A stretch of 64,000 bases of DNA from an uncultured bacterium (lineage in GTDB: Bacteria > UBA8481), in assembly GCA_964499705.1 (NCBI GenBank), contig CAZCME010000004.1, positions 1 to 64,000 of the forward strand, read 5' to 3'. The translations under genes were made by a program, and so were the position numbers. Position 1 is the first letter of the stretch, and each line of letters begins with the position of its first letter. Positions 1 through 64,000 of the stretch are shown here, piece after piece. The notes beneath the pieces are model-generated. The model worked only from the letters and a program-made list of their open reading frames with translations, did no database searches and had not been told where the DNA came from.

Positions 1-72
<72 letters not shown>

Positions 73-91
73 CGGGACGTTGGTGGCCGGT

Positions 92-120
92 ACTATAATC
101 AATAAGCACGTAACGGTAAA
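92..120 (-). promoter_or_regulatory. Candidate sigma70 promoter of tRNA-Phe
   Basis: Minus strand TTTACC-N17-TATAGT, about 20 nt upstream of the tRNA. Confidence 0.5.
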
Positions 121-378
121 TCGTTGTTTGATTTGCGCGCCGCGACATACCGATATGTTCGAATGAAATGGCATTCCATTAAAGTGGCCAGCTCCATCCT
201 GCGCCCGATCACTTGGATAGCATTCACGTGGAATCCGTCTTTCACCTCAAAACCGCGCAGGATTGCACGCTTCCTTCCTTCGACTGAATAAATTGCCGGC
301 ACCTGCTTTTTTCCCCGTGAATACATCACGGATCATCCCGAAACTGGCGGCACGACTTTCGTCGATAACTGTACAATT

Positions 379-404
379 CTAGACACCTGTCTAGTATTAG
401 ACAC
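379..404. promoter_or_regulatory. Inverted repeat CTAGACA-CC-TGTCTAG plus a repeated TAGACAC half-site; candidate activator site
   Basis: Perfect 7-bp arms at 379-385 and 388-394, second TAGACAC at 398-404, in an AT-rich intergenic stretch upstream of comEA. Confidence 0.45.
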
Positions 405-444
405 TTTTGTAATATGCTCATATTGATATTATTGCACTTACGTT

Positions 445-460
445 TGGCATGCGACTTGAA
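445..460 (+). promoter_or_regulatory. Candidate sigma54 (-24/-12) promoter of the comEA-ssb-like operon
   Basis: TGGCATG-CGAC-TTGAA versus consensus TGGCACG-N4-TTGCW; GG-N10-GA variant. Confidence 0.45.
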
Positions 461-472
461 TAGTTCATTGTC

Positions 473-1117
473 ATGATTCGAGAAAACCTTGAGATGATTC
501 CGGTCGCCATCATCATGGCCTTCACGCTCTATTTCGGAACAGCCGCCGGGCATAAGTCACGCATCGAGCACGTCCCTGTCGCGGCAGCCAAGGCTCAAGG
601 TTCCTCCCTGCACTCAGCAGTGACCGCGGCCGTTCCCGCTTCTCGAGACAAAGCAGAAATAGCGACCATCATGGGAACTCTCCTGCCTGACTTCCCCGAA
701 ACGACAACGGTTGCTCCCCGGGAACTTCCAGATCACGATCCGTCCGTAAAACCACGGGAGTTCATCGGTCGTCAAGCGCCTCGCGCGGGCGTTCCGTTCT
801 ATTCTTCCGCGGATATCCCGACTCAAAGCGCGCGAGAATATTCCGCGCCGGCCGCGATCGCGCGGGGCGGGGGGGGATCCGTTGCTCCGCAAGCGGAATT
901 TGCCGGACCGCGGGATCATGCGGACGGCAAGATCAATTTGAATTCCGCCTCATTGAGCGACCTGATGAATATTCCCGGAATCGGACGGACACGGGCGGAA
1001 ACCCTGCTGGCGGCGCGGCCTCTCCCCGGATTCCACGACTGGATGGAGATCGACCGCCTGCCGGGATTCGGGGCAAGCACGATCCAGATGATGAAGATGT
1101 ATCTGAACCTGAAATGA
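473..1117 (+). CDS. comEA: ComEA-family helix-hairpin-helix DNA-binding protein (start may be ATG 494)
   Basis: N-terminal hydrophobic anchor, Pro/Ala linker, C-terminal KINLNSAS..DLMNIPGIG..RAE..L..R...F....IDRLPGFG HhH domain. Confidence 0.8.
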   Translation: MIRENLEMIPVAIIMAFTLYFGTAAGHKSRIEHVPVAAAKAQGSSLHSAVTAAVPASRDKAEIATIMGTLLPDFPETTTVAPRELPDHDPSVKPREFIGRQAPRAGVPFYSSADIPTQSAREYSAPAAIARGGGGSVAPQAEFAGPRDHADGKINLNSASLSDLMNIPGIGRTRAETLLAARPLPGFHDWMEIDRLPGFGASTIQMMKMYLNLK

Positions 1118-1129
1118 GGAGGTGACACC

Positions 1130-1459
1130 ATGAACCTTGTGATTCTGGATGGGAAGATCAGCTCGATGATCGAGCGATCGGTCGACCCTCGGCGTACGCT
1201 GGCCCGCTTCACCGTGGCGACACACAGCGGCGATGAAGTCGGCATTGAAGTCCGCGGCAGCGGAGCCGAAAAGCTCTGCAAGGAATGGGAGCCGGGCGAC
1301 ACAGTCGAGATTCGCGGTCGCCTGACAACCGCCGGTTATGTCGCGGCCGACACCATCAGGCGGCTGCGGCCAAGCGAACCAGGAGCACCGGCGCAGATCG
1401 GATGGAGTTTCTTTCGGGGGCCGGCCGGGAGGGGCAATGTCGCTTTAGCGATGGCGTGA
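1130..1459 (+). CDS. Short SSB-like OB-fold protein
   Basis: MNLVILDGKI...ARFTVAT...GAEKL....PGDTVEIRGRL matches the SSB pattern; strong SD GGAGGT; no acidic C-terminal tail. Confidence 0.65.
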   Translation: MNLVILDGKISSMIERSVDPRRTLARFTVATHSGDEVGIEVRGSGAEKLCKEWEPGDTVEIRGRLTTAGYVAADTIRRLRPSEPGAPAQIGWSFFRGPAGRGNVALAMA

Positions 1460-1624
1460 CATGTCCTTGCTTAAGGCTGATAAGCCAGGGGGGCGTCAGC
1501 GTCATGTCATGACGTCACATTCAGAAATATCCTGGAAGAATCTTCTTCGGGGGCATTTTTCATCTCACTCATTCCTGTCGGAAATCCCCCGGATATGTCA
1601 GACTCTATCTGTAATCGAGCCTGC

Positions 1625-1706
1625 GCGAGGATGGCGGAACTGGCAGACGCGCCAGACTTAGGATCTGGTCCCGAAAGGGGTGGGGGTTCAAGTCCCTCTC
1701 CTCGCA
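1625..1706 (+). tRNA. tRNA-Leu (TAG); CCA not encoded
   Basis: GCGAGGA/TCCTCGC acceptor stem, CCAGA-CTTAGGA-TCTGG anticodon arm, long variable arm, GGTTCAAGTCC T-loop. Confidence 0.97.
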
Positions 1707-1763
1707 GGTCGCGGGTAATTTCCCTGCTGACCCGATAAACAGCATCACCGGCCCGCGGCCTGC

Positions 1764-1812
1764 CGGTGGCCGGCGGCCGGCGGTCGGCGGTCGGCGGCAG
1801 GCAGCCGGTGGG
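1764..1812. repeat. About 7 degenerate copies of a 7-bp GC-rich unit (CGGYGGY)
   Basis: cggtggc cggcggc cggcggt cggcggt cggcggc aggcagc cggtggg between tRNA-Leu and the murA stop. Confidence 0.6.
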
Positions 1813-1824
1813 TCAGGATCTGGA

Positions 1825-3096
1825 TCAGTTCGCGGTATCCCGATCCCGATGGATGTTCGCGCCCAGGGCAGCGAGTTTCTCTTCGAAACGCTCGTAACCT
1901 CGGTCGATATGATACACCCTCGTCACGCTGGTCCGGCCTCGGGCGACGAGCCCTGCCAGGATGAGCGCGGCGGATGCTCTCAGATCCGATGCCATCACTT
2001 CCGCTCCGGACAGAACCCGGACTCCCTTGACTCGCGCCGTGCCGCCCTCGATCGTGATGTCGGCGCCCAGCCGGCGGAGCTCCGCGACATGCATGAACCT
2101 GTTCTCGAAGATCGTCTCGTGATAGAGCGATTCGCCTTCGGTGATGCATGACAGCGCCATCAGTTGCGCCTGGAGGTCAGTCGGAAATCCCGGGAAGACT
2201 TCGGTCCTTACTTCCACAGGCTGCAGCTTGCCACCGGGCAGGACCCGGATCGAGCGGGCGTCGTCATCGTATTCCAGGCGCACCCCGGCCCTTTCCATCA
2301 TGTCGAGAAAAGACTCGAGATGCACGGTCGGCATCGGAGCCACGGTCACGTCGCCGCCGGTGATCGCCCCCGCCACGAGAAATGTTCCGGCCTCGATCCG
2401 GTCGGGCATGATGGAATAGGTCGACCCTTCCAGCGATTCCTTTCCTTCGATCTCGATCGTCTCCGTCCCGGCTCCTGTCACTTCGCCGCCCATGGAGTTG
2501 ATGTAGTTGGCCAGGTCGACGATCTCCGGTTCGCGGGCGCAATTTTCGAGGATAGTTCTTCCCTCCGCCAGGGACGCGGCCATCATCAGGTTTTCGGTCG
2601 CTCCCACCGACGCGAAATTCATCCGGTATGTTCCGCCCTTCAATCGTTCCGCTTCCGCGATGACATAGCCCCCTTCGATCCGGATGTCGGCGCCGAGCGC
2701 GGCCAGCCCGTTCAGATGTATATCGATCGGACGCGTGCCGATCGCGCAGCCGCCCGGAAGCGAAACGCGCGCACGCCCCAGCGTGGCAACCAGGGGGCCG
2801 AGAACGAGAATGGAGGCGCGCATTGTCTTGACCAGCTCGTAGTTGGCTTCCGGCTGATTCACGGTGCGCGTGGAGATCGTGGCGACACCGAAGTTATCCA
2901 GCATGACCTTGGCGCCCAGGGTCCGGAGCACGGCGACCATCGACTTGATGTCGCGGATATGCGGGACGTTTTCCAGGCGGACACGACCGCGCGCCAGGAT
3001 CGTGGCGGCCATGATCGGCAGCGCTGAATTTTTCGCGCCGGACACCCGCATGGTGCCTTTCAATCTTCTGCCCCCTTCAATGATGATGCGATCCAT
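1825..3096 (-). CDS. murA: UDP-N-acetylglucosamine 1-carboxyvinyltransferase
   Basis: SGAKNSALP, LPGGCAIGTRP (catalytic Cys), FPGFPTDLQAQ, FENRFMH, DLRASA, HIDRGYE. Confidence 0.98.
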   Translation of the reverse strand: MDRIIIEGGRRLKGTMRVSGAKNSALPIMAATILARGRVRLENVPHIRDIKSMVAVLRTLGAKVMLDNFGVATISTRTVNQPEANYELVKTMRASILVLGPLVATLGRARVSLPGGCAIGTRPIDIHLNGLAALGADIRIEGGYVIAEAERLKGGTYRMNFASVGATENLMMAASLAEGRTILENCAREPEIVDLANYINSMGGEVTGAGTETIEIEGKESLEGSTYSIMPDRIEAGTFLVAGAITGGDVTVAPMPTVHLESFLDMMERAGVRLEYDDDARSIRVLPGGKLQPVEVRTEVFPGFPTDLQAQLMALSCITEGESLYHETIFENRFMHVAELRRLGADITIEGGTARVKGVRVLSGAEVMASDLRASAALILAGLVARGRTSVTRVYHIDRGYERFEEKLAALGANIHRDRDTAN

Positions 3097-3100
3097 AGTC

Positions 3101-4018
3101 TTATCCCATGCTCCCGATCAGATATCGTATTCGGCCGGTCAAGTCCGCCTGGAATTTCCAGACAAGGTTTTTTCCGCAGCCCGAGACACAGCGTCCCAGC
3201 CAGGCCTCGAATTCCTCGCGCTGATCCTCGCCGATTTCGTAGATCAGTCTCGCCGATGTACCCGCGCTTCCGGCAGCCAAGTATTCTTCGGCCGATTGTA
3301 TGGATCTCTCGATGAGCTCGCGACCTGTTTTTCCACCCCGGAGCGCCAGCTTCGGTTCCCAGTCGCGCACATCCTCGGGTAACGCGGCATCATCCGGCAC
3401 ATAAGGCAGATTCGCCGCGATCCAATCGTATTTTCGCTCGCCGCATGCCGGGTCCGGATAGAGATCCGCTTTCACGACTTCAATCCGGTCGGACAGGCCA
3501 TGCCGGGCGACGTTCCGTTTCGCGATGTCGAGCGCCGACTCGGATACGTCCACTGCGGTGATCCTCACCCGCGGCCGATTCAATCCGACCGCGATGGCGA
3601 TGGCTCCGCTCCCGGTTCCCTGGTCCAGCAACCTCCCTGCCGCATCCGGAGGAATCATCTTCATCACCAGTTCCACAAGCTGTTCCGTCTCCGGCCGCGG
3701 AATGAGAACGTCCGGCGTCACGACGAGGTCGATTCCCATAAAGGAAGCCTCGCCGATCACGTAAGCCAGCGGCTCGCCGCGGGCGCGCCGGGCAATGAGA
3801 GACCGGTAGACAGCCCTCACACGGTCGGTAACGCGACCGTCCTCCAGCAGGAACAGCGGATCTCGACCGGCCGAGACGGCCGCCGCCTCCAGCAGCCACC
3901 GCGCTTCGCGCGCCGGCAGATTCTTGTGATTCGATCTGTCGATACCGGCGAGCAGGCCGCGCAATTGACCGGCTCCCCAGCGGATCGCGGAAGAATAATC
4001 GGTGAACGCCGCGGGCAA
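3101..4018 (-). CDS. prmC: Release factor glutamine methyltransferase
   Basis: RRARGEPLAYVIG, VLIPRPETE, DQGTGSGAIA, ANLPY; lies downstream of prfA. Confidence 0.95.
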   Translation of the reverse strand: MPAAFTDYSSAIRWGAGQLRGLLAGIDRSNHKNLPAREARWLLEAAAVSAGRDPLFLLEDGRVTDRVRAVYRSLIARRARGEPLAYVIGEASFMGIDLVVTPDVLIPRPETEQLVELVMKMIPPDAAGRLLDQGTGSGAIAIAVGLNRPRVRITAVDVSESALDIAKRNVARHGLSDRIEVVKADLYPDPACGERKYDWIAANLPYVPDDAALPEDVRDWEPKLALRGGKTGRELIERSIQSAEEYLAAGSAGTSARLIYEIGEDQREEFEAWLGRCVSGCGKNLVWKFQADLTGRIRYLIGSMG

Positions 4019-4038
4019 GGTGAATTCCGAAGCGGCGT

Positions 4039-5136
<1,098 letters not shown>

Positions 5137-5166
5137 GCGACAAAGAGGTGCCGCGGGAATCCGCGG

Positions 5167-5376
5167 TTAGCGGAGATGAGCGTCGGCGTATTTCCGCCGG
5201 AAGCGCTCAACGCGGCCGGCCGTATCGACGAGCTTCTGCGTGCCCGTGTAGAAGGGATGGCACGCCGAGCAGATATCAACGTGGATTTCCTTCTGCGTCG
5301 ACCGCGTGGAGAACGAGACGCCGCAGGCGCAGCGAACCGTGCACTCCTGATACGTGGGATGTATTTCCTTTTTCAT
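5167..5376 (-). CDS. rpmE: 50S ribosomal protein L31 (Zn-binding CxC/CxxC type)
   Basis: MKKEIHPTY...CACG...[25 protein letters not shown]. Confidence 0.98.
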
Positions 5377-5445
5377 GACGATGATCCTTTTCCTCGAAAA
5401 CTTGTGCCCGCCTCGTGAATCGGGCGGGCTCCAAAAAGCCGAACA

Positions 5446-5474
5446 ATACTACCGCTTTGTCAGGGAAGACGCAA
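5446..5474 (-). promoter_or_regulatory. Candidate sigma70 promoter of the rpmE operon
   Basis: Minus strand TTGCGT-N17-TAGTAT. Confidence 0.45.
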
Positions 5475-6401
5475 TATCTTTGAGGAGCCCATTTCCGGCG
5501 CATTCATCCGCCCCGGCACCCCGCTGCCCAGGGCTTCTCCCATCAGATCGGGCGAGATGGCCCGGGGATCGGCTTCCTGGACCGGAGCCGACTTCATCGA
5601 CGCGACGCCGGAATAGTGGAGCCTCGTTACGAGCGCGTAGCGCAGCAGCATCTGCTCGCTGCCGGGAGCGGGATTCACGCGGATCATGATCGATCCGTCC
5701 GCGGAAACGGGCATGTAAAGGCGTTCGGCCAGGAGTCCGCGCCGGCGGGATACAAGGCTCCAGCCGGAACCGTCCGGTTTCGAGCCGACTCCGAGGTCCG
5801 CGTCGCCATGAACCGGAAACAAGGCCACGGACAGCACATACCCCGCCGGTACGCGCGTTCGGAAAAACCGCTCACTCATGGCCTCCACCGGCACCACGCG
5901 ACCGAGCGGAATGTCGACCGCGGTAGCTTCGGATCGACCATCACTCGAACGCTCCGGCGCGAAATACTCGACGGGCGGGGCGACAGGTTTGGCCATCTCC
6001 ACTCGAGAGGCTTCCAGGGACCCCTTCAGGCGAAATTTCGCTGACCGACCGAAAGGGGAAATGGCGCGGACGAGATACTTGTCCCCGCGTGAGACCCGGA
6101 TCGATATTTCCTCCGGGGCCAGGCCTTCCCTGCGGGATTCCACGGCGGGACTGCCGGAGTAATGGACTACCGTAAGATCCACTTCCCCATCGACCGGCGT
6201 CAGAGTGATATCCATGATTCCGCTCTGCGCCGCGGTGAAGGAATAGTAGAGAGAATTGCGAACCGTGGACGAAATCTCAGCCGAGCCGAGCTCGATGGCC
6301 ATCGCGGGAGTCATCCCCTCGCCGTCTCCCTGCGCCGGCAGGGCAAGAAGAACCAGCGTGGAAAAAACGGCGGCAAGGTATGTGATGCGGCGATCAGTCA
6401 A
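5460..6401 (-). CDS. Secreted protein with two PPC-like beta-sandwich repeats
   Basis: Signal peptide; two repeats, YYSF..A...ITLTPVDGEVDL...SRREGLAPE and FFR..VP...VALFPVHGDADL...SRRRGLLAE. Confidence 0.6.
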   Translation of the reverse strand: MTDRRITYLAAVFSTLVLLALPAQGDGEGMTPAMAIELGSAEISSTVRNSLYYSFTAAQSGIMDITLTPVDGEVDLTVVHYSGSPAVESRREGLAPEEISIRVSRGDKYLVRAISPFGRSAKFRLKGSLEASRVEMAKPVAPPVEYFAPERSSDGRSEATAVDIPLGRVVPVEAMSERFFRTRVPAGYVLSVALFPVHGDADLGVGSKPDGSGWSLVSRRRGLLAERLYMPVSADGSIMIRVNPAPGSEQMLLRYALVTRLHYSGVASMKSAPVQEADPRAISPDLMGEALGSGVPGRMNAPEMGSSKILRLP

Positions 6402-7305
6402 GGCTCTTCACCAGAAGAACGTAATCGCCCATTCCCTGTATGGATATCCAGTAAAAGCCGGACGTGGGCGCCGGAACGACAATGCGCTTCATAGGCTCGT
6501 CGCCCATGCGCGTCATATCGAGACCCGGCTTCTCCGAAGCGATCCGCAGGGCGAAATTTCCGGAGAGCACGACTTCAAAGGAAGCGCGGTTCGGGGCGTA
6601 CACGCGGAAGGTCTTGACCGCGGGCGGCTGCGAGGGAGCCAGGTCCCCCTGGGCGATATCTCCGAAGATGAGCGTGGCCTTGTCATCCGCAAAGGGAACG
6701 AATCGCTTCGCAGGCGGCATGGTCACAATTTGGGTTTCCTGGATGACGGGCGGCGCAGGCTTTGAAACCTCAGGAGCGGGTTCCGACACGGGTGCCTGTT
6801 CGACGGGTTTCGGCATGACCGGCTCGGGAGGTTTCGCGGGAACAACCGGTTCCGGTTGCGTCATCTCTCTCGGCACGACAACGGGCACGACGGGCATCAC
6901 GGGCTCGATCCGAAGAGGAACCTCCATGAGGCTCGGGTCCGTCACAATCTCCCCGAGCCCGTAGTTCGTCGTCACAACGACTCGTTCCTTTGATCGCGTG
7001 CGGAGCCGGATCTCGACGGAACCGGAAGTATAGATCGGGATGACGCACTCCGCCCGTCCCGCTTCGGGCATGATCTGGGACCAGACTTCATCGGTGCCTG
7101 CCTGAAGTTCCAGCAGGCCCGGCGCTTCCGCATGAATCCAAAGAAGCGACGGGCCTGCGACTTCGATCGACAATTTGATCTCGCCGGGTGAAACGATGGA
7201 GAGGCGCGTACCCGCAGGATAAGACTCCGCACCGGCGCTCACGGTCATAAACAGGAGCAAGCACAGGACGAGTGAAAAATGTCGATGCGAGACGGAGGAC
7301 GGCAT
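6394..7305 (-). CDS. Secreted hypothetical protein with a Pro/Val-rich linker
   Basis: Signal peptide ending SAGA-E; central PV/EP-rich region; overlaps the next gene by 8 nt. Confidence 0.6.
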   Translation of the reverse strand: MPSSVSHRHFSLVLCLLLFMTVSAGAESYPAGTRLSIVSPGEIKLSIEVAGPSLLWIHAEAPGLLELQAGTDEVWSQIMPEAGRAECVIPIYTSGSVEIRLRTRSKERVVVTTNYGLGEIVTDPSLMEVPLRIEPVMPVVPVVVPREMTQPEPVVPAKPPEPVMPKPVEQAPVSEPAPEVSKPAPPVIQETQIVTMPPAKRFVPFADDKATLIFGDIAQGDLAPSQPPAVKTFRVYAPNRASFEVVLSGNFALRIASEKPGLDMTRMGDEPMKRIVVPAPTSGFYWISIQGMGDYVLLVKSLD

Positions 7306-7420
7306 GGAAGGAATAGTAGTCAGCCTCAGGCGACGTGTCTATATCGACGCCTCGAAAAAATGGGTGGAAGTTCGCGCAAGCGCCTGCGGGGGCAAGGGGG
7401 CCCGAATCCGGCAGGCTCGT

Positions 7421-8272
7421 TCAGCGGCGGGCGAGATATTTCTGAGGATTGATGCGTGTGCCGTGCCGGATGATCTCCAGGTGAACGTGCGGGCCGGTGG
7501 AATGGCCGGAAGACCCGACCTTGGCGATCACGGAGCCTTTTCTGACTTTGGCTCCGGCCTTGACGAGATTGGCGGAATTGTGCGCATACCGTGAAACCAC
7601 GCCGTCGGGATGCCGGATATCCACGCACCAGCCATAGCCTCCGCGCCGGCCGCTGAACGCGATAACACCCTCCCTCAGGGCGTGGATCGGTGAGCCGAGT
7701 GGTGCCGCAAGGTCCATCCCGCAATGGAATCGTTTGCGGCCCGTAATGGGATGCCGGCGGAATCCGAAACGTGAAGTCAGCCTGCCTGCCACGGGCCATC
7801 CTCGGACGGATCGCGCGGCTTGACCCGCGCGGCGGCTCCTGGTTCTTTCCCGGACGGACGCCCTGCGAACCGCCACGGTATTCGGCACTTCGCGAGATCG
7901 CGCTGTCCGGGCCGTCGCATTATTCCTGGCTGTCCCACGCGCGGGTGAGGCGGAACTTCGGCTTCCGGAGTTTGTCCTGCCGGAGGATCGTGGAGCATTC
8001 TCCGCCTGCGACAGGACTCGGCCTTCCTCTTCATCCAGGTCGTCTCCCTCGTTCCCCTGGAAGACGATCGAACCCAGCTTACCGATATCTGAACCCTTGA
8101 TCCCGGGAAAGGTCGATGCGAATTCCGGGAGAGCAAAGGACGCGTCGAGGGCGTCTTCGTCGGACAGACGGGTGGCGGACAAGGCCTGGCGGACGCCGGT
8201 CAGGAGCAGAAATGTGGCTCCCATGAAAATGATTGCCCGCCCCAGGCTGTGTCTGTCCCATTCCTGATTCAA
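7421..8272 (-). CDS. M23-family metallopeptidase (peptidoglycan endopeptidase)
   Basis: WPV.G.LTSRFG.R.HP, HCGMD (HxxxD), YAHN, GHSTGPHVHLE (HxH); TTG start with SD GAGGT. Confidence 0.9.
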   Translation of the reverse strand: MNQEWDRHSLGRAIIFMGATFLLLTGVRQALSATRLSDEDALDASFALPEFASTFPGIKGSDIGKLGSIVFQGNEGDDLDEEEGRVLSQAENAPRSSGRTNSGSRSSASPARGTARNNATARTARSREVPNTVAVRRASVRERTRSRRAGQAARSVRGWPVAGRLTSRFGFRRHPITGRKRFHCGMDLAAPLGSPIHALREGVIAFSGRRGGYGWCVDIRHPDGVVSRYAHNSANLVKAGAKVRKGSVIAKVGSSGHSTGPHVHLEIIRHGTRINPQKYLARR

Positions 8273-8399
8273 CCGCGACCTCTGTCGTTTAGAGAGTTTG
8301 TGAAGCCTTGAGCAGCTTTGATTTTTATCGGAAGGACGGAGGGCGAACTGGAGGGGGAAAGTTTGGGAGGCCTTGTGATAAGTTCAGCAGTGACTCGCT

Positions 8400-8681
8400 C
8401 TACCTTGCGGAAGAAGAATTGTATGCCCTGGCAAAGAGGACGGCGCTGTCGGGATTAACCATGACTTCCTCCACGGCCTGTCGAAATTCCGTTTCGTTGT
8501 ATCCTTTCGCGGACAGAATCTTTGTCGCCTCATCCGGCGATACGAATTCCACTTCGGCGGCGACCCGGCCCAGGGAAGCCGCATCCATGGGAGGTTTATC
8601 GGAACAACCCGGGATCAATGAAATCGCCATTAACGCCGCGATCGGAAATGACGGTGACTTTGTCCAGGTGATTGAATTCAT
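8400..8681 (-). CDS. Small putative lipoprotein
   Basis: Hydrophobic leader with IPG-C lipobox; ATGA overlap with the upstream gene. Confidence 0.55.
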   Translation of the reverse strand: MNSITWTKSPSFPIAALMAISLIPGCSDKPPMDAASLGRVAAEVEFVSPDEATKILSAKGYNETEFRQAVEEVMVNPDSAVLFARAYNSSSAR

Positions 8682-9250
8682 GGCCTTCTCCTCGAAACGG
8701 AATGAGGATTTGCTCGTGGCCCACGCGGCGCCAGATCCGACCGGCCGCGATGCTCCTCGTCCTGTCTTACTTCCTCGGAACGCTCATGGCCTCGCGCCGG
8801 ATGATCAGTCTTGTCTTTCGGACCTCGGCCATGGTCATCGTGAATGGTGATCGCAACGATCGAGCCGTCCGCGTTTCGAACCTGGCCTGGAATTCCCCGC
8901 CGGGCCTGCTCCGCATGAATGGCGTCGGCCAGGGCGCGTCCTCTCAATCCACGGGCATGAGCATCCTGCACGAAGGATCCCATTCCCCTTCCAGTGCGCT
9001 CCGTTCTGTCACCAGCCAGCGCCTTGAACAAGCTGCCAATGACCGTGTTCGATACTCCGTCCCGCTTCATGCTCCTGACCGCGTCTCTGGCGACATCGGG
9101 ATCGATCTCTCCCATGCTGACAGCCGTGCCGATGGCCGCCGCCCCGTGGATGGCGGCCAAAGTCTCCGGATCCAGAGCGTATGCGGATGTGGTGGACAGA
9201 CATAATACGGCCAGCGAAACCGTAGCGAAAAATGTGAGTTGTCGATTCAC
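8678..9250 (-). CDS. Secreted hypothetical protein with a His/Arg/Asp-rich tail
   Basis: GTG 9250 preceded by AGGAGGT; signal peptide ending SAYA-L. Confidence 0.6.
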   Translation of the reverse strand: MNRQLTFFATVSLAVLCLSTTSAYALDPETLAAIHGAAAIGTAVSMGEIDPDVARDAVRSMKRDGVSNTVIGSLFKALAGDRTERTGRGMGSFVQDAHARGLRGRALADAIHAEQARRGIPGQVRNADGSIVAITIHDDHGRGPKDKTDHPARGHERSEEVRQDEEHRGRSDLAPRGPRANPHSVSRRRP

Positions 9251-9277
9251 GATGCATCCACCTCCTGACAATCGATG

Positions 9278-9294
9278 TTGCATCGGTCATGCCA
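9278..9294 (-). promoter_or_regulatory. Candidate sigma54 promoter
   Basis: Minus strand TGGCATG-ACCG-ATGCAA with exact GG-N10-GC spacing, just upstream of the SD of the 9250 gene. Confidence 0.6.
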
Positions 9295-9439
9295 ATCTGG
9301 AAAGAAGCAGCGACTCGATCAGCTACGGCTACGACCAGGACAAGTGCGGATGAACCGGAATTGTTCGTTCCCGAAGTGATTTCAAAGCGGGATGGACATC
9401 GGTGAACGCGAAAGGAAACCCTGCTTTTTGAATCCTGCG

Positions 9440-9772
9440 TTACACCCCGAAGGAGCTCCCGCATCCACAGGTCTTTGTGGCGTTGGGATTATTGAAGACG
9501 AAGCCCTTGCCCATCAGGCCGTCCTGGAAATCGAGCGTCATGCCCGACAGATACAGATAGGACTTGGGATCCACGAAGACGCGGACTCCGCCGGATTCGA
9601 AGACCTGGTCCTTCTCGGTGGGAGCCTCGGCCAGGCTGAGAGAGTAGGAGAATCCGGAGCATCCGCCGCCCTTGACGGCGACACGGAGCCCGGAACTGGC
9701 CGACGGAAGCTTTTCCTGCTCCATCAATTTCTGAACCTGGCTCGCCGCTTTTTCACTGACTGCAATGCTCAT
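9440..9772 (-). CDS. iscA: A-type Fe-S cluster carrier (IscA/ErpA/HesB family)
   Basis: GGGCSGFSY, FVFNNPNATKTCGCGSSF. Confidence 0.95.
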   Translation of the reverse strand: MSIAVSEKAASQVQKLMEQEKLPSASSGLRVAVKGGGCSGFSYSLSLAEAPTEKDQVFESGGVRVFVDPKSYLYLSGMTLDFQDGLMGKGFVFNNPNATKTCGCGSSFGV

Positions 9773-9814
9773 CTCTCTTCACTCCTCTTGGAAATTCATA
9801 ACCATTATACCAGA

Positions 9815-10993
9815 TCAGACCGCGGCGCGAAATTTTTCATAGTGCGGCGAGAGATCTCTGAGGCGCGCCACTTCCTCCGTGACACGACGAATGACGTAGT
9901 CGATTTCCTCGTCCGATGTGGCGCGTCCTAGACCGAAGCGGATGGATGCATGAACCATTTCATCGGGCAGGCCGATCGCCTTCAGCACGTGCGACGGCTT
10001 GAGAGAAGCGGACGTGCAGGCCGAACCTGTCGACAAAGCGATATCGTGCAGGCTGATGAGGAGCGCCTCCCCTTCGGCATGGGCAAACGACATGTTCAGA
10101 TTGCCGGGAAGGCGCCGGTCCGGATGTCCGTTCAGACGGGCGTGTGGAATCCGGCGCATCAGTTCGGACCGGAGGTGTTCCCTCATGCGAACAAGCCGGG
10201 CGGATTCGGATTCGAGCTCGGACAGGGCGATCCGGAGGGCGGCTCCCATGCCCGCGATCGCGGGCACATTGAGCGTTCCGGATCTCAGGCCTCGCTCATG
10301 GCCGCCGCCATGCATGAGCGGTTCGATCTTGTCCGCGAATTCCTTCCGGATCGTGCAGAAACCGGCTCCCTTGGGGCCGTAGAATTTATGCGCGGACGCG
10401 GAAAGCGAGTCGATCTTCAGAGCTTCGGCATCGATCGGGATTTTCCCCACCGCCTGGGCCGCGTCCGTATGAAAAAATATGCCTCTCTCGCGGCAGATGC
10501 TGCCGAAGACGGCGATGTCATTGATCGTGCCGATCTCGTTGTTGGCCATGATGACGGAAACAAGCAGCGTTTCGGGGCGGATCGCCTCCTGAAGTTTATC
10601 CGGATCGAGACGGCCGTCGGGATCGACAGGGAGAATCGTAACCGAGAATCCGCGCGCTTCGAGAGCGCACAGGGTATCAAGAACCGCGCGGTGTTCGACG
10701 GCGGTCGCGATGAGATGAGCCGGCGCGCCATGACGTGCCGCGATGCCTTTCAAGACGAGGTTCACGGCTTCCGTTGCGCCTGAAGTGAAGACGACTTCTT
10801 TTTCGTGCACGTTGACCGCGCGGGCGCAGATCTCGCGCGCTTCTTCCACGGCCGCCTTCGCCTCCCAGCCGAAGCTGTGATTTCTCGATGCGGGATTGCC
10901 GTAGATCCGGCTGAAATAAGGAAGCATGGTCTCGAGGACGCGGGAATCGACGGGCGTTGTGGAGTGATGATCGAGGAAGATCGGGAGCTTCAG
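9815..10993 (-). CDS. iscS: Cysteine desulfurase; apparent CTG start at 10993
   Basis: In-frame (L)KLPIFLDHHSTTPVD lies upstream of the ORF-track ATG; FTSGATE, HTDAAQ, SAHKFYGPKG, STGSAC. Confidence 0.95.
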   Translation of the reverse strand: MKLPIFLDHHSTTPVDSRVLETMLPYFSRIYGNPASRNHSFGWEAKAAVEEAREICARAVNVHEKEVVFTSGATEAVNLVLKGIAARHGAPAHLIATAVEHRAVLDTLCALEARGFSVTILPVDPDGRLDPDKLQEAIRPETLLVSVIMANNEIGTINDIAVFGSICRERGIFFHTDAAQAVGKIPIDAEALKIDSLSASAHKFYGPKGAGFCTIRKEFADKIEPLMHGGGHERGLRSGTLNVPAIAGMGAALRIALSELESESARLVRMREHLRSELMRRIPHARLNGHPDRRLPGNLNMSFAHAEGEALLISLHDIALSTGSACTSASLKPSHVLKAIGLPDEMVHASIRFGLGRATSDEEIDYVIRRVTEEVARLRDLSPHYEKFRAAV

Positions 10994-11024
10994 GACCCGA
11001 TACGGAGGATGGATGCGACGCGGT

Positions 11025-11507
11025 TCACGCGTTGGCTCCGACCGCCTCCGCCTCCTCTAGTCGCGGTTTCGGCCAGAGCAGATCCCGTGTTCCCGCAAGT
11101 TCCGCCAGCGAGATGTTTCCCAGGGTCTGATGGAGGACGCGATGAAGCTCGTTGACGGGACGCCGGACCGGACATCGATCCATATATTCGCAATCACGAT
11201 TATGTCCGGCATGCGGCGCCATAGGTATGCAGTCGGCCAGTTGAAACGGACCCTCGATTGCCTCGATGATGCGGGAAAGGTTGAGCTTGGACGGTTCGAG
11301 CGATAGCAGGTAACCGCCATGAACGCCGCGGAGCGACCGGACGATCTCATGCTTGGCCAAAGTCTTCAGGATGCCGGCGGTGATGGGGAGCGGTAAACCG
11401 TAGGTCCGAGCCACGTCGCGAGCGCTCGTCAGTTCTCCCGGCAGCGCATGAGCCAGATGCGCCAGGATGATGAGCGAGTAATCGAGCTTCTTAGAGATCC
11501 TTAACAC
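11025..11507 (-). CDS. Rrf2-family transcriptional regulator (IscR-like, three Cys)
   Basis: wHTH with SLRGVHGGY.L, IIEAIEG and C-terminal C..C..C; first gene of the isc operon. Confidence 0.9.
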   Translation of the reverse strand: MLRISKKLDYSLIILAHLAHALPGELTSARDVARTYGLPLPITAGILKTLAKHEIVRSLRGVHGGYLLSLEPSKLNLSRIIEAIEGPFQLADCIPMAPHAGHNRDCEYMDRCPVRRPVNELHRVLHQTLGNISLAELAGTRDLLWPKPRLEEAEAVGANA

Positions 11508-11515
11508 GAAGGCAA

Positions 11516-11544
11516 AATATAGTAAATATTGGTCCTAATTGCAA
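11516..11544 (-). promoter_or_regulatory. Sigma70 promoter of the isc operon (near-leaderless), with an AT-rich spacer that may be an Rrf2 operator
   Basis: Minus strand TTGCAA-N17-TATATT, then 8 nt to GTG. Confidence 0.55.
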
Positions 11545-11615
11545 GCAAAAAGGAGGCTGCTCATCGGCCTCGTTTGAAGGCGAAATTTCCTAATGCGCCG
11601 GATAAACGACACAAC

Positions 11616-12923
11616 TCATTTATTTTGAATGATGGAATGTTGGCCGCTTCGTCCATCCGTGGACTCCCGCGGCACTTCCCCCATCCGTGGGGGTCGGAGA
11701 ATGTCACCCAGGTAACGCTCGGTTTCGATCGCGGCCATGCAGCCCATTCCAGCCGCTGTAACGGCCTGGCGATAATAATGGTCTTTCACATCGCCTGCGG
11801 CAAAGACACCTGGTATCTCGGTGACCGTCCTGCCGCCGTCGGGCGTCTCGATGTAGCCGGCCGCATTAAGCGTCAGCTGATCCTTGAACAATTCCGTATT
11901 GGGTGTGTGACCGATCGCGACGAAGAAACCTCCGAAGGATTGCTCCGAGATCTCCCCCGTCTTGACATTCTTCAGTCGAAGAGCCGTCATCTTCGTGCCG
12001 TCGCCCTTTACCTCTTCGATCACGGTCGACCAGAGCACATTTATCTTCGGATGATTCAGCACACGATCCTGCATGACTTTGGAGGCGCGAAATTCATCAC
12101 GACGATGAATGACGGTGACGGACTTGCCGAAGTTCGTGAGGTAGAGCGCTTCCTCCATGGCGGTATCGCCTCCGCCGGCGACCGCGATATCTTCGCCGCG
12201 GAAGAAGAATCCGTCGCAGGTCGCGCATGCCGAAACTCCCGCTCCGCCATATCCCTTCGGTGCCGGCTCCTCGCCGGACACGCCCAGCCACTTCGCGGAG
12301 GCTCCGGTCGCAATGATGACGGCGTGGGCCCGATACGTCGTGCCCGACACGATCACGCGCTTCGGATTCGCCCGTAGATCGACCTGCTCCACGGTGTCAT
12401 CGATGATCTCCGTCCCGAATCTCGCGGCCTGCTCCCGGAAGAGCGCCATGAGCTCGGGGCCCTGGATTCCCTTCGGAAAGCCGGGATAATTTTCGACATC
12501 AGTCGTGATCATCAGCTGACCGCCGGGCTGGAGACCGGAGAAGAGAAGCGGCTGCAAGTTCGCACGCGAAGCATACAGGCCCGCGGTGTAACCGGCCGGG
12601 CCCGCGCCGATGATGATGACTTTATGGATGATCGCATCGTCGCTCTTCTTCCGACTTTTTCTTTCAGGCTCGACTCCGAGGAGAGCGTCGAGCTTTCCTT
12701 CCTCATCCAGAGCATGCATCCCGTCGCAGTCTCCGACGTATTTTCCATCCGCGAAGATCTGCGGCACGGTGCGCCCTCCTCCCAGGCGCTGCATCTCCGC
12801 GCGGGCGTACATATCGGCTTCCACGTCGATTTCCTCGTACGAAACGCCCTTCCTGTCGAGGAGCGCCTTGGCGCGGACACAGTAGGGACAATCTTCCTTG
12901 CTATAGATCGTGATTTTCTTCAT
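11616..12923 (-). CDS. trxB: Glutaredoxin (CPYC)-thioredoxin reductase fusion
   Basis: N-terminal Grx3-like domain (CPYC, RTVPQIF); then GAGPAG, GGQL, VSACATCDG, GGGDTAMEE, HRRDEFRA, YRQAVTAAG. Confidence 0.92.
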   Translation of the reverse strand: MKKITIYSKEDCPYCVRAKALLDRKGVSYEEIDVEADMYARAEMQRLGGGRTVPQIFADGKYVGDCDGMHALDEEGKLDALLGVEPERKSRKKSDDAIIHKVIIIGAGPAGYTAGLYASRANLQPLLFSGLQPGGQLMITTDVENYPGFPKGIQGPELMALFREQAARFGTEIIDDTVEQVDLRANPKRVIVSGTTYRAHAVIIATGASAKWLGVSGEEPAPKGYGGAGVSACATCDGFFFRGEDIAVAGGGDTAMEEALYLTNFGKSVTVIHRRDEFRASKVMQDRVLNHPKINVLWSTVIEEVKGDGTKMTALRLKNVKTGEISEQSFGGFFVAIGHTPNTELFKDQLTLNAAGYIETPDGGRTVTEIPGVFAAGDVKDHYYRQAVTAAGMGCMAAIETERYLGDILRPPRMGEVPRESTDGRSGQHSIIQNK

Positions 12924-12981
12924 CGGCGGAGGATATCGCCGGAAGAACCTTGATTCAACGCTCCATGCACGCGGATAGTAG

Positions 12982-13133
12982 TTCCCCATCCGATAGCGGG
13001 ATATTTAACAGGATGGGCAGGATTTGAGAGGAATGAAAATCACTTCCCGATAACGGGCCTAAATTGCCTTTTCATCGACCCTGAATCGATCCTGCCTAGC
13101 CTGTTCATCCTGTTATTATTTATTGATGGGGAA
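12982..13133. repeat. About 150-bp element of nested inverted repeats
   Basis: TTCCCCATC/GATGGGGAA, TAACAGGATG/CATCCTGTTA, GGCAGGAT/ATCCTGCC and ATGAAAA/TTTTCAT are nested in order. Confidence 0.65.
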
Positions 13134-13156
13134 GTTCTGGTGCAAAAATCAAAGGT

Positions 13157-14038
13157 TCAGTGCTCGACAAATCGGGGCGGATAATGCGCCGGGTGTCCAG
13201 AAATCTTGATTCGCGCGAAATAATTCACGAGACTCCGTATCTGCTCTTCCGTAAGCGGTCCGCCGTGCTGGTCCGAGAAACCAGGCATCATCGGACTGCC
13301 CGTTCCTTTGGAGATCATATCTCGATAATAACTGAGCGGCTTGCCGACGAGATATTTTCCCGCGGTGATGGCGGCCGCGCCATGAACCACCGGATGGCTA
13401 TCGCTGCCATGGCACATCGCGCAGGCGGCTTCGTAAAGGTCCGCGCCGAATTTTCCGACAGCCGGGTCCACGTGACACGGACGGCAAGCAGAATCGAAGA
13501 TGCTCTGTCCTGGTTTTCTTGCGGGCATGTTCATCATGCTCATCGCGCGGATCGGCGTGTCGTCCGCGTGCTTGCGCACGGCCGTCGTGTCTCGTTGAAC
13601 CGGCACAGCGATGGACTTTGCCGTGTCCTCGACGACCCTGATATCGATCGTCAGCTGAATTTCCGCGCTGTCGGGCGCGTTCGTCGATACGAATACGGTC
13701 TTGACGATATCACCCCGCTTTCCCATCGAATTGAATTCGACAAATACTGCCGCGGTTTCGCCCGGGAGGATCAGATCTTTCGTGGTTCCGGATTTCGTGC
13801 AGCCGCAGGATGCGTGAACGTCGGTGATGACAAGCGTCTCTCCGCCTGCGTTTTGAAAGGGAAACGCATGTTCGACGATCGCACCTTCGACCACCGTACC
13901 GAAATCCCAGGACAGATGATCGAACCGGATCCTGGCGCCCTTCAACGCGGGTATTTCCTCCGCGTTCAACCAGACCATGGTTCCCGGCATGACCAGGATG
14001 AAAACCATCCCGAGAAGAAGTGATAATCGCCGATTCAC
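13157..14038 (-). CDS. Exported DUF1573-type Ig-like domain fused to a diheme cytochrome c
   Basis: Signal/TM segment; WDFG.V.EG....H.F.F.N.G...L.I..V.ASCGCT; CRPCH and CAMCH heme motifs; MMPGF. Confidence 0.75.
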   Translation of the reverse strand: MNRRLSLLLGMVFILVMPGTMVWLNAEEIPALKGARIRFDHLSWDFGTVVEGAIVEHAFPFQNAGGETLVITDVHASCGCTKSGTTKDLILPGETAAVFVEFNSMGKRGDIVKTVFVSTNAPDSAEIQLTIDIRVVEDTAKSIAVPVQRDTTAVRKHADDTPIRAMSMMNMPARKPGQSIFDSACRPCHVDPAVGKFGADLYEAACAMCHGSDSHPVVHGAAAITAGKYLVGKPLSYYRDMISKGTGSPMMPGFSDQHGGPLTEEQIRSLVNYFARIKISGHPAHYPPRFVEH

Positions 14039-14118
14039 GCGTTAATCGTACGACGGCGGATAGGGAGGGTCAATCCCTCCGGGCACGCCGCAGAAAACGC
14101 GATGTCGCCGCCGAACAG

Positions 14119-15207
14119 TTACAGGGACTGGGCGGCGAGCTTGGGTTTGCGGTCCGCGGTGTAGAGACCCCAGTGCTTTTCAACCTCCAGGGGACCCGAC
14201 GCGGTTCCTCCGCCCTTCCAGTTCTCATCGAACGCTTCGAACCAGAAGGTCGTGACTTTTCGTTCGTCGATCCATCCGGAAAGAGCCTCATAGAACGCCT
14301 TCTGTGCCTTCTCGTTCACCTCGCCCTTGATGAGCGTCCCCTGGTCGCCGGGGCCCTTCTTCGAAGCATTGTAGGTGGTGGCCCATCCCGCTTCGCCTAT
14401 CACGAGCATCTTGCCGGGATGCAATGCCTGGATCCCGGAATAGTTCTTCTCCATCCAGGGGATCGCCTCCGCAAGTTTCTGGCCGTTCCACATCGCATAG
14501 AGATGCACGACGATGAAATCCACTTCCTCCGCCATGCTCCTGCTTTCCTCCTTGTTCCAGAAATTGTAATCGTCAGCGGTCGTCACCGGCTGCGTCACGT
14601 TGTTTCTCACCGCGCGGATGGCTTTCAGGAGAAGATTCCGGTCCGTCCTGTGAAACGACCAGGAGACCTGCGTTTCGTTGCCGACATTGATGCCGATCAC
14701 GATATCGGAATATTCCTTCGCCAGTCGAACGGCATTTTCCACCTGCGTCTTGTTTCCCTTCGCAGCCCAGTCGAATTTATCGGGCGGAGCGATCCAGACG
14801 CCGAGCATGACCCGGATGGGAAGATGGTTCTTCCGGATCACTTTCAGAACGAGTTCACTCACCTCGGATGAATCATAGAGCCGGATGTGTTTCCAATTCT
14901 TACCGATCAGCTGCAGGTCCGACAGGATCTCCCCTTCCGTCGGCCCCTTCTGTCCAGGTTCCTGACCGTCGCGAAACGGACCGTAGGAAATCGCGTGTCC
15001 GAGCCATTCCTCCCCGATGAACGGCTTGAATTCCCGCGCGGTGTAATTCGCCTCCCGAGCGATTTCCTTCATCGCATCGAACGAGAAAGGTTCCGCGACT
15101 TTCGGAGGCGGCCCCGGAGCAGGTGCCGGCTTTTGCTCACCGCCGGATCCGCCACAGGCGGAAAGAACAAGACAAGACAGAATCAGGCCACGAAACAGCT
15201 TCGTCAT
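14119..15207 (-). CDS. Glycoside hydrolase family 17-like lipoprotein
   Basis: LSA-C lipobox; ISYGPFR.GQ, IRLY, INVGNE, IGEAGW, FEAFDENWK, EKHWGLY; SD GGAGGT before ATG 15207. Confidence 0.85.
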   Translation of the reverse strand: MTKLFRGLILSCLVLSACGGSGGEQKPAPAPGPPPKVAEPFSFDAMKEIAREANYTAREFKPFIGEEWLGHAISYGPFRDGQEPGQKGPTEGEILSDLQLIGKNWKHIRLYDSSEVSELVLKVIRKNHLPIRVMLGVWIAPPDKFDWAAKGNKTQVENAVRLAKEYSDIVIGINVGNETQVSWSFHRTDRNLLLKAIRAVRNNVTQPVTTADDYNFWNKEESRSMAEEVDFIVVHLYAMWNGQKLAEAIPWMEKNYSGIQALHPGKMLVIGEAGWATTYNASKKGPGDQGTLIKGEVNEKAQKAFYEALSGWIDERKVTTFWFEAFDENWKGGGTASGPLEVEKHWGLYTADRKPKLAAQSL

Positions 15208-15261
15208 AAAGGAGACCTCCAGTCGCCGTGCAACCGGATCATGCAGGATCAAGCACCTTAT

Positions 15262-15275
15262 TGCAAGCGCTTGCA
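15262..15275. promoter_or_regulatory. LacI-family operator-like palindrome
   Basis: Perfect 14-bp palindrome TGCAAGCGCTTGCA matching TGNAANCGNTTNCA, about 55 bp upstream of the GH17 start. Confidence 0.7.
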
Positions 15276-15330
15276 CTACATCCTGCCGGGAAATCCAAGA
15301 CGGTGGCTCCCATGGCCTCCGCCGAAGTCC

Positions 15331-16401
15331 TCATTCAAGGGAGGGAAGATCGGCGCCTTTACCGGAGTAAACCTGCAGGACCGCATCCAGAGCGGCACGG
15401 CCTTCATGACCGTCGGAGAGCGAGGGCCGACTCGAATCGTAGGCATCCATCAATTCATCCACGATGAAGGGGAAGTAATCATCGGGCTTCCAACCGACGG
15501 GAAAAACGCGTTCCGAGAACTCGGTGAAACCTTCATACCGGGGACTGGGGCCGACCGTCCAGAGTCGCAGTACCGCGTTGCCGATTTGGATTCGCCCCCG
15601 GGAACACTGGATGTCGAGTTCGAAGTTGAAATACTTGCGACGGCCGCCGCATTCCACGAAGACAATCCCCCCATTAGCCAGCCGCATCACAGCGTATCCC
15701 GTGTCTTCCACCAGGAGATCCGGATTTTTACGCTCTGTTCGGCCGCTGATGGCGGCGATCTCTCCACAAAGATACCGGATCGCATCAAAGAGATGCGTGC
15801 CGTCATGCAGAGTCGGGCCTCCGCCAGAAACCTCGGGCCGCGCATGCCAGTCAGGATGAGGCGCGCCGGTCAGTACGTTTCCAATGACGGTGCGAACCTC
15901 GCCGATTTCCCCGGAGCTTATGATCCTCCTGGCCTCTCGAAATATCCTGGACCAGCGCCGCTCGTGATGCACACCGAGCACGGCGCCCTCGGCCAGGCAG
16001 ACCTCGATCATCCGATCCGCCTCCGCCAGCGTCCGCGCCATCGGCTTTTCGCACAGGATGATGGAGGCTCCCGCGCGCGCGGCCGCGATCGTGATCTCCG
16101 CATGGCTGTCGGTATAGGTCGCGATGCTCACGATATCCGGCCGCATCTCCTCCAGCATCTGCCGATGATCCGCATACACGCGGAAAGCGGGCAAGCCCCA
16201 GTCGCAGGCGAACTCCGCCCGGCGCGAAGCGCGACGATCGCAGCCCGCGATGAGCCGGACGCGAGGATGAGCAGCGTAGATGCCCGCGTGCGTGCTGGGC
16301 TGATGGCGCAACTTGTCGCGAGCGAGAAGGCTTCCCACGCGGCCGCAGCCGATGACCGCGGCCGTGTAGGGACGCGTATCTCCCTTGCTGCGCAAAGCCA
16401 T
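15331..16401 (-). CDS. Gfo/Idh/MocA-family oxidoreductase
   Basis: VIGCGRVG, ILCEKPMA, GGGPTLHDGTHLFD. Confidence 0.9.
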   Translation of the reverse strand: MALRSKGDTRPYTAAVIGCGRVGSLLARDKLRHQPSTHAGIYAAHPRVRLIAGCDRRASRRAEFACDWGLPAFRVYADHRQMLEEMRPDIVSIATYTDSHAEITIAAARAGASIILCEKPMARTLAEADRMIEVCLAEGAVLGVHHERRWSRIFREARRIISSGEIGEVRTVIGNVLTGAPHPDWHARPEVSGGGPTLHDGTHLFDAIRYLCGEIAAISGRTERKNPDLLVEDTGYAVMRLANGGIVFVECGGRRKYFNFELDIQCSRGRIQIGNAVLRLWTVGPSPRYEGFTEFSERVFPVGWKPDDYFPFIVDELMDAYDSSRPSLSDGHEGRAALDAVLQVYSGKGADLPSLE

Positions 16402-16413
16402 TCCCCGGATGCC

Positions 16414-17028
16414 TCAGCCGTGCCCGATGGGTACCGCGATCGGGCCGTATCGATAGATGAGAACGAGCAGCAGCACGAGCGGGAGCGCGGCGAGGCCGAG
16501 ATAGGCCACGGCGCGAGGCGCCACCGTCTTGTGGATCTTGAGGGTCGCCAGGTACAGGAGAATCATGATGTAAACCCACGGGCCGACGGAGATGATGGAG
16601 CGTGAAACGGGCGTCATCTGCTCGCCGAAGTCGACGAACTTGATGACGGTGATAGGGACCGCGGTGATGGCCAGCGCGATCGAGCCCGTCAGAATGAACG
16701 CGAGAACCGTCGGTAGAAGCCTCGCTTTTCCGCCCAGAAGCGTCGCTGTGACGCTGACAAGAAATCCATAAAGCGCCAGGATGACGATGGCCGCGACGTA
16801 ACCAACCAGAGCCAGGGCCAGGCGTTCCAGGAAAACGACGGGCGTCATGTGAAAGAGATCTCTCGCCAGGACGAACGCGGCCCAGAGGAGCGTCCAGACG
16901 GCGCCGGTCGTGGCGACGAAGACGACATCCAGAACAGGATTGTAGGAAGCGATCGCGGAAAAAGCCCGCTCCGGCTTGGTCACGGCACGGGAGACCAGGT
17001 ACATGATGCGGGAAAATATCTGCTTCAT
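16414..17028 (-). CDS. Yip1-like multi-pass membrane protein
   Basis: About 5 hydrophobic segments, KPERAF N-terminal motif, LLGGKA; ATGA overlap with the panC stop. Confidence 0.6.
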   Translation of the reverse strand: MKQIFSRIMYLVSRAVTKPERAFSAIASYNPVLDVVFVATTGAVWTLLWAAFVLARDLFHMTPVVFLERLALALVGYVAAIVILALYGFLVSVTATLLGGKARLLPTVLAFILTGSIALAITAVPITVIKFVDFGEQMTPVSRSIISVGPWVYIMILLYLATLKIHKTVAPRAVAYLGLAALPLVLLLVLIYRYGPIAVPIGHG

Positions 17029-17876
17029 GAAATTCGGATTTCTCCTCCCGTCCACCGGAGATTATCGATGAGCCTGGTTGCGCCCAGGCGAGCCGCCGCC
17101 GCAAGAATGACCTCGCCCTCCACGCGCGACAAGGCCTGGTTATCGTCCACGCTCTTCAATGTCTCCAGGCTCCGCAGATCCGCATATTCCGTCTCGAATC
17201 CATGGACCGCCAGATGTTTCCTCACGCGGCGCGTGATCTCTCCCGCGCGCGCGCCTTCCATCGCGGCCTCCCGGCCCTTTGTAAGAGCTCTGTACAGTTC
17301 CGGCGCCCGGGACCTTTCGTTCGGAGTGAGATAGGCGTTGCGCGATGACATCGCGAGCCCATCTTCCTCTCGAACTGTATCCACGGCAATCACGGTCACG
17401 TTCATATCCAGATCGGCAGCCATGCGGCGAATAATGAGAAACTGTTGGGCGTCCTTCCATCCGAAAAACGCAAGGCGAGGTTCGAGAATCCCGAAGAAGC
17501 GGGCGACCACCGTGGCGACGCCGTCGAAATGCCCGGGCCGGAACGATCCGCACATGCAGGCTGCCAGCTCGGGCACGGCCACCACGGTCGAAAATCCGGG
17601 CGGATACATTTCTTCCGCGGTCGGAAGAAAGACCGCATCCACACCTTCCCTCTCGCAGAGCGCCAGGTCCGCTTCCTCCTGGCGGGGATATCGGGAAAAA
17701 TCCTCCCCGGGACCGAATTGTGTCGGATTGACAAATATGGAGAGGACCAGCGGGAGCCCGCTATTCTTTGCGGCTCGCGCCAGCGCCGCGTGACCTTCAT
17801 GAAGCGCTCCCATCGTGGGAACGAAAGCGCATCCCCTCCATGAATGTGCTTCCGCGATGACTCGCACGATCTTCAC
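17025..17876 (-). CDS. panC: Pantoate-beta-alanine ligase
   Basis: FVPTMGALHEGH, SIFVNPTQF, RPGHFDGV, KDAQQ, GLAMSSRN, RLIDN. Confidence 0.97.
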   Translation of the reverse strand: MKIVRVIAEAHSWRGCAFVPTMGALHEGHAALARAAKNSGLPLVLSIFVNPTQFGPGEDFSRYPRQEEADLALCEREGVDAVFLPTAEEMYPPGFSTVVAVPELAACMCGSFRPGHFDGVATVVARFFGILEPRLAFFGWKDAQQFLIIRRMAADLDMNVTVIAVDTVREEDGLAMSSRNAYLTPNERSRAPELYRALTKGREAAMEGARAGEITRRVRKHLAVHGFETEYADLRSLETLKSVDDNQALSRVEGEVILAAAARLGATRLIDNLRWTGGEIRIS

Positions 17877-17887
17877 GGAACCTTCGG

Positions 17888-21202
<3,315 letters not shown>

Positions 21203-21206
<4 letters not shown>

Positions 21207-21670
21207 GCGCGAACTCCGGTCGCAGCCTGCAGCATGGACGTGGTGGACCGGCCGGGAAGAAGGTCGACGCGATGGACCTGTCCTCCCCAGGACAGAACCT
21301 CCGGCTCGCCGACAATCCTGCCCGCGCCGTAGTCCGCGCCTTTGACAAGCACATCCGGTCGGACGACCATGATCAATTCCAACGGCGTGTCTTCATCGAA
21401 CACGTCGACACGATCCACATACTTGATGGCTTCCAGCACGGATAATCTGTCCAGCACGGAATTCACGGGTCGTCCCGGACCCTTCAGCCGTGCGACGGAA
21501 GCATCGGAGTTCAAGCCGACAAGCAGGTAATCTCCCATGCGCCGGGCACGACGCAGAAGCTCGATATGCCCCGCGTGAAGAATGTCGAAACATCCGTTCG
21601 TGAAGACGATCTTCCTGCCGGAGCCGCGGATTTTGCCGCACTCATCGGCCAGGAGAATCCTGTCAGTCAT
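21203..21670 (-). CDS. rfaE2: ADP-heptose synthase, adenylyltransferase domain (RfaE2/HldC)
   Basis: VFTNGCFDILHAGH, GLNSDASV.RLKG..RP, LVKGADY, STT. Confidence 0.93.
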
Positions 21671-22676
21671 GCGCTTGCCCCAGATCGCGCAGCTTTCCGT
21701 CGAGTTCTTCGCGAGAGGCCACGGCGGTACCGCGCTTGCCGACCACGATCCCGGCGGCGGCATTGGCGATGCGCGCGCCAACCGGCAGCGATGCGCCGCA
21801 CGCCAATGCGAGGCCGAGCGCGGCGACGACCGTGTCGCCCGCGCCCGTGACGTCGTATACTTCACGGGCCACGGTCGGAATCTTCAGGATCCCCTCATCA
21901 TTGATGAGCGCCATCCCGGCCTCGCCGCGCGTCACAAGCAGCGACGCCCGCCCCAGTTTCTCCCGCACCGCCCGGGCCGTTTCGAAAAGTTCCTCCTCGT
22001 TCCGGATGCGGCGGCCCGATACGCGTTCCAACTGGAGATGATTCGGCGTCACGACGGTGGCATCGCCGTACCGGTAGAAGTGAAGAACGTTCGGATCGAC
22101 GACCACCGGCTTGCCGGCGGCTCGAAAAGCGTCCACGGCGCGATGGAGCAGATCGGCGGTGATGACTCCCTTGTCATAATCCGAAATGACGAGCGCATGA
22201 CAATGGCGCACGGAGCCTTCGATGCGCCGGCCGAGTTCCTCGGCATGTTCGGCGGCAATCGCCTTCACGGTCTCGGAATCGATCCTGACAATCTGCTGCG
22301 TCCGCGCCGCGACGCGCTGCTTCAGCGTGGTCGGCCGTTCCTCCGCGACCACGATTCCCTCGCATCCGATTCCGCCTTCCCGGGCGAGTTCGACGAAGCG
22401 ATCCGCGGTATCGTCGTTGCCGACGATCGAAAAAAGCTGAACGTGGCCGCCCAGAGACGCGATGTTGCGGGCCACGTTACCGGCGCCTCCCAGTGTCTGC
22501 GTCCGGGATTCCACTTCCAGCACGGGCACGGGAGCTTCCGGTGAAATGCGGGAAACCCGGCCGTAGATGTATTCGTCGAGAATGACGTCGCCGAGAACGG
22601 CAATCGTCTTCTCAGGAAATTCAGTGAGAATTCCGGATTCCCTGGCGCGCGAATCGGAAACGCCCGCGGCGGTCAC
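21663..22676 (-). CDS. rfaE1: Heptose-7-phosphate kinase (RfaE1/HldA)
   Basis: GDVILDEY..G.V.RISPEAPVP, SDYDKG, TPN, DVTGAGDT; likely GTG start at 22676. Confidence 0.93.
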   Translation of the reverse strand: MTAAGVSDSRARESGILTEFPEKTIAVLGDVILDEYIYGRVSRISPEAPVPVLEVESRTQTLGGAGNVARNIASLGGHVQLFSIVGNDDTADRFVELAREGGIGCEGIVVAEERPTTLKQRVAARTQQIVRIDSETVKAIAAEHAEELGRRIEGSVRHCHALVISDYDKGVITADLLHRAVDAFRAAGKPVVVDPNVLHFYRYGDATVVTPNHLQLERVSGRRIRNEEELFETARAVREKLGRASLLVTRGEAGMALINDEGILKIPTVAREVYDVTGAGDTVVAALGLALACGASLPVGARIANAAAGIVVGKRGTAVASREELDGKLRDLGQAHD

Positions 22677-22686
22677 AACTTTCCGC

Positions 22687-23265
22687 TCATGGAAAGAGCG
22701 TCGTCTCCACGTCCGCGCAGAGCGAATGGAGAACGATCTTGTGCACTTCCTGAACCTCGAATGTGCGATCCGAGGGAACCGAGATAACGATATCGGCAGC
22801 CGGTTCCGCAAGCCCCCTTTGACCGGCGAGAGCCATGGTGGCAAGCCCCCGCGCGCGAGCCGCCTTAAGACCGGCAATCACGTTCGCGGATTTTCCGGAC
22901 GTCGTGATTCCAATCGCGACATCTCCCGGCCGCCCGTAGGCCTCAATCTGCCGGACAAAAACGCGATCGTATCCGTAATCGTTCGCGATCGCGGTGAGCG
23001 CGGCCGATTCAGCCGTAAGAGAAATAGCCGGCAACGCGCTGCGTTCCTTCATGAATCGGCCGACAAACTCCGCCGCGAAATGCGACGCGTCCGCGGAACT
23101 GCCTCCGTTGCCGAAGACGAGAATCTTGGAGCCGGATTTCATGGCGCCCACAATGTTGGAAAGCGTATCTTCGTAAGCGGAATAGAAACGATCGTCGAGA
23201 CGCCGCAGGAGGCCCTGGAGATCGGAGATATGAACTTTCAACGAGGACATGACGGCCGCGATCAT
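22687..23265 (-). CDS. gmhA: Phosphoheptose isomerase
   Basis: GNGGSSADASH, NDYGY..VF.RQ, TTSGKS.NV, QEVH. Confidence 0.96.
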   Translation of the reverse strand: MIAAVMSSLKVHISDLQGLLRRLDDRFYSAYEDTLSNIVGAMKSGSKILVFGNGGSSADASHFAAEFVGRFMKERSALPAISLTAESAALTAIANDYGYDRVFVRQIEAYGRPGDVAIGITTSGKSANVIAGLKAARARGLATMALAGQRGLAEPAADIVISVPSDRTFEVQEVHKIVLHSLCADVETTLFP

Positions 23266-23352
23266 ATCTCATCCCATCAGCAAAGGAAACGGGACAGGCT
23301 GAGTTTTGCACCGCCCCCCGTGCATAAATCAGTAAGTCCCGGTTTTACAAAG

Positions 23353-24347
23353 CTAATAATTCGGACCAAACTTGTAGTTCAAGGATACCCGATGGTTGTT
23401 ACCGAGGCTACCGTAGGGAATGAAGGCGTAATCGAGCGCGAGATCGTTGACTTTGACCCCGATTCCGCCGGTCAGCCCTTCATCCGCGTCGATCCGTCCG
23501 TCCCAACCGATGCGCAAAGCGATCATATCCATGACTCTTGCTTCGGCACCCAACTGCAACGTCAGATCCTGATCCCTTACTTTTTCCACGTCTCCCGTGA
23601 ACGTAAGGCGATCGCCCAGGAGATCGACGGCCGCGCCGATGCGGAACAACGCCGGAAGCTGCTCGGACACCGAGTTTGCGGTGGCTCCGGGCACATCGAA
23701 GTTCACGTTCGTCCCGATATTGGCTCCGGTCAATGCCAGCCTGATCGGCAATGTCGAGGGGCGCATGACCATGCCGAGGTCGACCATGAACGAAGTGGCC
23801 GCGATATTGGCAAGCTCCTGGTGCAGAAGCTTGGCGGTTACTCCAAAGCTCATGAATTCATTGTACTGCCGGCCATAGGCCCCCTTGAGGATCCAGTCCG
23901 CTCCGCTGAAGGAACCGGAAGGCGTGGCATTGTTGATGAGATCCGAAAGCGTCACTCGCGGAATCTTGCCGTAGTCCAGGTAGGTCATTCCCACGCCCCA
24001 GCCCGAAATATCCGTGAAGGGCTTGGAATATCCGATCTCGCCATGGCTTATCCCCTGAACAAGGCTCTGGTATGTGGCCTGCACTTCGCTCCGATGGGTA
24101 TAGGCGAGGCCGGCGGGATTGTAATGCATCGCCGCCACGCCCAGCGCGGTCGCCGTTCCAGCGTCACCCATCNNNNNNNNNNGCCGTACGCCATAGCTTG
24201 TATTTCCACGAGATCATGGGCCGCTCCCGAGCCAATGCGAAGTACCGCGCCAGTGGTCGATCCCGCTCCGTTCGTGTTGGACCGGGCGGTCACTCCCGCG
24301 GCCAGGAGCAAGGTTGCGACGCCCGACAGCGCGATCGTCTTCATCAT
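23353..24347 (-). CDS. PorV/PorQ-like outer-membrane beta-barrel, copy 1; interrupted by an assembly gap at 24173-24182
   Basis: Signal peptide, GA.LRIGSGAA...MGDAG......AMHYNPAGL, C-terminal DYAFIPYGSLGNNHRVSLNYKF; paralog of 37847-38779. Confidence 0.8.
24173..24182. other. Scaffold gap (10 N)
   Basis: Run of N in the sequence. Confidence 1.
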
Positions 24348-24437
24348 CCTAATCTCCATCGGACTTCAGCGGCTTCGATTGAAGCTGATATTTCCGCGGG
24401 GCGGCCGGGTGAATCCGGAACCTGATTCGGGGTATCT

Positions 24438-27400
24438 TCATCGGATGATCGCCAGCTTGCCGGTGACCCGCTGGCCCGTCGCATCGTCGGTGACGACATA
24501 GAGATACACTCCGCTGGCCACCGGGCGCCCGTTCGAGCTTATGGCGCCCCAGTTGACCGTCGCGTTCGCGTTGTTCTTCTTGATCTCGATGATCTTCTCG
24601 CCGAAGAGCGTATAGATTTCGATGCGCGTCTGAGGCGTCAGGTTCTTGAACAGGATGCCTGATGTCGCATCGCCGGGCGACCACATCCTGCCGTTCTCAT
24701 CGTTGGCGTCATTGGGAATGTAGGGATTGGGGCCGACAAGGAGCCTGGTCAGCCCCTGGTCCGAAATACCCGTGTCATTCGATATGAAAAAGGGCGAGAA
24801 ATGCCTGATCGTTCCCGTCAGCGTCCTGCGGGTCCTGTTCCAGACGATGTTATCGAGAAGTTCCAGCTGTCCGGCCGCGTTCAGCGTATATATTCTAGCC
24901 TTGGACATATCGATACCTGTTGAATCGTCATAACCATTCTGGTTGGCATCGATGTAATTGATCGTGATCGTGGAAAGCGCGCCCTGGAGGAAATTACCGC
25001 CGGCTCCCGTGAGCGCCAGATGAGCCCAGTACCGGGGGATGGCGCAGCCGGCCGAGCGGATCGCGGCCAGCATCTCCTCGGTGTACGTATCGCGAGTGGC
25101 GCGGGAAGTGACGCGCGCCGTGTCGGTCGGGATCGATCCCTGCGCCAGGTTGAGCACGGCGTCGAAGATTCCGCTGGCCGAGCGGATCACGACGACATCC
25201 GCGGCCGAGCGAGTGGAGACCTGTTGCTCCTGGTAGACGGAATCCTCGGCGGCCCGCTCGTCGCCGGCCAGCACGAGATACGTCAGCGTCCCGGTGTCGC
25301 CGACGAATCCGGGCTGCTGCAGCGTGATGCCGACGGATGTGGCGTATGTGTCTTCACCCTGGCTCGTGACGGCGACCGCGACAATTTCGTAGGAGTCGGC
25401 TTTCAGCGTGCTTGTTTCCCAGAGAAAACTGTAGAACACATTTCCACTGGCATCGAAAGAGGAATCCTGAGCGACACCGATCGTCGAATAGCCAAAGCCG
25501 GACAATGCCTGCGGACGCAGCTTGAACTTGACCTGTATGATGTCGGAAGCCGTGCCCAGGACGAGTTGCGCGACCAGGGGAATGCGGTTCACGACGAGGT
25601 TCGTATCATAATGGATCCGCTCTCCCGCCTGAGGCGTCACAAACCGGACGCTCGCCGCGGGCGACGCGGAGGTCAGTCCGCGGAACACGGCCGTGATGAT
25701 CGCCGAAGCGGTGCTCTTATTGCCCGCGAGATCCTGGGAGACGATGAGAAACCGATACTGGGAATCCGCGTTCATGGAGGTCGTCGAATCGGGAAGCGTG
25801 AGGGAATAGAAGAGCTGGCCCGAGACGTGCGCGAATGTCTTCAGAAGCGCATTCGGATAGAGCCCCAGGCCGGAATCCCAGAAGAGATTATACTGACCTC
25901 CCGTCATGCCCGTGTCCCCCGACGGCGAGGGATTGAACGTGATGACGAGCAGGCCGGGATTGGTCGTCACCGTAAAATTGTCCGGCGGCAGCGGGGGTAT
26001 CCGGTCCGGCACGATGACTATGTACGTGTCATAGTAAACATCCGCGGGCGGACCGGATTCGGTGTACCAGCCGTCCGCGCCCAGCGCCGGAAAGACCACA
26101 CGGACCGTCGGAAGCCCCGTATCGACAAGGCGCACGACGATGAGATATTCCGAAGTGTCCGGAGAAAGCGGCCCCGGTCCCTGGTTGAAGGATTGAAGCT
26201 GCGTATCGGTCGGCATCGCGGTCCCCGCGGAATCCGGAAGATATCGGACCAGCCTCCATCCGTCCGCGAATAAGCCCATGCTGTCGTTCCTGAAATAACC
26301 GACCAGCGCATCACGGACGATATTTCCGGATGTATCGAACGCCTCCGAGTCGAATCTCCTGTTCCTGTTGGCATCCCGATAAAGAGTAACCGTGTCGAAA
26401 CTGAACATGCGCGACGTATCGGAGCCGAGAATGCGGATGAGAAGCGAATGCAGCGTATCGGCTTCCACATCGCTTCTGGGAATAAACCACGCGATCTCCT
26501 TCGTGTCCCCTCTCTGAATCGTGGCTGTCAGGGATGGATTTCGAGGCTCCGTGTGGATAAACATGGAATCGCGACGGTACGTGAAAGTGCAGCTCGATGT
26601 GGCGGCGGCGCCGGGACCGGTGTCCCGATACAACGTTTTCAAGCCGTGAGCGGGGATCCAGGCAAAAAGCGTCGCAGCCTGCGGCACGGTCTCCGCGATC
26701 CGAATCGTCACGAAAAATGTTTCGCCGGCCGGATCTTCCGCGGTGAATCCGTAACTCTGGTTGGCGATGCCCCAGGTTTCCTGCCCTCCCGCGGCCAGTT
26801 GCTTCGCGAGCGGAATGATGCTCTCGCCGGGCGAGAGCGTGAGCGTAACGGTATCGATGTGGCCGATGACCGCACCCGTGAACACGATCGTGAAAATCTG
26901 CAGCGTATCTCCCAGCGTTGTCACGACGGGAATACCCGCGCTGTCGCCTCCGATGAGCCCGGACATGATCACCGTCGGATTGGAATCCTGTGAGCGCGAC
27001 CGGAGCCAGTTCGGATTATTGCGGAGCGCGAAGATCGGATGGACCCACGACTTGCTGCTCAGGGTATCCATGAATGACGCGGACTTCGGCGCGCCGAACG
27101 TGATGTTCCGGGACGCCGTCACGGGGAGATCGGGCCGGTTCGTGAGAAACGTGTGCACGGAATCCGGATCGATCCGGACACGGATTCCGGCGCCCAGCTG
27201 TACCGTGTCGAAGACCTCCGCGACCAGCGTGCAGCTGATCACTGACCCGAAGATGATCGGTGAATCCATCCGTGTCGTTGTCCATCCGGAAGCTTCCTGG
27301 CGCACCAGGATGAACGTATCCCATCCTCCGCCGGCTCGATCGACGAGCACCCAGGCCGCGCGCACACTGTCTCCGCCGCTGGCTCCGTCGCCCGTGAATC

Positions 27401-30400
27401 GAAAAGCGAGGCGCTGCAGGGAATCCGTGGCTGCGGTCGCCGATGTCTGGCCTCGGACGGTCCCGACAAGAGCGATGAAAGGATTCTGCTGAAGCCGTGA
27501 ATCCGGATGAACGGTGATATTGGCGAGGGCGCTGTCCGAGACCAGGACGGTATCGACATGATTGTAACGGATCACGCGGCTGCAGGAGATATTTCCGACG
27601 GAACCGGTCAGGAATGCCGAAGACACCGTTTCGATGAGCGCCGTGAACGATTGACCGATGAAGCGGAGCGGACTGTCGGCTGTCGCGACGCGCACGGTGA
27701 AGCTCTGGCCGGAGTCGATCGTCACGCTTGCGGGAAGACTGAAAACGGGCGATGACGTCGAGGGAGTGACGAGCGTCAGCGTGATCTCCCGAGCCGGCGT
27801 GATGGATCCGGCATCGAGGAAGAGCCGCGTCGAGAGTTGCTCGCCTGTCAGGCCCGGGCTGCAGAACAGCTTTGCGCGGAAAACAACAAGCGAATCGCTC
27901 GGCACGAAGGTCGATGAAAACTTGCCCTGCAGGGCGACCGTCGAGTCGTTCTGCACGCGGAAGGGAGATACCGTGGTATCCGGCAGCGTCGCGGGCGCGA
28001 TCGCGAAGAACGGTTTTCCGAACGTGATCGCGCGCGAGGCCGTCACCGAGCTGTCGGGACGGTTGGTCAGCGCCGTATGAAACGAATCCGCGTCGATCAC
28101 CGCGCGCAGAGTCGTCCCCAGCGCCACGTTCTCCGCGATCTGAACGACCAGGGTGCATCTGAGGCCGGACGATGACGGAATCGTCTCCGAGACGTTGGCG
28201 AACCAGCGGCCGATGCCGTTGGGAAAAAGCGATATGCTGTCGGAAGCCGCAAGGCCGGCGGTTTCGATCTGCACCCAGGCCGCCACGATGCTGTCGCCCG
28301 AATCGGTGATCGCCGATCCTGTGAAACGAAATCCGATCCGCTGGAGCGTATCGCGAAGGGCCGATGCGGAAGTCTGTCCGCGAACCGTTCCTATGAAGGC
28401 GATGAAGGGATTCATGCGCGCGCGCGAATCCGGATGAATGGTGGTATCAGCCAGCGCGCTGTCCGTGACCGCAACGGTGTCGACGTGGTTGAAGCGTATC
28501 ACGCGGCTGCAGGAAATGTTGCCGAGCTGACCGCTCAGGAACGCGGTCGAAGCCGAATCGATGATTGCCGTGATCGATTGGCCGATATAAATGAGCGGAC
28601 TGTCCGTTGTGGCGACGCGGACCGTGAAACTCTGGCCGCTGTCCACGGTCGCGCTCGCCTGGATGCTGTAGATGGGATTGGAGGTGCCCGGTGTCAGGAG
28701 AATCATCGTCGTCTCGCTGGCGGGCGTGAAGGATCCCGCGTCGAGAAACAGGCGCACGGTAAGGGATTCGCCCCGTATCCCCGCGCTGCCGACAAGTTTC
28801 ACCTGGAAGTTCGCCAGCGAATCACTCGGCTCGAACGTCGCCGCGAACTTCCCTTGCAGCGCGATCGTCGAGTCGTTCTGTTCCCGGAACGGAGAAACCG
28901 TCGTGTCGGACAGCGTCGCCGCCGCGATCGTGAAGGAAGTCTTCCCGAACGTGACCAGCCGGGAGGCTGTCACGGAACTGTCCGGCCGATTCGCAAGGGT
29001 CGTGTGAAAAGAATCCGCGTCAATCACGGCGCGCATGGTCGTTCCCAGCGCCACATTTTCCGCGATCTGGACATGGAGCGTGCAGCGGACAGCCGAGGTG
29101 GAGGGAATCGTTTCGGTGAGATTCGCGAACCAGCGGCCGATCCCGTTGGGGAAGAGCGATATGCTGTCGGATGACGCCAGGCCCGCGGACTCGACCTGCA
29201 CCCAGGCCGCGACAATGCTGTCTCCGGCGCTCGTGATCGCCGATCCCGTGAATCGAAAACCGATGCGCTGAAGCGTGTCCGGAATCGCCGACGCGGATGC
29301 CTGGCCGCGCACCGTCCCGATAAAGGCAATGTAGGGATTCATCCGCGCTCGCGAATCCGGATGGATCGTCGTATCGGTGAGCGCGCTGTCCGTGACCGTA
29401 ACCGTGTCGATGAAGTTATACCGAATTACCCGGCTGCACGAAATGTTCCCGGCCTGGCCTGTCAGGAGGCTCGAGGAGGCTGTCTCGATAAGCGCCGTAA
29501 AAGACTGTCCGATGTAGCGAAGCGGACTGTCCGTCGTCGCCACACGCACGGAGAAATTCTGGCCGGTATCGATCGTGACGGCCGCCCCCAGGGCGAACAC
29601 CGGCGACGTCGCGATCGATGTGTCCGCGAGCGCCAGAATGACTTCACCCGCCGGAATGAGGGCCGCGGAATCGAGGAAAAGCCTGACCGTCAGGGATTCG
29701 CCGCGGATTCCGGCGCTTCCCACGAGCTTGACGCGGAGGACCGCGAGCGAGTCGCTGGGAGCATACGTCGAAGTGAATTTGCCCTGCAGAGCCGTCGTCG
29801 AATCGTTCTGGATCCGAAATGGAGTCACGGTCGTGTCCGCCAGGCTCGACGATGCGATCGAGAACGACGGCTTTCCAAACGTGACGGTGCGCGACGCCGT
29901 GACGGAACTGTCGGGCCGGTTCGTGAAGAAGGTATGGAACGAATCCGCGTCGATGACAGCCCGCAGCGTCGAGCCGAGCGTGACATTTTCCGCGATCTGC
30001 ACGACCAGCGTGCAGGGAACGGCCGCTGACGGGAGAAGCGTCTTTGTCACGTTGGACATCCAGCGGCCGACGCCATCGGGAAAGAGCGAAATGCTGTCGG
30101 AGATTCCCAGGCCGGACGTCTCGATCTGAACCCAGGCAGCGACGATGCTGTCCCCCGAAGGCGCGATCGTCGTGCCGGTGAACCGGAATCCGATCCGCTG
30201 CAGCGTGTCCGAGAGCGCCGAGGCGGACGTCTGGCCGCGAATCGTACCGGTGAATGCGATGAACGGATTCATCCGTGCACGCGAATCCGGGTGTATCGTC
30301 GTATCGGCCAGGGGCTGGTCCGTGATGACAACGGTATCGAGATAATTGATCCTGATGATCCTGCTGCAGCTGAGATTCCCGGCGGCACCCTGCGCGAAAA

Positions 30401-33400
30401 GCGCGGTGACGGAATCCGTCGGAATGATGAAGCTGAGCGAATCACCCGCGTATCGAATCGGGGAATCGTTCAGAACCATCCGTATCGTGAACGCCTGGGC
30501 CGAATCCACGACTATCGGCGCGGAAAGACGGTAAGTCGGAGATGTCGATCCCGTGTCCAGGAGAACCAGCGTAGTCTCCCGGCCCGGCTGTGTTGCTCCG
30601 GGTTCGAAGCGCATTCGGAGCGAGTATGATTCGCCGACCGTGCTCCCCAGACCCGTCATGCGGACGCCGAACGTCAGGATGGTGTCGATCGGAATCTGCG
30701 TCGACGTGAACCTCCCCTGCATCGCAACGGTCGAATCGTTCTGGGCCCGGAAGGGCGCCACCGTCGTGTCGCTCAGAGTGACCACGGTCATCGCGAAAGC
30801 GGGCTTATTGAGCGTCACGGTCCTCGATCCCAGGATCGTGTTGCGTGGAATCGAATCGGCCTGATAGAGAGTGCGAACCGAATCGGAGAACATCTCCGCG
30901 CGCAGCCGCGAGCCTGAGGGAATCGTATCCATGACCGTCGCGAAGACGAGAAACGTGTCGGAATTGTCGGGTCCGAGGAGCCGGGAATCGATCGATGCGG
31001 ACCAGTGCCAGATGTTATCGCCGAGCGGCACGGCGGGAGCGGATGCTCCTCGCGTCAGGATGATGGGCCGGCCAGAATCGGAGAGCATGACCGTCACTGC
31101 AGAGACGGAATCCGCCGCGAACTCGCCCGCATTGGCGCTGAAGATCCGGATGGCGAAATAGATGAGCGAATCGCCCACGCCCGGTTGCCATTGCTGCGCG
31201 GCGCTGTCGCTCGCGCGGATGACCTTAGCGTTGACGCCGTTGATCCGGCCCGCGAAAAGGACGAACGGCACATCGCTGTATCGCGAATCCGGATTGAAGG
31301 TCGTATCGGCGTAGTTTCTGTTCTGAGTGATCGTGGTCGTGTCCGTGAAGACGAAATGGACGCTTCGAGCGGAATGCGTTTCACCGGCCAGGCCGGACGT
31401 GATCGTCGAATTGACGGAATCCCGGGGAATACGGGCGAATACGAAATCTCCGCGACCCGCTATTCCACGGAGATTCTGCGCGTTAAGAGTGGTATCGCGG
31501 AACGTCGCGAAAACCTGGAACGGCTGTTCTCGCGCGACCAGGGTATCGGATGTGCCCGTCCTGAACCTCCAGCTCCTCGGATTGTCCAGATAGGAATCGA
31601 GGCTGATCGTGTCGCCGCCGGGCCGCACCACGCTCGGCATAAGATAAAGCCGAACGCTGACGATGGAATCGGCCGTCATGCCCGCTCCGATCGTGTCGAA
31701 GGAAACTCCGAAATGCGTGAGCGTGTCGTACACGGGCGTGATAACGGGGCCGACTCGGGCGTAGATGATGCCGGAGCACACGAGGGTCGGGTTGGAGCCG
31801 AATATCTCCCATGGCGGAATAGACGTGTCGCCTAGATTCCACATACCCAGGGAAATCGGAACGGTGCTGATCTTGTAAAGGCCGGAAGAATCCAGACCCT
31901 GGCCTGGTCCCGGAGCGGACCACGCCGCCGTGCATCCGGCGATCGTGATGAAGGAGGCGAGATCCGTGCCGATCGTGCACGTATCGGCCAGGTTGACGAT
32001 AATCGAGAGCGAATCACCGCTGCGGACGGTGGAATCGAGCCCCGTGATGATCCAGGTATCCCCCATGGCGTTGTCGGCGGGATTCGGATCGATGTTCGTG
32101 AAGAAGATCCTGGGACCGCCAACCTTGAACTGAAAGGAAGCGTTGTAGACGCTGTCCCGAGCCGATCCTCCAAAGCGGATCTGGATCGCCTGCAACGTGT
32201 CGTAATCGGGCTCGATGAGCGAACTGTCCACACGAAAGATTCCGTCGAAGACGCGAACCGGAGTGGTGAAGGCCACGATAGGATCGATCGTGTCCTCGCC
32301 TGGAACCGCGAGAAGTCGGGCCGCGAGACCGAGGAGCGGCCGGGAGCAGGTGAAAGTGTTGCCGGATCCGGCGACGGAGAACGGCCCGGAATCCCGGAAC
32401 GTCGTCACGATGGATTCCGCCGGGATCGCAACGACCACGGTCGCCCCGACAGTCGCGCTCTCCCGGAAAGTCGCATGGACACGGAACGTCCAGGTATCGG
32501 TGACGACCACATTCGGCGCGATAAACCAGGAATCGGAGCCAGCGGGAGAATTGACAGCTCGAAAAGTCTCCGTGTTGATGACGATCGCCACCGAATCCAC
32601 GTCGCTGGCATTGATCCCTGACAACGTGAGCCGGATGCCGAAGCGTTCGAGCGTGTCGCCGCCGATCCCTGAAACGGTGTCGGCCCGCGCGGAACCGCTC
32701 GCCAGCAGGAAGGAATCGACCGTGAAAGAATCCGCCGTGCTCGCGCGCGAGACGCGCGTGTCAGGATGACCCGACCCGTTCGCAAGCGCGTTCATCTGGA
32801 GAATGATGTCCTGCTTGAAGACCGTGACGCGCGCTGTATCGATGCCCGCGGAAGGTCCCGAATCGCGGAAGCTCGTCCGGATGGAGTCGATCGCGACGAT
32901 CGCGCCGATGGTCTCTCCCTGGGGCGCATTCCGGTTCAGTTGAAGATAAACCGCGTACGTGATGCTGTCCGCGAAGAATCGATCCGGGACAATGAAGAGT
33001 GTATCCCCCACGCGGGATGGCACATAGATCGAATCGGCCAGGTGGATCCGCAATCCCGAATCGATGAGGCTGGTCGCGCTGATGCCCGTGGAAAAAGTGA
33101 GGCGGACGGCAAAATACGTCAATGTGTCATTCGTGAGTGAAGGTGCAAGAAGCGTGTCGGCCTCGATTCTTCCGGCCGCCACCAGGAAGGAATCCAGAAC
33201 CCGGGTGTCAGGATGCACGAAAAGCGCGGGCAGGACGGAATCCGTGATCGCGACCCTGGGCCTGGCGATGCGGATCGTCCGACCGGTATCGACGGACACC
33301 GCGGGGCCCGTGGACCGAAATAACGTGCTGATGGAATCCGGAAGGAGCGACGCGGAACACGTTCCGTTGACAGGCGAATTCGGGAGCGTGGTGAGGACCA

Positions 33401-35753
33401 GGCGATAGGTCGCGGAGTCGCCGATGAACTTATTCGGCGCGACAAACCACGTATCGTTTCCCGATGCCGAGGCCGTGAAGGTCTCGCCTGCAAGAACGAC
33501 GCGAACTCCGCCGCTCGCGATAAGGGAACTATCCATGCCGTTGCCGAAATTCAGGCGGACAACAAAAGAAGTGATGGTGTCGAAGGGAAGCGGTTGTGAC
33601 AGCAGCGTATCGGCCAGCAGGGTTCCCTCCAGGAGCGAAACGGCTCCGCCGTTGACACGTGTATCCGGATGGATCGCAATGTTCGCGAGGGCGGAATCGA
33701 GGATGATGATCCTCGGCCTGTTGATGCTGATTCTTCGCCCCGTGTCGACGGTCACCGGCGGGCCCGCGACGCGAAAAAAGGTCGAGATCGAGTCATGAAG
33801 CAACTGCGCCGTGCACGTGCCGTTCGCGGGAGCCGTCGGCAGAAATGTGAGATGCACGGAGTAGGCGGCCGAATCGGCGATATATTTGGCGGGAGCCACG
33901 AACCATGTGTCGTTGCCCGAAGGACTCGCCGTGAACGTTTCTCCCGCCAGCACGACCTTCACTCCTCCGGACGCGAGCGCGAGGCTGTCCATCCCGTTGC
34001 CGAAATTCAGCCGCAGAGCGAATCGAGTGATGGTATCGTTCGGAAGCGGAGTCGTCAGAAGTGTGTCGGGCAGAATGCGACCGGTCAGCGCGGGGATATC
34101 GCTTCCGATCGACCGCGAGTCGGGATAAATCACGATGTCGCCGAGCGGCGAATCGGCCGTCATTACGCGGGGACGGGCGATCGACATGAGCCGGCTTCCC
34201 AACACGCTGTCGGATGGGCCGGCGGCACGATGACGGAACGTCACCGAATCGATCGGAATGAGGGCGCGCACCGTTCCGCTGACAGGAGCTGTTTCCCTCA
34301 ATGTGATCAGGATGGAATAGGTGGTGGAAGATCCGAACGGCTGATTGATCGTACCGGTCATGTATGAATCCGGCGCGGAAGCGGATGCCGCGATGCTGTC
34401 CGCGGTATGAATGACTCCATTGATCGTGACGCCGACGGACTCCACGTCGAGATACGTCATGCCCGCGCCGAACTGGAGCCGAAGGCCGAAGCGAAGGACG
34501 GTATCGCCGGCAAGGATCGGAGTGAGCAGCGTGTCTTCGAGAAGCGTTCCCCGGGCAAGAGTATAGGGCGCTCCCGAGGATCGCGAATCCGCGTGAACGA
34601 TCAAGGCGGCGAGCGGACTGTCCGAGAAGGAAGCGCGCGGGCGAATGAAGGTGATGATCCCGCTGGAATCGATGACCGTGACATTTCCGCGCCGAAACTT
34701 CGTGCCGACGGAGTCGACGGGGACCGTGCAGGCCATGAAGCTCTGGAGCGGAGGCGTATCCGCCGATGCCACCACGCGAAACGTGTCGCTCCCCCCCGCC
34801 AGCGCAAGGGACACCGTCGTAATGTTGCCAGCCGACCAGTGATTTCCGGTCGTCCGGGCCAGATCCACGCGCGTGTTACCCGGTCCCAACAGCAGCCAGG
34901 CACTGTCAACGCGGGAGCCGGCTGTGCCTCCAAAATGAACTCCGAAGCGAGAAAGACTGTCTCCGCCGACGGTTCGCGTTTCGCCTTGCAGGATTCCCTG
35001 AAAGGCCGTGAAGGGAGATTGTCCCGGCGCGCCGGAGTCCTGCAGCAGGAATCTGTTTCCCTGGATGACGCGTCCCGTCGAATCGGCGGAAACGCGAAAC
35101 TGGAATACGGGCCACTGGAGCGAATCTCCGACCGGATAATATTCCACCAATCCCGGCCCCGATTCGATGCCGACGCCCAGCGACGCGAGCTGCACGATGC
35201 TGAATACAATCCGCGTATCATGAAGATTCAGGTCGTTCCTTGTCCGAATGACGACCAGGAATGTTTCCGTGCCGGTCCCGAGAACGCGCGAGAGAGCGGA
35301 AAAGTTGTAGCGCGCCGTATCGTTGAAGGAAATCGCCGGAACCGAAACGGACGCGACATGGGAATCCGCCGCCGAGTGCAGCTGCCCGCCGTCCCCTTCC
35401 AAATACAGCTCGATCGTATCGATGATATTCGAGATAGCGACGGAACTGTCGAGCCGGCGGACGGTCAGATCGAGGCTTATGATGGTGTCGGAATTCGGCG
35501 TCGTTCCCCGCGCGCCGAATACGGCCGCGGTATTGAAATGAAATCTGGCGACGCCTCCCGGAATGAGACTGGAGTCCGCTCCGGCCGTTCGCACGTAGGC
35601 GACATGGCTCTCCCCGCGCGCCACGGAATCCGCTCCAAGATGCGCATGCGCCGCGGGAGCCGCCATGAGCAGAATCGCCACGAGCGCCGAATGAAAAACA
35701 AGATGAGGGATATTCCGAATCAGATCTGCGCGAGGTATGGAAGCGCGGGCCAT
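24438..35753 (-). CDS. Giant secreted repeat protein 1 (~3,770 aa) with FN3-like, Ig-like and T9SS-type C-terminal sorting domains
   Basis: Signal peptide ending AAHA-H; beta-rich repeats with HPD(S/T)R; C-terminal GPNPYIP...IEIYTLFGEKI...WGA..SNGRPVASGVYLYVV......KLAIIR; SD GGAG before ATG 35753. Confidence 0.85.
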   Translation of the reverse strand: MARASIPRADLIRNIPHLVFHSALVAILLMAAPAAHAHLGADSVARGESHVAYVRTAGADSSLIPGGVARFHFNTAAVFGARGTTPNSDTIISLDLTVRRLDSSVAISNIIDTIELYLEGDGGQLHSAADSHVASVSVPAISFNDTARYNFSALSRVLGTGTETFLVVIRTRNDLNLHDTRIVFSIVQLASLGVGIESGPGLVEYYPVGDSLQWPVFQFRVSADSTGRVIQGNRFLLQDSGAPGQSPFTAFQGILQGETRTVGGDSLSRFGVHFGGTAGSRVDSAWLLLGPGNTRVDLARTTGNHWSAGNITTVSLALAGGSDTFRVVASADTPPLQSFMACTVPVDSVGTKFRRGNVTVIDSSGIITFIRPRASFSDSPLAALIVHADSRSSGAPYTLARGTLLEDTLLTPILAGDTVLRFGLRLQFGAGMTYLDVESVGVTINGVIHTADSIAASASAPDSYMTGTINQPFGSSTTYSILITLRETAPVSGTVRALIPIDSVTFRHRAAGPSDSVLGSRLMSIARPRVMTADSPLGDIVIYPDSRSIGSDIPALTGRILPDTLLTTPLPNDTITRFALRLNFGNGMDSLALASGGVKVVLAGETFTASPSGNDTWFVAPAKYIADSAAYSVHLTFLPTAPANGTCTAQLLHDSISTFFRVAGPPVTVDTGRRISINRPRIIILDSALANIAIHPDTRVNGGAVSLLEGTLLADTLLSQPLPFDTITSFVVRLNFGNGMDSSLIASGGVRVVLAGETFTASASGNDTWFVAPNKFIGDSATYRLVLTTLPNSPVNGTCSASLLPDSISTLFRSTGPAVSVDTGRTIRIARPRVAITDSVLPALFVHPDTRVLDSFLVAAGRIEADTLLAPSLTNDTLTYFAVRLTFSTGISATSLIDSGLRIHLADSIYVPSRVGDTLFIVPDRFFADSITYAVYLQLNRNAPQGETIGAIVAIDSIRTSFRDSGPSAGIDTARVTVFKQDIILQMNALANGSGHPDTRVSRASTADSFTVDSFLLASGSARADTVSGIGGDTLERFGIRLTLSGINASDVDSVAIVINTETFRAVNSPAGSDSWFIAPNVVVTDTWTFRVHATFRESATVGATVVVAIPAESIVTTFRDSGPFSVAGSGNTFTCSRPLLGLAARLLAVPGEDTIDPIVAFTTPVRVFDGIFRVDSSLIEPDYDTLQAIQIRFGGSARDSVYNASFQFKVGGPRIFFTNIDPNPADNAMGDTWIITGLDSTVRSGDSLSIIVNLADTCTIGTDLASFITIAGCTAAWSAPGPGQGLDSSGLYKISTVPISLGMWNLGDTSIPPWEIFGSNPTLVCSGIIYARVGPVITPVYDTLTHFGVSFDTIGAGMTADSIVSVRLYLMPSVVRPGGDTISLDSYLDNPRSWRFRTGTSDTLVAREQPFQVFATFRDTTLNAQNLRGIAGRGDFVFARIPRDSVNSTITSGLAGETHSARSVHFVFTDTTTITQNRNYADTTFNPDSRYSDVPFVLFAGRINGVNAKVIRASDSAAQQWQPGVGDSLIYFAIRIFSANAGEFAADSVSAVTVMLSDSGRPIILTRGASAPAVPLGDNIWHWSASIDSRLLGPDNSDTFLVFATVMDTIPSGSRLRAEMFSDSVRTLYQADSIPRNTILGSRTVTLNKPAFAMTVVTLSDTTVAPFRAQNDSTVAMQGRFTSTQIPIDTILTFGVRMTGLGSTVGESYSLRMRFEPGATQPGRETTLVLLDTGSTSPTYRLSAPIVVDSAQAFTIRMVLNDSPIRYAGDSLSFIIPTDSVTALFAQGAAGNLSCSRIIRINYLDTVVITDQPLADTTIHPDSRARMNPFIAFTGTIRGQTSASALSDTLQRIGFRFTGTTIAPSGDSIVAAWVQIETSGLGISDSISLFPDGVGRWMSNVTKTLLPSAAVPCTLVVQIAENVTLGSTLRAVIDADSFHTFFTNRPDSSVTASRTVTFGKPSFSIASSSLADTTVTPFRIQNDSTTALQGKFTSTYAPSDSLAVLRVKLVGSAGIRGESLTVRLFLDSAALIPAGEVILALADTSIATSPVFALGAAVTIDTGQNFSVRVATTDSPLRYIGQSFTALIETASSSLLTGQAGNISCSRVIRYNFIDTVTVTDSALTDTTIHPDSRARMNPYIAFIGTVRGQASASAIPDTLQRIGFRFTGSAITSAGDSIVAAWVQVESAGLASSDSISLFPNGIGRWFANLTETIPSTSAVRCTLHVQIAENVALGTTMRAVIDADSFHTTLANRPDSSVTASRLVTFGKTSFTIAAATLSDTTVSPFREQNDSTIALQGKFAATFEPSDSLANFQVKLVGSAGIRGESLTVRLFLDAGSFTPASETTMILLTPGTSNPIYSIQASATVDSGQSFTVRVATTDSPLIYIGQSITAIIDSASTAFLSGQLGNISCSRVIRFNHVDTVAVTDSALADTTIHPDSRARMNPFIAFIGTVRGQTSASALRDTLQRIGFRFTGSAITDSGDSIVAAWVQIETAGLAASDSISLFPNGIGRWFANVSETIPSSSGLRCTLVVQIAENVALGTTLRAVIDADSFHTALTNRPDSSVTASRAITFGKPFFAIAPATLPDTTVSPFRVQNDSTVALQGKFSSTFVPSDSLVVFRAKLFCSPGLTGEQLSTRLFLDAGSITPAREITLTLVTPSTSSPVFSLPASVTIDSGQSFTVRVATADSPLRFIGQSFTALIETVSSAFLTGSVGNISCSRVIRYNHVDTVLVSDSALANITVHPDSRLQQNPFIALVGTVRGQTSATAATDSLQRLAFRFTGDGASGGDSVRAAWVLVDRAGGGWDTFILVRQEASGWTTTRMDSPIIFGSVISCTLVAEVFDTVQLGAGIRVRIDPDSVHTFLTNRPDLPVTASRNITFGAPKSASFMDTLSSKSWVHPIFALRNNPNWLRSRSQDSNPTVIMSGLIGGDSAGIPVVTTLGDTLQIFTIVFTGAVIGHIDTVTLTLSPGESIIPLAKQLAAGGQETWGIANQSYGFTAEDPAGETFFVTIRIAETVPQAATLFAWIPAHGLKTLYRDTGPGAAATSSCTFTYRRDSMFIHTEPRNPSLTATIQRGDTKEIAWFIPRSDVEADTLHSLLIRILGSDTSRMFSFDTVTLYRDANRNRRFDSEAFDTSGNIVRDALVGYFRNDSMGLFADGWRLVRYLPDSAGTAMPTDTQLQSFNQGPGPLSPDTSEYLIVVRLVDTGLPTVRVVFPALGADGWYTESGPPADVYYDTYIVIVPDRIPPLPPDNFTVTTNPGLLVITFNPSPSGDTGMTGGQYNLFWDSGLGLYPNALLKTFAHVSGQLFYSLTLPDSTTSMNADSQYRFLIVSQDLAGNKSTASAIITAVFRGLTSASPAASVRFVTPQAGERIHYDTNLVVNRIPLVAQLVLGTASDIIQVKFKLRPQALSGFGYSTIGVAQDSSFDASGNVFYSFLWETSTLKADSYEIVAVAVTSQGEDTYATSVGITLQQPGFVGDTGTLTYLVLAGDERAAEDSVYQEQQVSTRSAADVVVIRSASGIFDAVLNLAQGSIPTDTARVTSRATRDTYTEEMLAAIRSAGCAIPRYWAHLALTGAGGNFLQGALSTITINYIDANQNGYDDSTGIDMSKARIYTLNAAGQLELLDNIVWNRTRRTLTGTIRHFSPFFISNDTGISDQGLTRLLVGPNPYIPNDANDENGRMWSPGDATSGILFKNLTPQTRIEIYTLFGEKIIEIKKNNANATVNWGAISSNGRPVASGVYLYVVTDDATGQRVTGKLAIIR
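27090..30810 (-). repeat. Four tandem ~927-933-bp (~310-aa) two-domain repeats within giant protein 1
   Basis: The PFR.QNDST anchor recurs at about 30731, 29798, 28868 and 27941. Confidence 0.85.
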
Positions 35754-35838
35754 TATTTTCTCCGACGTAGAAGCAGTGTTCAAGGCTGCCCGTATTATAG
35801 AGCCATCACATCGGAGAAATCACCCGAAAAATGGGATT

Positions 35839-37818
35839 TCAGCCCTCCTTCGCTTCAGCCTCGGGTTCCGGAGAAACAGGTTGCGGGCGGCGGCGCCAAA
35901 GCATGAGGTCCTTGTATTCATACGTCATGATCATCTTGGGAAACAGGAGCGCCGAAAAGGATGCAGGCACAAAATGACGTCGTGGGCGCACGGCCACAAG
36001 CTCGTACCGGGCCCCGAACGCCGCAAGCGTATCGGGCAACGGCTTGAGGGAGTCGCCAAAGACATCGATGATATAGTCGGCGTCCTGGGGAGACGGGTGC
36101 GGCACGAGATGGTGCCGGAATCTCCAGTCGTATCGGAAAAAGTCGAAGTCGGGCAAGGTCGCGGAAATCCATGTTTGCGGCGCTCTCAGGATGTTGAGCG
36201 TGAAAGAGTCGGTATTCTCGGCGACCGTAAGCATCGTCGTCACGGAGGAGCCGGGCTTCATGGTCTCGTTCATCATGTTTCCGAATTCCCTGTTCCGGTC
36301 CTTCATGTCCTGAAGGCTCATGTTGTAGATATGCGAATAGGCGACGTTGTAGCCCCCCACGAGCAGCATGAGGATCATCCCCACGGCGGGACTTCTCGTA
36401 AGGACCGGCGACCAGGCGGCGGCATTCAGGATCACGAAATACGAGATGGCGACCAACGCCAGGTAGTGCAGGCTCTGATGCAGCCAGATGGAATTATAGA
36501 TAAGCGTCACGAGCATGAAGGGAAGGGCCCATATCGAAAGCGCGATGAGGGGTTCCGGTTTCTCGAATTTCCGACGGACGATTCGAAGGAATACGAGTGC
36601 CAGGGCCGGAAGGGAGAGAATCAGGAGCGGGTAATTGATGCCGTAAGCAATGCCGTCCGCGATCCCGCGAACGACGATTCGAAGGCTAGCTTCCGAAGGA
36701 AGATTCCTGCCGAAATTCCATAGGTTGAAGGGATTGGCCTGGTTCGCTTCGCTCCGGACGATATCGAGCTCGAAAAGCCAGTAGGGACTGACGATCAGAA
36801 AAGAAATCGCGACAACGCACCCGTAACGGACCAGATCTTTCACCGCCGCAAATGATCGATCGGCCAGATCCCGACGCCCCTCCATGAATACAGGAAGAAA
36901 CCTGGCCACCGCCATGAGCGCCGCGATGAACCCGACGACGTAATTGCTGGCCAGGGCCAGGCCCGCGAAGATGGCGGAAAGAGCGAAGCATTTTCTTCCC
37001 CGGTTTTCCATGTAGGCCAGTGTCCAGTAGAGGGAGAGAAAAGCCCAGAGCGCGCCCGTCATGTAGGGTTTGGCGAGATGACCGAAGAGGACGAAATACG
37101 GCAGCGCGGAGGTGACGGCGATCGCGAAGCACGCCGCATTCGGGCCGTAAAGCCGGGAGACCGCGAGACCGAGAATAAGAATCGCGAGCAGGCCGCATAC
37201 AGTGCCCCAGCTGCGAGCCGCAATGTACATGGTTCGCGAGATTTTCGGATAGGTCAGTATCTGCGGAAGCGAAAGCGCCCTGAAGCCGTGCTTCGCGATG
37301 GTTGCGGCTCCCACGATCGCGGCCGCCGGATAGATGTAGGCCCCTCCGTAGAAAAACCATTTCGGATTGAAATTGAGATTCTGCGGCTTGAGCCGCCCCA
37401 GAGCCGCCATCGTATTCGGTTCGTCGCCGTAAATGGACCCGAGGATCTGCTTCCGGATGAGCCTTGGAAACCAGGCTCGAACGCGAAAGGAATCCGATCC
37501 ATCCGTCGAAAGGACAACGGTATCATCGGCGGTGTCCTCCGCCTGGCGGGCCATGTATTGCTCCAGCGTCAATTCCTTCGGCATGTCGAAGGAGAAGACC
37601 TTCGCGTGAGCCTGTTCCCTGTCAGCGATCATGATTTTGACGAGCTCAGGATATTTTTCGGCGTACCGGGTGATGACATCCGCCTTGTAGTCGCTGATCA
37701 TGCCGGCGTCGATCATGTAAAAGCCTTCGAAGATCGCGGCGCAGTAGAAGAGGCAGGCGAGAAAAAAGTATCCACGATGAGCGCCGTCGTGAAACGCGCT
37801 CCGCAAAGCTGAAAACAT
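35839..37818 (-). CDS. GT-C-fold membrane glycosyltransferase (GT39/PMT/ArnT-like)
   Basis: Many TM segments; first loop YGDE...NFNPKWFFYGG.YIYP; AARSW, HLAKP; soluble C-terminal domain. Confidence 0.7.
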   Translation of the reverse strand: MFSALRSAFHDGAHRGYFFLACLFYCAAIFEGFYMIDAGMISDYKADVITRYAEKYPELVKIMIADREQAHAKVFSFDMPKELTLEQYMARQAEDTADDTVVLSTDGSDSFRVRAWFPRLIRKQILGSIYGDEPNTMAALGRLKPQNLNFNPKWFFYGGAYIYPAAAIVGAATIAKHGFRALSLPQILTYPKISRTMYIAARSWGTVCGLLAILILGLAVSRLYGPNAACFAIAVTSALPYFVLFGHLAKPYMTGALWAFLSLYWTLAYMENRGRKCFALSAIFAGLALASNYVVGFIAALMAVARFLPVFMEGRRDLADRSFAAVKDLVRYGCVVAISFLIVSPYWLFELDIVRSEANQANPFNLWNFGRNLPSEASLRIVVRGIADGIAYGINYPLLILSLPALALVFLRIVRRKFEKPEPLIALSIWALPFMLVTLIYNSIWLHQSLHYLALVAISYFVILNAAAWSPVLTRSPAVGMILMLLVGGYNVAYSHIYNMSLQDMKDRNREFGNMMNETMKPGSSVTTMLTVAENTDSFTLNILRAPQTWISATLPDFDFFRYDWRFRHHLVPHPSPQDADYIIDVFGDSLKPLPDTLAAFGARYELVAVRPRRHFVPASFSALLFPKMIMTYEYKDLMLWRRRPQPVSPEPEAEAKEG

Positions 37819-37846
37819 CGGCTACTTCAGAAAGCGGAGAAGAAGG

Positions 37847-38779
37847 TCAGTAATTCGGCCCGAATTTGTAATTCAGCGAGATGCGGTGATTGTTGCCGAG
37901 ATTACCATAAGGGACAAAGGCGTAATCGATGCAGAGATCGTTGACCTTGACGCCGATACCGCCCGTCAGTCCGTCGTCAGCATCGACGCGTCCGTCCCAG
38001 CCGATCCGGAGAGCCACCATTTCCATGATGCGGGCTTCGGCTCCGACCTGGGCGGTGACATCCTGGTCGCGAACCTTCTCCGCTTCAGCGGTGATGGTCA
38101 AACGGTTATCGAACAAGTCGACCGCCGCGCCTCCACGAACAAGCAATGGAAGATCTTCGGAAGTGTTGTTGAACTTGACCTTGGACCCCAGATTGGCGCC
38201 GGTCACGCCGACGCGAATAGGAAGGTTGGAGGGCCGGATGACGAGGCCAAGATCCGCCATGACCGAGGTCGCCGATACGTTGTCGATCTGCTGATTGAGA
38301 ACTTTACCGGTGATACCAAAGCCGAAGTATTCGTTGAACTGACGGCCGTAGGCGCCCTTGAAGACGAAATCCTGACCGCCGAAGGAGGTGGACGGGGTCT
38401 GGTTGTTGATGACATCCGCCAGCGTCACTCGCTGCGTTTTTCCGTAATCGAGATACGTGAGCCCGAGGCCCCAGCTTGAGACATTGTTGATGGGATGCGT
38501 GACCGCAATTTCTCCGTGACCGATATCGAGGACGAGATTCTGATACATCGCCTGAACTTCGGCGCGATTCGTGAAGCCAAGGCCCGCCGGGTTGTAATGC
38601 ATCGCGGCGACACCCCAGGTGTTCGCGACGCCGGCGTCTCCCATCGCGGGCTGCGCCGCTCCGGAGCCGAGTCTCAACACGGAGCCGCTTGTCGCGCCCG
38701 CGTCATTCGAATTCGACGCGGCGCTCGCGCTCATCGCAACGCCCGCCACCATCACTGCCGCCAGAACCGTCCGCATCAT
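37847..38779 (-). CDS. PorV/PorQ-like outer-membrane beta-barrel, copy 2 (alternative start 38809)
   Basis: Signal peptide; GSVLRLGSGAAQPAMGDAG...AMHYNPAGL; ends DYAFVPYGNLGNNHRISLNYKFGPNY. Confidence 0.85.
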   Translation of the reverse strand: MMRTVLAAVMVAGVAMSASAASNSNDAGATSGSVLRLGSGAAQPAMGDAGVANTWGVAAMHYNPAGLGFTNRAEVQAMYQNLVLDIGHGEIAVTHPINNVSSWGLGLTYLDYGKTQRVTLADVINNQTPSTSFGGQDFVFKGAYGRQFNEYFGFGITGKVLNQQIDNVSATSVMADLGLVIRPSNLPIRVGVTGANLGSKVKFNNTSEDLPLLVRGGAAVDLFDNRLTITAEAEKVRDQDVTAQVGAEARIMEMVALRIGWDGRVDADDGLTGGIGVKVNDLCIDYAFVPYGNLGNNHRISLNYKFGPNY

Positions 38780-38805
38780 GTTCCTACTCTCCAAGCCTCT
38801 GTGTC

Positions 38806-41800
38806 TCATCGGATCACCGCCACTTTACCGGTGACTCTTTGTCCAGTAGCCACATCCGTAACCACGTAGAGGTAGTAGCCGCTCGTGACCGGCTTTCCAT
38901 TGTCGTTGATGACGCCCCAGTTCACGGCGCCGTTGTTGTCGTTCTTGTTGATCTCGGTGATCTTCTCACCGAGGATCGTGTAGATCTCGATCCTGACCCG
39001 CACCGGCAGGTTCTTGAAGATGATACCCGTCGTCGCGTCTCCCGGCACCCATGCCCGGCCCGTCTGGTCATTGCCGTCGTTCGGCATGAACGGATTCGGA
39101 CCGACGAGGAGCGAATTGAGCCCGTTCGTCACGATGCCCGTGTCGTTGGTGACGAAGAACGGCGAGAAGTGCTTCACCGTTCCCGAGACCGTGTTGAGAT
39201 CCGGATCGCGGACGAGGTTCTGGAGTCTCTCCAGCTTGCCGTCGCCGCCGACCGTGTAGATCCTCGCCTTGGCCATGTCGACGAATGAGGAGTCGTCGAC
39301 TTCGTCATTGTTCGCGTCGATGTAGTTGATCGTGATCGTCGCGCCGGCGCCGAGGCTTGTGTCGTTGGTGTTCTGTTGAATCGAGAAGTTGGCGAAGTAT
39401 TTCGGAATCTCGCAACCCATCGCACGGATCTGGGTCTGAAGAGTTTCGCCCATACCGCCGCGCTGGAGCGAGCCGACAATCCTGGCCGTATCCGAACGCA
39501 ACGATCCGAAGTTGAGCTTCAGCACGATATCGAAGGCTCCCGTCGGCGTGCGCAACTGGAGAATGTCTCCTGTGGCACGCGTGGTGACCTGCTGCTCGAT
39601 AAAGGCCGTGTCGCTCGGCGTTGTGGAATCGCCGGGGTTGTATGTCGATTCGCCGTAGACCGTGAAGTACTGTGAAAGCGACGTGTCGGTTGTCAGAGGA
39701 TCGCTGTCGACGTCCTGGAACCCGACGACCGAGAAGCTGATGCTGCTGGCGTACGTGTCGCGTCCAACAGCCGTGATGGCGACCGCGCGGACTTCAAAGG
39801 AATCCACGACTGTGCCTGCACGAGCCTGAGCCGAGAGGAAGTTGGCGACATCTGTTTCCAGAATCGCCGAGTAGTAGACATCGCCCGCGTCGTCGTAGGA
39901 CGAGTCCGCGGTGGTTGAGAACGGATGGTAAACGAAGCCGGGCTCCACAAGCTTGCGGATGCCGAACTCGATGCCCGTGACCTGCGTTGCCGTCGTCTTG
40001 TCCGTCAGCTTGGCGACAAAGTTAATGCGGTTCCTTGCCGTCGGCGAAGCGAAGTTGAACCAGATCGCGTCCCCGGCATTCGGCGAAATCATCTGCGCCG
40101 AAGCGACCGGCGGAACCGAGAGCGTCGAGCGGAAGACCGCCGTGATAACGGGCGCCGCCGGGCTGGCATTGCCGGCCGAGTCGAACGCCTGCAGGGAGAA
40201 TCGATAGGCGGAATCCGAGAAGAGCTGCGCCGTCGAATCGGGCAGCGAGATGGTGTAAGCCAGCTGGCCCGAGACATGATTGACGGTCTTCAGGATCTGC
40301 TGCGGGTAGAGACCCAGGCCTGAATCCCAGAAGAGCACATACTTGCCGTTGGTCATGCCGGTGTCGCCGGATGGCGACGGACTCCACGTGATCGACAGCG
40401 AACCGGCATTGACCGTGATCGTGAAGTCGACCGGAGTGAGCGGAGCGATTGTATCGTTCGCACCTACCGCGAAGGACTCATAAGAGACCTCTTGGCCAGC
40501 TTGCGCCGTGACTGGACCGGATTCCATATAGGGACCCGTGCAGCCCATGGCGACGATCGATGCAGTGACCGTCGTGCACTGGGTATCCGAAACCTTGACC
40601 GTCACGCAAATGATGTATTCCTGCGTGTCGACCGTCGGGAAGAAGGGGGTCTCCGTGGAGAGCGTATCCGTGGAGAACCCGCGCGCACGCTCCGATGCTT
40701 CCGTAGAGGCCGCGTTGAGCGGATTGCGCGTGAGAGTCCAGAGATCGGACGTCGCGCTAACCGAGGTGAAGAAACCAACCAGCGTATCCGTCGCGAACTG
40801 AGACGAGTCTGCCGGGTTGACAAACCGTGACTCCCAGATTCTTGACCTGTTGAAGTCCTTGTAGAGCTGGACTGTGTCGATGCTGCCCGCCAGGCCGGCC
40901 GTTCCGCGGAGGCGGATGGTCATGCCCACGATGACAGCAGTCTCGAGATCGGCCTTCGGCACGAACCACATGACAGCCTTCGTCTCGCCGCGTTCGACAA
41001 GTCTCGTAACCGACGGGTGCGGCGGCTCCGTGTGGATGAAGAAGGAGTCGCGTCTGAAGGTGAAGACGCTGCCGACAGTCTGATTCAGAGCCGTGCCCGT
41101 ATCGCGGAACTTCGTCTTGATCGAGGAAGCCCAGATCTGAGGCTCGATCGTCGATGCCTGCGCGATCGTCTCCGCGACCTGAATCGTCACGAAGAATGTG
41201 TCGCTGGCCGCATCTCCGTCAATGGCGGAGAAGACTGTATCGATATTCAGGTGGCCCCACGTCTCATAAGTTGCTTCCGTGCCGAGCCGCGTCAGAACAA
41301 TCGTGCGGAGCGGCGCGCCGACGAGATTATTCGGCATCGTCATGGTGCAGGCGATGATGCTGGAATCCGCCGTCGCGGGCCGCACGAAGGTGACCTTGAA
41401 GACGCGGAGAGTGTCGCCGGTGACCTGGATGGTCGGCAGCGCGGAGCTGTCGCCATCGATCTTGCCGGAGAGCACCACGATCGGATTGGACTCCTGACCG
41501 CGGCTTCTCAGCCAGTTCGGATGCTGACGGATCGCAAGAACCGGGTGCACCCACGCCTGTGAGGCTCGCGTGTCAATGACCACTTCGGAACGTGGCGTCC
41601 CGAAGGTGATCGTACGTCCCGTCGCCGAGAAGACTCCGCCCAGCGGTGTATCCTGCGAGTAGTACGTGTTGATCGAGTCAGGCATCATCTGGAGCGTCAT
41701 CGTCGTATTTAGAGCGACGGACTCCGCGATCCGCACGTACACCGTGCAGTGCATCCAACCGAGGTACGGCAGCGGCGAATCGATGCGGTTGAAGAACCAG

Positions 41801-44800
41801 GCATTCGTATCGACACCGAGGCCGAATGTTCCATGCCGCGGCACGCTGATCGTGTCCTGGCCGCTCACGAAAGCGCCTGTCGAATCGGTGATGGAGAGAA
41901 CCATGTTCATGGCTTCGATCGAGTCGCCGAGCGATGTGCCGGAGGTTCCGGTGATCCGGAAGCCGATCCGGTTGATCCTGTCGACAAGTCCGACGGTCGA
42001 TGTCTGGCCGCGGAATCGTCCCTGGTAAAGGACGAACGGATTCTGGCCAAGACGCGAATCCGGATGAATCGTGGACGATCGCGTGTCGTCGTTGGTGATG
42101 AGAACGGTGTCGAGATACGCCCACCGGACGATCTTGGAGCAAGTCTGGTTGTTGGAGGAGCCAGTGGTGAAGAGCGATGTCGCGGACTCAATCTTGAGGG
42201 AAGCGAAGACTCCCATCATCGTCGTGGAGCTGTCGGCGCGGAGCATGACTCCGGTGTCGTAAGCCGTGACCCAGATGCTGAACCTGTGGCCGGAGTCGAT
42301 CGGCATCATGGCCTGGATTCTCCATGACTCCGTTCCCGCCACGCGGAGGAGCTGCGTTTCATAGGACGGGTAGAAGGTTCCCGAATCTCTACGCAGCGTG
42401 AGGATGATCGAGTCGTGCGCTGCATATGTGCCGAACCCAAGCTTCGAGTCAAGGCCGACCTGGAAGAAGCTGATGGTATCCTGCGGAACGTTCGCGACGG
42501 AGAATGAACCCTGCATGATGATTGTGGAGTCGTTCTGAGCGCGGAAGAGCTGAACGATCGAGTCGTTCAGGAAGTTCGCAGTGATGCCGAACGCCGGCTT
42601 TCCAATAGTGACGAGCCGCGATGCAACCGTGGCCGTCTCCTTACGGTTGGTGAGAACCGTCAGAGTCGAATCCCTTGGAATGGTCATGCGGAGCGTCGTG
42701 TTGAGAGCCGTCGTGTCGTAAATGTTGACGAAGACCGTGCAGGTCATGATCCCGTTGAAGTTGATGCGGGTATCGAAGAATCCGAGCCAGAAGTTCGAAT
42801 CCGTGCCCCACTGCCTTGTGTCATGGCCGTTAGCGGCCAGAGTCGGATCGGTCGCGCGATAGAGCGAGATCGAATCCAAACGCTGCTGTGTCGTGTCGTA
42901 CATGATCCAGACAGCCTTGACGGCGCCGTTTCCGAAGGAATCGGTCGCGAGCTGGCCCGCCCAGTCGAACTTGATGGTGACATGACGGAAGGTGTCGGAA
43001 ACTCCGAGTGCGGACGTCTGTCCCTGGACCTTGAAGACCATGGCTACGAACGGATTGAGGAGCGTCCTGGAATCCGGATGGACGTTCGTGTCCGTCAGAG
43101 CGCTGTCAGTGATGATGATCGTGTCCACGTAGTTGTAGCGGATCGACCGGCCCGAAGTGAGATTCGTTGCCGTGCCGGAGATGAACGCCACGTACGCCGA
43201 ATCGATGTAGCCGTTCAGCGATTTGCCAATCATACCGAGCGGCGTGTCATTGGCCGTCGGAATGTCGTCGACGACCACGCGAACCGCGAACCTCTGCGCT
43301 GAGTCGACGCGAATCTGGAACGGCAGAACGTAGGTGCACTGGAACGCCTGTGTCGAGATACGGGTGAGCTGGATATTCGTGTCGAGGACACCGCCGATCG
43401 TATTGAGCCAGACCGCGATCGATTCACCGCGGAAGCTGGTGTTGACCGTGTCTCTCACAATGACCGTGAATCCGAGCAGAGAATCCCCGTAAGCATCGGC
43501 GTTTGTGACCGCGAACTTGCCGGACATGATGATGGTCGACTCCGTCTGCACCGCGAACGGCGAGACGGTCGTATCGGTCAACACATCCATGTCGATGGCG
43601 AAGGTCGGCTTGTTGAGTGTTACGAGACGACCAGAGGACGTCGAAGTGAGCTTGCCGGCCGTGAAGACCGTGCGAGCGCCTGTCTCAACGCTTGTCCCCG
43701 TATCGCCCGCACGACCATAGCGCGATAGGACAACCTCGGAACGGAGCGACTTGTTGAGAGCCACTGTCTCCAGGACGTGAACCGTGATCGTGCAGCTGAT
43801 CGAGTTGCTCGCGGCGGACATGACCGTATCGAGGGTCAAACGCCATGTGGCGGAGTCGCGACGAACAAGAGCCCTGGTTTCCGTCAGGGTGCTGACATTC
43901 GCCCAGACTGCGACGATCGTGTCATTGACGCCGAAGACGAGGCCCGGTGTTGCCGAGCCGGTGAACATGAAGTCCGCGTGGCGGAACGTATCCCTGACAA
44001 GATTTCCTGATATATCCCTGTTCGTGGTCTGACCCTGGAAGGTCACAACCTGCGCAACGAACGGCGCCATACGCTGCCTGGAGTCAGGATGAATCGTCGT
44101 ATCTCCCAAGGCGCTGTCCGTGACCGTGATCGTGTCGATGTAAGCGAGGCGGATCGTCCGGCTGCAAGTGAGGTTACCCGCTGAGCCTTGAGCGAACTGG
44201 AGCGTGATCGAATCCGTCGGAATCGTCATCGTGAGATTCTCGCCGATGTAGTTGATCGGCGTGTCGTTCAAAACAACGCGGATCGTGAATGCTTGACCGG
44301 ATTCGATCTGCAGCTTCGTATCCGCGGGATTGGCGATGTGGCGCCAACCGTAGGTCGGCGAGGTCGAGTTCGCATTGACGAGCGTCAGCGTCGTCTCCGT
44401 GAATCCGACAAGCACGCCGGACTCAAGAACCATCTTGACCGAATAGGACTCGCCGCGCGTCGTGACAAGACCGTTCAGCTGAACGCCGAACGCCACGATC
44501 GTATCCGTCGGCGCGTAGGTCACCCTGAAGTTACCGGCCATCGCCACCGTGGAGTCATTCAGCAGCCGGAACGGCGGTACAGTCGTATCGCCCAAAACCG
44601 TCATCTGAACAGAAATTGCGGGCTTCTGGTAGGTGATGGTCCGGACGCCGAGAACCGTATGCGGCAGGCCGCCGGCAAGCGGGCGGGAGTCGCGCATGAA
44701 GAGCGTCTGGATCGAGTCGGAGAAGATCTCCGCGCGCAGTCGGGCGCCATTCGGAACCGTGTCCGGAACGTGGATCGTAACAATGAAGGTATCGCTGTTA

Positions 44801-47800
44801 TTCGACCCAAGAAGCGGCGAGTCAACGGACGCCGACCAGTGCCAGATGTTGTCACCGAGCGGAACGGCAGGAGACGCCGCGCCGCGGGTCAGAACGATCG
44901 GTCGTCCTGAATCGGAGAGATAGACAATGACGGAGTCGACGGCGTTGGCCACCGTGTCACCGGCGGTCGCGCTGAATATCCGGATGCCGAAGTAGATGAG
45001 CGAATCTCCGGCAATGTTGCGCCACTGCTGACCGGCGCTATCCGTGAAGATCGTCTTAGCGTTCTGGCCGTTAATGCGCCCCGCGAAAATTACGGGCGGC
45101 GTATCGGCAAGTCGAGAATCCGGATTCACATTGGTATCCGTATAAACGAGGCTCTGCGCGATCTGCGTCGTATCGGCAAATGTGAACGAGATACCAGCGC
45201 GAGTTGTCTCCGCGCCGGTCGCGCCCTTCCACGAACCCGTATCGCCAGCAAGACCGGAGGTAAATGTCGTGTTGACCGAATCCGCCGGAATGATGACGTG
45301 CACCGTGTCGCTCAGCCCGAGCCCGCGTGAATCGGCGAGTTGGCGGAGATAACGGGCCCGGAGGAATCCGGCGTTGTTCGTCGTATTCCGGAACGTGACG
45401 AAGATCTGGAAGGCCTGCGACTCGGAAATCGTCGTGTCCTGAACGCCCGTGCGGAGGCGGTAGCTGCGCGGAGAGATAGCGAGCGAGTCGAGGTAGATCG
45501 TGTCGCCGCTCGGCCGAGCCGAAGACGGCATCAGCTTCATCGTGACGACCGCGATCGAGTCCGCCGTCATGCCGGCGGGCAGCGAGTCGAACTCAATGCC
45601 GAAGTGCGTGAGCGTGTCGTAAGCCGGCATCGGAACAGGACCGACGTTCGTAAAGATAACACCGGAGCAGACTCGGATTCCGAGTCCTCCTCGACCGTCG
45701 TTGATGATCGCGAAGTTTCTGCTGTCAGGATCGGTCGAGATCGGATTGAAGAGAATCTCCCACGGAACATATTGCGTGTCCGGCAGCGTCCACATGCCGA
45801 GCGTGACCGGATCGGCGTTGATGAGGAAGATGCCGGAGGACTCGCCGATGAGCGGGCCGGGCGAGCTGAAGACGCCCGTGCAGCCGCGACCGACGACCCA
45901 GCAAGCGAGCGTCGTTCCGGTCGGCGTCGTGTCCATCAGCCTGATCCGAATCGCAAACGTGTCGCCCGAGCGAACCGTCGAGTCAAGCCCGGTGAGGAGC
46001 CACGTATCGGCTTTGATTGGAGCTACCGCCGCCAGACGCGTCATTGCCATCCACGGACCGAAGACTCCATTGCGCTTGAACTGCACTTCCGAAGAAGTGA
46101 CGGAGTCGCTGACCTGGTTGCCGCCCGAGGTGAATCGAATCATCAGCTCGCGGAACGTATCCTGGTCGATCTCGATCAATTGGCTGTCGATCGTGATGAG
46201 AGCGTCGAAAATCTTGGCTGGAATGATCTGGGACTGGATCGGGTTGATGGTGTCCGGAGCGAGCGTCGATGAAAGCTGGGCCGGTGTGCAACCAAGCGGC
46301 GGACGGAGCGTCGTCATGACGCGTCCGGAAGTCGTCTCGGAGCTCGGACCGCTGTCTCGGAAGAACGTGAGAATCGAATCCTGCGCCACGAAGAACTGCA
46401 CGGTCGCGGCATTTTGCAGGAGCGATGCGCTGTCGTTGAAGCTGATGTAGGCGCGGAAGTTGATGGTATCCTGCGTCTGTTTCAGAGTGGTGCCGTTGAA
46501 TGTCGCGCGGAAGAAATTGCCGTTCGCGGTCATGGCAGCCGTCTCGATCCCATCGATGACAAGTGCCACCGACTCCACATCCACCGCGCTGATGCCGCCT
46601 GTGTAGACGACACGGAAACCGAACTGACTCAATGTGTCTCGGTTGATTCCCGAGATCGTATCATCGTGAATATAACCCGCGACAACAAGATAGGAATCCC
46701 GGGTTAATGACCACGGATTCGCTCCAAAGAGGACGCGCGAATCCGGATGCCCGATATTCGCAGGAAGCGTCGTGCAGCTGACGATGACCTGCGACCGAAC
46801 GATCGAATCGATCGCCGAAGCGACCTCGTTGGCATTGCCCGCGACGCGACGGCGAGTCGTGATCGAATCGGCCTGTATGACCGCTTGTATCGTCTCATTG
46901 CGCGGCGCCGTATTGAGCAGCCGAACGTAGACGCGGTAAGTCTCGTAGGATCCGAGAGCAAAGAGTGAATCCACGTTGGTGATATACAGGCTGTCTCCGC
47001 CCTTGAAAGGACGAATGCCGGTATTGCCGATTTGAATCAAGGAGTTCGTCTCATCGACGAACGTCGCATTGATGCCCGGGCTGAATTTCAGCCGGACGGC
47101 GAAACTCGTCAGCGAGTCGGACGAAAGCGCGCCCACCTGTCCCAATACTCCGTTGGAAATGAGAGTATCGGCGTTTATGGTTCCGGCCAGGATCAGAATG
47201 GAATCGCTGACGCGAGAATCCGCGTGGACAAAACGGCGTTCGAGCGGCGAATCGGTGATAGCGATACGCGGCTGCACAACCGTTACGATGCGCGCAACTG
47301 TGAAGACAGAGGATGGACCGCTCTCGCGGAAGGCAGATGCGAAGGAATCGAGTTGAACCTGCGCCTGAATCGAACCGTTAGCCGTGTCAAACGTCCTCGC
47401 ATACAGACGTACCGTTGTCGTCCCCGTAATGGTCTGATTCACAAGATAGAGATACGTATCACCAAGAATAGTGCCCGGGGGATAGGACGTTCCATTAAGG
47501 ACAAGCGTTACCGTATCCACGTATCGTGAATCCATGCGCGGTCCAGCGAAGACCAAGCGCACGTTGACGCGCGCGATCGTGTCGTAGGGCAGCGCGGGGG
47601 TCAGGAGCGTATCGGCGTTGATGAAGAATTCCGCCAGTTGGACGGAATCTCCCTGAACGCGCGAATCCGCATGAACTGTAATGGCGGGCAGAACGGAATC
47701 CGTGAGCGCAATGCGTGGCTTGACAATCGTAACAACGCGGCTGAGAAGCATGTCCTGAGCCGGGCCCGTGTCACGGAATGCCGCCGCAATGGAATCTACG

Positions 47801-50800
47801 AGGATCTGGCCCTGGATCGTGCCGTTGACCGGCGCGAGATTGAAGGTGCGGACATAGACGCGCACCGTGGTCGTATTCGAAACAGTCTGGTTCGGGAGAA
47901 TACCGAAGGTATCACCCGTACGGCTGGACGTGACATACGGCGTGTTATCCACGACGAAGATAACGGTATCGATGTGCGTTGCCGAGACAAGACCGCCGCC
48001 GAGAATGAGGCGCGTCTGGAGACGGGTGATCGTATCGTATGGCAAAGGCGTCGTTAGCAGTGTGTCGGCAGCTACAAAGAATGACGCAAGGAAAATCGAA
48101 TCGTTCTGGATGCGCGTGTCGGGATGAATTCCGATGCTCGGCATCGCGGAATCCACCACAATGACACGCGGCTTCCGATATGTAACCGTGCGACTTGCCA
48201 AGAGCGACGAGTCCGGACCCGCGACGCGATAACGGGTGGTCACGGAATCCTGCAGGATTTGAGCTCTCAATGTGGCCAGATTGGGAACGGAACTCTCCGT
48301 GCGGATATAAATTCGGAAGCTTTCATATGTGCTCTGGCTAAACGCGGAATCTAGGCCCGGCGCTTCAATATAGTACGTGTCGCCGGCGCCACGCTTGGGC
48401 GTCCAGATTGTATTGCCGATCACGATCTGCGAGACCGTTTCTTTGACGTGCGCCGTGGTCATTCCGCCGGTGAAGATGAGCCGGAACGTAAAACCAGTCA
48501 GCGAGTCGGAAGGCAACGACGGCGTCAGGAGCGTATCCCTGTTGATCGTTCCGGCCATGACAAGAACCGAGTCGGTGACGCGCGTATCCGGATGAACAGT
48601 GACGTTGCCTAGCGTGGAGTCGGCAATTTCGACCCGCGGCTTGTTAATCGTGACCGTACGACTTCCCAATAAGGAAGAATCCGGACCGGCAACGCGGAAC
48701 CTTGAGGAGACGGAATCCTGGAGAATCTGCGCGCGGATCGTGCCGTTGACGGGCGTCGAGCTCTCCGTGCGAATGTAGACACGATAGCTTTCATACGTGT
48801 TGAAACTGAATCCCGAGTCAAGACCCGGCGCCTCAATGTAGTACGTATCTCCGGCGCCACGCTTCGGTGTCCAGATCGTATTTCCTATGACGATTTGAGA
48901 GGTTGTTTCGCTGATATTCGCCGTCGAGACGCCGCCCGTAAAGATGAGGCGGAACGTAAAGCCGGTCAGTGAATCGTTGGCAAGAATCGGCGTCAAAAGT
49001 GTATCTGCGTTGATTGTTCCCGCCAATATGAGGAATGAATCCGTGACCCGAGTGTCGGGATGAACCGCAATGTTCGAGAGCGCCGAGTCGGCGACCGTGA
49101 GCTTCGGCTTGTTGATGGTAACCGTTCGGCTGCCCAAGAGCGACGAATCCGGTCCTGCGACGCGATAACGCGTGGTGATCGAATCCTGAAGTATCTGAGC
49201 GCGAATCGTTCCATTGACGGGTGTGGAACTTTCCGTGCGAATGTAGATCCGGTAGCTTTCGTACGTATTCAGGCTGAACGCGGAATCAAGTCCCGGCGCC
49301 TCGATATAGTACGTATCGCCGGCGCCACGCTTGGGAGTCCAGACCGTATTGCCGATCACGATCTGCGACGTTGTTTCGCTGATATGCTGCGTTCCGACGC
49401 CGCCCGTGAAAACGAGACGGAAGGTGAACGCCGTCAGAGAATCCCTTGGAAGGATCGGCGTCAACAGCGTATCCGCGTTAATGGTTCCCGCCATGATGAG
49501 GAAGGAATCCGTAACGCGTGTATCCGGGTGCACCGCGATATTCGTCAATATGGAATCCGCCACGGTGACACGCGGACGGTTGATCGTCACGGTGCGGCTA
49601 CCCAAAAGCGATGAGTCCGGCCCCGCGACGCGATATCGGGTTGTCACGGAATCCTGAAGTATCTGAGCCCGGATTGTGCCGTTGATCGGAGTGGAGCTCT
49701 CCGTGCGAATGTAAATGCGGAAGCTTTCATAAGTGTTCAGGCTGAAGGATGAATCCAAGCCCGGCGCCTCGATGTAATATGTGTCGCCTGCGCCGCGCTT
49801 CGGCGTCCATACCGTATTACCGATGACAATCTGAGAAGTCGTTTCGCTGATATGCGCCGTCGTGACACCGCCCGTGAAGACGAGACGGAACGTGAATCCT
49901 CTCAACGAATCGGATGCAATGGAAGGCGTGAAAAGCGTGTCCGTATTAATGGTTCCGGCCATAAGAAGGAACGAATCCGTTATCCGCGTATCGGAATGAA
50001 CGGCAATGCTCGATAACGTGGAATCCGCAATAGTGACTCGCGGCTTATTGATGGTGATGAGCCTGCTGCCGACAACAGAGTCGGACGGGCCGGATGACCG
50101 GTATCGGAACGTTACGGAATCGATCGGCACAATGGCCCGAACCGTGCCGTTGATGGGCGCCGTCTCACGGATCGTGATTCGGATCGTATACGACTCCGCG
50201 ACGCCAAAGGACTGATTGATGACCGCGGTCAGATATGAGTCGCCTGAGGAAGCTGCAAGCGCGCCCGAGCTGTCGGCGGTAAATTCGGTCGCGCCGAGGA
50301 GCACTCCCACGGACTCGACGTCCAGATAGGACATACCGCCTCCGAATTGGAGGCGCAGGCCGAAGCGCTGGACGGAGTCGCCACCGAGCCGAACCTGCAA
50401 CAATGTGTCCGGTTGAATCGTTCCCACAGCAAGGATATACGGTGTCCCGGCGGCGCGCGAATCCGGATGCGCAATGATGTTCGGCAACGAGCTGTCATGC
50501 AGTGCGGCGCGGGGACGCGAGAATGTCACGACACCGGAGGAATCCTTGACCGTGGCATTGCCGCGGCGGAACTTGGATCCGACGGAGTCCACCGGTATCG
50601 TGCAGCCCACAAACCCCTGCAACGGGGGCGTGTCGGCCGTGACAACAACGCGGAACGTATCCACGCCGCCAGCGAGCGCGAGGATGACGGTCGAAATGTT
50701 GGGGGCATTCCAAGACGTCGTGCCGGCGGTTCTCGCCAGATCCACACGAACATCAGGAGTTACGGCCGAACCGACGATGAGCCAGGCGCTATCGATGTTG

Positions 50801-51630
50801 GCGCCGGCCGAACCGCCCATGTCCACTCCGAACTTCGCCAAGCTATCGCCACCCACCGTGCGAGTCTCTCCCTGGAGCGTTCCATGGAGAAGCGTGAACG
50901 GTGACTGTCCAGCGGCGCCGGAATCCTGGAACGCGAACTTGTTGCCGATAAACGGCGTCCCCGTCGAGTCGCTGTAGACGCGGAAGATGAAGGTATCGAG
51001 ATCTCTCTGGCCAGGATTGGGCTTCTGCGTGACGGTCGGACCGGCGGTATCCATCACAATCGTGACGCCGCGGTTCGGTATGCGAACAAATATGGTCGTG
51101 TCGTTCAAGCGCAGATTATTTTTCGTGTATACGACAATGACATACGATTCCGTGCCGGTGAAAAGAATTCTGCCGGCAGCCGGCTCGGTGACGATCAGAC
51201 TATAGTCGACCGTGGAGCCGGTATCGGCGACGGGCAATGTCTGCCTTGCGATCCGAGTGACGTCACCAGCATCGAACTGTTGGTTGTTGTTCGCGTCCAC
51301 ATAGAGGTCAACGGTATCGATAATGCTGGCGAAAGGAACAGAGTTAGGCGATTTGACGAATTGAATCTTAAAATCCGTAACCGTGTCGGGCACGCCGGCG
51401 GAACCGGAGCATCCGATCGCGCCCGCCGTGTTGAGGTAGAACTTCAGAATACCTCCGGGAACCAGGCCGGTGTCGGCGAAGGCGGCCGGAGGAGTTTTCA
51501 GAAGATTTGAATAGCTATCGCCGCGGATGACATCGCGGAATGCGGCCTGCGCATGCGCAGCCTGAGGCATCAGAGAAATAATTGCCGAAAGTATAAGTCC
51601 GTACGAAAAAACCTTGGCCGACATCTTCAT
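38806..51630 (-). CDS. Giant secreted repeat protein 2 (~4,270 aa), paralog of giant 1, with a T9SS-type C-terminal sorting domain
   Basis: Signal peptide ending AAHA-Q; same domain order as giant 1; C-terminal GPNPFMP...IYTILGEKI...WGV.NDNGKPVTSGYYLYVV...KVAVIR; SD GGGGTG before ATG 51630. Confidence 0.85.
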   Translation of the reverse strand: MKMSAKVFSYGLILSAIISLMPQAAHAQAAFRDVIRGDSYSNLLKTPPAAFADTGLVPGGILKFYLNTAGAIGCSGSAGVPDTVTDFKIQFVKSPNSVPFASIIDTVDLYVDANNNQQFDAGDVTRIARQTLPVADTGSTVDYSLIVTEPAAGRILFTGTESYVIVVYTKNNLRLNDTTIFVRIPNRGVTIVMDTAGPTVTQKPNPGQRDLDTFIFRVYSDSTGTPFIGNKFAFQDSGAAGQSPFTLLHGTLQGETRTVGGDSLAKFGVDMGGSAGANIDSAWLIVGSAVTPDVRVDLARTAGTTSWNAPNISTVILALAGGVDTFRVVVTADTPPLQGFVGCTIPVDSVGSKFRRGNATVKDSSGVVTFSRPRAALHDSSLPNIIAHPDSRAAGTPYILAVGTIQPDTLLQVRLGGDSVQRFGLRLQFGGGMSYLDVESVGVLLGATEFTADSSGALAASSGDSYLTAVINQSFGVAESYTIRITIRETAPINGTVRAIVPIDSVTFRYRSSGPSDSVVGSRLITINKPRVTIADSTLSSIAVHSDTRITDSFLLMAGTINTDTLFTPSIASDSLRGFTFRLVFTGGVTTAHISETTSQIVIGNTVWTPKRGAGDTYYIEAPGLDSSFSLNTYESFRIYIRTESSTPINGTIRAQILQDSVTTRYRVAGPDSSLLGSRTVTINRPRVTVADSILTNIAVHPDTRVTDSFLIMAGTINADTLLTPILPRDSLTAFTFRLVFTGGVGTQHISETTSQIVIGNTVWTPKRGAGDTYYIEAPGLDSAFSLNTYESYRIYIRTESSTPVNGTIRAQILQDSITTRYRVAGPDSSLLGSRTVTINKPKLTVADSALSNIAVHPDTRVTDSFLILAGTINADTLLTPILANDSLTGFTFRLIFTGGVSTANISETTSQIVIGNTIWTPKRGAGDTYYIEAPGLDSGFSFNTYESYRVYIRTESSTPVNGTIRAQILQDSVSSRFRVAGPDSSLLGSRTVTINKPRVEIADSTLGNVTVHPDTRVTDSVLVMAGTINRDTLLTPSLPSDSLTGFTFRLIFTGGMTTAHVKETVSQIVIGNTIWTPKRGAGDTYYIEAPGLDSAFSQSTYESFRIYIRTESSVPNLATLRAQILQDSVTTRYRVAGPDSSLLASRTVTYRKPRVIVVDSAMPSIGIHPDTRIQNDSIFLASFFVAADTLLTTPLPYDTITRLQTRLILGGGLVSATHIDTVIFVVDNTPYVTSSRTGDTFGILPNQTVSNTTTVRVYVRTFNLAPVNGTIQGQILVDSIAAAFRDTGPAQDMLLSRVVTIVKPRIALTDSVLPAITVHADSRVQGDSVQLAEFFINADTLLTPALPYDTIARVNVRLVFAGPRMDSRYVDTVTLVLNGTSYPPGTILGDTYLYLVNQTITGTTTVRLYARTFDTANGSIQAQVQLDSFASAFRESGPSSVFTVARIVTVVQPRIAITDSPLERRFVHADSRVSDSILILAGTINADTLISNGVLGQVGALSSDSLTSFAVRLKFSPGINATFVDETNSLIQIGNTGIRPFKGGDSLYITNVDSLFALGSYETYRVYVRLLNTAPRNETIQAVIQADSITTRRRVAGNANEVASAIDSIVRSQVIVSCTTLPANIGHPDSRVLFGANPWSLTRDSYLVVAGYIHDDTISGINRDTLSQFGFRVVYTGGISAVDVESVALVIDGIETAAMTANGNFFRATFNGTTLKQTQDTINFRAYISFNDSASLLQNAATVQFFVAQDSILTFFRDSGPSSETTSGRVMTTLRPPLGCTPAQLSSTLAPDTINPIQSQIIPAKIFDALITIDSQLIEIDQDTFRELMIRFTSGGNQVSDSVTSSEVQFKRNGVFGPWMAMTRLAAVAPIKADTWLLTGLDSTVRSGDTFAIRIRLMDTTPTGTTLACWVVGRGCTGVFSSPGPLIGESSGIFLINADPVTLGMWTLPDTQYVPWEILFNPISTDPDSRNFAIINDGRGGLGIRVCSGVIFTNVGPVPMPAYDTLTHFGIEFDSLPAGMTADSIAVVTMKLMPSSARPSGDTIYLDSLAISPRSYRLRTGVQDTTISESQAFQIFVTFRNTTNNAGFLRARYLRQLADSRGLGLSDTVHVIIPADSVNTTFTSGLAGDTGSWKGATGAETTRAGISFTFADTTQIAQSLVYTDTNVNPDSRLADTPPVIFAGRINGQNAKTIFTDSAGQQWRNIAGDSLIYFGIRIFSATAGDTVANAVDSVIVYLSDSGRPIVLTRGAASPAVPLGDNIWHWSASVDSPLLGSNNSDTFIVTIHVPDTVPNGARLRAEIFSDSIQTLFMRDSRPLAGGLPHTVLGVRTITYQKPAISVQMTVLGDTTVPPFRLLNDSTVAMAGNFRVTYAPTDTIVAFGVQLNGLVTTRGESYSVKMVLESGVLVGFTETTLTLVNANSTSPTYGWRHIANPADTKLQIESGQAFTIRVVLNDTPINYIGENLTMTIPTDSITLQFAQGSAGNLTCSRTIRLAYIDTITVTDSALGDTTIHPDSRQRMAPFVAQVVTFQGQTTNRDISGNLVRDTFRHADFMFTGSATPGLVFGVNDTIVAVWANVSTLTETRALVRRDSATWRLTLDTVMSAASNSISCTITVHVLETVALNKSLRSEVVLSRYGRAGDTGTSVETGARTVFTAGKLTSTSSGRLVTLNKPTFAIDMDVLTDTTVSPFAVQTESTIIMSGKFAVTNADAYGDSLLGFTVIVRDTVNTSFRGESIAVWLNTIGGVLDTNIQLTRISTQAFQCTYVLPFQIRVDSAQRFAVRVVVDDIPTANDTPLGMIGKSLNGYIDSAYVAFISGTATNLTSGRSIRYNYVDTIIITDSALTDTNVHPDSRTLLNPFVAMVFKVQGQTSALGVSDTFRHVTIKFDWAGQLATDSFGNGAVKAVWIMYDTTQQRLDSISLYRATDPTLAANGHDTRQWGTDSNFWLGFFDTRINFNGIMTCTVFVNIYDTTALNTTLRMTIPRDSTLTVLTNRKETATVASRLVTIGKPAFGITANFLNDSIVQLFRAQNDSTIIMQGSFSVANVPQDTISFFQVGLDSKLGFGTYAAHDSIILTLRRDSGTFYPSYETQLLRVAGTESWRIQAMMPIDSGHRFSIWVTAYDTGVMLRADSSTTMMGVFASLKIESATSLFTTGSSNNQTCSKIVRWAYLDTVLITNDDTRSSTIHPDSRLGQNPFVLYQGRFRGQTSTVGLVDRINRIGFRITGTSGTSLGDSIEAMNMVLSITDSTGAFVSGQDTISVPRHGTFGLGVDTNAWFFNRIDSPLPYLGWMHCTVYVRIAESVALNTTMTLQMMPDSINTYYSQDTPLGGVFSATGRTITFGTPRSEVVIDTRASQAWVHPVLAIRQHPNWLRSRGQESNPIVVLSGKIDGDSSALPTIQVTGDTLRVFKVTFVRPATADSSIIACTMTMPNNLVGAPLRTIVLTRLGTEATYETWGHLNIDTVFSAIDGDAASDTFFVTIQVAETIAQASTIEPQIWASSIKTKFRDTGTALNQTVGSVFTFRRDSFFIHTEPPHPSVTRLVERGETKAVMWFVPKADLETAVIVGMTIRLRGTAGLAGSIDTVQLYKDFNRSRIWESRFVNPADSSQFATDTLVGFFTSVSATSDLWTLTRNPLNAASTEASERARGFSTDTLSTETPFFPTVDTQEYIICVTVKVSDTQCTTVTASIVAMGCTGPYMESGPVTAQAGQEVSYESFAVGANDTIAPLTPVDFTITVNAGSLSITWSPSPSGDTGMTNGKYVLFWDSGLGLYPQQILKTVNHVSGQLAYTISLPDSTAQLFSDSAYRFSLQAFDSAGNASPAAPVITAVFRSTLSVPPVASAQMISPNAGDAIWFNFASPTARNRINFVAKLTDKTTATQVTGIEFGIRKLVEPGFVYHPFSTTADSSYDDAGDVYYSAILETDVANFLSAQARAGTVVDSFEVRAVAITAVGRDTYASSISFSVVGFQDVDSDPLTTDTSLSQYFTVYGESTYNPGDSTTPSDTAFIEQQVTTRATGDILQLRTPTGAFDIVLKLNFGSLRSDTARIVGSLQRGGMGETLQTQIRAMGCEIPKYFANFSIQQNTNDTSLGAGATITINYIDANNDEVDDSSFVDMAKARIYTVGGDGKLERLQNLVRDPDLNTVSGTVKHFSPFFVTNDTGIVTNGLNSLLVGPNPFMPNDGNDQTGRAWVPGDATTGIIFKNLPVRVRIEIYTILGEKITEINKNDNNGAVNWGVINDNGKPVTSGYYLYVVTDVATGQRVTGKVAVIR
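48170..50043 (-). repeat. Four highly similar tandem 468-bp (156-aa) repeats within giant protein 2
   Basis: The (K/R)P anchor falls at 50041, 49573, 49105, 48637 and 48169, an exact 468-bp period; each unit contains WTPKRGAGDTYYIEAPGLDS. Confidence 0.92.
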
Positions 51631-51807
51631 GAACTGATCACCCCGCTTTGCGGTTGGATTTTTCTTCTCGAGAGAAGAATGAGAGACCGAAGCGGGAGCA
51701 CGCATTATCGCACCGACGCTCGGTAATAGTATCGCCCGTAACAAATGCGCGCACGAAGGCACGCATCATCACAGACCATTAATTGAAACGAAGTTTCCCT
51801 CATAGTC

Positions 51808-51841
51808 GTGAACAATAATCATTATCAAGTCGGGGTGTCAA
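51808..51841 (-). promoter_or_regulatory. Promoter of giant 2 (TTGACA-N18-TATTGT) overlapped by a Fur-box-like site
   Basis: Plus strand 51808-51826 GTGAACAATAATCATTATC matches GATAATGATAATCATTATC at 15/19 positions (hand count). Confidence 0.6.
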
Positions 51842-51938
51842 CGTTTTTATGGAAAAAAATGCGGGCGATTTGAAAAAATCGACTGTGAAAAAAAATACCG
51901 AGAAAAATATTTTGCGTGGTACACTCATTCCTCCAAGG

Positions 51939-52760
51939 ATGAAACGAGAACTACTCATCGCCTCCGGAGTGGATCCGTCCGGAGCTGCCGGGCTCGCGGT
52001 CGATATCGCAACGGCCCATGACTTTAACGTCGATCCCGCGATATTCGTTACAGCGTTCACCATCCAATCCGGGCGCAGCATCCATCGTGTCGAACCACGC
52101 GAGGCCTCGCATGCAAAAGCGGAACTGAAATACCTGCTTGGGGAATTCCGGCCTCGGATCATGAAGATCGGGATGATTCCTGATGAGAATACTGTTAAGA
52201 TCGTTTCATCTTCTCTTCAGATCGTTCCAAGAATCACGAAGATTGTCGACCCGATCCTGTGCTCTTCCTCGGGTAAAGCCCTCATTTCCACCAAAGGTTT
52301 CAACGCACTCCTGAGCACGCTCCTTCCCGGAGCCATCCTCACGCCGAATCTTGTCGAAGCGGAAATCATCTCTCGTCAGAAAATTCTCTCGGACAAGGAT
52401 CGCGAGGCCGCGGCCCAACGTATCCTTAATATGGGAGCTTTCGCCGTCATCATTAAGGGTGGCCACGATTCCACGGACAGAGCCGACGACCTGCTGGCGT
52501 CCCGCAATGATTTCATCTGGATTCGAGGCAAAGCTCGACGCTCAGCGAATGGGCGCCGCGTTCAGCTCCGGGGCACAGGGTGCCGTTTTTCCACAGCTTT
52601 TGCCTGTTCCTTGATCCACGGTCTTGATCTTGAGAAGTCGGCGCGTCTTGCGAAGAGGTTTGTCCGTGATGCCTTGACGAAATCAGACCTGGAGTCCCAG
52701 GTTCTTCCTCATTTCATCCAGCGTCACGGGCGACAGGCTCCGGGCCGTCGCCGAAAATAA
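51939..52760 (+). CDS. thiD: Hydroxymethylpyrimidine/phosphomethylpyrimidine kinase
   Basis: SGVDPSGAAG..VD, KIGM, VDP, LTPNL.EA, IKGGH, RGTGC.FS. Confidence 0.85.
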   Translation: MKRELLIASGVDPSGAAGLAVDIATAHDFNVDPAIFVTAFTIQSGRSIHRVEPREASHAKAELKYLLGEFRPRIMKIGMIPDENTVKIVSSSLQIVPRITKIVDPILCSSSGKALISTKGFNALLSTLLPGAILTPNLVEAEIISRQKILSDKDREAAAQRILNMGAFAVIIKGGHDSTDRADDLLASRNDFIWIRGKARRSANGRRVQLRGTGCRFSTAFACSLIHGLDLEKSARLAKRFVRDALTKSDLESQVLPHFIQRHGRQAPGRRRK

Positions 52761-53306
52761 TTCACGAGGATCGTCGTTCGATCGTTCCAACGCCACATTT
52801 CGCCGAAACAGTTCGGCGAAGGCGCTTTCCAGATCATCCCGGATAGCTTCGAACGTATCTCCTGTATTGGGGAATGCAAGCCGGTCGGCGAGCGACAGCT
52901 TGATTTCACCCGGAGCAAATCTCGGCGGGTTCGTCCACGATGCTTCGCGCTCCAGGAGCAGCGCGGCTCTCACGAGCATCGCCAACGCGGCGCGCACGCG
53001 GTCCCTGTTGCTCCCTTCCATCTTCGTCTTGCGCTGGTACAGTAGGCCAGCTCGTCCTCCGCCCGCGTCCACCGCAAAATGCTCGTCGGCGCAGACGAGC
53101 AGTACTCCCGGGCCGTTCCGCACATGCCCATAATCCGCCGCGTCAATCATGATGCCGGGGATTTTCTCCTCCTGGATCCACTTCTGAAATACAGGAAGAA
53201 ATTCCTCGCTCCGAACCTGCGCGGGTTCCGCAAAGTAGATCTTCAACCAGATTTTCTCCAAAAAGAGATCTCCTGATTCAGGCCGGCTCGACGGCTGCGC
53301 GGTCAT
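52683..53306 (-). CDS. Hypothetical protein downstream of the nitrite/sulfite reductase
   Basis: Coding-like ORF (PVFQKWIQ...IDAADYGHV..GPGVLLV) 7 bp after the reductase stop. Confidence 0.65.
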   Translation of the reverse strand: MTAQPSSRPESGDLFLEKIWLKIYFAEPAQVRSEEFLPVFQKWIQEEKIPGIMIDAADYGHVRNGPGVLLVCADEHFAVDAGGGRAGLLYQRKTKMEGSNRDRVRAALAMLVRAALLLEREASWTNPPRFAPGEIKLSLADRLAFPNTGDTFEAIRDDLESAFAELFRRNVALERSNDDPRELFSATARSLSPVTLDEMRKNLGLQV

Positions 53307-53313
53307 GATGGAT

Positions 53314-55647
53314 TCAGCGGCCCGGCGCGAACGGAGACGGAACGGCCGGAGCCTGGCCGGCGACGATCTTCATCTGGCACGCGTGCGAGGCTTCGATGAA
53401 GAGCTGCGCTTCCTCCACGCGCTGGTGCGCGTTTTCGGGCGTCGGATCGATATCGCCCCGTTCATGCGCCTGGAAGAGGAACTGCGCGAAGCGGCCGCCC
53501 GCGAACCGGTCGAAGAAGATCTGGGTATCGTAGAAATCCCGGCGAAAAATCTCGACGACGCGAGCCGGGTCGGCGGGCGAATCGATGTTGCGGATCCGGT
53601 TCAGCGCGTGCGCCGCGGAGATCATCGCCTTGCAGGCCGTCCGAATCGCCGCCGCGGAATGCCGCTTGATTTCCTCGGTCGAGGCGTCCTCCGAAATCCC
53701 ATCGAGCTCGATCTGCGCTTCGAAGACCTCACGTTCGGCTTCCGCGAGATCAAAATCGAACATGCTGACGACCTCGCCCGCGCATTCTCCCTTGCCCATG
53801 TCACCTATGGAAAATTCACGCGAGTCGTGCCAATCGACGAAAAACGACGGGTCGGCGTCATGAGCCGGAACCATCGTCAGGTCGTCCAGCATCGCTTTCG
53901 CTTCCTTCTTCCCGAGCCGGCCCATGAAGACGCGGAAGTTCTCGCCGCTCTGCCGCTCCCGCATGTACCGTTCGATCAATCGATCGACCACCTCGGGAAT
54001 TCGCTTCGAAGGAAGAGCTCCGATCGACAGGCCGTAATGCGCGGCGTTTTCGCTCCACTCCCCGCCCAGCAGCAACTGGAAATGAGGAACCGTGAACCCG
54101 CCGATGGTGCGGCTCGATCCGTAGAAACCAATGTCGGCGAGATGGTGCTGGCCGCAGGAATTGAAGCAACCGCTCACCTTGATCCGCATGTTCCGGACGG
54201 CCTCGTCGTACTGCAGTTCTCTCGTCATCAGTTTCTCCCGCAGCACGGCGGCCAGGCCGCGGGACGAGGCGATGCCGAGCTTGCAGGTGTCGGTTCCCGG
54301 GCAGGCCGTCACGTCCACGATCGATTCGGCGCCGGGCTCGTTCAGGCCGATGCCTTCCAGGTCGCGATACAGGGCCGGGAGATCGGATTCGCGAATCCAG
54401 CGCAGCAGCAGGTTCTGCTCCACGGTCGTCCGGATCGTGTCGTGTAGATATTTGCGGACGATGTCGGAAAGCTTTCGCATCTGGCTTGAAGAGATGTCGC
54501 CAAGCGGAAGCGTGACCGTGACCGCGACATATCCCGGCTGGCGCTGGGGCTTGGCGTTCGTGGAGCACCACTTTTCGAAGGGCGAAATCCGGACAGTAGA
54601 GACCGGATGGCCGGCGACCACGGGAGGTTCATCGAGGCCACGGAGAGGATGCTCGACATCCTGTTCCGCCTCTCCGAGCCAGTCCGTCCATTTCGGATCC
54701 GACGGGAGCGCAGCGCGTTCTTCGATGACGAGGCGCTTGAATTCGCCGATGCCGAGCTTTTTCACGAGAAACTTGAGGCGAGCCGCGGCGCGATTCTTCT
54801 TTTCTCCGAGGCGCGCGAAGACGCGCGCCATCGCCTGAGCGACCGGAAGGAGTTCCTCGACAGGAAGAAATTCGTCGAAGAGCTTGGCCTGGTAGGGAAC
54901 GGCGCCGAGCCCTCCGCCGACATAGAATTCGAATCCTCGCTTCTCCACGCCGTCGACGATTCGCTTGCGGGCGATGCAGCCCATGTCGTGCATCATCGCC
55001 AGGCCGCAGGCATGGCCCGCGCATCCGGAAAAGGCGATCTTGAATTTCCGGCCGAAGTCCTGTGTGTCCTTGTGGCCAAGGAGAAATCGCGCGCAAGCCT
55101 TGGCATACGGCGTCACATCGAACGTTTCGTCGCGGCAGACGCCCGCGATCGGGCATGCCGTCACATTGCGGACGGTGTTGCCGCAGGCCTCGCGCGTCGT
55201 GATCCCGGCGGCGGCCAACCGACGGAAGAGATCGGGCGTGTCGTCGATGTGGACGAAGTGAAACTGGAAATCCTGGCGCGTCGTGATGTGGAGGATCGAA
55301 TCGGAATATTCCTCCGCGAGATCCGCGAGCGTCTCCATCTGCGCCGCCGACAGGCCGCCGAAGGGAATCTTGATCCGCTGCATCCCCGGAGCATCCCAGA
55401 ACGTTTCAGGGCCCTTGGTCAGATCGCCGGATGCGTAGGAAATGCGGCGGGAGCGGACACCGTCGTGCCTCTGGCCGTTGTCGTACCGCTGGCCATACGC
55501 GCCGCGGCGCAGCCTTGTCTCCGCGAAGAGCTTCTCGTCAAACTTGCCCTGCTTGCGGAGCGCGATCTGCTGCTCGAAGACTTCGATCTCGCGCGCAAGA
55601 TCCTCGGGCATTCGGCCGGCGAGGCAGGTTTTCCAGTCGGTTTTCAT
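53314..55647 (-). CDS. Siroheme nitrite/sulfite reductase with a C-terminal extension
   Basis: RIKIPFG, HITTRQ, RKFKIAFSGC, TTVEQN, ACPGTDTC...SGCFNSCGQH. Confidence 0.9.
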   Translation of the reverse strand: MKTDWKTCLAGRMPEDLAREIEVFEQQIALRKQGKFDEKLFAETRLRRGAYGQRYDNGQRHDGVRSRRISYASGDLTKGPETFWDAPGMQRIKIPFGGLSAAQMETLADLAEEYSDSILHITTRQDFQFHFVHIDDTPDLFRRLAAAGITTREACGNTVRNVTACPIAGVCRDETFDVTPYAKACARFLLGHKDTQDFGRKFKIAFSGCAGHACGLAMMHDMGCIARKRIVDGVEKRGFEFYVGGGLGAVPYQAKLFDEFLPVEELLPVAQAMARVFARLGEKKNRAAARLKFLVKKLGIGEFKRLVIEERAALPSDPKWTDWLGEAEQDVEHPLRGLDEPPVVAGHPVSTVRISPFEKWCSTNAKPQRQPGYVAVTVTLPLGDISSSQMRKLSDIVRKYLHDTIRTTVEQNLLLRWIRESDLPALYRDLEGIGLNEPGAESIVDVTACPGTDTCKLGIASSRGLAAVLREKLMTRELQYDEAVRNMRIKVSGCFNSCGQHHLADIGFYGSSRTIGGFTVPHFQLLLGGEWSENAAHYGLSIGALPSKRIPEVVDRLIERYMRERQSGENFRVFMGRLGKKEAKAMLDDLTMVPAHDADPSFFVDWHDSREFSIGDMGKGECAGEVVSMFDFDLAEAEREVFEAQIELDGISEDASTEEIKRHSAAAIRTACKAMISAAHALNRIRNIDSPADPARVVEIFRRDFYDTQIFFDRFAGGRFAQFLFQAHERGDIDPTPENAHQRVEEAQLFIEASHACQMKIVAGQAPAVPSPFAPGR

Positions 55648-55667
55648 GGCGATAAATTTTATCGCCA
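55647..55667. promoter_or_regulatory. 21-bp palindrome overlapping the -10 box and start codon of the reductase
   Basis: TGGCGATAAA-T-TTTATCGCCA with perfect 10-bp arms. Confidence 0.6.
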
Positions 55668-55716
55668 AGTCGCTTCAAGCGCCAAGAAATTCGAGACTCC
55701 GCTCGCTTTCCTCGCG

Positions 55717-56388
55717 TTACCTCGCTCGCCTTTCTCCGAAGATCGCCGTGCCGATCCGCACCATCGTCGCGCCGTGTCCGATCGCGGATTCAAAATCCGA
55801 CGACATGCCCATGGACAGTTCTCGAAGCTCCAGCAGATCGCGGATCTCCCGAAGCTTCCTGAACCACGGAGTGGGATCCTGTCCTTGAGGAGGCACGGCC
55901 ATCAGTCCCGCGACATAAACCAAAGTCTTGTTCATCGCGGCGGAGATCAATCTCAAGATATCGGGCGGCAGGACACCTCCCTTCTGCGGTTCCTCCGCGA
56001 GGTTTACCTCAATGAGGCATTCCACGGGCACGCGCGCGCGCTTGTCGATCTCCTCCAGCTCGACGACGCGCGATACGGACAGGAGAGACGAGGAAGCTTT
56101 CAGGATGTCGCGTATCTTCCTGGTCTGGAGCCGGCCCTGGTAATGCCATCGGGGACGTAGCCCGGAAAGAGCACTCGCCGACGTAAAATATTCCGCCTTG
56201 GTTTCCAGTTCCTGCGCGTAATTCTCGCCGAAATCCGAGACGCCCGCGGCCAGCGCCTCCTGGATCGCCTCAGGCCCGTGCCCCTTCGACACGGCGATCA
56301 GCCTGATCTCCGCCGGATCCCGGCCGGCTCGTTGAGCGGCAGCCGCGATCCGGCCGCGGACTTCCGCTATATTCCCGGCTATGGACAA
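55717..56388 (-). CDS. yggS: PLP homeostasis protein
   Basis: LIAVSKG, FGENYAQE, WHYQGRLQ, QKGG, GLM, LSMGMSSD, VRIGTAIFG; likely TTG start. Confidence 0.93.
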   Translation of the reverse strand: MSIAGNIAEVRGRIAAAAQRAGRDPAEIRLIAVSKGHGPEAIQEALAAGVSDFGENYAQELETKAEYFTSASALSGLRPRWHYQGRLQTRKIRDILKASSSLLSVSRVVELEEIDKRARVPVECLIEVNLAEEPQKGGVLPPDILRLISAAMNKTLVYVAGLMAVPPQGQDPTPWFRKLREIRDLLELRELSMGMSSDFESAIGHGATMVRIGTAIFGERRAR

Positions 56389-56395
56389 GCGCGCG

Positions 56396-57094
56396 TCAGG
56401 CTTTGAACGGCTCGCCGCATCGAGGAGCGGGATTCGTGAAGCCGAGCGTTTCGCGCGTGCGAACAAGCTTCTCGACATTCTCGGGCGAGATCGGGTTCGG
56501 TCCTCCGAGGCTGCGTGCCAGGAGAATGATGCGCGCGGCATGATCGATCGACTCCATCCGCCAATGCGCCTCCCGGATATTCCTTCCCAACGTCAACGCT
56601 CCGTGATTCTCCAGGAGAATCGCATCGGAGCCGGTCACGTATTTTGCGACGGAGTCGGGAACCTCCTGTGTCGAAGGCGTTGCGTACGGAGCCAGAGGAA
56701 CGCTGCCGAGGGCGACGATAATCTCGGGAATGATGCAGTCGGTCATCCCGATCCCGGCGACGGCGAAGGCGGTCGCATGCGGCGGATGCGCATGGCAGAC
56801 GGCGAAGACATCCTCCCGCTGCCGGTACGCGACGAGGTGCATCTTGATTTCGGACGAAGGTTTCCATTTCGATCGAGAGAGCATCGTTCCGTCGAGAGAA
56901 ATCTCGACGAGATGCTCGTCGGTCATACCGCCCTTCGGAACTCCCGAGACCGTCGCGAGGATTCTACCGTTGGGGAGCCGCACGGAAAGATTTCCGTCGG
57001 TTCCGGAGATGAGACCGCGCTCCCAGAGCTTCCGGCCGACGTCGATGATGTCGCGCCGGGCGGCGGCGGAACCGCGCAGGCCGTGGACGGTCAT
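56396..57094 (-). CDS. Class II aldolase/adducin-family protein
   Basis: TDGNLS, PSSEIKMH, VCHAHP, LLENHG. Confidence 0.9.
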   Translation of the reverse strand: MTVHGLRGSAAARRDIIDVGRKLWERGLISGTDGNLSVRLPNGRILATVSGVPKGGMTDEHLVEISLDGTMLSRSKWKPSSEIKMHLVAYRQREDVFAVCHAHPPHATAFAVAGIGMTDCIIPEIIVALGSVPLAPYATPSTQEVPDSVAKYVTGSDAILLENHGALTLGRNIREAHWRMESIDHAARIILLARSLGGPNPISPENVEKLVRTRETLGFTNPAPRCGEPFKA

Positions 57095-58125
57095 CGGAAT
57101 TCCTTCAACTCCTCCGTCTTCATCTGCGCGAGGAGTTCGCGGACATTCTGTTCCATGCCGCGCTTCACAACGAGAACGACATCGCCGTTCCTGATGATGG
57201 CCAGATCCTCCACGCCGACCGCCGCGACCAGGCCCGCATCCGAATCGATGATGAGCCCTTTCGTCTCGAAGCCGACAAAGCGGCCCCGGACGGAATTACC
57301 GGACGAATCCTTACCGTACACGCGCGCCATCGCGCCCCAGTCTCCGACGTCGTCCCACGGGAAATCACCCCTGACGACGAACGATTCGGAACAATGTTCG
57401 AGTATGCCATGGTCCACCGAAATGGAAGGAGCCGCCGTGAAGATCGTCGACTTTCCACTCTGCTTCATCTCCGCCAGAACCTTCGCGAGGTCGGGAATGT
57501 AGCGCGCGACAAGATCGAGGTAGACACCGGCTCGGACGACGAAGATTCCTCCGTTCCAGAGCGCGCCTTCCTCGATGAGGCGCGCGGCGCGCTGCGGCGG
57601 CGGCTTCTCCACGAAGGACGCGATGCGGAAACCGGGGCCGTCGAGCGGGTCGCCGGGACGAATATAGCCGTAGCCGGTCTCCGGGCGCGTCGGAGCGATG
57701 CCGATGCAGACAATGCCGTTCTTTCTAGCCGCGATGGACGCGGCGGATGAAATAACTCCGCGGAATTTTTCCGGATCGGGGATGTGATGATCCGAAGGGA
57801 GAGCGACAATGATGTCGTCGGGAGCGCAGGCGATGGCGGCCAGTCCCAAAGCGGGAGCGGTCGACCGGCCGGAGGGTTCCAGGATGAGCTCCATCTCCGC
57901 GGCGCCGTATTCCGCCGCGACGGCGCGCGCCTGCTCGGCCAGATCCGCGCCGGCTACCGCAATCGTCCGCGCCGCCAGCGGCCTGATCCGCTCCAGGGTG
58001 TCTATCAGCATCGGCTTTTCGGATGCGATGGGGAGGAACTGCTTCGGCATGCCGCGCCGCGAGCGCGGCCAGAATCGCTCGCCTTTACCGCCGATGAGGA
58101 GAACTCCCACGATCTTCGTTGTCAT
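57091..58125 (-). CDS. manC: Mannose-1-phosphate guanylyltransferase
   Basis: GGKGERFWP.SR...PKQFL, EPSGRSTAPA, PSDH, ETGYGYI, FVEKP, WNGGIF, WDDVGDW. Confidence 0.92.
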   Translation of the reverse strand: MTTKIVGVLLIGGKGERFWPRSRRGMPKQFLPIASEKPMLIDTLERIRPLAARTIAVAGADLAEQARAVAAEYGAAEMELILEPSGRSTAPALGLAAIACAPDDIIVALPSDHHIPDPEKFRGVISSAASIAARKNGIVCIGIAPTRPETGYGYIRPGDPLDGPGFRIASFVEKPPPQRAARLIEEGALWNGGIFVVRAGVYLDLVARYIPDLAKVLAEMKQSGKSTIFTAAPSISVDHGILEHCSESFVVRGDFPWDDVGDWGAMARVYGKDSSGNSVRGRFVGFETKGLIIDSDAGLVAAVGVEDLAIIRNGDVVLVVKRGMEQNVRELLAQMKTEELKEFR

Positions 58126-58207
58126 GGAAGCGAGTCTACTCTCGTAAAGAATGCCGATCAATGACGGGGCGAATACGGGGACAGTATACTATTTTCCGTG
58201 AAAAATT

Positions 58208-58942
58208 TCACGGAAAATAGTATACTGTCCCCGTATTATCCAGGAGCGCGGGGTCGTCGGTGAAGATGGCGGCGGCGCCACGATCGATGAGGAGCTCGGC
58301 TTCGGCGGGATCGTTGATGGTCCAGATGAAGACGGGGACGCATCCGTCGCCGGTCAGTTCCGGAAAGAAAAGTTCCGGAGGGAGATGCAGCGCGCGAGGT
58401 TTGATTCTGCGCGCCGCGTCCAGAAGCATCGCAGGGCTGACCGTGCCGCGCCGGGCGGAGAAAAGAAGGCCGACGGGGAACCCTTCACGCACGACGGTTT
58501 CCATGAGACCCATGTTGAAGGATGAAAACCAGATGTCCGTCTTTTTCTCGCCGCGGGCGATCTCACGGGCCCTCGTCCATGATTCCGGGGCCTTGATCTC
58601 CACATTCAGAGCGCACCGGCCGTCGATGAATTCCAACACCTGCGAAAGCGAGGGAACGCCGACGCGATTCACATCCTCGAAGCGCGCTTCCGCGACCGGA
58701 CCATGGCCCTGGCCGGTCCTGTCCAGAGTCGCATCGTGGAGCAGAACGACTTCGCCGTCGGCCGTTAGCCGGATATCGATTTCAACTCCATCGGCTCCCG
58801 CGTCGATCGCGATGCCGATGGATTCGATCGTGTTCTCCAGAGCACGAGCCATCGCTCCTCGATGACCGAATATCTTCACGTTCCCGCGCCGCTCCCGCAT
58901 TGCCCGGGTTCCCGTCGCTCGCGAATTCGCGCCGTTCCTCAT
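58208..58942 (-). CDS. Glycerophosphodiester phosphodiesterase (start 58942, 58900 or 58879)
   Basis: FGHRGA, ENT, EIDIRLT.DG, HD.TL.RT, NVEIK, WTIND, IFTD. Confidence 0.9.
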   Translation of the reverse strand: MRNGANSRATGTRAMRERRGNVKIFGHRGAMARALENTIESIGIAIDAGADGVEIDIRLTADGEVVLLHDATLDRTGQGHGPVAEARFEDVNRVGVPSLSQVLEFIDGRCALNVEIKAPESWTRAREIARGEKKTDIWFSSFNMGLMETVVREGFPVGLLFSARRGTVSPAMLLDAARRIKPRALHLPPELFFPELTGDGCVPVFIWTINDPAEAELLIDRGAAAIFTDDPALLDNTGTVYYFP

Positions 58943-59946
58943 GATTCTCTCGTGCGCGCGACGGCCCATCTCGCGAATATCTCGTTGCGCCGCGCCGCGG
59001 GCATCGACGGATTGGACCGGTGGCGTTCCGGACGCAGAAGCATCACGGATTCCGCCCGCGCCGCCAGGTAGGCCGCTCCCCAGGCAACCGCATTTTGTTC
59101 CGCGACACGAATGACGGGCGCGGCCATCATGTCGGCGATCACTCCGGTCAGTTCATCGCTCCGCGCATAGGATCCGACCGCGTACAGTTCCTCGACGACA
59201 GCCTCCCCCGCAAGATCCGCGAGCGCCGCGCGAACCTCCAGGCCGACCGCTTCCAGAGCGGCGCGCGCCACCTGCGGCCTTCGCACTCCGTCCTTGAGCC
59301 CCATGATCGCGAACCCATCGTCCCTGGAGGAAGCGATTCCCTCCTCGCCCGCAACCGGCTGACGGGACCGTCGGGCAAAACGCACTCCGGCGGAATCCTT
59401 GCCGATCCGAGCAAGGTCGCGGATGTCATCAAACGATTCCACCAGGCCGAGCCGGCTGATGAGCACGCGAAGCGGTTCCAGGATGTCCGGAGTCATGCGA
59501 TGATGCATCACGCGGCGCTTTCCCTTCTCATCCGTCACCTCGATACTCTCCCCTTCTTCACATTGTTCCGCGTAAAGCCTCACCGGGTCATCGAGCATGA
59601 GCCAGGCCTTGTTTCTGCCACCGGCGAAAATCGGGAGGAGAGATTCGATCTCCGAGCCGGAGAAGGAGATTTTCAATCCCCCGATCAGCGGCAGGTGCGG
59701 ATCGAAGCGGCCATCACGGAGAAGCTGATCCGCAAGAACGAAGTCCTGCGGAGCGAATGCCACTCCCGCGCACCGGCAGTGTTCGCGATCACCCAGGCTC
59801 TCCAGTGCTCCCATGACGGAACGCGCCAGCACTTCGGCTCGGATGGCGCCGACGGGCAATTCGAATGAAGAACGGGCCACGACGCCGCGCTCCTCATGCA
59901 CCAGCACGGCGGTGACGGAATGACCTATGGCTAGCCCGCAGATCAT
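58939..59946 (-). CDS. Divergent, shortened FGGY-family (glycerol-kinase-like) protein
   Basis: DSAGV.F, I.GL...R..VARAALEAV, L.AVG..A.SD...IAD....V, AWGAAYLA; canonical N-terminal motif is degenerate. Confidence 0.55.
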   Translation of the reverse strand: MICGLAIGHSVTAVLVHEERGVVARSSFELPVGAIRAEVLARSVMGALESLGDREHCRCAGVAFAPQDFVLADQLLRDGRFDPHLPLIGGLKISFSGSEIESLLPIFAGGRNKAWLMLDDPVRLYAEQCEEGESIEVTDEKGKRRVMHHRMTPDILEPLRVLISRLGLVESFDDIRDLARIGKDSAGVRFARRSRQPVAGEEGIASSRDDGFAIMGLKDGVRRPQVARAALEAVGLEVRAALADLAGEAVVEELYAVGSYARSDELTGVIADMMAAPVIRVAEQNAVAWGAAYLAARAESVMLLRPERHRSNPSMPAARRNEIFARWAVARTRES

Positions 59947-60015
59947 CTGGAGAAAGAGACGGGGGTGTTGCTCCACAGGCGATATGTCTTCACACCGTTC
60001 ACCTTGCAATGCTCA

Positions 60016-60645
60016 TCATAGGAGGACACGCGGAGATCGTAAATCGCTCCTTCGAGCGAACGCCTCCTTCCAGTACATCCTGCCCGTGCGAAGGCAATGA
60101 TCCTCCCATTCCGACCTGATCTCCAGGTTCCATCCTTCTGAAAAGAGGAATGCCGGATGAGAGGCGATCGTCTCAAGAATGCCTCCGTGCAGACCCTCGT
60201 GATCGGTCATGATGTATATCCTCGAACCTGGCGGCATGAGCAGAGCCAGTTCATCGAGGAAGCTCGTGGAAAGCACTCTCCTCTTATGGTGACGTTTTTT
60301 GGGCCAGGGATCGGGAAAGAAAAGATAGGCGGCGTCGATGCGGCGGTTCGGCGTGAAATCGCGGATACGGCCGGCGATATTTCCCCAGAGGACATGAGCA
60401 TTCCGGAGCTGCGCGGCGCCGATCTTTTCCAGCAATTCCTCCACGAGAGGTTTTCGAACCTCGGTGCCGAGAATATTCATGCCCGGGCGGGTCCTCGCGT
60501 GTTCCAGGAGAAATCCGCCCTTCGACGCGCCCCATTCGATCGCCAGCGGCAGCGCCGGATCCGCGAAGACTTCATTCCATGCCGGTGGTTCCAGTCCTGG
60601 AAAAGTGCGCAGGGGGTTGGCGTGCGTGCGGATCCGTTTCTTCAT
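60016..60645 (-). CDS. trmB: tRNA (guanine-N7) methyltransferase
   Basis: RIRTHANPL, IEWGASKG, FPDPWPKKRHHKRR, TD, SEWE. Confidence 0.93.
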   Translation of the reverse strand: MKKRIRTHANPLRTFPGLEPPAWNEVFADPALPLAIEWGASKGGFLLEHARTRPGMNILGTEVRKPLVEELLEKIGAAQLRNAHVLWGNIAGRIRDFTPNRRIDAAYLFFPDPWPKKRHHKRRVLSTSFLDELALLMPPGSRIYIMTDHEGLHGGILETIASHPAFLFSEGWNLEIRSEWEDHCLRTGRMYWKEAFARRSDLRSPRVLL

Positions 60646-60665
60646 GAGTGTGTTATCATAGCAGG

Positions 60666-61076
60666 ATGTTCCGCCTTCGTGTCATTCTCTGGACGCTCGC
60701 CGCGCCGCTCGCGCTGCGCGGCGGAATAGCGCGCGCCTTCGACTGGTATCGTCCGCGTTCCGCCGGATCCGTTCACGACGCCCCTGAAAGGATCGTGGAG
60801 GCCGCGGACAAGATCCTCCTCTACCGTATCCGCGGCAGGCTTGTTTTCCGCACGCGCTGCTTGAAACGCACACTTGTCCTTTATCGCCTTCTCAGGGAGA
60901 GCGGCCACCCGGCAGTCGCGCATATCGGGCTCGGCCGGGGCGAGCACGGTTTCGACGGCCACGCCTGGCTGACTCTTCATGGCCGACGGATCGAGGATCC
61001 GACCTTCACTCCGCAGCGCGACTTCACGCCATTCCTGGAAATCGATGAGACCTCGAAGGAATTACGCGGCGCGTGA
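60666..61076 (+). CDS. Lasso-peptide B2-type leader peptidase (transglutaminase-like Cys protease)
   Basis: RCLKRTLVL..LL...G......IG.......GHAWL..G: Cys nucleophile plus HAW. Confidence 0.85.
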   Translation: MFRLRVILWTLAAPLALRGGIARAFDWYRPRSAGSVHDAPERIVEAADKILLYRIRGRLVFRTRCLKRTLVLYRLLRESGHPAVAHIGLGRGEHGFDGHAWLTLHGRRIEDPTFTPQRDFTPFLEIDETSKELRGA

Positions 61077-61999
61077 GCGAACATCTCTCGACCGACTTCC
61101 TGATCGCCGGTGTCCGGACGCGTATCTCATCCGACAGGAATGATCCTCCGTATTCGGCCATGATCGAGGATTTGAGCGCGATGCGAACGACGGATCCCGG
61201 CGAAGCCGAATGCGAACTCATGCTCCATCCGCGCGGCTGGGACGAGCCGTCTCCCCTGAAACTCCCCGCTGACGCAAAGCTTCTACGAAGCGGCGGGCGC
61301 AAAGTGTTCGAACATGACGGCGCATATTTCATCGATTTCCATGAAGAGGCTTTTTTTCAGCTTCATGCGGCACGCATGGAGGGTGTCTGCTATTGGGGGC
61401 CCGAACTCGATCCGATGTTCTGGACGGAAATCTGCCTGCCGTATGTTCTTGCGCTGCTCTTGCGCCGGCGCGGATTGTTTCTCCTGCATGCGGGCGGCGC
61501 CGTATCTCCGGATGGAACCGCGATGCTCTTCACGGGTCGAAGCGGGGCGGGAAAATCCACGACCGCGTTCCGGCTGGCCGAAGCCGGATGGACCTATCTC
61601 GGAGACGACATGGTCTTCTACGATGCGCATTACCGGATCCATGCCTTCCCGAAGCTCGCGGCGGCGACCGAATGGACGGTCGAGCGTTTAAAGCTGCTCC
61701 CGCGCGTGCTCAGAATTCGCCCCACGGGAAAAAGAGTCATCCGCCCATGGCTCGCGCCGGCCATGCCCCCGGAAAAATTCCGCATCTTCGCGCCGATTCC
61801 CGCAACTTTCGCAAAAAATTCCATCGCTCCCCTGGATCTGGATTCCGCGGTGGAAATTCTGTCCGGCCAGGCGCAGTTCTGCCACACGGATCATATCGTC
61901 GGCGGTCCCGCGCCCGATCTTGTCCCGCTGGCGGCGCGTACCCTCGAGATCAGGATCGGCGATCTCGCATCGCTTCCTGATTTTCTCGCGGCAATCTGA
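61073..61999 (+). CDS. HPr-kinase-like P-loop protein (putative peptide kinase)
   Basis: LHAGGA, Walker A GRSGAGKST, YLGDD; GTGA overlap with the B2 gene. Confidence 0.8.
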   Translation: MSEHLSTDFLIAGVRTRISSDRNDPPYSAMIEDLSAMRTTDPGEAECELMLHPRGWDEPSPLKLPADAKLLRSGGRKVFEHDGAYFIDFHEEAFFQLHAARMEGVCYWGPELDPMFWTEICLPYVLALLLRRRGLFLLHAGGAVSPDGTAMLFTGRSGAGKSTTAFRLAEAGWTYLGDDMVFYDAHYRIHAFPKLAAATEWTVERLKLLPRVLRIRPTGKRVIRPWLAPAMPPEKFRIFAPIPATFAKNSIAPLDLDSAVEILSGQAQFCHTDHIVGGPAPDLVPLAARTLEIRIGDLASLPDFLAAI

Positions 62000-62004
62000 C
62001 CGGA

Positions 62005-62931
62005 TCAGTCCGCTCCGAAAACCCGCATCAGCCGTTCCCGGGTCTGCGGAAACTGAAAAAACGTCGATCGTCGGCGGGAGCCCAGAGTCCAGGTCCACAT
62101 TCCTCGCGGAACCGCGGCATCATGTTCGATCGAGAAAGGAAATGCGTCTCCGGGAGAAACCGGCATGGAATCGACGGGAAAGAGCGTCCGGAACCAATGC
62201 TGTCCGGACCACGCTTCATCGGGTTTCTCCTCCAGGACAACGCCGGGCGAAAGCCGGGCCGACCACCAGGCAAGAACAGCGTTGCATTCGCCGGATCGAT
62301 CGGCCACCAGCGTGCAGGATCCGGAAAACCGGTCGCCCGTCGCCGTCATGAGATCGATCTCCGGCAGCGAGGACCCGGGGCCGAGCAGCATCGACGGCTT
62401 GAGATAATCGGGAAACGTGTAATGCTCCATGCATTCCGCCAGCGCGGAAAAATCGAAACCGTACCGCTTCTCTCGCCAGAAAGCCGCTGCCTTGGCGACC
62501 GGTACCGAATTCACGAGCGCCACGCGAAGTTGGACGGCCGACGGAATAACGATTCCTTCCTGCTTCAAGAATCGGCGCGCCGATTCCATGACGGAGATGA
62601 TTTTCTCGTCCAGGAGCATATTGCCGATCATTTCACAGACGATCGTATCGACGGGTTCGATGGCGGACGGATCCAGCTTCCTGATGTCGTCGTGAATGAA
62701 CCGGACATTCGATCCGTTTTTCCTCGCGACGGCGCGCGCATAATCGATCATGTCGCCCGCCTCCACGGCGACCACGTCGGCGCCAAGACGCTCCGCCGCC
62801 AGGGCGAGAATGCCGGTGCCCGTACCCACGTCGAGAACGCGGCTGCCGGGCCGCACGCGTTGCTTCAGCGCGGCGAGAAAGGCGTTCGTTCGCACCTCGT
62901 CGCTCAGCAGGGCGGCATGATATTCAAGCAT
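62005..62931 (-). CDS. PRMT-fold SAM-dependent methyltransferase
   Basis: HAALLSDEVRT, VLDVGTGTGIL, double-E loop CEMIGNMLLDE, FLKQEG.VIP, FW...YGFDFS arm, QHW loop. Confidence 0.85.
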   Translation of the reverse strand: MLEYHAALLSDEVRTNAFLAALKQRVRPGSRVLDVGTGTGILALAAERLGADVVAVEAGDMIDYARAVARKNGSNVRFIHDDIRKLDPSAIEPVDTIVCEMIGNMLLDEKIISVMESARRFLKQEGIVIPSAVQLRVALVNSVPVAKAAAFWREKRYGFDFSALAECMEHYTFPDYLKPSMLLGPGSSLPEIDLMTATGDRFSGSCTLVADRSGECNAVLAWWSARLSPGVVLEEKPDEAWSGQHWFRTLFPVDSMPVSPGDAFPFSIEHDAAVPRGMWTWTLGSRRRSTFFQFPQTRERLMRVFGAD

Positions 62932-62949
62932 GAGGATGAAGAAAGATGA

Positions 62950-63147
62950 TCAGGGCATAAGCCAGGGAGGGATGTCCATCGGCGCCGAAGCGCCTCCGCA
63001 TCGCCCACTCTGGCAATTGATCGAGCTCCGCGTTCCGCTCGGCTGCTGATACGTCTCGATCCCCGTGTAGGGAAGCTTGTACCGGGTCAAATGCGGCTTG
63101 AGATAGGCCTTGCCCTTGTTCTCGTGGCAGCTCTCCGTCTTTTTCAT
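62950..63147 (-). CDS. Putative RiPP precursor peptide (65 aa)
   Basis: SD GAGGT, ATGA overlap with the rSAM stop, YLKPHL (YxxPxL) leader motif, Ser/Gly/Cys/Arg-containing core. Confidence 0.7.
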   Translation of the reverse strand: MKKTESCHENKGKAYLKPHLTRYKLPYTGIETYQQPSGTRSSINCQSGRCGGASAPMDIPPWLMP

Positions 63148-63998
63148 GCGGCACCTCGGATGAAGACTCCGTTTATGATGTCGTCGCGACCGAGCCAAGC
63201 GGCGGTCACTTCGCAATGATGCGGAGCGGGGCGGTCATAATGCCCCGTCTCCTGAACAAACTGACCCATGCAACGGTAGCGGCACGAGGAAAGCATCGAG
63301 CACGATTTGCACGTGGAGATCTCCGTGCCTTTCTGCATCCGGATTTCATTCAACCTCCGCGAATTTCTCCAGACGTGCCGGAACGGAGTGTGCCGGATAT
63401 TGCCGACCGATTCGGGAACCTGCGAGCAGGGATACAAGTCCCCCAGCGGACCCACCGCGAACCTGCTCCACCCCATGTTGCACATCTCCGGATGATCCTC
63501 GTCGATGCAGGATGAAAATTCCGGGCGGCCCGTCCATTCCGTATAGCGACTCTCGCACTCCCGGATCTCGGCGGGCGTCAGGCGGTCCGCGAGAAACCCG
63601 TCGTTGCCGGAAACGAAACGGGGCGTGATGTGATACGATGGTGCGAAGATGGCGCCGGCTTCTTCGCAGAGCCTTCCCAGCTCCGTGATCGAATCGAAGT
63701 TCGTCCTCATAACCGACATCTTGACGATCGTCTTGATGCCGGCATCGACCGAAAGTTTCACCTTGGGAAACGCCCGCGCGAATGCTCCGGGCATCTTCAC
63801 GAACCGGTCATGCGATGCTCCCACTCCATGAATCGAAAAATGCAGCTCCTGGATTTCCTGCGACACGAGATATTCGATGTCCTCCTCGGAGAGGACCGTC
63901 CCGTTCTGAAATATCTCATACCGGAATCTCAAGCGGCAGGCTTCGCGGACAATCTCCCGCCAGCCGCGGTGAACAAGCGGTTCCCCGCCGCTGAACGT
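63144..63998 (-). CDS. Radical SAM/SPASM-domain protein, 5'-truncated by the window edge
   Basis: Frame open to the edge: FSGGEP, QNGT, SIHG...HD; SPASM C.MG.......G.LYPC...GN....F..VW...CKSC.....C...C. Confidence 0.9.
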   Translation of the reverse strand, partial: TFSGGEPLVHRGWREIVREACRLRFRYEIFQNGTVLSEEDIEYLVSQEIQELHFSIHGVGASHDRFVKMPGAFARAFPKVKLSVDAGIKTIVKMSVMRTNFDSITELGRLCEEAGAIFAPSYHITPRFVSGNDGFLADRLTPAEIRECESRYTEWTGRPEFSSCIDEDHPEMCNMGWSRFAVGPLGDLYPCSQVPESVGNIRHTPFRHVWRNSRRLNEIRMQKGTEISTCKSCSMLSSCRYRCMGQFVQETGHYDRPAPHHCEVTAAWLGRDDIINGVFIRGAA

Positions 63999-64000
63999 GA

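Follow-up and report, generated by a model that had tools for sequence, protein, structure and literature searches.

The secretion system known as type IX (T9SS) is restricted to the FCB group according to PMC11205867, and a 2025 paper infers that it arose within the gliding machinery of Bacteroidota (PMC12635249). Its translocon combines SprA/Sov with PorV (PDB 6H3I, 8GL6-8GLN), the canonical system further has a GldL/GldM motor, a GldK/GldN ring and the sortase PorU, which removes the tail and attaches cargo to LPS, and the motor is described as driving substrate release in Flavobacterium (PMC10994853). In that genus, all type A cargo are reported to use one PorV (PMC12618676). For the type B system, PMC12618676 and PMC9143113 describe orphan cargo that shares carriers and a carrier that anchors the adhesin. 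There, the cargo adjoins its PorP/SprF barrel (PF11751), as in SprB-SprF and Fjoh_3952-3951 of Flavobacterium johnsoniae and in PG1035-PorP. In the attachment complex of Porphyromonas gingivalis, two machinery proteins with type A-like tails pair with PorV/PorQ-family barrels (PorZ-PorQ and PorU-PorV), and both tails are reported to be uncleaved and to remain on their barrels (PMC10202324).

The block described here lies in a window of 64,000 nucleotides (the whole stretch of DNA analysed) from a Lindowbacteria-like host outside the FCB group. Like the P. gingivalis pairs, it joins type A-like tails to PorV/PorQ-family barrels; in contrast to them, the genome holds 21 cargo-barrel cassettes, the cargo is giant, and no PorU body is found in the matches. 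By analogy, the block appears to work like the type B cargo-carrier pairs, with PorV/PorQ-family barrels instead of PorP/SprF, PF11751 being found in 0/5 genomes (no control was detected either). The ORF list confirmed five minus-strand ORFs in the order giant, PorV-like, GT-C, giant, PorV-like, as claimed in the first-pass annotation (Table 1). The block end given there as 51841 needs correction, as the giant A ORF ends at 51762. The first ATG of barrel A overlaps the giant A stop codon. The contigs listed span all gene junctions of the block, although the best ones may come from the source sample; no RNA data set containing it was listed. No core T9SS family was seen in a Pfam scan of 42 of the 207 listed window ORFs, in line with the earlier statement that the window holds no core T9SS genes.

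Table 1. Features of the block and its immediate context (positions in the window).
Feature	Position	Strand	Description
Giant A	38806..51762	-	4318-aa ORF, likely start ATG 51630
Giant A repeat array	41062..51486	-	21 units of ~155 aa, weak 22nd after; purpose-built HMM
Giant A pre-tail region	39124..41061	-	several beta-sandwich domains, one FN3-like
Giant A sorting tail	38809..39123	-	type A-like; closest solved relative PorZ
Barrel A	37847..38809	-	PorV/PorQ family, 320 aa
GT-C	35839..37818	-	ArnT/PMT_2 type, 659 aa; at duplication junction
Giant B	24438..35783	-	3781-aa ORF, likely start ATG 35753
Giant B repeat array	26583..35663	-	19 repeats; purpose-built HMM
Giant B tail	24441..24755	-	TIGR04183 match
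Barrel B	23353..24347	-	PorV/PorQ family, ~318 aa with assembly artefact 24173-24215 set aside
gmhA, heptose kinase, heptose adenylyltransferase, kdsB	20403..23265	-	LPS-core sugar genes; context of block

The apparent 5′ break in barrel B coincides with a 10-N gap in the assembly. In three of the four sequencing runs examined, drawn from two studies, only five letters separate 24172 from 24216, and the joined gene reads in frame to the ATG at 24347, by arithmetic on the run-supported junction. Barrel B is therefore encoded by an intact gene, and its apparent break stems from the assembly.

Both giants were said to end in near-identical CTD-like domains. The tails are in fact 70% identical (73/105 residues), and the CTD-like assignment is clear for giant B, whose last 120 aa reach 26.7 bits with TIGR04183 (cut-off 23), while giant A stays under the cut-off (18.3). 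Searched against the PDB, the tail profile matches PorZ best (E 2e-8), then PorU, the best entries being 5M11 and 6ZA2. A Lys is conserved near the tail end. Among the NCBIfam models, type A gives the tail a better score than type B does; its best Pfam match, sub-threshold, is the type B family CHU_C.

The PorV-like reading of the barrels held, since both pass the PorV/PorQ family model NF033709 (172.7 bits for barrel A and 156.5 for barrel B, cut-off 90). Neither reaches the cut-off of the strict PorV model or that of the strict PorQ model. Barrel A also matches PF19572 (28.9 bits) and the PorV structure 6H3I (E 6e-7), and the two barrels are 67% identical. In the whole genome, NF033709 gives 25 matches (22 above the cut-off), 21 of which follow a same-strand tailed ORF at a distance of less than 500 nt; conversely, 21 of the 34 tailed ORFs have a barrel. 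The window block thus represents 2 of 21 giant or tailed-ORF plus barrel cassettes, and the relatives have 14-21 barrel matches each.

Tail and barrel distances are correlated over 20 pairs of this genome (rho 0.59, reached by 1 of 5000 permutations), and the nearest neighbour is the same for tail and barrel in 16/20 pairs. Such congruent trees are also expected from linkage, as co-duplicated linked genes need no coevolution. A complex model, run on cognate pair A and bearing on binding rather than on A versus B specificity, gave an ipSAE of 0.93 for tail A with barrel A, against 0.00 for the best of three controls. It has 162-164 contacts, at least 96% of which are shared between runs, with a partner pLDDT of at least 90; the pass mark is reached by 116/157 solved pairs and 2/215 mismatched pairs. 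This pass may reflect likeness to solved PorV-CTD complexes. The proposal that each giant has a cognate barrel is borne out for both as a tail with an adjoining barrel, and for pair A also by modelled binding. We consider it very likely, on this model, that the tail binds the neighbouring barrel.

The same data bear on the possibility that the barrels have nothing to do with the giants and are FadL/TodX channels for lipids or hydrocarbons. Toluene_X is matched weakly (E 0.008, well short of its cut-off) and TodX at E 1e-6, but the PorV match is far stronger (E 3e-30 over 215 positions, versus 74 positions for TodX), and neither the position of 21/25 barrels after tailed genes nor the tail-barrel complex model fits such channels. 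PF03349 reached 15.1 bits against a cut-off of 29.7, for barrel B only. The first-pass annotation had named C-termini failing CTD models, or FadL-type barrels, as findings that would speak against it; the tail profile instead finds PorZ/PorU and the barrels NF033709. The channel reading is largely refuted and we give it hardly any weight.

A survey of the genome for sprA and gldKLMN, suggested in the first-pass annotation, had a split outcome. A SprA-like gene is present in 5/5 genomes (this one and four relatives), single and divergent in this genome. Its 2150-aa product ends in an aromatic residue, matches TIGR04189 with E 2e-28 (97.8 bits, below the cut-off of 200), and has distant homologues named SprA with PF14349; its sequence gave no direct match in PDB or Pfam. 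It is likely a SprA homologue, judging from these alignments. In contrast to the canonical system, no matches were obtained for GldM (0/1 genome), GldN (0/1 and 0/61) or GldL (0/5) in searches that had no T9SS-positive control genome and could miss diverged copies, and GldK gave weak partial matches in 3/5 genomes (34-50 bits against a cut-off of 350). The host is flagellated. A spare FliG as alternative motor was discarded, as the genome has one FliG_C match, with three MotA/ExbB matches, and no sign of a spare rotor.

The PorU protease body was searched in the host's own genome (96% complete, run without a positive control); all 17 matches fall in the last part of the model (positions 937 and up). 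This argues against a canonical type A pathway, in which the barrels would serve as reusable shuttles and the cargo, once its tail is cut off, would be set free or attached to LPS. The type A score of tail B (TIGR04183 26.7) and the cassette preceding gmhA in 4/5 genomes would fit that pathway, but the matches at the tail end lack the protease body, and one gene would suffice for a recycling shuttle where 22 are found here; we regard it as quite improbable. Uncleaved tails held by the neighbouring barrels are preferred.

Inspection by eye gives both giants a signal peptide; the other parts are some 20 Ig-like repeats (~155 aa each), a pre-tail region and the C-terminal tail. A two-unit AlphaFold2 model of the giant A repeat (pLDDT 91.7) and fold searches indicate an all-beta Ig-like sandwich. 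The best fold matches are 6mnj (Z 9.3, rmsd 3.0, 127 aligned) and 8gn6 (Z 9.0), with 3-13% identity and Foldseek TM of 0.40 or less. Beta-sandwich repeats are shared with fibrillar adhesins and stalks (antigen I/II, MSCRAMM and pilin domains, cohesins), and the fold with the N-terminal sandwich of Bacteroidota sialidases; the low identity to known Ig-repeat adhesins, and the lack of any Pfam family above cut-off or usable Atlas match, set the giants apart and mark this as an unnamed repeat by sequence comparison. The pre-tail region of giant A matches PF00041 below cut-off (E 9e-4), and its low-confidence model (pLDDT 67) gives FN3/Ig arrays in Foldseek at low TM; no enzyme family or fold was found there with this whole-region model and Pfam.

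The number of repeats, counted with the repeat HMM, differs between giant orthologues. Such variability is easier to reconcile with a rod than with a lattice and weighs against an S-layer like that of the Tannerella TfsA/TfsB pair, which is reportedly T9SS-secreted and O-glycosylated. The tandem pair, the single orthologue per relative, the very high motif density described below and the absence of an enzyme domain from the Pfam matches recall that pair, but a single barrel for each 400-kDa chain means anchoring at a point, and the giants show average codon usage (850th and 1252nd of 1728, in a genome with weak codon bias), so that codon bias did not support an S-layer either. We think an S-layer very unlikely; a rod is favoured.

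The giants are rich in Asp followed by Ser or Thr, which concerns 215/281 Asp in giant A and 189/247 in giant B (76-77%). This is a 3.6-fold excess over composition (second and third place among 1438 ORFs) and the highest among the 34 tailed ORFs, with flat reversed-dipeptide and Asn controls and Asn-Ser/Thr depleted; for comparison, the E. coli proteins YeeJ and Ag43 have 0.66 and 1.08. All giant orthologue pieces show it (2.7-3.9-fold). Tailed ORFs of other architectures have a 2.47-fold excess, and 75 other tailed proteins are bimodal (40 at 2 or above, 31 under 1.4). When homologous regions are matched, the copy from this genome has the higher value in 16/19 pairs, which are non-independent and of small counts. 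Loops hold 14/18 modelled motif sites, and the tails of giants A and B only 1 and 0 sites.

This pattern recalls the general O-glycosylation system by which Bacteroidota modify D(S/T)X, with which the giants share the dipeptide, a preference for Ile, Leu or Val after it, and a secondary excess of Glu-Ser/Thr (2.0-2.7), a minor O-glycosylation site in Prevotella according to PMC10897501. They differ in having ~200 sites per protein, in phylum, in being known here from sequence, and in allowing Arg and Tyr at the third position; Arg, found at 21/215 giant A sites, is excluded in the Prevotella list (PMC10897501). No paper was found on an Asp-Ser/Thr signal in this lineage.

Part of the excess may be structural, as some Asp are strongly conserved: of 107 repeats, half or more show the motif at each of three columns, and one Asp is invariant. 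If turn capping or calcium binding explained all of it, the giants would be unglycosylated at these sites. Calcium-binding Calx-beta is among the middling fold matches (Z about 7), and the repeats are homologous, so the sites are not independent. Against this reading, removal of the conserved columns still leaves a 2.8-fold excess, the region outside the repeats has 2.4-3.1-fold, Asn-Ser/Thr is depleted, 31 of the 75 other tailed proteins lack the motif, and the excess extends to other architectures and, with the limits given above, to the matched pairs. A purely structural origin is the less likely explanation, though one with real weight, and the giants are probably O-glycosylated at the Asp-Ser/Thr sites, likely by a cell-wide system rather than a dedicated local enzyme. 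We know of no transferase identified so far for the Bacteroidota-type motif. A TMEM260-like protein (PF11028) is single-copy in 5/5 genomes and, among 14 controls, occurs only in Bacteroides thetaiotaomicron; it is also present in 26/56 unrelated genomes and is therefore only a candidate.

The embedded GT-C had been proposed to modify or anchor both giants. Enzymes of this type act outside the inner membrane, and this one (PF13231 PMT_2, 27.5 bits, cut-off 26.1) starts 28 nt past the barrel A stop and ends ~55 nt ahead of the giant B ORF on the same strand, a spacing that makes co-transcription probable. The top motif excess of its two neighbours would also agree with a dedicated role, and it could add a late, lineage-specific decoration. 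However, all four relatives have one orthologous giant with its barrel directly downstream, and the GT-C is missing at the 3/3 fully visible loci (the fourth is visible on its downstream side only), where the giants are equally motif-rich (3.5-3.9-fold). The four relatives contain one full-length GT-C orthologue (44%), for which the 55.6 kb examined contain no tailed ORF, and one relative lacks any GT-C match. Of the genome's 28 PMT_2 genes, only 1 has a tailed or barrel gene within 3 kb, close to chance by our estimate (about 1). Four GT-C orthologues (43-47%) are apparently on contigs other than those of six giant orthologues, a weak comparison between differing samples. Metagenome scans for GT-C loci and a genome scan with barrel A alone gave no matches, the linkage evidence coming from the four relatives. 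As the giant-barrel-GT linkage is not conserved at the visible loci, the dedicated-modifier reading is unsupported; a local role of the GT-C in glycosylating the giants is improbable. It was rejected as a conserved component of the block and is probably incidental, apparently a late arrival between the copies. Long glycosylated surface fibrils or adhesins remain plausible from the motif excess and the repeat model, with the GT-C role not borne out.

We propose that the block arose when a cassette of giant and cognate barrel was duplicated in tandem, with an unrelated GT-C between the copies. The giants would leave via Sec on their signal peptides and be O-glycosylated in the periplasm at the ~200 sites by the Bacteroidota-like cell-wide system. 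The tail would then take them through the single divergent SprA-like pore, both assigned by homology; export by this route is likely. The barrel next door would capture the tail and hold it uncleaved, like PorZ on PorQ, as carrier and, we infer, permanent anchor. The product would be a non-enzymatic glycosylated rod of ~25 beta-sandwich domains, ~100 nm if extended (estimated from typical Ig domain lengths), serving as adhesin, spacer or coat. We hold this explanation as a whole to be somewhat more probable than not.

By title and abstract start, none among 17 of the 19 papers naming Lindowbacteria dealt with secretion, and none of the papers listed described such a system outside the FCB group; subscription papers or supplements could hold SprA/PorV surveys. 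It is conceivable, though we lean slightly against it, that a flagellated non-FCB phylum uses, in a reduced type IX-like system not described before in this lineage, one divergent SprA pore, ~20 cargo-specific PorV/PorQ-family barrels as permanent anchors and no sortase or GldKLMN, with Bacteroidota-type Asp-Ser/Thr glycosylation at ~200 sites per giant. If true, the export core and the glycosylation motif would predate the gliding machinery or be separable from it, and a pore-carrier-tail system with no recognisable motor in a Lindowbacteria-like lineage tests the idea of a gliding-machinery origin. What powers the export of 400-kDa to 1-MDa cargo would then become the question, the canonical motor not being found in the searched genomes. 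The diverged tail/barrel pairs, the A and B copies among them, offer a natural set for studying carrier-cargo choice, and the motif excess points, by sequence alone, to heavy O-glycosylation beyond Bacteroidota and supplies rich substrates for finding the transferase; a GT-C-centred system is not the interesting part of the block.

Finally, barrels A and B are sisters (support 100/99) within the orthologue clade (100/99), so the trees indicate a lineage-specific, tandem duplication of the cassette. Branches are longer for the B copy, both for the barrel (0.34 versus 0.097) and, in a quick tree, for the tail (0.36 versus 0.078), which marks giant B and barrel B as the faster-evolving duplicate in these trees. 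gmhA directly follows the cassette in 4/5 genomes, including three relatives with a single cassette; synteny around the locus is broad, the link of gmhA to the cassette is weak, and the LPS-core genes are taken as context only.

The locus is real. The five minus-strand ORFs of the first-pass annotation were borne out, in the order given there, by the ORF listing of the window, and every gene junction of the block is bridged by contigs among those listed, two junctions also in a second study. Giants A and B each end in a sorting-domain-like tail, the barrels directly after them (A and B) both pass the PorV/PorQ family model, as had been proposed, and the middle gene (GT-C) passes the PMT_2 model. 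Giant A probably starts at 51630. The tails had been called near-identical but share 70% identity, with the pre-tail and N-terminal regions of the giants at 44% and 50%, respectively. Barrel B is seemingly truncated at a 10-N gap in the assembly; three of four sequencing runs place five letters between 24172 and 24216, and by our own arithmetic this join restores a single frame from the ATG at 24347. In the window (see table) and at the orthologous loci, the giant's stop codon shares bases with an ATG that lies in the reading frame of the barrel, a layout suggestive of coupled translation. Copy B differs: the frame opened by its overlapping ATG closes at a stop, with the barrel starting some 90 nt further on.

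That each giant has a cognate barrel is supported by genome-wide pairing, tail-barrel distances and a complex model of pair A. The genome surveyed (4.67 Mb, 96% complete) encodes 34 ORFs with this tail, the longest of 11,547 codons stop to stop, and 25 PorV-family matches, 22 of them above cut-off. Twenty-one of the 25 matches lie less than 500 nt downstream of a same-strand tailed ORF, and 21/34 tailed ORFs have such a barrel. For 20 of these 21 pairs (one sub-threshold barrel excluded), tail and barrel distances are correlated (rho 0.59) and the nearest neighbour is common to both in 16/20, an agreement that linkage alone could produce. The co-folding model of tail A with barrel A passes (ipSAE 0.93 vs 0.00 for the best control), with contacts agreeing to at least 96% and a pLDDT of 90 or more for each partner; the pass mark is reached by 116/157 solved and 2/215 mismatched pairs, and a pass may reflect likeness because related complexes have already been solved. 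The best solved relatives of the tail profile are PorZ and PorU, then FlgD; for the barrel profile PorV comes first, with TodX a long way behind.

The 34 tailed ORFs take up a large share of the genome. Thirteen have no adjoining barrel, among them ORFs on contigs C8, C14, C16, C27, C21 and C10; several belong to the same tail subtype as paired ones, and an orphan barrel on C1 clusters with the barrels of that subtype. Together they resemble orphan cargo using a shared carrier. The orphan barrel on C7 has a long C-terminal extension, TPR-like by eye.

Coordinates of features in this genome (G000; C numbers are its contigs) and in the window
Feature	Location	Remarks
Giant-size tailed ORFs	G000:C22:44517-79157, C1:40740-69758, C8:31177-59637, C19:60186-86192	8,669-11,547 codons
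Tail-less motif-rich ORFs	G000:C17:149-4480, C33:10430-17245, C10:41484-53425, C10:99812-117223	
Orphan barrels	C1:285932, C7:58705	
SprA-like gene with lptF/lptG-like pair	G000:C5:203983-212755	loci L078-L081 in the other cases
TMEM260-like GT-C	G000:C6:26231-28447	locus L082
Assembly artefact	window 24173-24215	43 nt including 10 N; inside barrel B; five letters there in other runs
ATG/stop overlap	window 38806-38809	
thiD-like kinase gene	window 51849-52760 (+)	
HprK-related kinase, methyltransferase and radical SAM/SPASM genes	window 60016-64000	

Of the T9SS core genes named in the first-pass annotation, a SprA-like gene is present in the genome, GldK gave weak partial matches only, and GldL and GldN, like GldM and PorP, were not found in the genomes searched; the controls held no T9SS-bearing genome, so these parts count as "not found" rather than "absent". 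The SprA-like protein (2150 aa, encoded on contig C5) reaches E 2e-28 with the SprA model, below the model's cut-off, and is present in all four relatives. Its distant homologues bear the name SprA and contain PF14349. Close ones are in records labelled Ca. Hydrogenedentota/Hydrogenedentes, uncultured bacterium or Ca. Lindowbacteria (54% identity). The PorU model was matched solely through its tail. In 5/5 cases seen, the SprA-like gene is head to head with what we take, from reading the sequences, to be an lptF/lptG-like pair. A SprA-like protein (P0003) and a giant orthologue (P0045) from JGI are each on a 263,124-nt contig, perhaps the same one.

The host phylum has five genomes in the collection searched, a size that presumably fits Lindowbacteria better than Hydrogenedentota proper. 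Lindowbacteria is the phylum closest to Spirochaetes according to one preprint (10.1101/2025.07.04.663154). FliG is present in the genome, as are flagellin-like genes. PMC11205867 assigns the T9SS to the FCB group, and no description of this arrangement outside that group turned up in our literature searches. The cassettes work like the pairs of type B cargo and PorP/SprF described in PMC12618676 and PMC9143113; unlike those, they combine type A-like tails with PorV/PorQ-family barrels, the same part types as in PorZ-PorQ (PMC10202324). In Flavobacterium, the T9SS motor drives release (PMC10994853, PMC12635249). Because no motor, ring or sortase turned up, the system here cannot be classed as a canonical T9SS.

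The giants are rods. A profile HMM made from the repeats of the giants detects 21 clear units (about 155 aa each) and a weak 22nd in giant A, and 19 in giant B. The two-unit model, confident at pLDDT 91.7 and based on 85 aligned pairs, consists almost wholly of beta structure. In structure searches it came closest to Ig-like sandwiches, led by the N-terminal domain in each of two sialidases (Z 9.3 and 9.0, rmsd about 3, 127-128 aligned) and followed at Z 6-8 by domains of adhesins, pilins and cohesins. Foldseek returned mainly adhesins (TM at most 0.40). The 646 residues preceding the tail gave a weaker model (pLDDT 67) with further beta-sandwiches, one FN3-like. No enzyme family was found in the giants.

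Ser/Thr directly follows 215/281 Asp in giant A and 189/247 in giant B, a 3.6-fold excess over expectation; the corresponding ratio is 0.8 for the reversed order, 0.4-0.7 for Asn-Ser/Thr and 2.0-2.7 for Glu-Ser/Thr. Over 1728 ORFs of the genome picked by a heuristic, the mean excess is 2.47 for tailed ORFs, 1.05 for those with a hydrophobic N-terminus and 0.87 for the remainder, with the giants second and third of the 1438 having at least 15 Asp. All orthologue pieces show the excess (2.7-3.9), whereas the tails and barrels do not, nor do the SprA-like protein and two adhesins of E. coli. Of 150 proteins listed, 75 have a terminal match and a length of 700 aa or more; among these, 40 score at least 2, 4 fall in between and 31 are below 1.4. 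In 39/40 high scorers the body is a relative of the giants described here; the motif is thus the mark of a lineage rather than of the tail or of beta-rich giants in general. Large secreted-looking tail-less ORFs also reach 2.3-3.1, and the motif is therefore not tied to tail-bearing cargo.

The Bacteroidota O-glycosylation motif is D(S/T)X, with minor Glu-Ser/Thr sites (PMC10897501). Arg is common at the third position after Asp-Ser/Thr in the giants, which counts against this reading. The pattern could also be partly structural, not all of it glycosylation sites, as some Asp columns in the repeat are structurally conserved; yet the excess persists outside conserved repeat columns (2.8), and stands at 2.4-3.1 in the non-repeat region. 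Glycosylation of the giants is likely, judging from sequence, through a general, cell-wide system; the dedicated local GT-C of the first-pass annotation is not supported. The giant of relative G004 is equally rich (3.6) and that genome has no match to the window GT-C, so the enzyme for the motif should lie elsewhere. A candidate protein O-glycosyltransferase is a TMEM260-like GT-C, single-copy in 5/5 genomes and from a family also in 26/56 unrelated ones; in humans, this family is a protein O-mannosyltransferase (PMC10214176).

We propose that a giant would be exported by Sec, O-glycosylated in the periplasm at Asp-Ser/Thr, directed by its tail through the SprA-like pore, then captured and lastingly anchored by its cognate barrel, and displayed on the cell as a glycosylated rod with a putative adhesive role.

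In each of the four relatives, a single orthologous giant precedes its barrel (the G002 giant is split over two contigs and that of G003 has a scaffold gap). In G002, G003 and G004, gmhA directly follows the barrel, and neither a GT-C nor a second giant was found at the orthologous loci, where the upstream side is visible too; in G001, the downstream side alone is visible and differs. Barrels A and B are sisters inside the orthologue clade, hence the duplication is particular to this lineage, and the DNA identity of the copies (65-73% across most aligned segments) indicates that it is not recent. Copy B evolves faster in both barrel and tail. The GT-C, ArnT/PMT_2-like, is one of 28 matches in this genome (14-23 PMT_2-type genes per genome at a stricter threshold) and alone among them has a cassette gene no more than 3 kb away. 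In G003, the full-length orthologue of this GT-C is located among other genes, and matches in G001 and G002 are partial only. Most likely, the GT-C came in with the duplication or later; co-transcription with the cassette genes is possible, and it may have a late role on these giants. A thiD-like kinase gene is divergent from giant A, likewise in G004. Finally, the genes at the end of the window, a possible peptide-modification cluster, are found together in G002, G003 and G004.

Follow-up and report, generated by a model that had tools for sequence, protein, structure and literature searches.

A [D>C,E]-(S/T) signature in giant exported proteins of a small bacterial phylum: a probable sequon of periplasm-facing O-glycosylation

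The locus described here raises the question of why Asp is so often followed by Ser or Thr in two giant repeat proteins, and whether the pair marks a site of modification. Both genes lie in the window, by which we mean the whole stretch of 64,000 nucleotides that was analysed. The original prediction was that nearly every Asp in the repeats precedes Ser or Thr, that the pair corresponds to the general O-glycosylation sequon of Bacteroidota, and that a neighboring membrane glycosyltransferase with a GT-C fold might install glycans at mucin-like density. Read along the minus strand, the genes are giant 2, a PorV/PorQ-family barrel, the GT-C gene, giant 1, a second PorV/PorQ-family barrel, and heptose and Kdo genes (Table 1). 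Giant 2 occupies an open frame from 38806 to 51762 (4318 aa), with a Met and a signal-peptide-like start at 51630, and its motif totals were counted over the open frame reaching 51762. Both giants are poor in Lys (1-1.7%) and Glu (2%), and Ser and Thr together make up 21% of their residues.

Table 1. Features of the giant-protein locus, in window coordinates
Feature	Position	Strand	Remarks
Giant 2	38806..51630	-	Signal peptide; Ig/cohesin-like beta-sandwich repeats (~20, each ~155 aa); sorting-type domain at the C-terminus
Giant 2 repeat region	41053..50976	-	20 domains, 6-14 D-(S/T) apiece
Giant 2 repeat, residues 573-728	49579..50046	-	Repeat chosen for modelling
Giant 2 final 90 aa, sorting-type tail	38809..39078	-	Almost without the putative sequon; weak match to PorZ C-terminus only
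PorV/PorQ-family outer-membrane barrel	37847..38809	-	NF033709, 172.7 bits (cut-off 90)
GT-C-fold membrane glycosyltransferase	35839..37818	-	PMT_2 match; lineage-specific neighbor
Giant 1, paralog of giant 2	24438..35783	-	3781 aa, ~18 repeats, T9SS type A-like sorting tail
Giant 1 repeat region	26574..35090	-	18 domains, 5-12 D-(S/T) apiece
Giant 1 final 90 aa, sorting domain	24441..24710	-	TIGR04183, 26 bits (cut-off 23); almost without the putative sequon
Second PorV/PorQ-family barrel	23353..24347	-	Split by assembly gap; NF033709 above cut-off

The D-(S/T) bias in the giants is real. Giant 1 has Ser or Thr after 189 of its 247 Asp residues and giant 2 after 215 of 281, with observed/expected ratios (O/E) of 3.62 and 3.58 against a composition-based expectation; the bias is strong, at about three quarters of the Asp residues rather than nearly all of them. 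Residues 573-728 of giant 2, its first 156-aa repeat, bear out the earlier hand count exactly, with nine of nine Asp in DS or DT. The companion claim that most Glu are in ES or ET applies to giant 2 (53/92, or 58%, O/E 2.70; 3/4 in the first repeat) and not to giant 1 (31/75, or 41%, O/E 1.95). An effect of Cys, absent from the original prediction, was evident in both proteins (17 of 18 Cys in giant 1, 15 of 19 in giant 2), and when all 20 residues were compared only Asp, Glu and Cys were clearly enriched before Ser or Thr in both. The giants thus carry 5.0 D-(S/T) per 100 aa, or 6.3-6.7 with Glu and Cys included, which accounts for approximately 30% of all their Ser and Thr. Two thousand shuffles gave 52.3±6.3 D-(S/T) for giant 1 (maximum 72) and 59.9±6.5 for giant 2 (maximum 83). 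The other five reading frames were flat (O/E 0.7-1.3), codon use after Asp was about the same as elsewhere in each gene, and 16 (giant 1) and 18 (giant 2) of the 20 possible codon pairs were in use, so that selection at the protein level is well supported. The expected weakening toward the C-terminus was also seen, with 2 of 12 Asp in residues 3601-3781 of giant 1 and 1 of 7 in residues 4201-4318 of giant 2. Neither neighboring barrel has Ser or Thr after any Asp (0/19 for the barrel between giant 2 and the GT-C gene, 0/18 in the readable part of the other).

The same pair was then counted across the genome (G000), in which our own gene-calling script found 3362 genes; simple heuristic rules with rough borders assigned them to classes. 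Thirty-seven proteins were enriched for D-(S/T) at p<1e-5, a significance that is overstated because repeats, paralogs and genomes are related. The 29 proteins with a sorting tail contained 4546 D-(S/T) among 8465 Asp (O/E 2.49; total about 4546-4559), 27 of them were individually enriched, and proteins with other anchor-like C-termini were enriched too. Comparison with cytoplasmic proteins had been set beforehand as a refuting test; it supported the original prediction, the cytoplasmic class standing at 0.82 against the 2.49 of the sorting-tail proteins. Soluble signal-peptide proteins (0.99), lipoproteins (0.81) and barrel-like proteins (0.40; 37/662) showed no enrichment as classes, and the signal-peptide class was overdispersed, with both tails filled (chi2/df 3.2 versus 1.3).

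The key new evidence is avoidance of the motif in other exported proteins. Twenty-seven PorV-like paralogs had D-(S/T) at 9 of 620 Asp against 79.8 expected (O/E 0.11) and E-(S/T) at 31 of 468 Glu against 59.6, and counting the barrel only in 23 of them left 5/424 for Asp and 10/255 for Glu. The control with homologs of these barrels was only partly clean: close homologs gave 6 of 445 Asp, and in distant ones the count was 39 of 415, with 52.6 expected. An exported protein of 7526 aa (C14:2206-24786) had D-(S/T) at 3 of 318 Asp and E-(S/T) at 12 of 293 Glu despite 21% Ser+Thr, and an exported protein of 5360 aa had E-(S/T) at 4 of 277 Glu, with D-(S/T) nearly confined to DxDxDG loops. Within the sorting-tail proteins themselves, the final 90 residues, pooled, held 8 D-(S/T) among 252 Asp (33.8 expected) and 4 E-(S/T) among 144 Glu (19.5 expected), counts so far below expectation that the tail is depleted and the bias does more than fade there. 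Since some exported proteins accumulate the motif and others eliminate it, whatever reads it lies outside the cytoplasm. Such paired enrichment and avoidance offers a sequence-only route to unknown modification systems in uncultured bacteria.

When exported proteins were binned by their D ratio, the E ratio rose from 0.66 through 0.80 and 1.04 to 1.57 and the Cys ratio climbed likewise, while the E ratio of cytoplasmic proteins in the same bins stayed flat (1.00-1.14). The E and C versions of the motif therefore follow the D version only in exported proteins. Selection favors the pair [D>C,E]-(S/T) in sorting-tail cargo and works against it in three settings: barrels, the sorting tail itself, and a second class of exported giants. 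C-(S/T) was frequent in other cargo after dereplication (163/404 against 86.9 expected) and in the cargo of relatives (61/125 against 27.2). At the third position, A/I/L/V/M/T occupied 49% of motifs against a 42% background, and 73% against 68% with S/C/G/F added, both being counts of motifs and not of modified sites; Pro, Asp and Glu were scarce directly after the acceptor. Two smaller observations concern Cys: a small cytoplasmic bin had a C-(S/T) ratio of 2.0, and the avoiding giant C9:126781 had C-(S/T) at 8 of 26 Cys (O/E 2.2).

The organism belongs to a phylum of five genomes, which we take to be set apart from the FCB group. Its close homologs are labelled Ca. Lindowbacteria and Ca. Hydrogenedentes, and on these labels it is not a member of Bacteroidota. 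From the four relatives (G001 to G004) 20 regions were taken, mainly the longest tail-bearing frames, and 17 frames were pooled, with one more enriched frame (L031) left out. All four proved enriched over a GC range of about 0.39-0.69 (D-(S/T) O/E of pooled cargo 2.52 in G001, 2.39 in G002, 2.68 in G003 and 2.23 in G004); one of the 17 cargo proteins was not enriched (18/84 Asp). Our literature survey, in which subscription journals are thinly covered, returned no report of the motif in this lineage, no paper tying it to candidate phyla, giant proteins and T9SS and, among titles on Lindowbacteria, none on glycosylation. The lineage may nevertheless appear uncommented in Fig. 2A of a 2025 review (PMC12871550), which plots motif enrichment across all GTDB genera and, in the part of the text used here, names only Bacteroidota and Fibrobacterota.

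Covariation among the repeats showed how closely the acceptor depends on the residue before it. Column-stratified odds ratios were computed for the 59 of 83 repeats retained at <50% identity. The odds ratio for Ser or Thr in the next position was 14.8 for Asp, 8.3 for Glu and 82 for Cys (35/37), against 0.68 for Asn and 0.85-1.14 for Gly, Ala, Gln, Ser, Thr and Pro. In pairs of repeats, Ser or Thr was retained in 5609 of 5823 cases where the partner had Asp (96%), in 416 of 463 where it had Glu or Cys (90%) and in 406 of 1884 where it had another residue (22%); Ser and Thr exchanged freely across homologous repeats in these pair comparisons, which are not independent. Loss of Asp thus brings loss of Ser or Thr, and Glu and Cys substitute for Asp while Asn does not.

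This pattern is best read as the footprint of an enzyme-read sequon, most likely that of a Bacteroidota-like O-glycosylation; we consider it probable that [D>C,E]-(S/T) marks the acceptors of a general O-glycosylation that faces the periplasm and is common to the small phylum. Once the protein has passed Sec, a GT-C enzyme in the membrane would move a lipid-linked sugar onto the Ser or Thr hydroxyl. The residue before the acceptor may act as a metal ligand or general base through its carboxylate or thiolate; this would account for Asp, Glu and Cys working and Asn not, and the Asp/Glu/Cys rule suggests an acceptor chemistry that is open to testing. A T9SS-like route associated with PorV would then carry the giants out with the tail bare, and once exported they could form glycan-coated rods with approximately 5-14 sites per domain, in which glycans take the place of the missing surface charge. 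The first sugar may be mannose, by analogy with Bacteroidota, whose core begins with mannose and resembles eukaryotic O-mannosylation (PMC12871550, in the portion available).

The system works like the one of Bacteroidota, with which it shares Asp before the Ser or Thr acceptor, confinement to exported proteins and a disfavor of Pro, Asp and Glu after the acceptor. Heavy use on T9SS-type cargo and avoidance in barrels are further likenesses: from the sections of the two studies seen, 19 of 20 sites are glycosylated in TfsB of T. forsythia, the most glycosylated protein of its study (PMC8550257), and the motif is missing from abundant barrels and cargo of P. gingivalis (PMC8729774). According to the excerpted review, the Bacteroidota motif is the only known sequon of bacterial O-glycosylation and its transferase is undiscovered (PMC12871550). 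The present system falls outside strict membership on its host, its first-position rule and the LFG locus. The host is of another phylum, and Glu and Cys are selected here like Asp. By contrast, B. fragilis does not tolerate Glu, and elsewhere Glu is rare, as in the rare ETI and ESV sites described in the part of the P. intermedia study cited (PMC10897501). No LFG-type locus was found at the metG-like gene of G000, where the neighbors, judged by eye from their N-termini, look housekeeping; in the same extract of the review, the locus is not universal within Bacteroidota either (PMC12871550). L/I/V/T/A/S fill the third position in approximately 58% of motifs here versus approximately 90% in Bacteroidota glycoproteomes (PMC12871550, as excerpted), and the average periplasmic protein (signal-peptide and lipoprotein classes above) is not enriched. 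The sequon-like reading of D-(S/T) in the original prediction is well supported; the motif differs from the Bacteroidota sequon in its admission of Glu and Cys and in its weak third position, with the strict set (A/I/L/V/M/T) in just 108 of 189 and 116 of 215 motifs. Mucins carry sites more densely than the giants do, and at about one site per 15-20 residues the term 'mucin-like' was an overstatement. For a comparison with TfsB we assume a length of about 1,350 aa for that protein. Each giant has some 200 D-(S/T), approximately 5 in every 100 aa; by these motif counts the giants are approximately 3.5 times denser than TfsB with its 19-20 sites (PMC8550257, in the excerpt used). They are a natural and very dense substrate, of which the 156-aa domain with nine Asp and three Glu sites is an example.

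The alternative that survives best keeps the enzyme-read sequon in the periplasm and makes the adduct something other than a glycan, such as phosphoglycerol, phosphoethanolamine, phosphate or sulfate. Enrichment, avoidance and covariation would look the same for a sugar and for any other bulky or charged adduct on Ser or Thr. Against the glycosylation reading itself, ordinary exported proteins are unenriched on average, and the literature surveyed (again thin in subscription journals) yielded no report of, or precedent for, Cys before an acceptor. The Asp/Glu/Cys rule and the weak third position are unlike Bacteroidota, and none of the enzymes examined is tied to the motif. We nonetheless regard a non-glycan adduct as unlikely, since glycosylation is the only D-(S/T) system that the surveyed literature describes (PMC12871550, as excerpted) and shows the same avoidance in barrels (PMC8729774, likewise in part), and since the genome holds matches to 23 PMT_2, nine Wzy_C and one TMEM260-like protein.

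A structural role for D-(S/T) in the repeat fold, through strand capping, Asx/ST turns or Ca2+ ligation, is a good deal less probable. A model of residues 573-728 of giant 2 from an 83-row alignment (pLDDT 90.4) resembles Ig/cohesin-like sandwiches without belonging to a clear family. Its closest fold matches are generic beta-sandwiches, the best being a sialidase N-terminal domain (Z 9.4, rmsd 2.9, 126 aligned), with a cohesin module at Z 8.7; a Pfam search of the 83 repeats gave no family (the best covers 2/83 members), and an Atlas search with the repeat gave no usable match. Several sites lie at, or just ahead of, the start of a strand, as capping would have it: in the DSSP string of the model the 12 D/E-(S/T) acceptors fall into coil (eight), the first residue of a strand (two), a two-residue strand (one) and the interior of a strand (one). 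The Asp at repeat position 46 is invariant in 83 of 83 domains even though Ser or Thr is missing next to it in 7 of 59, so this residue is probably structural. However, Asn, the usual stand-in in capping, brings no Ser or Thr with it, and the bias extends across many unrelated cargo proteins. The repeat has 61 library matches, of which six weak and probably distant homologs (P0072, P0081, P0085, P0092, P0098 and P0099) are unbiased at O/E 1.0-1.1, and the fold therefore seems not to require the motif. Nor would a structural motif have been eliminated from barrels, from sorting tails and from other beta-rich giants. Loops of the DxDxDG type, which bind Ca2+, are found separately, in C12:95220. 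The capping and Ca2+ alternatives that had been offered at the outset thus fare badly.

That the adjacent GT-C gene glycosylates the sites as a dedicated local system is very improbable, although it is flanked by the two giants, all on one strand, matches PMT_2 and has a GT-C fold. The signal is genome- and phylum-wide, and synteny and distribution contradict this part of the original prediction. In G001 (L025) and G002 (L001, L022) the order of orthologous giant, PorV and heptose genes is preserved with no GT-C gene at the locus, and the giants are equally biased (D-(S/T) O/E 3.5-4.1). No full-length ortholog was found in G001, G003 or G004 (genomes 86-94% complete); the best match in G001 (94% complete) has an E-value of 8.9e-5 and 24% identity. 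The sole full-length ortholog, in G002, is 44% identical and lies amid unrelated genes, and other close homologs number four. Fold matches to ALG12 and ALG9, which extend glycans, and to ArnT all have TM 0.35-0.40 and do not discriminate, and a sequence-profile search found no solved relative. The gene is probably not the initiating enzyme, and its chance of being the enzyme at all is slim; it could still decorate a pre-existing glycan. Artefact readings, whether from repeat expansion, from composition or from a motif at the DNA level, to which repetitive giants rich in Ser and Thr might be prone, can be set aside, since shuffles fell far below the observed counts, the other frames were flat, codon use after Asp was ordinary, and the effect survives 50% dereplication with column stratification and persists from GC 0.39 to 0.69.

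Candidates for the enzyme of the favored glycosylation reading were sought among conserved GT-C-type genes. The 33 GT-C-type genes of G000, of which the adjacent GT-C is one of the PMT_2 members, were compared with the PMT_2, Wzy_C and YfhO loci of G001 and most of G004, and the conserved set comprised the TMEM260-like gene, three PMT_2 genes and several Wzy_C genes. The TMEM260-like gene (PF11028), located outside the window, has one full-length ortholog in each of the five genomes, while B. thetaiotaomicron alone matched PF11028 among 14 control genomes. Its product aligns with human TMEM260 (E 1.2e-10) and retains the equivalent of the catalytic Asp52. Human TMEM260 (GT117) mannosylates Ig-like beta-domains (PMC10214176), but its sequon is a long Pro/Gly motif and not D-(S/T) (bioRxiv 10.64898/2026.09.21.753134), both as given in the parts of these sources consulted. 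The bacterial family is wide: its nearest clusters are mostly in Chloroflexota, and 21 of 61 genomes sampled in another phylum have a match. The gene failed to predict the signature in that phylum when 15 matching genomes were set against 15 that gave no match: the barrels of carriers show no avoidance (D-(S/T) O/E 1.12; 71/508 in the best 30 loci), and those of genomes without a match stood at 0.43 (27/458 in all 28 loci), indicating that partial barrel depletion occurs elsewhere.

In our ranking the TMEM260-like gene comes first, as a tentative candidate, followed by the conserved Wzy_C+TPR and PMT_2 genes, with the adjacent GT-C lowest. YfhO (PF09586) is a predicted Bacteroidota oligosaccharyltransferase according to a July 2026 preprint, which, in the part at hand, also reports it absent from P. 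gingivalis, a species that has the system (bioRxiv 10.64898/2026.07.27.740950). It had weak matches in four of the five genomes, over the last 50-80 profile positions only and under the cut-off in G000; the matching proteins of G000 and G001 align over just 77 aa, with no full-length ortholog pair. N-glycosylation of the STT3/PglB type was rejected: STT3 (PF02516) was absent from all five genomes with controls positive, and N-x-S/T in the giants is only slightly raised, in part via N-D-S/T. The TMTC family gave no match, with controls equally silent. With two lineages sharing the core motif, and the new one having a broader first position and no more than five genomes, fewer enzymes qualify as candidates. 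A bolder and rather doubtful proposal is that, in a phylum outside Bacteroidota and Fibrobacterota, any potentially anionic residue (Asp, Glu or Cys) licenses the next Ser or Thr, that thousands of glycans would be carried by giants amounting to approximately 7% of the genome's worth while a second exported class stays bare, and that the initiator would be the TMEM260-like GT-C shared with Bacteroides. If true, such an initiator would also name the long-missing core transferase of Bacteroidota; our survey, thin in subscription journals, found no literature link between TMEM260/DUF2723 and Bacteroides.

The giants resemble T9SS cargo in having a signal peptide, a C-terminal sorting-type domain and a PorV/PorQ-family gene that adjoins each of them. 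The T9SS type A domain is barely above its cut-off in giant 1 and giant 2 is unmatched. Among components of the secretion system, SprA_N gave weak, under-cut-off matches in two of the five genomes and none in G000, and PorU-type C25 matched in none of the five; the controls were silent for both. A difference from T9SS is the presence of 27 PorV-like paralogs in one genome.

PorV/PorQ-like paralogs number 27 genome-wide in the source genome (G000), including window 23353-24347 and 37847-38809, and in many of these cases a giant cargo gene is directly followed by the paralog. This arrangement may reflect a T9SS-like route in which each cargo has its own shuttle. Searches for SprA_N and C25 returned no match in G000. 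The second PorV-like gene is interrupted by a 10-N assembly gap (window 24173-24182), and its part upstream of the gap is out of frame across it.

A fold search with a model of the repeat found cohesin folds similar to the repeats of the window's giants, and Pfam cohesin had one match in G000 (C33:8313-8681). Several sequon-rich G000 proteins carry a dockerin-like C-terminal tail, recognized by eye, and together these observations make a scaffold-type assembly possible.

Features of the source genome discussed in the text
Feature	Coordinates	Remark
Mannose-1-phosphate guanylyltransferase-like gene	window 57091-58161	about 5 kb upstream of giant 2
D-(S/T)-rich protein with short membrane-anchor-like C-terminal end	C6:130109	
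same	C7:158285	
same	C6:188901	
same	C21:51160	
same	C38:1627	
Sequon-avoiding giant	C14:2206-24786	regions L169-L172 (all three)
same	C9:126781-144801	
same	C12:95220-111302	
Sequon-rich, dockerin-like tail	C10:41619-53428	by eye
same	C17:146-4387	by eye
same	C33:10427-17101	by eye
same	C28:29393-33688	by eye
same	C9:102368-102910	by eye

D-(S/T) richness was also seen in five G000 proteins with short membrane-anchor-like C-terminal ends, which are putative types of sorting signal. Exported giants of a second class lack the sorting tail and avoid D/E-(S/T); these proteins are visibly Lys-rich, and sequon-rich cargo genes adjoin two of the three.

Among library matches to the giants' repeat, P0093, P0097, P0104 and P0071 show a D-(S/T) observed/expected ratio (O/E) of 2-3 and are Lys-richer, suggesting that the signature may extend past the five genomes. 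In another phylum, PorV-like barrels (L101-L128) from 12 genomes that gave no TMEM260-like match had a D-(S/T) O/E of 0.43 but normal E-(S/T). This depletion may stem from common ancestry or from a separate system in these genomes.

Most genomes of that other phylum (G006-G065) either gave no TMEM260-like match or carry 5-8 such genes, which often lie in tandem. In the TMEM260-like orthologs (L042-L046), the C-terminal domain itself contains D-(S/T), at positions that match in several genomes, and in four of the five genomes the gene is preceded by a similar large TPR-type gene.

In the relative G002, a mannose-1-phosphate guanylyltransferase-like gene also lies upstream of the giant ortholog (L022). 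This ortholog (L001:1-11026) is split into two overlapping frames of 1558+ and 2191 aa, which is a frameshift or an assembly error.

What the first reader, a model, noticed from the sequence alone, without database searches (positions are those of the whole stretch)
60666..63998. Hybrid RiPP cluster: rSAM/SPASM, lasso-type precursor, PRMT-like methyltransferase, kinase and B2 peptidase
Seen: two convergent units, [B2-type Cys protease, HPr-kinase-like] on + and [rSAM/SPASM, 65-aa peptide, PRMT-fold MTase] on -, meeting with a 5-bp gap. Known: B2 proteases and HPr-kinase-like enzymes occur in lasso-peptide clusters, and SPASM rSAMs make thioether or C-C crosslinks in other RiPP classes. Inference: lasso-style leader processing is combined with radical crosslinking, Arg methylation and possibly Ser/Thr phosphorylation of one peptide. 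I do not recognise this combination as a characterised class.
Basis: partly seen in the sequence, partly recalled or inferred. Interest (0 to 1): 0.9.

Follow-up and report, generated by a model that had tools for sequence, protein, structure and literature searches.

The report
Cyclase-less lasso-type radical-SAM peptide cluster
A real, conserved six-gene cluster in an uncultured Hydrogenedentota-like bacterium appears to make a small modified peptide using the leader-recognition and leader-cutting parts of lasso-peptide pathways, but with a radical-SAM enzyme, a kinase-like protein and an arginine-methyltransferase-type enzyme in place of the ring-closing enzyme; no such pathway has been characterised.

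Summary
All five genes sit where stated, with a 5-bp convergent gap. The flank beyond the window completes the rSAM/SPASM gene (353 aa) and adds a translationally coupled PqqD/RRE gene. It adds no cyclase, transporter or second rSAM.

The six-gene set is syntenic in every relative whose contig reaches far enough. The rSAM ortholog is in 5 of 5 genomes of this small phylum-level lineage.

The 65-aa ORF is a real precursor. In 19 family members, [Y/W]xxPx[L/I/V] sits at the lasso -17..-12 register, and Ile/Val occupies -2 in 19 of 19, as in kinase-type lasso leaders. The ~34-aa core has invariant Tyr, two Cys and PxW, but no lasso ring residues.

The methyltransferase is a true PRMT-family member (double-E loop invariant). 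Even so, 9 of 19 cores hold no Arg, so core Arg methylation is not supported.

The kinase-like protein belongs to Pfam ScmC (PEPCK/HprK fold). Its closest relatives are database-defined or partly studied cyclase-less cassettes (SynChlorMet; LPP, 2026). A sister cassette in Myxococcota-sized genomes keeps precursor, ScmC-like gene, rSAM and PRMT-like gene, but has a weak S24-like peptidase instead of B2.

Verdict: an uncharacterised new variant of rSAM RiPP pathways. The chemistry is inferred, not shown.

The parts
60648..61076 (+). Lasso B2-type (transglutaminase-core, C96) cysteine peptidase, 142 aa from GTG 60648 or 136 aa from ATG 60666. It is the only B2 in this genome.
   Evidence: NF033537 scores 52.7 bits against a cut-off of 33, and PF13471 scores 50.8 against 26. 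All 4 of 4 orthologs hit NF033537. Cys71, His105 and Asp117 are invariant in 4 of 4 orthologs. There is a single NF033537 match in the 4.67-Mb genome.
61073..61999 (+). ScmC-family, HprK/PEPCK-fold P-loop protein (308 aa), the putative peptide kinase.
   Evidence: Precomputed Pfam PF27840 is on this protein and on 16 of 19 hits. The Atlas names PF27840 as ScmC. Local-library hits are all below cut-off: PF07475 20.5 vs 33.3; TIGR04352 28 vs 200; TIGR04249 25 vs 125. His139, the P-loop G155..G160-K161-x-T163, and D178-D179 are invariant in 10 of 10 aligned sequences. The AF2 model has pLDDT 92.3. The best PDB fold matches are PEP carboxykinases (E 6e-9, TM by query 0.53).
62005..62931 (-). PRMT-family SAM-dependent methyltransferase (308 aa). 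Its substrate is unresolved.
   Evidence: The best solved-structure matches are PRMT1 and other protein arginine N-methyltransferases (E 3.9e-26), aligned over residues 5-266. PF22528 PRMT_C scores 40.5 vs 27. H5, D11, R14, the G-x-G-x-G SAM motif, E100 and E109 (double-E loop) and W246 (the THW-loop position, here QHW) are invariant in 7 of 7 sequences, including the distant L023 homolog.
62950..63147 (-). Precursor peptide (65 aa). The leader is about residues 1-31, with Y15-x-x-P18-x-L20 and I30 at the predicted -2 position. The putative core is residues 32-65, with Y33, C45, C50, P60 and W62.
   Evidence: An ORF of the same family lies between rSAM and methyltransferase in all 4 relatives and in 4 of 4 metagenome contigs. 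The word-indexed search found 9 clusters. Full HMMER against 1.84 billion representatives found 14 peptide-sized hits plus one longer protein. In a 19-sequence alignment Y33, C45, C50, P60 and W62 are invariant, and I/V at column 30 is 19 of 19.
63144..63998 (-). Radical SAM/SPASM maturase, cut by the window end. The full gene is G000:C4 63144-64205 (353 aa). It is followed upstream by PqqD/RRE at 64202-64498 (98 aa, 4-base overlap), which lies outside the window.
   Evidence: The full-length protein hits PF04055 at 64.1 bits and PF13186 at 43.4 bits. The PqqD gene hits PF05402 at 64.1 vs 23.4. The CX3CX2C motif at C31/C35/C38 and eight further Cys in the C-terminal half are invariant in 5 of 5. 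The best solved relative is SkfB (E 4.1e-34), then PqqE (1.7e-18). No N-terminal RRE domain precedes the CX3CX2C motif, so the discrete PqqD is the only RRE in the cluster.

Best explanation
This is a genuine, vertically conserved six-gene RiPP-type cluster. On the minus strand lie PqqD/RRE, rSAM/SPASM, precursor and PRMT-family methyltransferase. Converging on them on the plus strand are a lasso B2 peptidase and a ScmC/HprK-like kinase.

Proposed mechanism, all inferred:
1. The discrete RRE binds the [Y/W]xxPx[L/I/V] motif of the leader.
2. The RRE presents the peptide to the rSAM/SPASM enzyme. That enzyme crosslinks the ~34-aa core, most likely through thioethers donated by the two invariant Cys. 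The invariant Tyr and Trp are alternative crosslink sites.
3. The ScmC-like kinase phosphorylates a hydroxyl close to the leader-core junction. Candidates are the invariant Tyr33, 18 residues after the RRE-binding Tyr, or the Ser/Thr at column 37.
4. B2, activated by the same RRE, cuts after [I/V](-2)-x(-1).
5. The PRMT-family enzyme adds methyl groups to a target that is not a conserved core Arg. It could be the leader Arg22, another nucleophile, or a partner protein.

No macrolactam is made, because there is no cyclase and no ring-forming residue pattern.

Shown: gene content, synteny, catalytic-motif conservation, and the precursor family with its register. Inferred: every chemical step, their order, and the product.
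For: Gene identities.

Synteny:
- PqqD-rSAM-peptide-MT, convergent with HprK-like and B2, is found in G003, G004 and G002. That is 3 of 3 relatives whose contig covers both sides.
- G001's contig ends 163 bases past the MT gene.
- 4 of 4 metagenome contigs keep the same order as far as they reach, one including the start of the kinase-like gene.
- The rSAM ortholog is in 5 of 5 genomes of the held phylum.
- Genes beyond PqqD differ in every genome: SecDF, sulfatase, GDSL lipase, cpYpsA, or tRNA-Leu plus a 573-aa ORF. This marks that cluster boundary.

Independent link of kinase-like gene, rSAM and MT: three Myxococcota-sized genomes (G041, G166, G067) carry precursor, HprK-like gene, rSAM (x1-2) and PRMT-like MT in one direction.

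Leader register:
- Y/W 19/19, P 18/19, L/I/V 19/19, and I/V exactly 15 residues after the Tyr in 19/19.
- This matches Tyr(-17)/Pro(-14)/Leu(-12) with Ile/Val(-2), as described for kinase-bearing lasso clusters (PMC10368454, abstract and section 22 read).

Catalytic residues are conserved in B2, the kinase-like protein, MT and rSAM.

The closest solved rSAM is the thioether-forming SkfB, and the core has two invariant Cys.

Kinase target near the junction: LPP kinases phosphorylate core Ser3, 18 residues after the Tyr of YxxP (PMC13381572, sections 6-7 read). BsfK phosphorylates Ser3.

RRE-precursor docking gave weak support only. The ipSAE was 0.46 against a best control of 0.01. The mark was reached by 58 of 80 solved complexes and 2 of 110 mismatched pairs. 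At 0.60 or under, only 7 of those 80 reached it, as did both mismatches. The runs agree in at least 88% of contacts and the partner pLDDT is at least 50. Solved RRE-leader complexes exist, so this pass may reflect likeness rather than binding.
Against: - No product, transcript or modification has been observed.
- No family-specific rSAM model reaches its cut-off: SkfB 46.7 vs 300, StsB 60.6 vs 625, AlbA 47 vs 850, PapB 36.8 vs 340, ScmE 76.8 vs 400. The crosslink type is therefore open.
- The PRMT-type active site argues for an Arg substrate, yet no core Arg is conserved. Only 10 of 19 cores have any, and the leader Arg22 is Lys in 3 of 19.
- Known HprK-like RiPP kinases act on Ser. LppK rejected Thr and Tyr at the site. 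Here the residues at the matching register are Tyr and Gln.
- TrmB stays next to B2 in 3 of 4 genomes (G000, G003, G002). Part of the conserved adjacency could therefore be inherited synteny rather than functional coupling.
- B2 was not found next to any of the 14 remote rSAM loci I profiled, though most of those loci are only about 4 kb.
- All close relatives belong to one small lineage, so the synteny counts are not independent.
Confidence: 0.72

Rival explanations
1. The product is a peptide-derived cofactor or other housekeeping molecule, analogous to PQQ or mycofactocin, rather than a secreted natural product. The enzymes are the same, but the end product would be a small excised moiety or an intracellular modified peptide that this lineage needs.
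For: - The cluster is in 5 of 5 genomes of the lineage, although their loci range from 42 to 69% G+C.
- Cluster proteins diverge about as much as the neighbouring housekeeping TrmB: 50-61% for TrmB against 43-68% for cluster proteins.
- No transporter, immunity or regulator gene is conserved in the flanks.
- The rSAM's second-best solved relative is PqqE, and the mycofactocin maturase appears among the NCBIfam hits.
Against: - Conserved residues are spread over the whole 34-aa core (Tyr at position 2, two Cys in the middle, PxW at the end). They are not a single cofactor-forming pair.
- A dedicated leader peptidase acting at a defined junction suggests a peptide product.
- No redox enzyme or cofactor-dependent partner is conserved nearby.
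- Five related genomes are too few to call the cluster essential.
Confidence: 0.15
2. These are two unrelated units that are neighbours only by inherited gene order. One is an rSAM/PqqD/peptide/methyltransferase operon. The other is a separate B2 plus kinase-like pair acting on another substrate.
For: - The two units are convergent, not co-transcribed.
- TrmB remains beside B2 in G000, G003 and G002. This shows that local gene order is simply stable in this lineage.
- B2 is absent from all 14 remote rSAM loci profiled.
Against: - A split B2 needs an RRE partner. The only RRE next to it is the cluster's PqqD, whose best NCBIfam hits are lasso PqqD chaperones, though below cut-off at 47 vs 80.
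- The precursor carries the exact B1/B2 register, with I/V at -2 in 19 of 19.
- No other small ORF or second B2 substrate is conserved there, and B2 is unique in the genome.
- In G004 TrmB is gone, but B2 and the kinase-like gene still abut the MT gene.
- The kinase-like gene sits inside the rSAM/MT operon in the Myxococcota cassette. It also lies next to the rSAM in 6 of the 12 remote loci found by rSAM similarity alone.
Confidence: 0.07
3. This is a canonical lasso peptide whose cyclase is encoded elsewhere, by one of the genome's Asn-synthetase-like paralogs. The rSAM, kinase and methyltransferase would then be tailoring enzymes.
For: - The own genome has six full-length PF00733 (Asn_synthase) genes on other contigs.
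- B1/B2 and a lasso-type leader are present.
Against: - None of the six paralogs is on the 290-kb contig near the cluster.
- No cyclase lies in the 16-kb loci of G003, G004 or G002.
- Core position 1 is variable (T, S, E, F, M, A, Q), not Gly/Ala/Ser/Cys.
- No Asp/Glu is conserved at positions 7-9.
Confidence: 0.04
4. The 65-aa ORF is not the substrate, either because it is a spurious ORF or because the enzymes act on another peptide or protein.
For: - No Pfam or NCBIfam family matches the ORF.
- No expression data exist.
Against: - The amino-acid sequence is conserved across loci of 42-69% G+C. Five columns are invariant in 19 sequences.
- The start is ATGA-coupled to the rSAM stop.
- The ORF holds the same position in all 8 related loci.
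- An RRE recognition motif is present.
Confidence: 0.02

Closest known systems
Kinase-bearing lasso peptide clusters with split B1/B2 (paeninodin type; the bsf cluster of Bradymonas sediminis, PMC10368454)
   Same: Both have a discrete PqqD-type RRE, a B2 transglutaminase-core peptidase and an HprK-like kinase. The leader carries Tyr/Trp(-17), Pro(-14) and Leu/Ile/Val(-12), with the rare Ile/Val(-2) that the paper links to phosphorylated lasso peptides.
   Different: This cluster has no lasso cyclase and no Gly1 or Asp/Glu7-9 pattern. It has no nucleotidyltransferase or ABC exporter. An rSAM/SPASM enzyme and a PRMT-family methyltransferase are added. There is no Ser at core position 3 or at the C-terminus.
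Linear polyphosphorylated peptide (LPP) clusters of Bacillota (Popov et al., Nat Commun 2026, PMC13381572; abstract and sections 6-7 read)
   Same: Both are cyclase-less pathways built from an RRE plus an HprK-like kinase. The leader has a YxxPx[V/L] motif, and a modified or invariant hydroxyl residue lies 18 residues after the Tyr. The final product is unknown in both.
   Different: [quoted passage not shown] The paper's main text does not mention rSAM or a methyltransferase. Its supplementary co-occurrence tables could not be seen. Here the peptidase is B2, and no NTP-transferase or exporter is present.
SynChlorMet (SCM) cassette of NCBIfam/TIGRFAMs (ScmC, ScmE, ScmF; Pfam PF27840 ScmC). It is database-defined. 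I found no paper that names it (0 papers for 'SynChlorMet'). My description of the cassette's content is recalled.
   Same: Both combine a ScmC-family HprK-like protein, PqqD and rSAM/SPASM. The genome also holds a second, more SCM-like locus with two tandem rSAMs and a ScmC-like gene.
   Different: There is one rSAM here, not two. Scores are far below the equivalog cut-offs: ScmC 25 vs 125, ScmE 76.8 vs 400, ScmF 57.6 vs 400. B2, a PRMT-like MT and an identified precursor are added.
Sactipeptide, ranthipeptide and SKF maturation systems (SkfB, AlbA, StsB/StsC, PapB)
   Same: Both pair an rSAM/SPASM enzyme with an RRE and a Cys-containing core. SkfB is the best solved-structure match (E 4.1e-34). 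The StsC RRE shares the W/Y/LxxP recognition motif (PMC12710340).
   Different: All family models score far below their cut-offs. Only two Cys are present. The peptidase, kinase-like and PRMT-like partners are not part of those systems.
Sister cassette in Myxococcota-sized genomes (G041/L023, whose record is titled a Deltaproteobacteria MAG; G166; G067). It is uncharacterised and was found here.
   Same: It has a precursor with [Y/W]xxPx[I/V] and two Cys, a ScmC/HprK-like gene, rSAM/SPASM at 25-29% identity, and a PRMT-like MT at 27-30% identity with the double-E loop conserved.
   Different: No PqqD or B2 was detected. A 277-aa protein with a weak Peptidase_S24 hit follows instead (20.1 bits against a cut-off of 23.3). 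The precursors end in Ser, Ser or Thr. Arg is always present between the two Cys. One genome has two rSAM genes.

Membership tests
Lasso peptide biosynthetic pathway | B2 (C96 transglutaminase-core) leader peptidase | tested here: met
   NF033537 scores 52.7 bits vs a cut-off of 33. All 4 of 4 orthologs match, and the Cys/His/Asp triad is invariant.
Lasso peptide biosynthetic pathway | B1/RRE (PqqD-like) partner | tested here: inconclusive
   PF05402 scores 64.1 vs 23.4, which is met. The lasso-specific models score below cut-off: NF033536 47.2 vs 80 and NF033530 28.6 vs 70.
Lasso peptide biosynthetic pathway | Asn-synthetase-like macrolactam cyclase (C) in the cluster | tested here: not met
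   There is none in the 20 kb fetched from the own genome or in the 16-kb loci of G003, G004 and G002. Six PF00733 genes lie on other contigs.
Lasso peptide biosynthetic pathway | Leader with Y(-17)xxP(-14)xL(-12) and Thr, or rarely Ile/Val, at -2 | tested here: met
   Y/W is 19/19, P 18/19, L/I/V 19/19, and I/V at the -2 register 19/19. The register and the Ile/Val(-2) variant are taken from PMC10368454.
Lasso peptide biosynthetic pathway | Core with a small residue at position 1 and Asp/Glu at positions 7-9 for the isopeptide ring | tested here: not met
   Position 1 is T, S, E, F, M, A or Q. No acidic residue is conserved at positions 7-9.
Protein arginine methyltransferase (PRMT) family | Rossmann SAM motif, double-E loop, THW loop and C-terminal beta-barrel (PRMT_C) | tested here: met
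   The best PDB matches are PRMT1 and other arginine methyltransferases at 3.9e-26. E100 and E109 align to the PRMT double-E residues, and QHW aligns to THW. These residues are invariant in 7 of 7. PF22528 scores 40.5 vs 27. The motif names are recalled.
Protein arginine methyltransferase (PRMT) family | Arg guanidino group as methyl acceptor | not testable with these tools
   No conserved Arg exists in the putative core: 10 of 19 have any and 9 of 19 have none. Leader Arg22 is present in 16 of 19. This needs an enzyme assay.
HPr kinase-like RiPP kinases (PadeK, BsfK, LppK type) | HprK/PEPCK-fold P-loop domain with conserved His, Walker A Lys and Asp-Asp | tested here: met
   H139, K161 and D178-D179 are invariant in 10 of 10. 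The fold search is topped by PEPCK at E 6e-9. PF07475 scores only 20.5 vs 33.3. Precomputed PF27840 (ScmC) is present. The catalytic role of these residues in HprK is recalled.
HPr kinase-like RiPP kinases (PadeK, BsfK, LppK type) | Ser acceptor at the C-terminus (paeninodin type) or at core position 3 (Bsf, LPP) | tested here: not met
   The C-terminal residue is Pro or Gly in 16 of 19 and never Ser. Core position 3 is Gln in 15 of 19, and position 2 is an invariant Tyr. The acceptor rules come from PMC8498205, PMC10368454 and PMC13381572.
SynChlorMet cassette | ScmC, ScmE and ScmF equivalogs (two rSAM/SPASM proteins) with a PqqD homolog | tested here: not met
   TIGR04249 scores 25.1 vs 125, TIGR04250 76.8 vs 400, and TIGR04251 57.6 vs 400. 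Only one rSAM gene is present. At the Pfam level (PF27840 ScmC) the kinase-like protein is a member, by precomputed annotation.
Sactipeptide / ranthipeptide / SKF-type thioether RiPPs | Family-specific rSAM/SPASM maturase and Cys donors in the core | tested here: inconclusive
   Two Cys are invariant, and SkfB is the best solved relative. Every family model scores far below its cut-off. The crosslink itself cannot be tested here.
LPP (linear polyphosphorylated peptide) clusters | SipW-like signal peptidase, NTP-transferase and MsbA-like exporter alongside an RRE and an HprK-like kinase | tested here: not met
   None of the three is among the cluster genes or the conserved flanks. An RRE and a kinase-like protein are present.

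The most novel reading that the evidence does not exclude
This may be a distinct, undescribed RiPP class. Its conserved enzymatic core would be an rSAM/SPASM crosslinker, a ScmC-type kinase and a PRMT-fold methyltransferase. This would be the first use of a eukaryote-type arginine methyltransferase fold on a ribosomal peptide.

The leader-removal module appears interchangeable. It is lasso B1/B2 in this Hydrogenedentota-like lineage and an S24-like peptidase in Myxococcota.

Its presence in every sampled genome of the lineage, without an exporter or immunity gene, would point to a physiological role such as a cofactor, a signal or an envelope component, rather than an antibiotic.
Probability: 0.35. 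Interest if true: 0.8.

Novelty: new variant of a known kind. Interest (0 to 1): 0.62.

Why it matters
- **Leader peptidase outside lasso peptides.** It would show that the lasso leader-recognition and peptidase pair (B1/B2) works outside lasso peptides. A 2023 protease review lists B2 only for lasso peptides (PMC10885120, passages seen). Here it would serve a radical-SAM pathway.
- **A modular peptidase.** That peptidase module can apparently be swapped while the modifying enzymes are kept.
- **A new methyltransferase type for RiPPs.** It would add a PRMT-fold enzyme to RiPP tailoring chemistry. A 2024 review of RiPP methyltransferases mentions neither PRMT nor guanidino methylation (PMC11285071, term search).
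- **A tractable precursor for orphan cassettes.** It gives a defined precursor family, with five invariant residues and a predicted cleavage site, to the orphan ScmC/rSAM cassettes. That makes them directly testable by co-expression and mass spectrometry.

Tried and rejected
- **Expression.** The look-up of sequencing runs listed no RNA holder.
- **Promoter and terminator scan** of G000:C4 60001-67000. It found 1 promoter-like and 4 terminator-like sites, no more than the shuffles gave (means 1.9 and 5.7). This is uninformative.
- **Rfam scan** of the same 7 kb. It found only a tRNA, and no riboswitch.
- **The 573-aa ORF upstream of PqqD (64662-66383, -).** I considered it as a cluster member and rejected it. 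It has no homolog at this position in G003, G004, G002 or G001, it has no Pfam or NCBIfam hit, and a tRNA-Leu gene lies between it and PqqD.
- **A trans-encoded lasso cyclase.** Considered and judged unlikely (the core lacks ring residues).
- **Core Arg as the PRMT target.** Rejected for the family as a whole.
- **C-terminal Ser as the kinase target.** Rejected.
- **PF27840 lookup.** It is not in the local Pfam copy. Its name came from the Atlas output.
- **Literature searches that found no description of this combination:**
  - HPr kinase / radical SAM / lasso / RiPP / methyltransferase
  - arginine methyltransferase / radical SAM / RiPP / PqqD (no listed paper held the first term)
  - lasso peptide / leader peptidase / radical SAM / lacking / lasso cyclase / transglutaminase
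  - methylarginine / dimethylarginine with RiPP terms (none of the 15 listed papers held either arginine term)
  - Hydrogenedentes / Hydrogenedentota with RiPP terms (neither name appeared in the listed papers)
  - SynChlorMet (0 papers)
  - The first SynChlorMet/GeoRSP/ScmC search was swamped by unrelated 'SCMC' papers.

Full report
**1. The observation**

One search shows five ORFs exactly as described:
- a 308-aa ORF at 61073-61999 (+), overlapping the first by 4 bases
- a 308-aa ORF at 62005-62931 (-)
- a 65-aa ORF at 62950-63147 (-)
- an ORF at 63144-63998 (-) that runs off the window

The convergent stop codons are 5 bp apart. The 65-aa ORF begins in an ATGA overlap with the rSAM stop. 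It ends 18 nt before the methyltransferase start.

Pfam and NCBIfam give the following:
- B2-like: lasso_biosyn_B2, NF033537, 52.7 bits against a cut-off of 33.
- Methyltransferase: PrmA plus the PRMT oligomerisation subdomain PF22528, 40.5 against 27.
- rSAM: Radical_SAM plus SPASM.
- Kinase-like protein: only sub-threshold P-loop hits (Hpr_kinase_C 20.5 vs 33.3; HprK_rel_A, HprK_rel_B and ScmC at 25-28 bits against cut-offs of 125-200).
- The 65-aa peptide: nothing.

**2. Beyond the window**

The window is G000:C4:1-64000 on a 290-kb contig. I fetched 60001-80000.

The rSAM gene is complete at 353 aa (63144-64205). A 98-aa PqqD gene (64202-64498; PF05402 64.1 bits vs 23.4) overlaps its start by 4 bases.

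Upstream come, in order:
- a tRNA-Leu(CAA) gene at 64620-64705
- a 573-aa ORF with no family
- nadA, an isocitrate/isopropylmalate dehydrogenase gene, and glycosyltransferase genes

No Asn-synthetase-like cyclase, transporter or second rSAM is present.

Genome-wide counts for G000:
- one B2
- two PqqD genes over the cut-off
- two ScmC-like genes
- six full-length Asn_synthase genes, all on other contigs

**3. Conservation**

The rSAM has orthologs at 48-66% identity in all four other genomes of its held phylum, which makes 5 of 5 with G000. The record titles of two of these relatives call them Candidatus Hydrogenedentota/Hydrogenedentes MAGs.

A scan of one genome for each of 185,579 species found no other close ortholog. 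Of 9 confirmed relatives, 4 are at 48% identity or more and 5 are at 21-29%.

Synteny by tblastn and ORF reading:
- G003, G004 and G002 all have PqqD-rSAM-peptide-MT convergent with kinase-like gene and B2.
- G001 has PqqD-rSAM-peptide-MT, and its contig ends 163 bases later.

Four metagenome contigs keep the same order as far as they reach. One of them includes the 3' part of the kinase-like gene.

The loci range from 42 to 69% G+C. The genes beyond PqqD differ in every genome (SecDF, sulfatase, GDSL lipase, cpYpsA), which fixes that boundary. On the other side, TrmB stays beside B2 in G000, G003 and G002 but not in G004.

Ortholog groups are small and of similar size in the 5.8-billion-protein collection:
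- 9 kinase-like clusters at 48% identity or more, then a drop to E 6e-8
- 14 MT clusters at 41% or more, then a drop to 36%
- 9 peptide clusters

Several of these hits report identical longest-contig lengths across the three searches (6579, 19176, 3671, 4163, 6653). This suggests, but does not prove, that they lie on the same contigs.

**4. The precursor family**

Full HMMER against 1.84 billion representatives gave 19 hits at E 0.001 or better:
- 14 are peptide-sized (56-75 aa).
- One is a 293-aa protein with the peptide at its end.
- Four are long repeat proteins that I did not follow up.

I aligned 19 peptides. Eight came and eleven. I left out P0003 and the G001 peptide as near-duplicates of P0002, and P0035 as over-long.

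Conservation, by window-peptide numbering:

| Position | Residue(s) | Count |
|---|---|---|
| 33, 45, 50, 60, 62 | Tyr, Cys, Cys, Pro, Trp | invariant, 19/19 |
| 15 | Y/W | 19/19 |
| 18 | P | 18/19 |
| 20 | L/I/V | 19/19 |
| 22 | R | 16/19 (K in 3) |
| 23 | Y | 18/19 |
| 30 | I/V | 19/19 |
| 34 | Q | 15/19 |
| 37 | S/T | 18/19 |

Read against the lasso register Tyr(-17)/Pro(-14)/Leu(-12) (PMC10368454, section 22), column 30 is position -2. That paper's abstract reports Ile/Val(-2) as a rare variant found in phosphorylated, kinase-bearing lasso clusters.

On this register the core starts at residue 32 and is 33-40 aa long. Core position 1 is variable, and no Asp/Glu is conserved at positions 7-9. 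No lasso ring is therefore expected.

The [Y/W]xxP motif is not lasso-specific. It is shared by the RREs FusE, McjB, PqqD and StsC (PMC12710340, passages).

A docking test of PqqD with the precursor gave weak support only. The score was 0.46 against a best control of 0.01. The mark was reached by 58 of 80 solved complexes and 2 of 110 mismatches. At 0.60 or under, only 7 of those 80 reached it, as did both mismatches. The runs agree in at least 88% of contacts and the partner pLDDT is at least 50. Solved RRE-leader complexes exist, so likeness alone could explain the pass.

**5. The enzymes**

B2:
- Cys71, His105 and Asp117 are invariant in 4 of 4 orthologs.
- All 4 of 4 match NF033537.

Kinase-like protein:
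- The precomputed annotation gives PF27840 for it and for 16 of 19 hits. The Atlas output names PF27840 as ScmC. The local Pfam copy lacks this family.
- His139, the Walker A motif with K161, and D178-D179 are invariant in 10 of 10 sequences, including the distant L023 homolog.
- An AlphaFold2 model (pLDDT 92.3) is most like PEP carboxykinases (E 6e-9, TM 0.53 by query). From recall, that is the fold class to which HprK belongs.

Methyltransferase:
- The best solved relatives are PRMT1 and other arginine methyltransferases (E 3.9e-26), aligned over residues 5-266.
- E100 and E109 align on the PRMT double-E positions, and QHW aligns on THW.
- These residues are invariant in 7 of 7 sequences.

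rSAM:
- CX3CX2C and eight further invariant Cys are present.
- The best solved relative is the thioether-forming SkfB (4.1e-34), then PqqE (1.7e-18), CteB, BlsE and SuiB.
- No NCBIfam maturase model comes near its cut-off.

**6. What the enzymes probably do, and what does not fit**

The architecture supports a sequence of RRE-guided modification followed by B1/B2 leader removal.

The crosslink chemistry is inferred from two invariant Cys and the SkfB likeness. The invariant Tyr33 and Trp62 are equally consistent with C-C or C-O crosslinks.

For the kinase, the known acceptors are:
- a C-terminal Ser (paeninodin type; PMC8498205, passages)
- core Ser3 (BsfK; LppK, PMC13381572 section 7)

Neither exists here. 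The C-terminus is Pro or Gly in 16 of 19, and position 3 is Gln. In LPP the phospho-Ser lies 18 residues after the Tyr of YxxP (read from the consensus in section 6). Here that exact position is the invariant Tyr33. This is my own observation. It is a lead, and it is weakened by LppK's rejection of Tyr at its site.

For the PRMT-type enzyme, the active-site motifs argue for Arg. However, 9 of 19 cores have no Arg. Three of these (P0001, P0002, P0004) are identical or nearly identical to the peptides of G002, G001 and G003, where I verified the MT gene. Only leader Arg22 is broadly conserved.

**7. Wider relatives**

Remote rSAM relatives (21-33% identity) often sit beside a ScmC/HprK-like gene:
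- This holds for 6 of the 12 loci found by rSAM similarity alone: L008, L010, L024, L026, L023 and the own genome's C10 locus. It also holds for two loci (L076, L077) that I reached through the MT.
- PqqD is present in 3 of those loci, and B2 in none of the 14. Most of these loci are only about 4 kb long.

In the phylum of the genome that holds L023 (genome sizes up to 13.8 Mb; its record title says Deltaproteobacteria MAG):
- PRMT-like genes occur in 122 of 401 sampled genomes.
- An rSAM lies within 1.5 kb in only 3 of the 30 best loci, and these are among the four top scorers.
- Those three genomes share a cassette of precursor, HprK-like gene, rSAM (one or two), PRMT-like MT, and a protein with a weak Peptidase_S24 hit (20.1 vs 23.3).
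- Their precursors carry [Y/W]xxPx[I/V], a first Cys 18-19 residues after the aromatic residue, Arg between the two Cys, and a C-terminal Ser or Thr.

Kinase-like protein, rSAM and PRMT-like MT are therefore linked in two distant lineages, while the peptidase differs.

**8. Comparison with what is known**

I found no paper describing this combination.
- A 2024 review of RiPP methyltransferases has no occurrence of PRMT or guanidino methylation.
- A 2023 protease review lists C96 peptidases for lasso peptides only.
- RRE-Finder noted about 300 discrete lasso-type RREs beside rSAM enzymes, and treated them as false positives for lasso.

The nearest studied systems are kinase-bearing split-B lasso clusters and the cyclase-less LPP family (2026). 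LPP uses a SipW-like peptidase, and its main text does not mention rSAM.

Earlier notes of this scan describe cyclase-less lasso-type + rSAM cassettes in many phyla. They pointed me to the LPP paper. They are unchecked AI notes. My partial test is the count.

**9. Verdict**

- The cluster and its precursor are real.
- It fails the membership tests for lasso peptides (no cyclase, no ring residues), for the SCM equivalogs, for LPP and for every named rSAM maturase family.
- It is best filed as a new variant of RRE-dependent rSAM/SPASM RiPP pathways, within a loosely known but uncharacterised group of ScmC-type cassettes.
- What sets it apart is the B2 peptidase, the PRMT-family enzyme and a well-defined precursor family.
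- Its presence in 5 of 5 genomes of its lineage, and the lack of an exporter gene, leave open a housekeeping role.

Noticed in passing
G000:C4 64620-64705 (+), just beyond the window end (L002 4620-4705): A tRNA-Leu(CAA) gene lies 121 bases upstream of the PqqD start. The last ~44 bases of a 573-aa ORF on the opposite strand overlap it. None of the related loci has a tRNA here.
   Followed up: partly
G000:C4 64662-66383 (-) (L002 4662-6383): This 573-aa ORF has no Pfam or NCBIfam family and is absent from this position in the four relatives. The Atlas feature search finds 'hypothetical protein' clusters of 536-566 aa in Acidobacteriota and Bacteroidota (score 0.97, recognition value just under the tool's bar).
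   Followed up: partly
G000:C10 about 63500-66500 (L044 4545-7517): The genome has a second peptide-maturation-like locus. Two tandem rSAM/SPASM genes (best NCBIfam hits ScmE and AhbD, far below cut-off) lie next to a divergently oriented ScmC/HprK-like gene. The locus sits between a polysaccharide-export gene and argC. I did not look for a precursor.
   Followed up: partly
L023 2009-6351; L076 about 6400-10210; L077 about 300-6090: This is the sister cassette in three Myxococcota-sized genomes: precursor, HprK-like gene, rSAM (x1-2), a 390-430-aa PRMT-like MT, and a protein with a weak S24-peptidase hit. The precursors end in Ser, Ser or Thr, and Arg lies between the two Cys.
   Followed up: partly
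Phylum of G041 (401 sampled genomes): PRMT-like genes matching the MT profile at E 1e-20 or better occur in 122 of 401 genomes. Most have no rSAM within 1.5 kb. Many of the weaker matches show 1-2 in-frame TGA codons inside the matched stretch.
   Followed up: no
Proteins P0039 and P0041: Two precursor-family members carry an Arg/Gly-rich stretch between the second Cys and the C-terminal PPW, and they end in PPWG. From recall, RG-rich stretches are typical PRMT substrates. Their gene context could not be checked.
   Followed up: no
Proteins P0040, P0042, P0043, P0044: Four proteins of 464-722 aa match the middle of the precursor profile (positions about 29-57) in 8-9 repeated stretches each. 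I did not read their sequences. They could be repeat proteins, multi-core precursors or chance low-complexity matches.
   Followed up: no
window 53314-60645: The genes upstream of the cluster look like ordinary metabolism. By reading only, they include a 784-aa sulfite/nitrite-reductase-like ORF and several sugar-nucleotide and phosphodiesterase-like ORFs. By, there is an FGGY_C-domain protein (58939-60009) and TrmB (60016-60645).
   Followed up: no

Follow-up and report, generated by a model that had tools for sequence, protein, structure and literature searches.

On balance, and with slightly better than even confidence, we propose that the single-copy PRMT-fold methyltransferase encoded in the window (the whole stretch of DNA analyzed, 64,000 nucleotides, G000:C4:1-64000) methylates the Arg-Gly repeat of a small precursor peptide, A2, in trans. 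We favor this reading because the fold and pocket of the enzyme appear intact and the RGRG[RG] motif is present in all eight A2 sequences vs. none of the 11 orthologues of A1, the precursor encoded beside the enzyme, and because the methyltransferase and the B2 leader peptidase are each single-copy and A2 occurs in all five genomes of the GTDB phylum (this genome, G000, and the remaining members, G001 to G004). It is weakened by the location of A2 on another contig, a mismatch at residue −2 of A2, the absence of the alpha-X helix and the variability of H245; because the five genomes are kin, joint presence of the genes in them is not independent evidence. The bolder form of the proposal, a phylum-wide system split between two loci, with a PRMT1-like enzyme dimethylating the RG-rich repeat of a ribosomal peptide using the motif and chemistry of eukaryotic PRMT1, is possible but rather doubtful.

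Table 1. Features of the enzyme, its gene cluster and the distant precursor (positions are those of the window unless a contig is named).
Feature	Position	Strand	Remarks
PqqD/RRE gene	contig 64202-64498, outside window	(-)	PF05402 64.1 bits
Radical SAM/SPASM maturase	63144..64000, running to contig 64205	(-)	353 aa; PF04055 64.1 bits, PF13186 43.4 bits
Adjacent precursor A1	62950..63147	(-)	65 aa; conserved gene, 11 orthologues
PRMT-fold SAM-dependent methyltransferase	62005..62931	(-)	308 aa, ATG start, no fused RRE, single copy in genome
N-terminal helix H5-T15 (H5, L8, D11, R14)	62887..62919	(-)	6cu3 alignment; invariant in 14/14 close homologues
Motif I, SAM-binding glycine loop, residues 32-40	62812..62838	(-)	6cu3 alignment and close homologues
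Double-E loop, E100 and E109	62605..62634	(-)	both Glu invariant in 14/14 close homologues
Dimerization-arm-like stretch, residues 151-162	62446..62481	(-)	aligns with PRMT1 arm; helix-turn-helix in model
THW-equivalent loop Q244-H245-W246	62194..62202	(-)	W invariant, H in 13/14 close homologues
HprK-like P-loop kinase	61073..61999	(+)	below-cut-off TIGR04352, TIGR04355, TIGR04249, PF07475; orthologue in 5/5 genomes
Lasso-type B2 leader peptidase, transglutaminase-like	60648..61076	(+)	NF033537 52.7 bits (cut-off 33), PF13471 50.8 bits
A2, precursor paralogous to A1	G000:C32:4581-4781		A1 profile over all small G000 ORFs, E 2e-13

Fold and genomic setting of the enzyme

Judged from sequence and model, the 308-aa ORF is a true PRMT-fold methyltransferase, and its start appears correct, given that orthologues share the same M-L-x-Y-H beginning. 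The Pfam PRMT_C domain (PF22528) matched residues 138-264 at 40.5 bits (cut-off 27), and the best rows among 71 sequence matches in the PDB were all eukaryotic PRMTs. In a phmmer comparison, residues 5-266 matched Naegleria PRMT1 (6cu3; E 3.9e-26), and the His helix, double-E loop, arm and His-Trp loop all fell in register. The N-terminal helix, motif I, double-E loop, motif III, arm-like stretch and QHW loop named in the first-pass annotation were all found where it had placed them, aligning column for column with 6cu3. An AlphaFold2 model built on a 22-row alignment (pLDDT 93.9) comprised a Rossmann domain, an arm and the beta-barrel that the earlier assignment to the PRMTs implied, and its top Foldseek match was PRMT3 (2fyt, TM 0.85). 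When the model was compared with 48,161 chains using VIA-align, ranks 1-15 were all eukaryotic PRMTs (Z 30.6 to 22.8), the best row having an rmsd of 2.0 over 287 residues, and Z dropped to 14.3 at rank 16, PrmA, with 137 residues aligned. Identity with PrmA, the L11 lysine methyltransferase, was rejected on this partial structural alignment and on a score of 57 bits vs. an equivalog cut-off of 269.

Each of the five phylum genomes contained one PRMT match, and a plasmid search returned four distant matches. DNA contigs from three sequencing runs overlay the stretch piecewise; one piece (62055-63317), possibly from the source sample, did so without differences.

By gene content and order, the enzyme sits in a conserved RiPP-type context. 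A cluster of six genes, encoding PqqD, the radical SAM/SPASM maturase, the precursor, the PRMT, the HprK-like kinase and the B2 protease, had all its members in every one of the five genomes; the arrangement was unbroken in G002, G003, and G004 and divided between two contig ends in G001. The order PqqD-rSAM-A1-PRMT on a single strand was found in all five, with the linkage kept across two families. In the present genome the pqqD, radical SAM and A1 genes follow one another with successive four-base overlaps on the (-) strand, and the kinase and PRMT genes are convergent with a 5-base gap. The B2 protease was likewise present as one copy in each genome. The locus therefore has the elements by which RRE-dependent RiPP clusters are recognized: a conserved small precursor with an RRE motif, an RRE, a maturase and a leader protease. 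The peptide precursor that had been noticed beside the enzyme is a real gene, conserved beyond this genome.

Some members of the cluster are named more loosely than others. The term "HprK-like" reflects matches below cut-off, and the radical SAM/SPASM maturase passed no named family cut-off among its 25 best NCBIfam rows. No lasso cyclase (Asn-synthetase-like) was found among the genes flanking the cluster, and the eight PF00733 matches in G000 were all on other contigs; membership in a lasso peptide cluster was rejected on the lack of a cyclase in the cluster, with cyclase action in trans still conceivable. An NTP_transf_5 gene (G000:C3:212844-213440) occurs once in each of the five genomes, unlinked to the cluster, and genes of this family flank the PRMT in nine unrelated loci.

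Several further features of the surroundings were recorded. A tRNA-Leu(CAA) gene (L001:4621-4706) lies close upstream of pqqD and is encoded on the other strand, and a 573-aa ORF with no Pfam match (L001:4663-6384) ends within it. The trmB and B2 genes have divergent starts within about 20 bases of each other (60645-60666), leaving scant room for promoters. Elsewhere in the window, a 4318-aa ORF (38806-51762, (-) strand) has internal repeats and a likely signal peptide.

The arginine pocket and its fate among bacterial relatives

The Arg pocket of PRMT1 is formed by the double-E and THW loops (PMC8619983). In the enzyme, for which PRMT1 residue numbering was taken from the alignment, E100 and E109 are nine residues apart and align with the PRMT1 Glu pair, and the Arg-binding pocket is predicted from its sequence to be intact. 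Across a wider alignment of 192 homologues, Glu was found at the E100 position in 165 and at the E109 position in 151, with His at H245 in 120 and Trp at W246 in 182. Two clade members have Ser or Leu in place of H245, Ser being found in locus L024.

The first-pass annotation had credited the enzyme with the full eukaryotic PRMT motif set, which holds for the motifs that it named but not for the alpha-X helix. The alpha-X Y/F-x-x-Y motif, which in type I PRMTs orders or coordinates the second of the two Glu (PMC9469100), was absent from the enzyme and nearly all of its close homologues; the N-terminus begins only four residues ahead of H5, and the enzyme thus lacks that helix. At the PRMT1 Met48 and Met155 positions, which serve as a second type I signature, the enzyme has Leu8 (Leu in all 14 close homologues) and Ile111 (variable among homologues), and the Phe that PRMT5 (type II) carries at the M48 position is likewise replaced by Leu8. 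Given that both type I signatures are lacking, we treat the enzyme as a member of the PRMT structural family and do not file it as a type I PRMT. Its product is probably mono- or asymmetric dimethyl-Arg. Symmetric dimethyl-Arg is the less likely outcome, since Leu rather than Phe occupies the position equivalent to M48; in PRMT1, M48L changes the MMA/ADMA ratio with no SDMA, and M48F is the switching mutation (PMC8619983).

From sequence and model we infer that the enzyme works like PRMT1 chemically. Following established PRMT chemistry, SAM would be bound in the Rossmann domain at motif I, and the guanidinium would be clamped between E100 and E109, with H245 alongside, for transfer of the methyl group to a terminal nitrogen. 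If active, the enzyme would offer a minimal PRMT, devoid of the alpha-X helix, in which product specificity could be studied.

A profile search with the enzyme returned 1,420 clusters at E below 1e-30, unlabeled and including some eukaryote-like rows. Near full-length relatives were found in two of the 80 genome loci and one of the 80 metagenome loci listed, the rest being generic methyltransferases; the closest named genome relative among the matches listed (L029) shared 44% identity. A wider profile matched 25 of 396 unrelated genomes at E below 1e-35, in 29 places. We analyzed 23 of these, omitting three very long ORFs, two second partial matches and one contig-end match, and scanned their nearer neighbors. 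Eleven loci were of RiPP type, with PqqD, HprK-like, NTP_transf_5 or lasso-cyclase neighbors (two more had only an HprK-like match), and 12 had no clear RiPP cluster, with neighbors including FHA/TPR, RelA or B12-radical SAM genes.

The second Glu and the His were lost in nine of the 11 RiPP-type loci, and the pocket was kept in L209 and L026 (E/E and E/D, respectively). Candidate precursors, called by pattern and eye, were found in nine of these loci and contained Arg in 2/2 cases with an intact pocket vs. 1/7 with a decayed one (in the core, in L211), a weak contrast with a Fisher p of 0.083 across loci that are not independent, as the decayed enzymes belong mostly to two clades. To judge by these comparisons, pocket decay tends to go with Arg being dispensable, and in the enzyme's own clade the pocket appears not to have decayed.

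An intact pocket alone is no pointer to a peptide substrate, because both Glu were kept in nine of the 10 non-RiPP loci (out of 12) that were aligned. This retention, together with the 12 of 23 unrelated loci that stand outside any clear RiPP cluster, keeps alive a reading in which the enzyme methylates arginine in RG-rich proteins of the cell generally and sits in the operon for historical reasons; five other called ORFs in G000 contain RGRG[RG], one of which encodes a 522-aa PF00006 ATPase that is Rho-like by its layout. We nevertheless consider such a role quite unlikely for this enzyme, as its tight linkage to PqqD, radical SAM and precursor genes is kept across two families and the repeat is supplied by a small conserved peptide with an RRE leader motif.

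A quick tree, from which L227, L228, and L031 were omitted as partial or mis-called ORFs, gave the phylum clade of the enzyme a support of 100. The position of that clade was unsettled, and we therefore make no claim on closeness to eukaryotic PRMTs or on gene transfer. Among the unrelated loci, the L026 cluster combines radical SAM, PqqD, HprK-like, PRMT (E/D, His-Trp) and NTP_transf_5 genes with a 90-aa peptide (L026:2922-3191) bearing Arg-Gly-rich repeats. PRMT-fold domains were also seen in open frames of 4367, 4363, and 1499 aa (G392:C47, G246:C49, and G223:C28), perhaps embedded in NRPSs. At L222:4773-8627, an intact-pocket PRMT shares an operon with TPR and double-FHA genes, which suggests a use in signaling.

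Candidate substrates in the adjacent and distant precursors

The 11 distinct A1 orthologues have in common a [YW]xxPx[LV] leader motif, Tyr-Gln, two Cys and a Pro-x-Trp-x-x-Pro tail; the copy in this genome has a YxxPxL leader, Ile at −2 of the lasso register, a two-Cys core and the same tail. Arg was found in only four of the 11 cores, at non-equivalent places, which counts against Arg methylation of A1 as a conserved function; seven cores are Arg-free, and three have neither Arg nor Lys. The single near-invariant Arg lies in the leader and was rejected as a target because it would be removed by cleavage and is Lys in P0237. A1 is thus probably not a conserved Arg substrate, as far as its sequences allow us to judge. 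The suggestion that the enzyme is a RiPP-tailoring Arg N-methyltransferase accordingly stands with respect to the PRMT fold, the predicted pocket and the conserved RiPP context but finds no conserved Arg target in the adjacent precursor.

The A1 and PRMT genes are adjacent and co-oriented, and the core holds two Arg in this genome, three in its closest relative (P0239) and a Gly-Arg-Gly in P0235, all of which could be taken to mean that Arg methylation in the A1 core is the main job of the enzyme. This is very unlikely, given that both enzyme Glu are kept in every kin genome despite the prevalence of Arg-free cores, that the enzyme is equally conserved with Arg-free A1 in G001-G003, and that the near-invariant Arg is confined to the leader. 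The two core Arg of the present A1 are lineage-specific and may serve as side substrates.

A further alternative is that the enzyme acts on a site of A1 other than Arg: in the simplest case the N-terminal amine newly exposed by B2, or else another amine or a phospho-group. With YxxPxL at −17 to −12 of the lasso register, residue −2 of A1 is Ile or Val in 11/11, the signature described for Bsf-type B2 proteases (PMC10368454), and the cluster has no lasso cyclase that would consume the freed amine. The conserved one-strand gene order in all five genomes fits this alternative, as does the frequency of alpha-N-methylation among RiPP N-methylations (PMC10373908), and PRMT-fold relatives in Arg-free clusters show that the fold can be reused. 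Those reused relatives, however, lost the second Glu and the His, whereas both Glu are kept in all 14 members of the enzyme's clade; in addition, A1 sequences differ in their predicted first core residue (T, S, E, F), and the invariant A2 repeat is left unexplained. We therefore regard a non-Arg target on A1 as unlikely. All other explanations taken together seem highly improbable.

A2, the substrate that we prefer, was the only other strong match when the A1 profile was run over all small ORFs in G000; the next-best match had an E of 0.26. Each of the five phylum genomes has a single copy of A2, and none was found in the 396 unrelated genomes searched. Our set of eight distinct sequences came from the five genomes and a database search (four returned, one identical to the G004 copy). 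All eight have YxxPxL, Tyr and two Cys and end in Pro-Pro-Pro-Trp-Gly; behind the second Cys all have RGRG[RG], the classic PRMT1 motif; PRMT1 prefers RGG/RG or RXR sites (PMC8619983). The A1 and A2 profiles detect each other at E 1e-8 to 1e-12, and the leader motif, the Tyr, the two Cys and a Pro-Trp tail are common to both. The repeat appears to be kept as protein, since synonymous codons differ across the five genomes and GC content of the locus ranges from 0.40 to 0.64. The roughly called genes of G000, 1.33 million residues in all, contained RGRG[RG] five times, or ∼1e-4 per 35-residue window, a figure that is a guide and not a test because the motif was picked after being seen.

The A2 locus lies apart from the PRMT cluster, with PqqD, PRMT and B2 all absent from the neighbors examined. 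In the fixed lasso register, residue −2 of A2 is Ile, Val or Thr in only one of eight sequences, in contrast to A1. B2 cleavage of A2 may therefore not follow the A1 pattern, and A2 may be cut elsewhere or left uncut. A complex prediction that combined a pair of enzyme chains with SAH and residues 33-67 of A2, its core, scored 0.19 against a mark of 0.32 and, with its controls not folded, weighs neither way.

Methylation of A2 in trans would make this a two-locus RiPP-type system, with PqqD/RRE, radical SAM/SPASM, kinase, B2, PRMT and A1 at locus 1 and A2 at locus 2. Based on gene content, PqqD would bind either leader, A1 or A2; the radical SAM enzyme would probably cross-link the A1 Cys, the kinase would phosphorylate a Ser/Thr, and B2 would remove the A1 leader. 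The PRMT-fold enzyme would methylate at least one Arg in the A2 repeat. On the bolder reading, the kinase at locus 1 and a possibly decayed phosphatase-like protein at locus 2 would suggest a signaling peptide rather than an antibiotic.

The latter protein is encoded by a fast-evolving ORF that follows A2 in all five genomes (L248:1715-2296; L249-L252), with one weak SpoIIE/PP2C match (E 0.018); from its sequence it is possibly a pseudo-phosphatase. Just ahead of A2 in G000-G003 is a conserved, truncated "mini" radical SAM-like ORF of 169-191 aa with an intact CxxxCxxC and no SPASM (L248:958-1464, equivalent to G000:C32:4059-4565; also L249, L251, and L252), which is absent at that place in G004. 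In G000, this ORF and A2 stand behind ksgA. Spacing of the two Cys also varies: the A1 of this genome has Cys-x4-Cys, like the A2 of G004 (L250:1498-1722), most A1 have Cys-x5-Cys and the remaining A2 have Cys-x6-Cys, and exchange between paralogues is possible.

Relation to known systems

The enzyme resembles the eukaryotic type I PRMTs (PRMT1, PRMT3; 6cu3, 2fyt) in its catalytic core, motifs I to III, double-E loop, His-Trp loop and arm, and its candidate substrate A2 has their RG motif. It differs from them in sharing only about 25-28% identity, in lacking the alpha-X aromatic helix, in having Leu/Ile at M48/M155 and QHW for THW, and in its location in a bacterial peptide-maturation operon. 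Bacterial PRMTs as such are not new: PRMTs of unknown function have been predicted in Legionella (PMC10117894), and bacterial sister groups of PRMTs in secondary-metabolite operons have been published (PMC3417536, citing Aravind et al., 2011). Those sister groups share with our enzyme the bacterial PRMT fold and a peptide natural-product setting; as described in the passages of that paper drawn on here, their neighbors are NRPS, dioxygenase and amine-oxidase genes rather than RRE, radical SAM and B2, and those passages name no RG-repeat substrate. The distinctive points of the present case are an intact pocket, an Arg-poor neighbor, A1, and a distant paralogue, A2, with an invariant RG repeat.

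Of the known peptide clusters, the kinase-bearing lasso cluster bsf of Bradymonas sediminis (PMC10368454) is similar in its YxxPxL at −17 to −12, its Ile/Val at −2 (as in A1), its separate RRE, its B2 and its HprK-like kinase. Our cluster differs in having no lasso cyclase or transporter among the flanking genes examined, a radical SAM/SPASM and a PRMT gene instead, and an unlinked nucleotidyltransferase. Ranthipeptides, as represented by freyrasin (PapA/PapB; PMC9413430), likewise pair a radical SAM/SPASM enzyme with an RRE, and most A1 orthologues have the corresponding Cys-x3-Asp/Glu (Cys-x3-Asp in 9/11, Cys-x3-Glu in 7/11); by contrast, the A1 of this genome and all A2 have neither, and the maturase scored 56.9 bits vs. 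a PapB cut-off of 340. The SynChlorMet/GeoRSP cassettes (TIGR04248-04251, TIGR04303) also combine PqqD, HprK-like and radical SAM/SPASM genes, and identity with them was rejected on scores far below cut-off (ScmE 110.9 vs. 400; GeoRSP 97.6 vs. 400; ScmC 25.1 vs. 125).

Eukaryotic PRMTs have been proposed to derive from bacterial peptide methylases (PMC3417536). For that proposal, a bacterial enzyme whose peptide substrate is defined would be required, and the present locus offers a candidate pair: a 308-aa enzyme and a 60-75-aa peptide with a textbook RG repeat, a pairing that is specific and wholly inferred. If it is true, guanidino (N-omega-Arg) methylation would join RiPP chemistry, and an origin of RG-motif recognition within peptide pathways of bacteria would gain evidence. 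A review of RiPP methylations covers, in the portion relevant here, alpha-N-, O-, C- and ornithine methylation and refers to Arg side chains only in a general remark about peptides, giving no example from RiPPs (PMC10373908). In our search of mostly open-access literature, neither the action of a PRMT in a RiPP pathway nor RiPP Arg methylation was found to be reported, and genome-mining supplements may already list such clusters. For genome mining, the locus carries the caution that a precursor beside a tailoring enzyme may not be its substrate; Arg-to-Lys variants of A1 alone would miss the likelier substrate, A2.

Two more Cys-rich peptides with YxxPxL-type leaders (G000:C10:63336-63557 and G000:C13 near 70,000-70,200) are encoded behind radical SAM genes of their own. 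Their C-terminal parts are Arg-free, and they may share the PqqD and the single B2 of the cluster.
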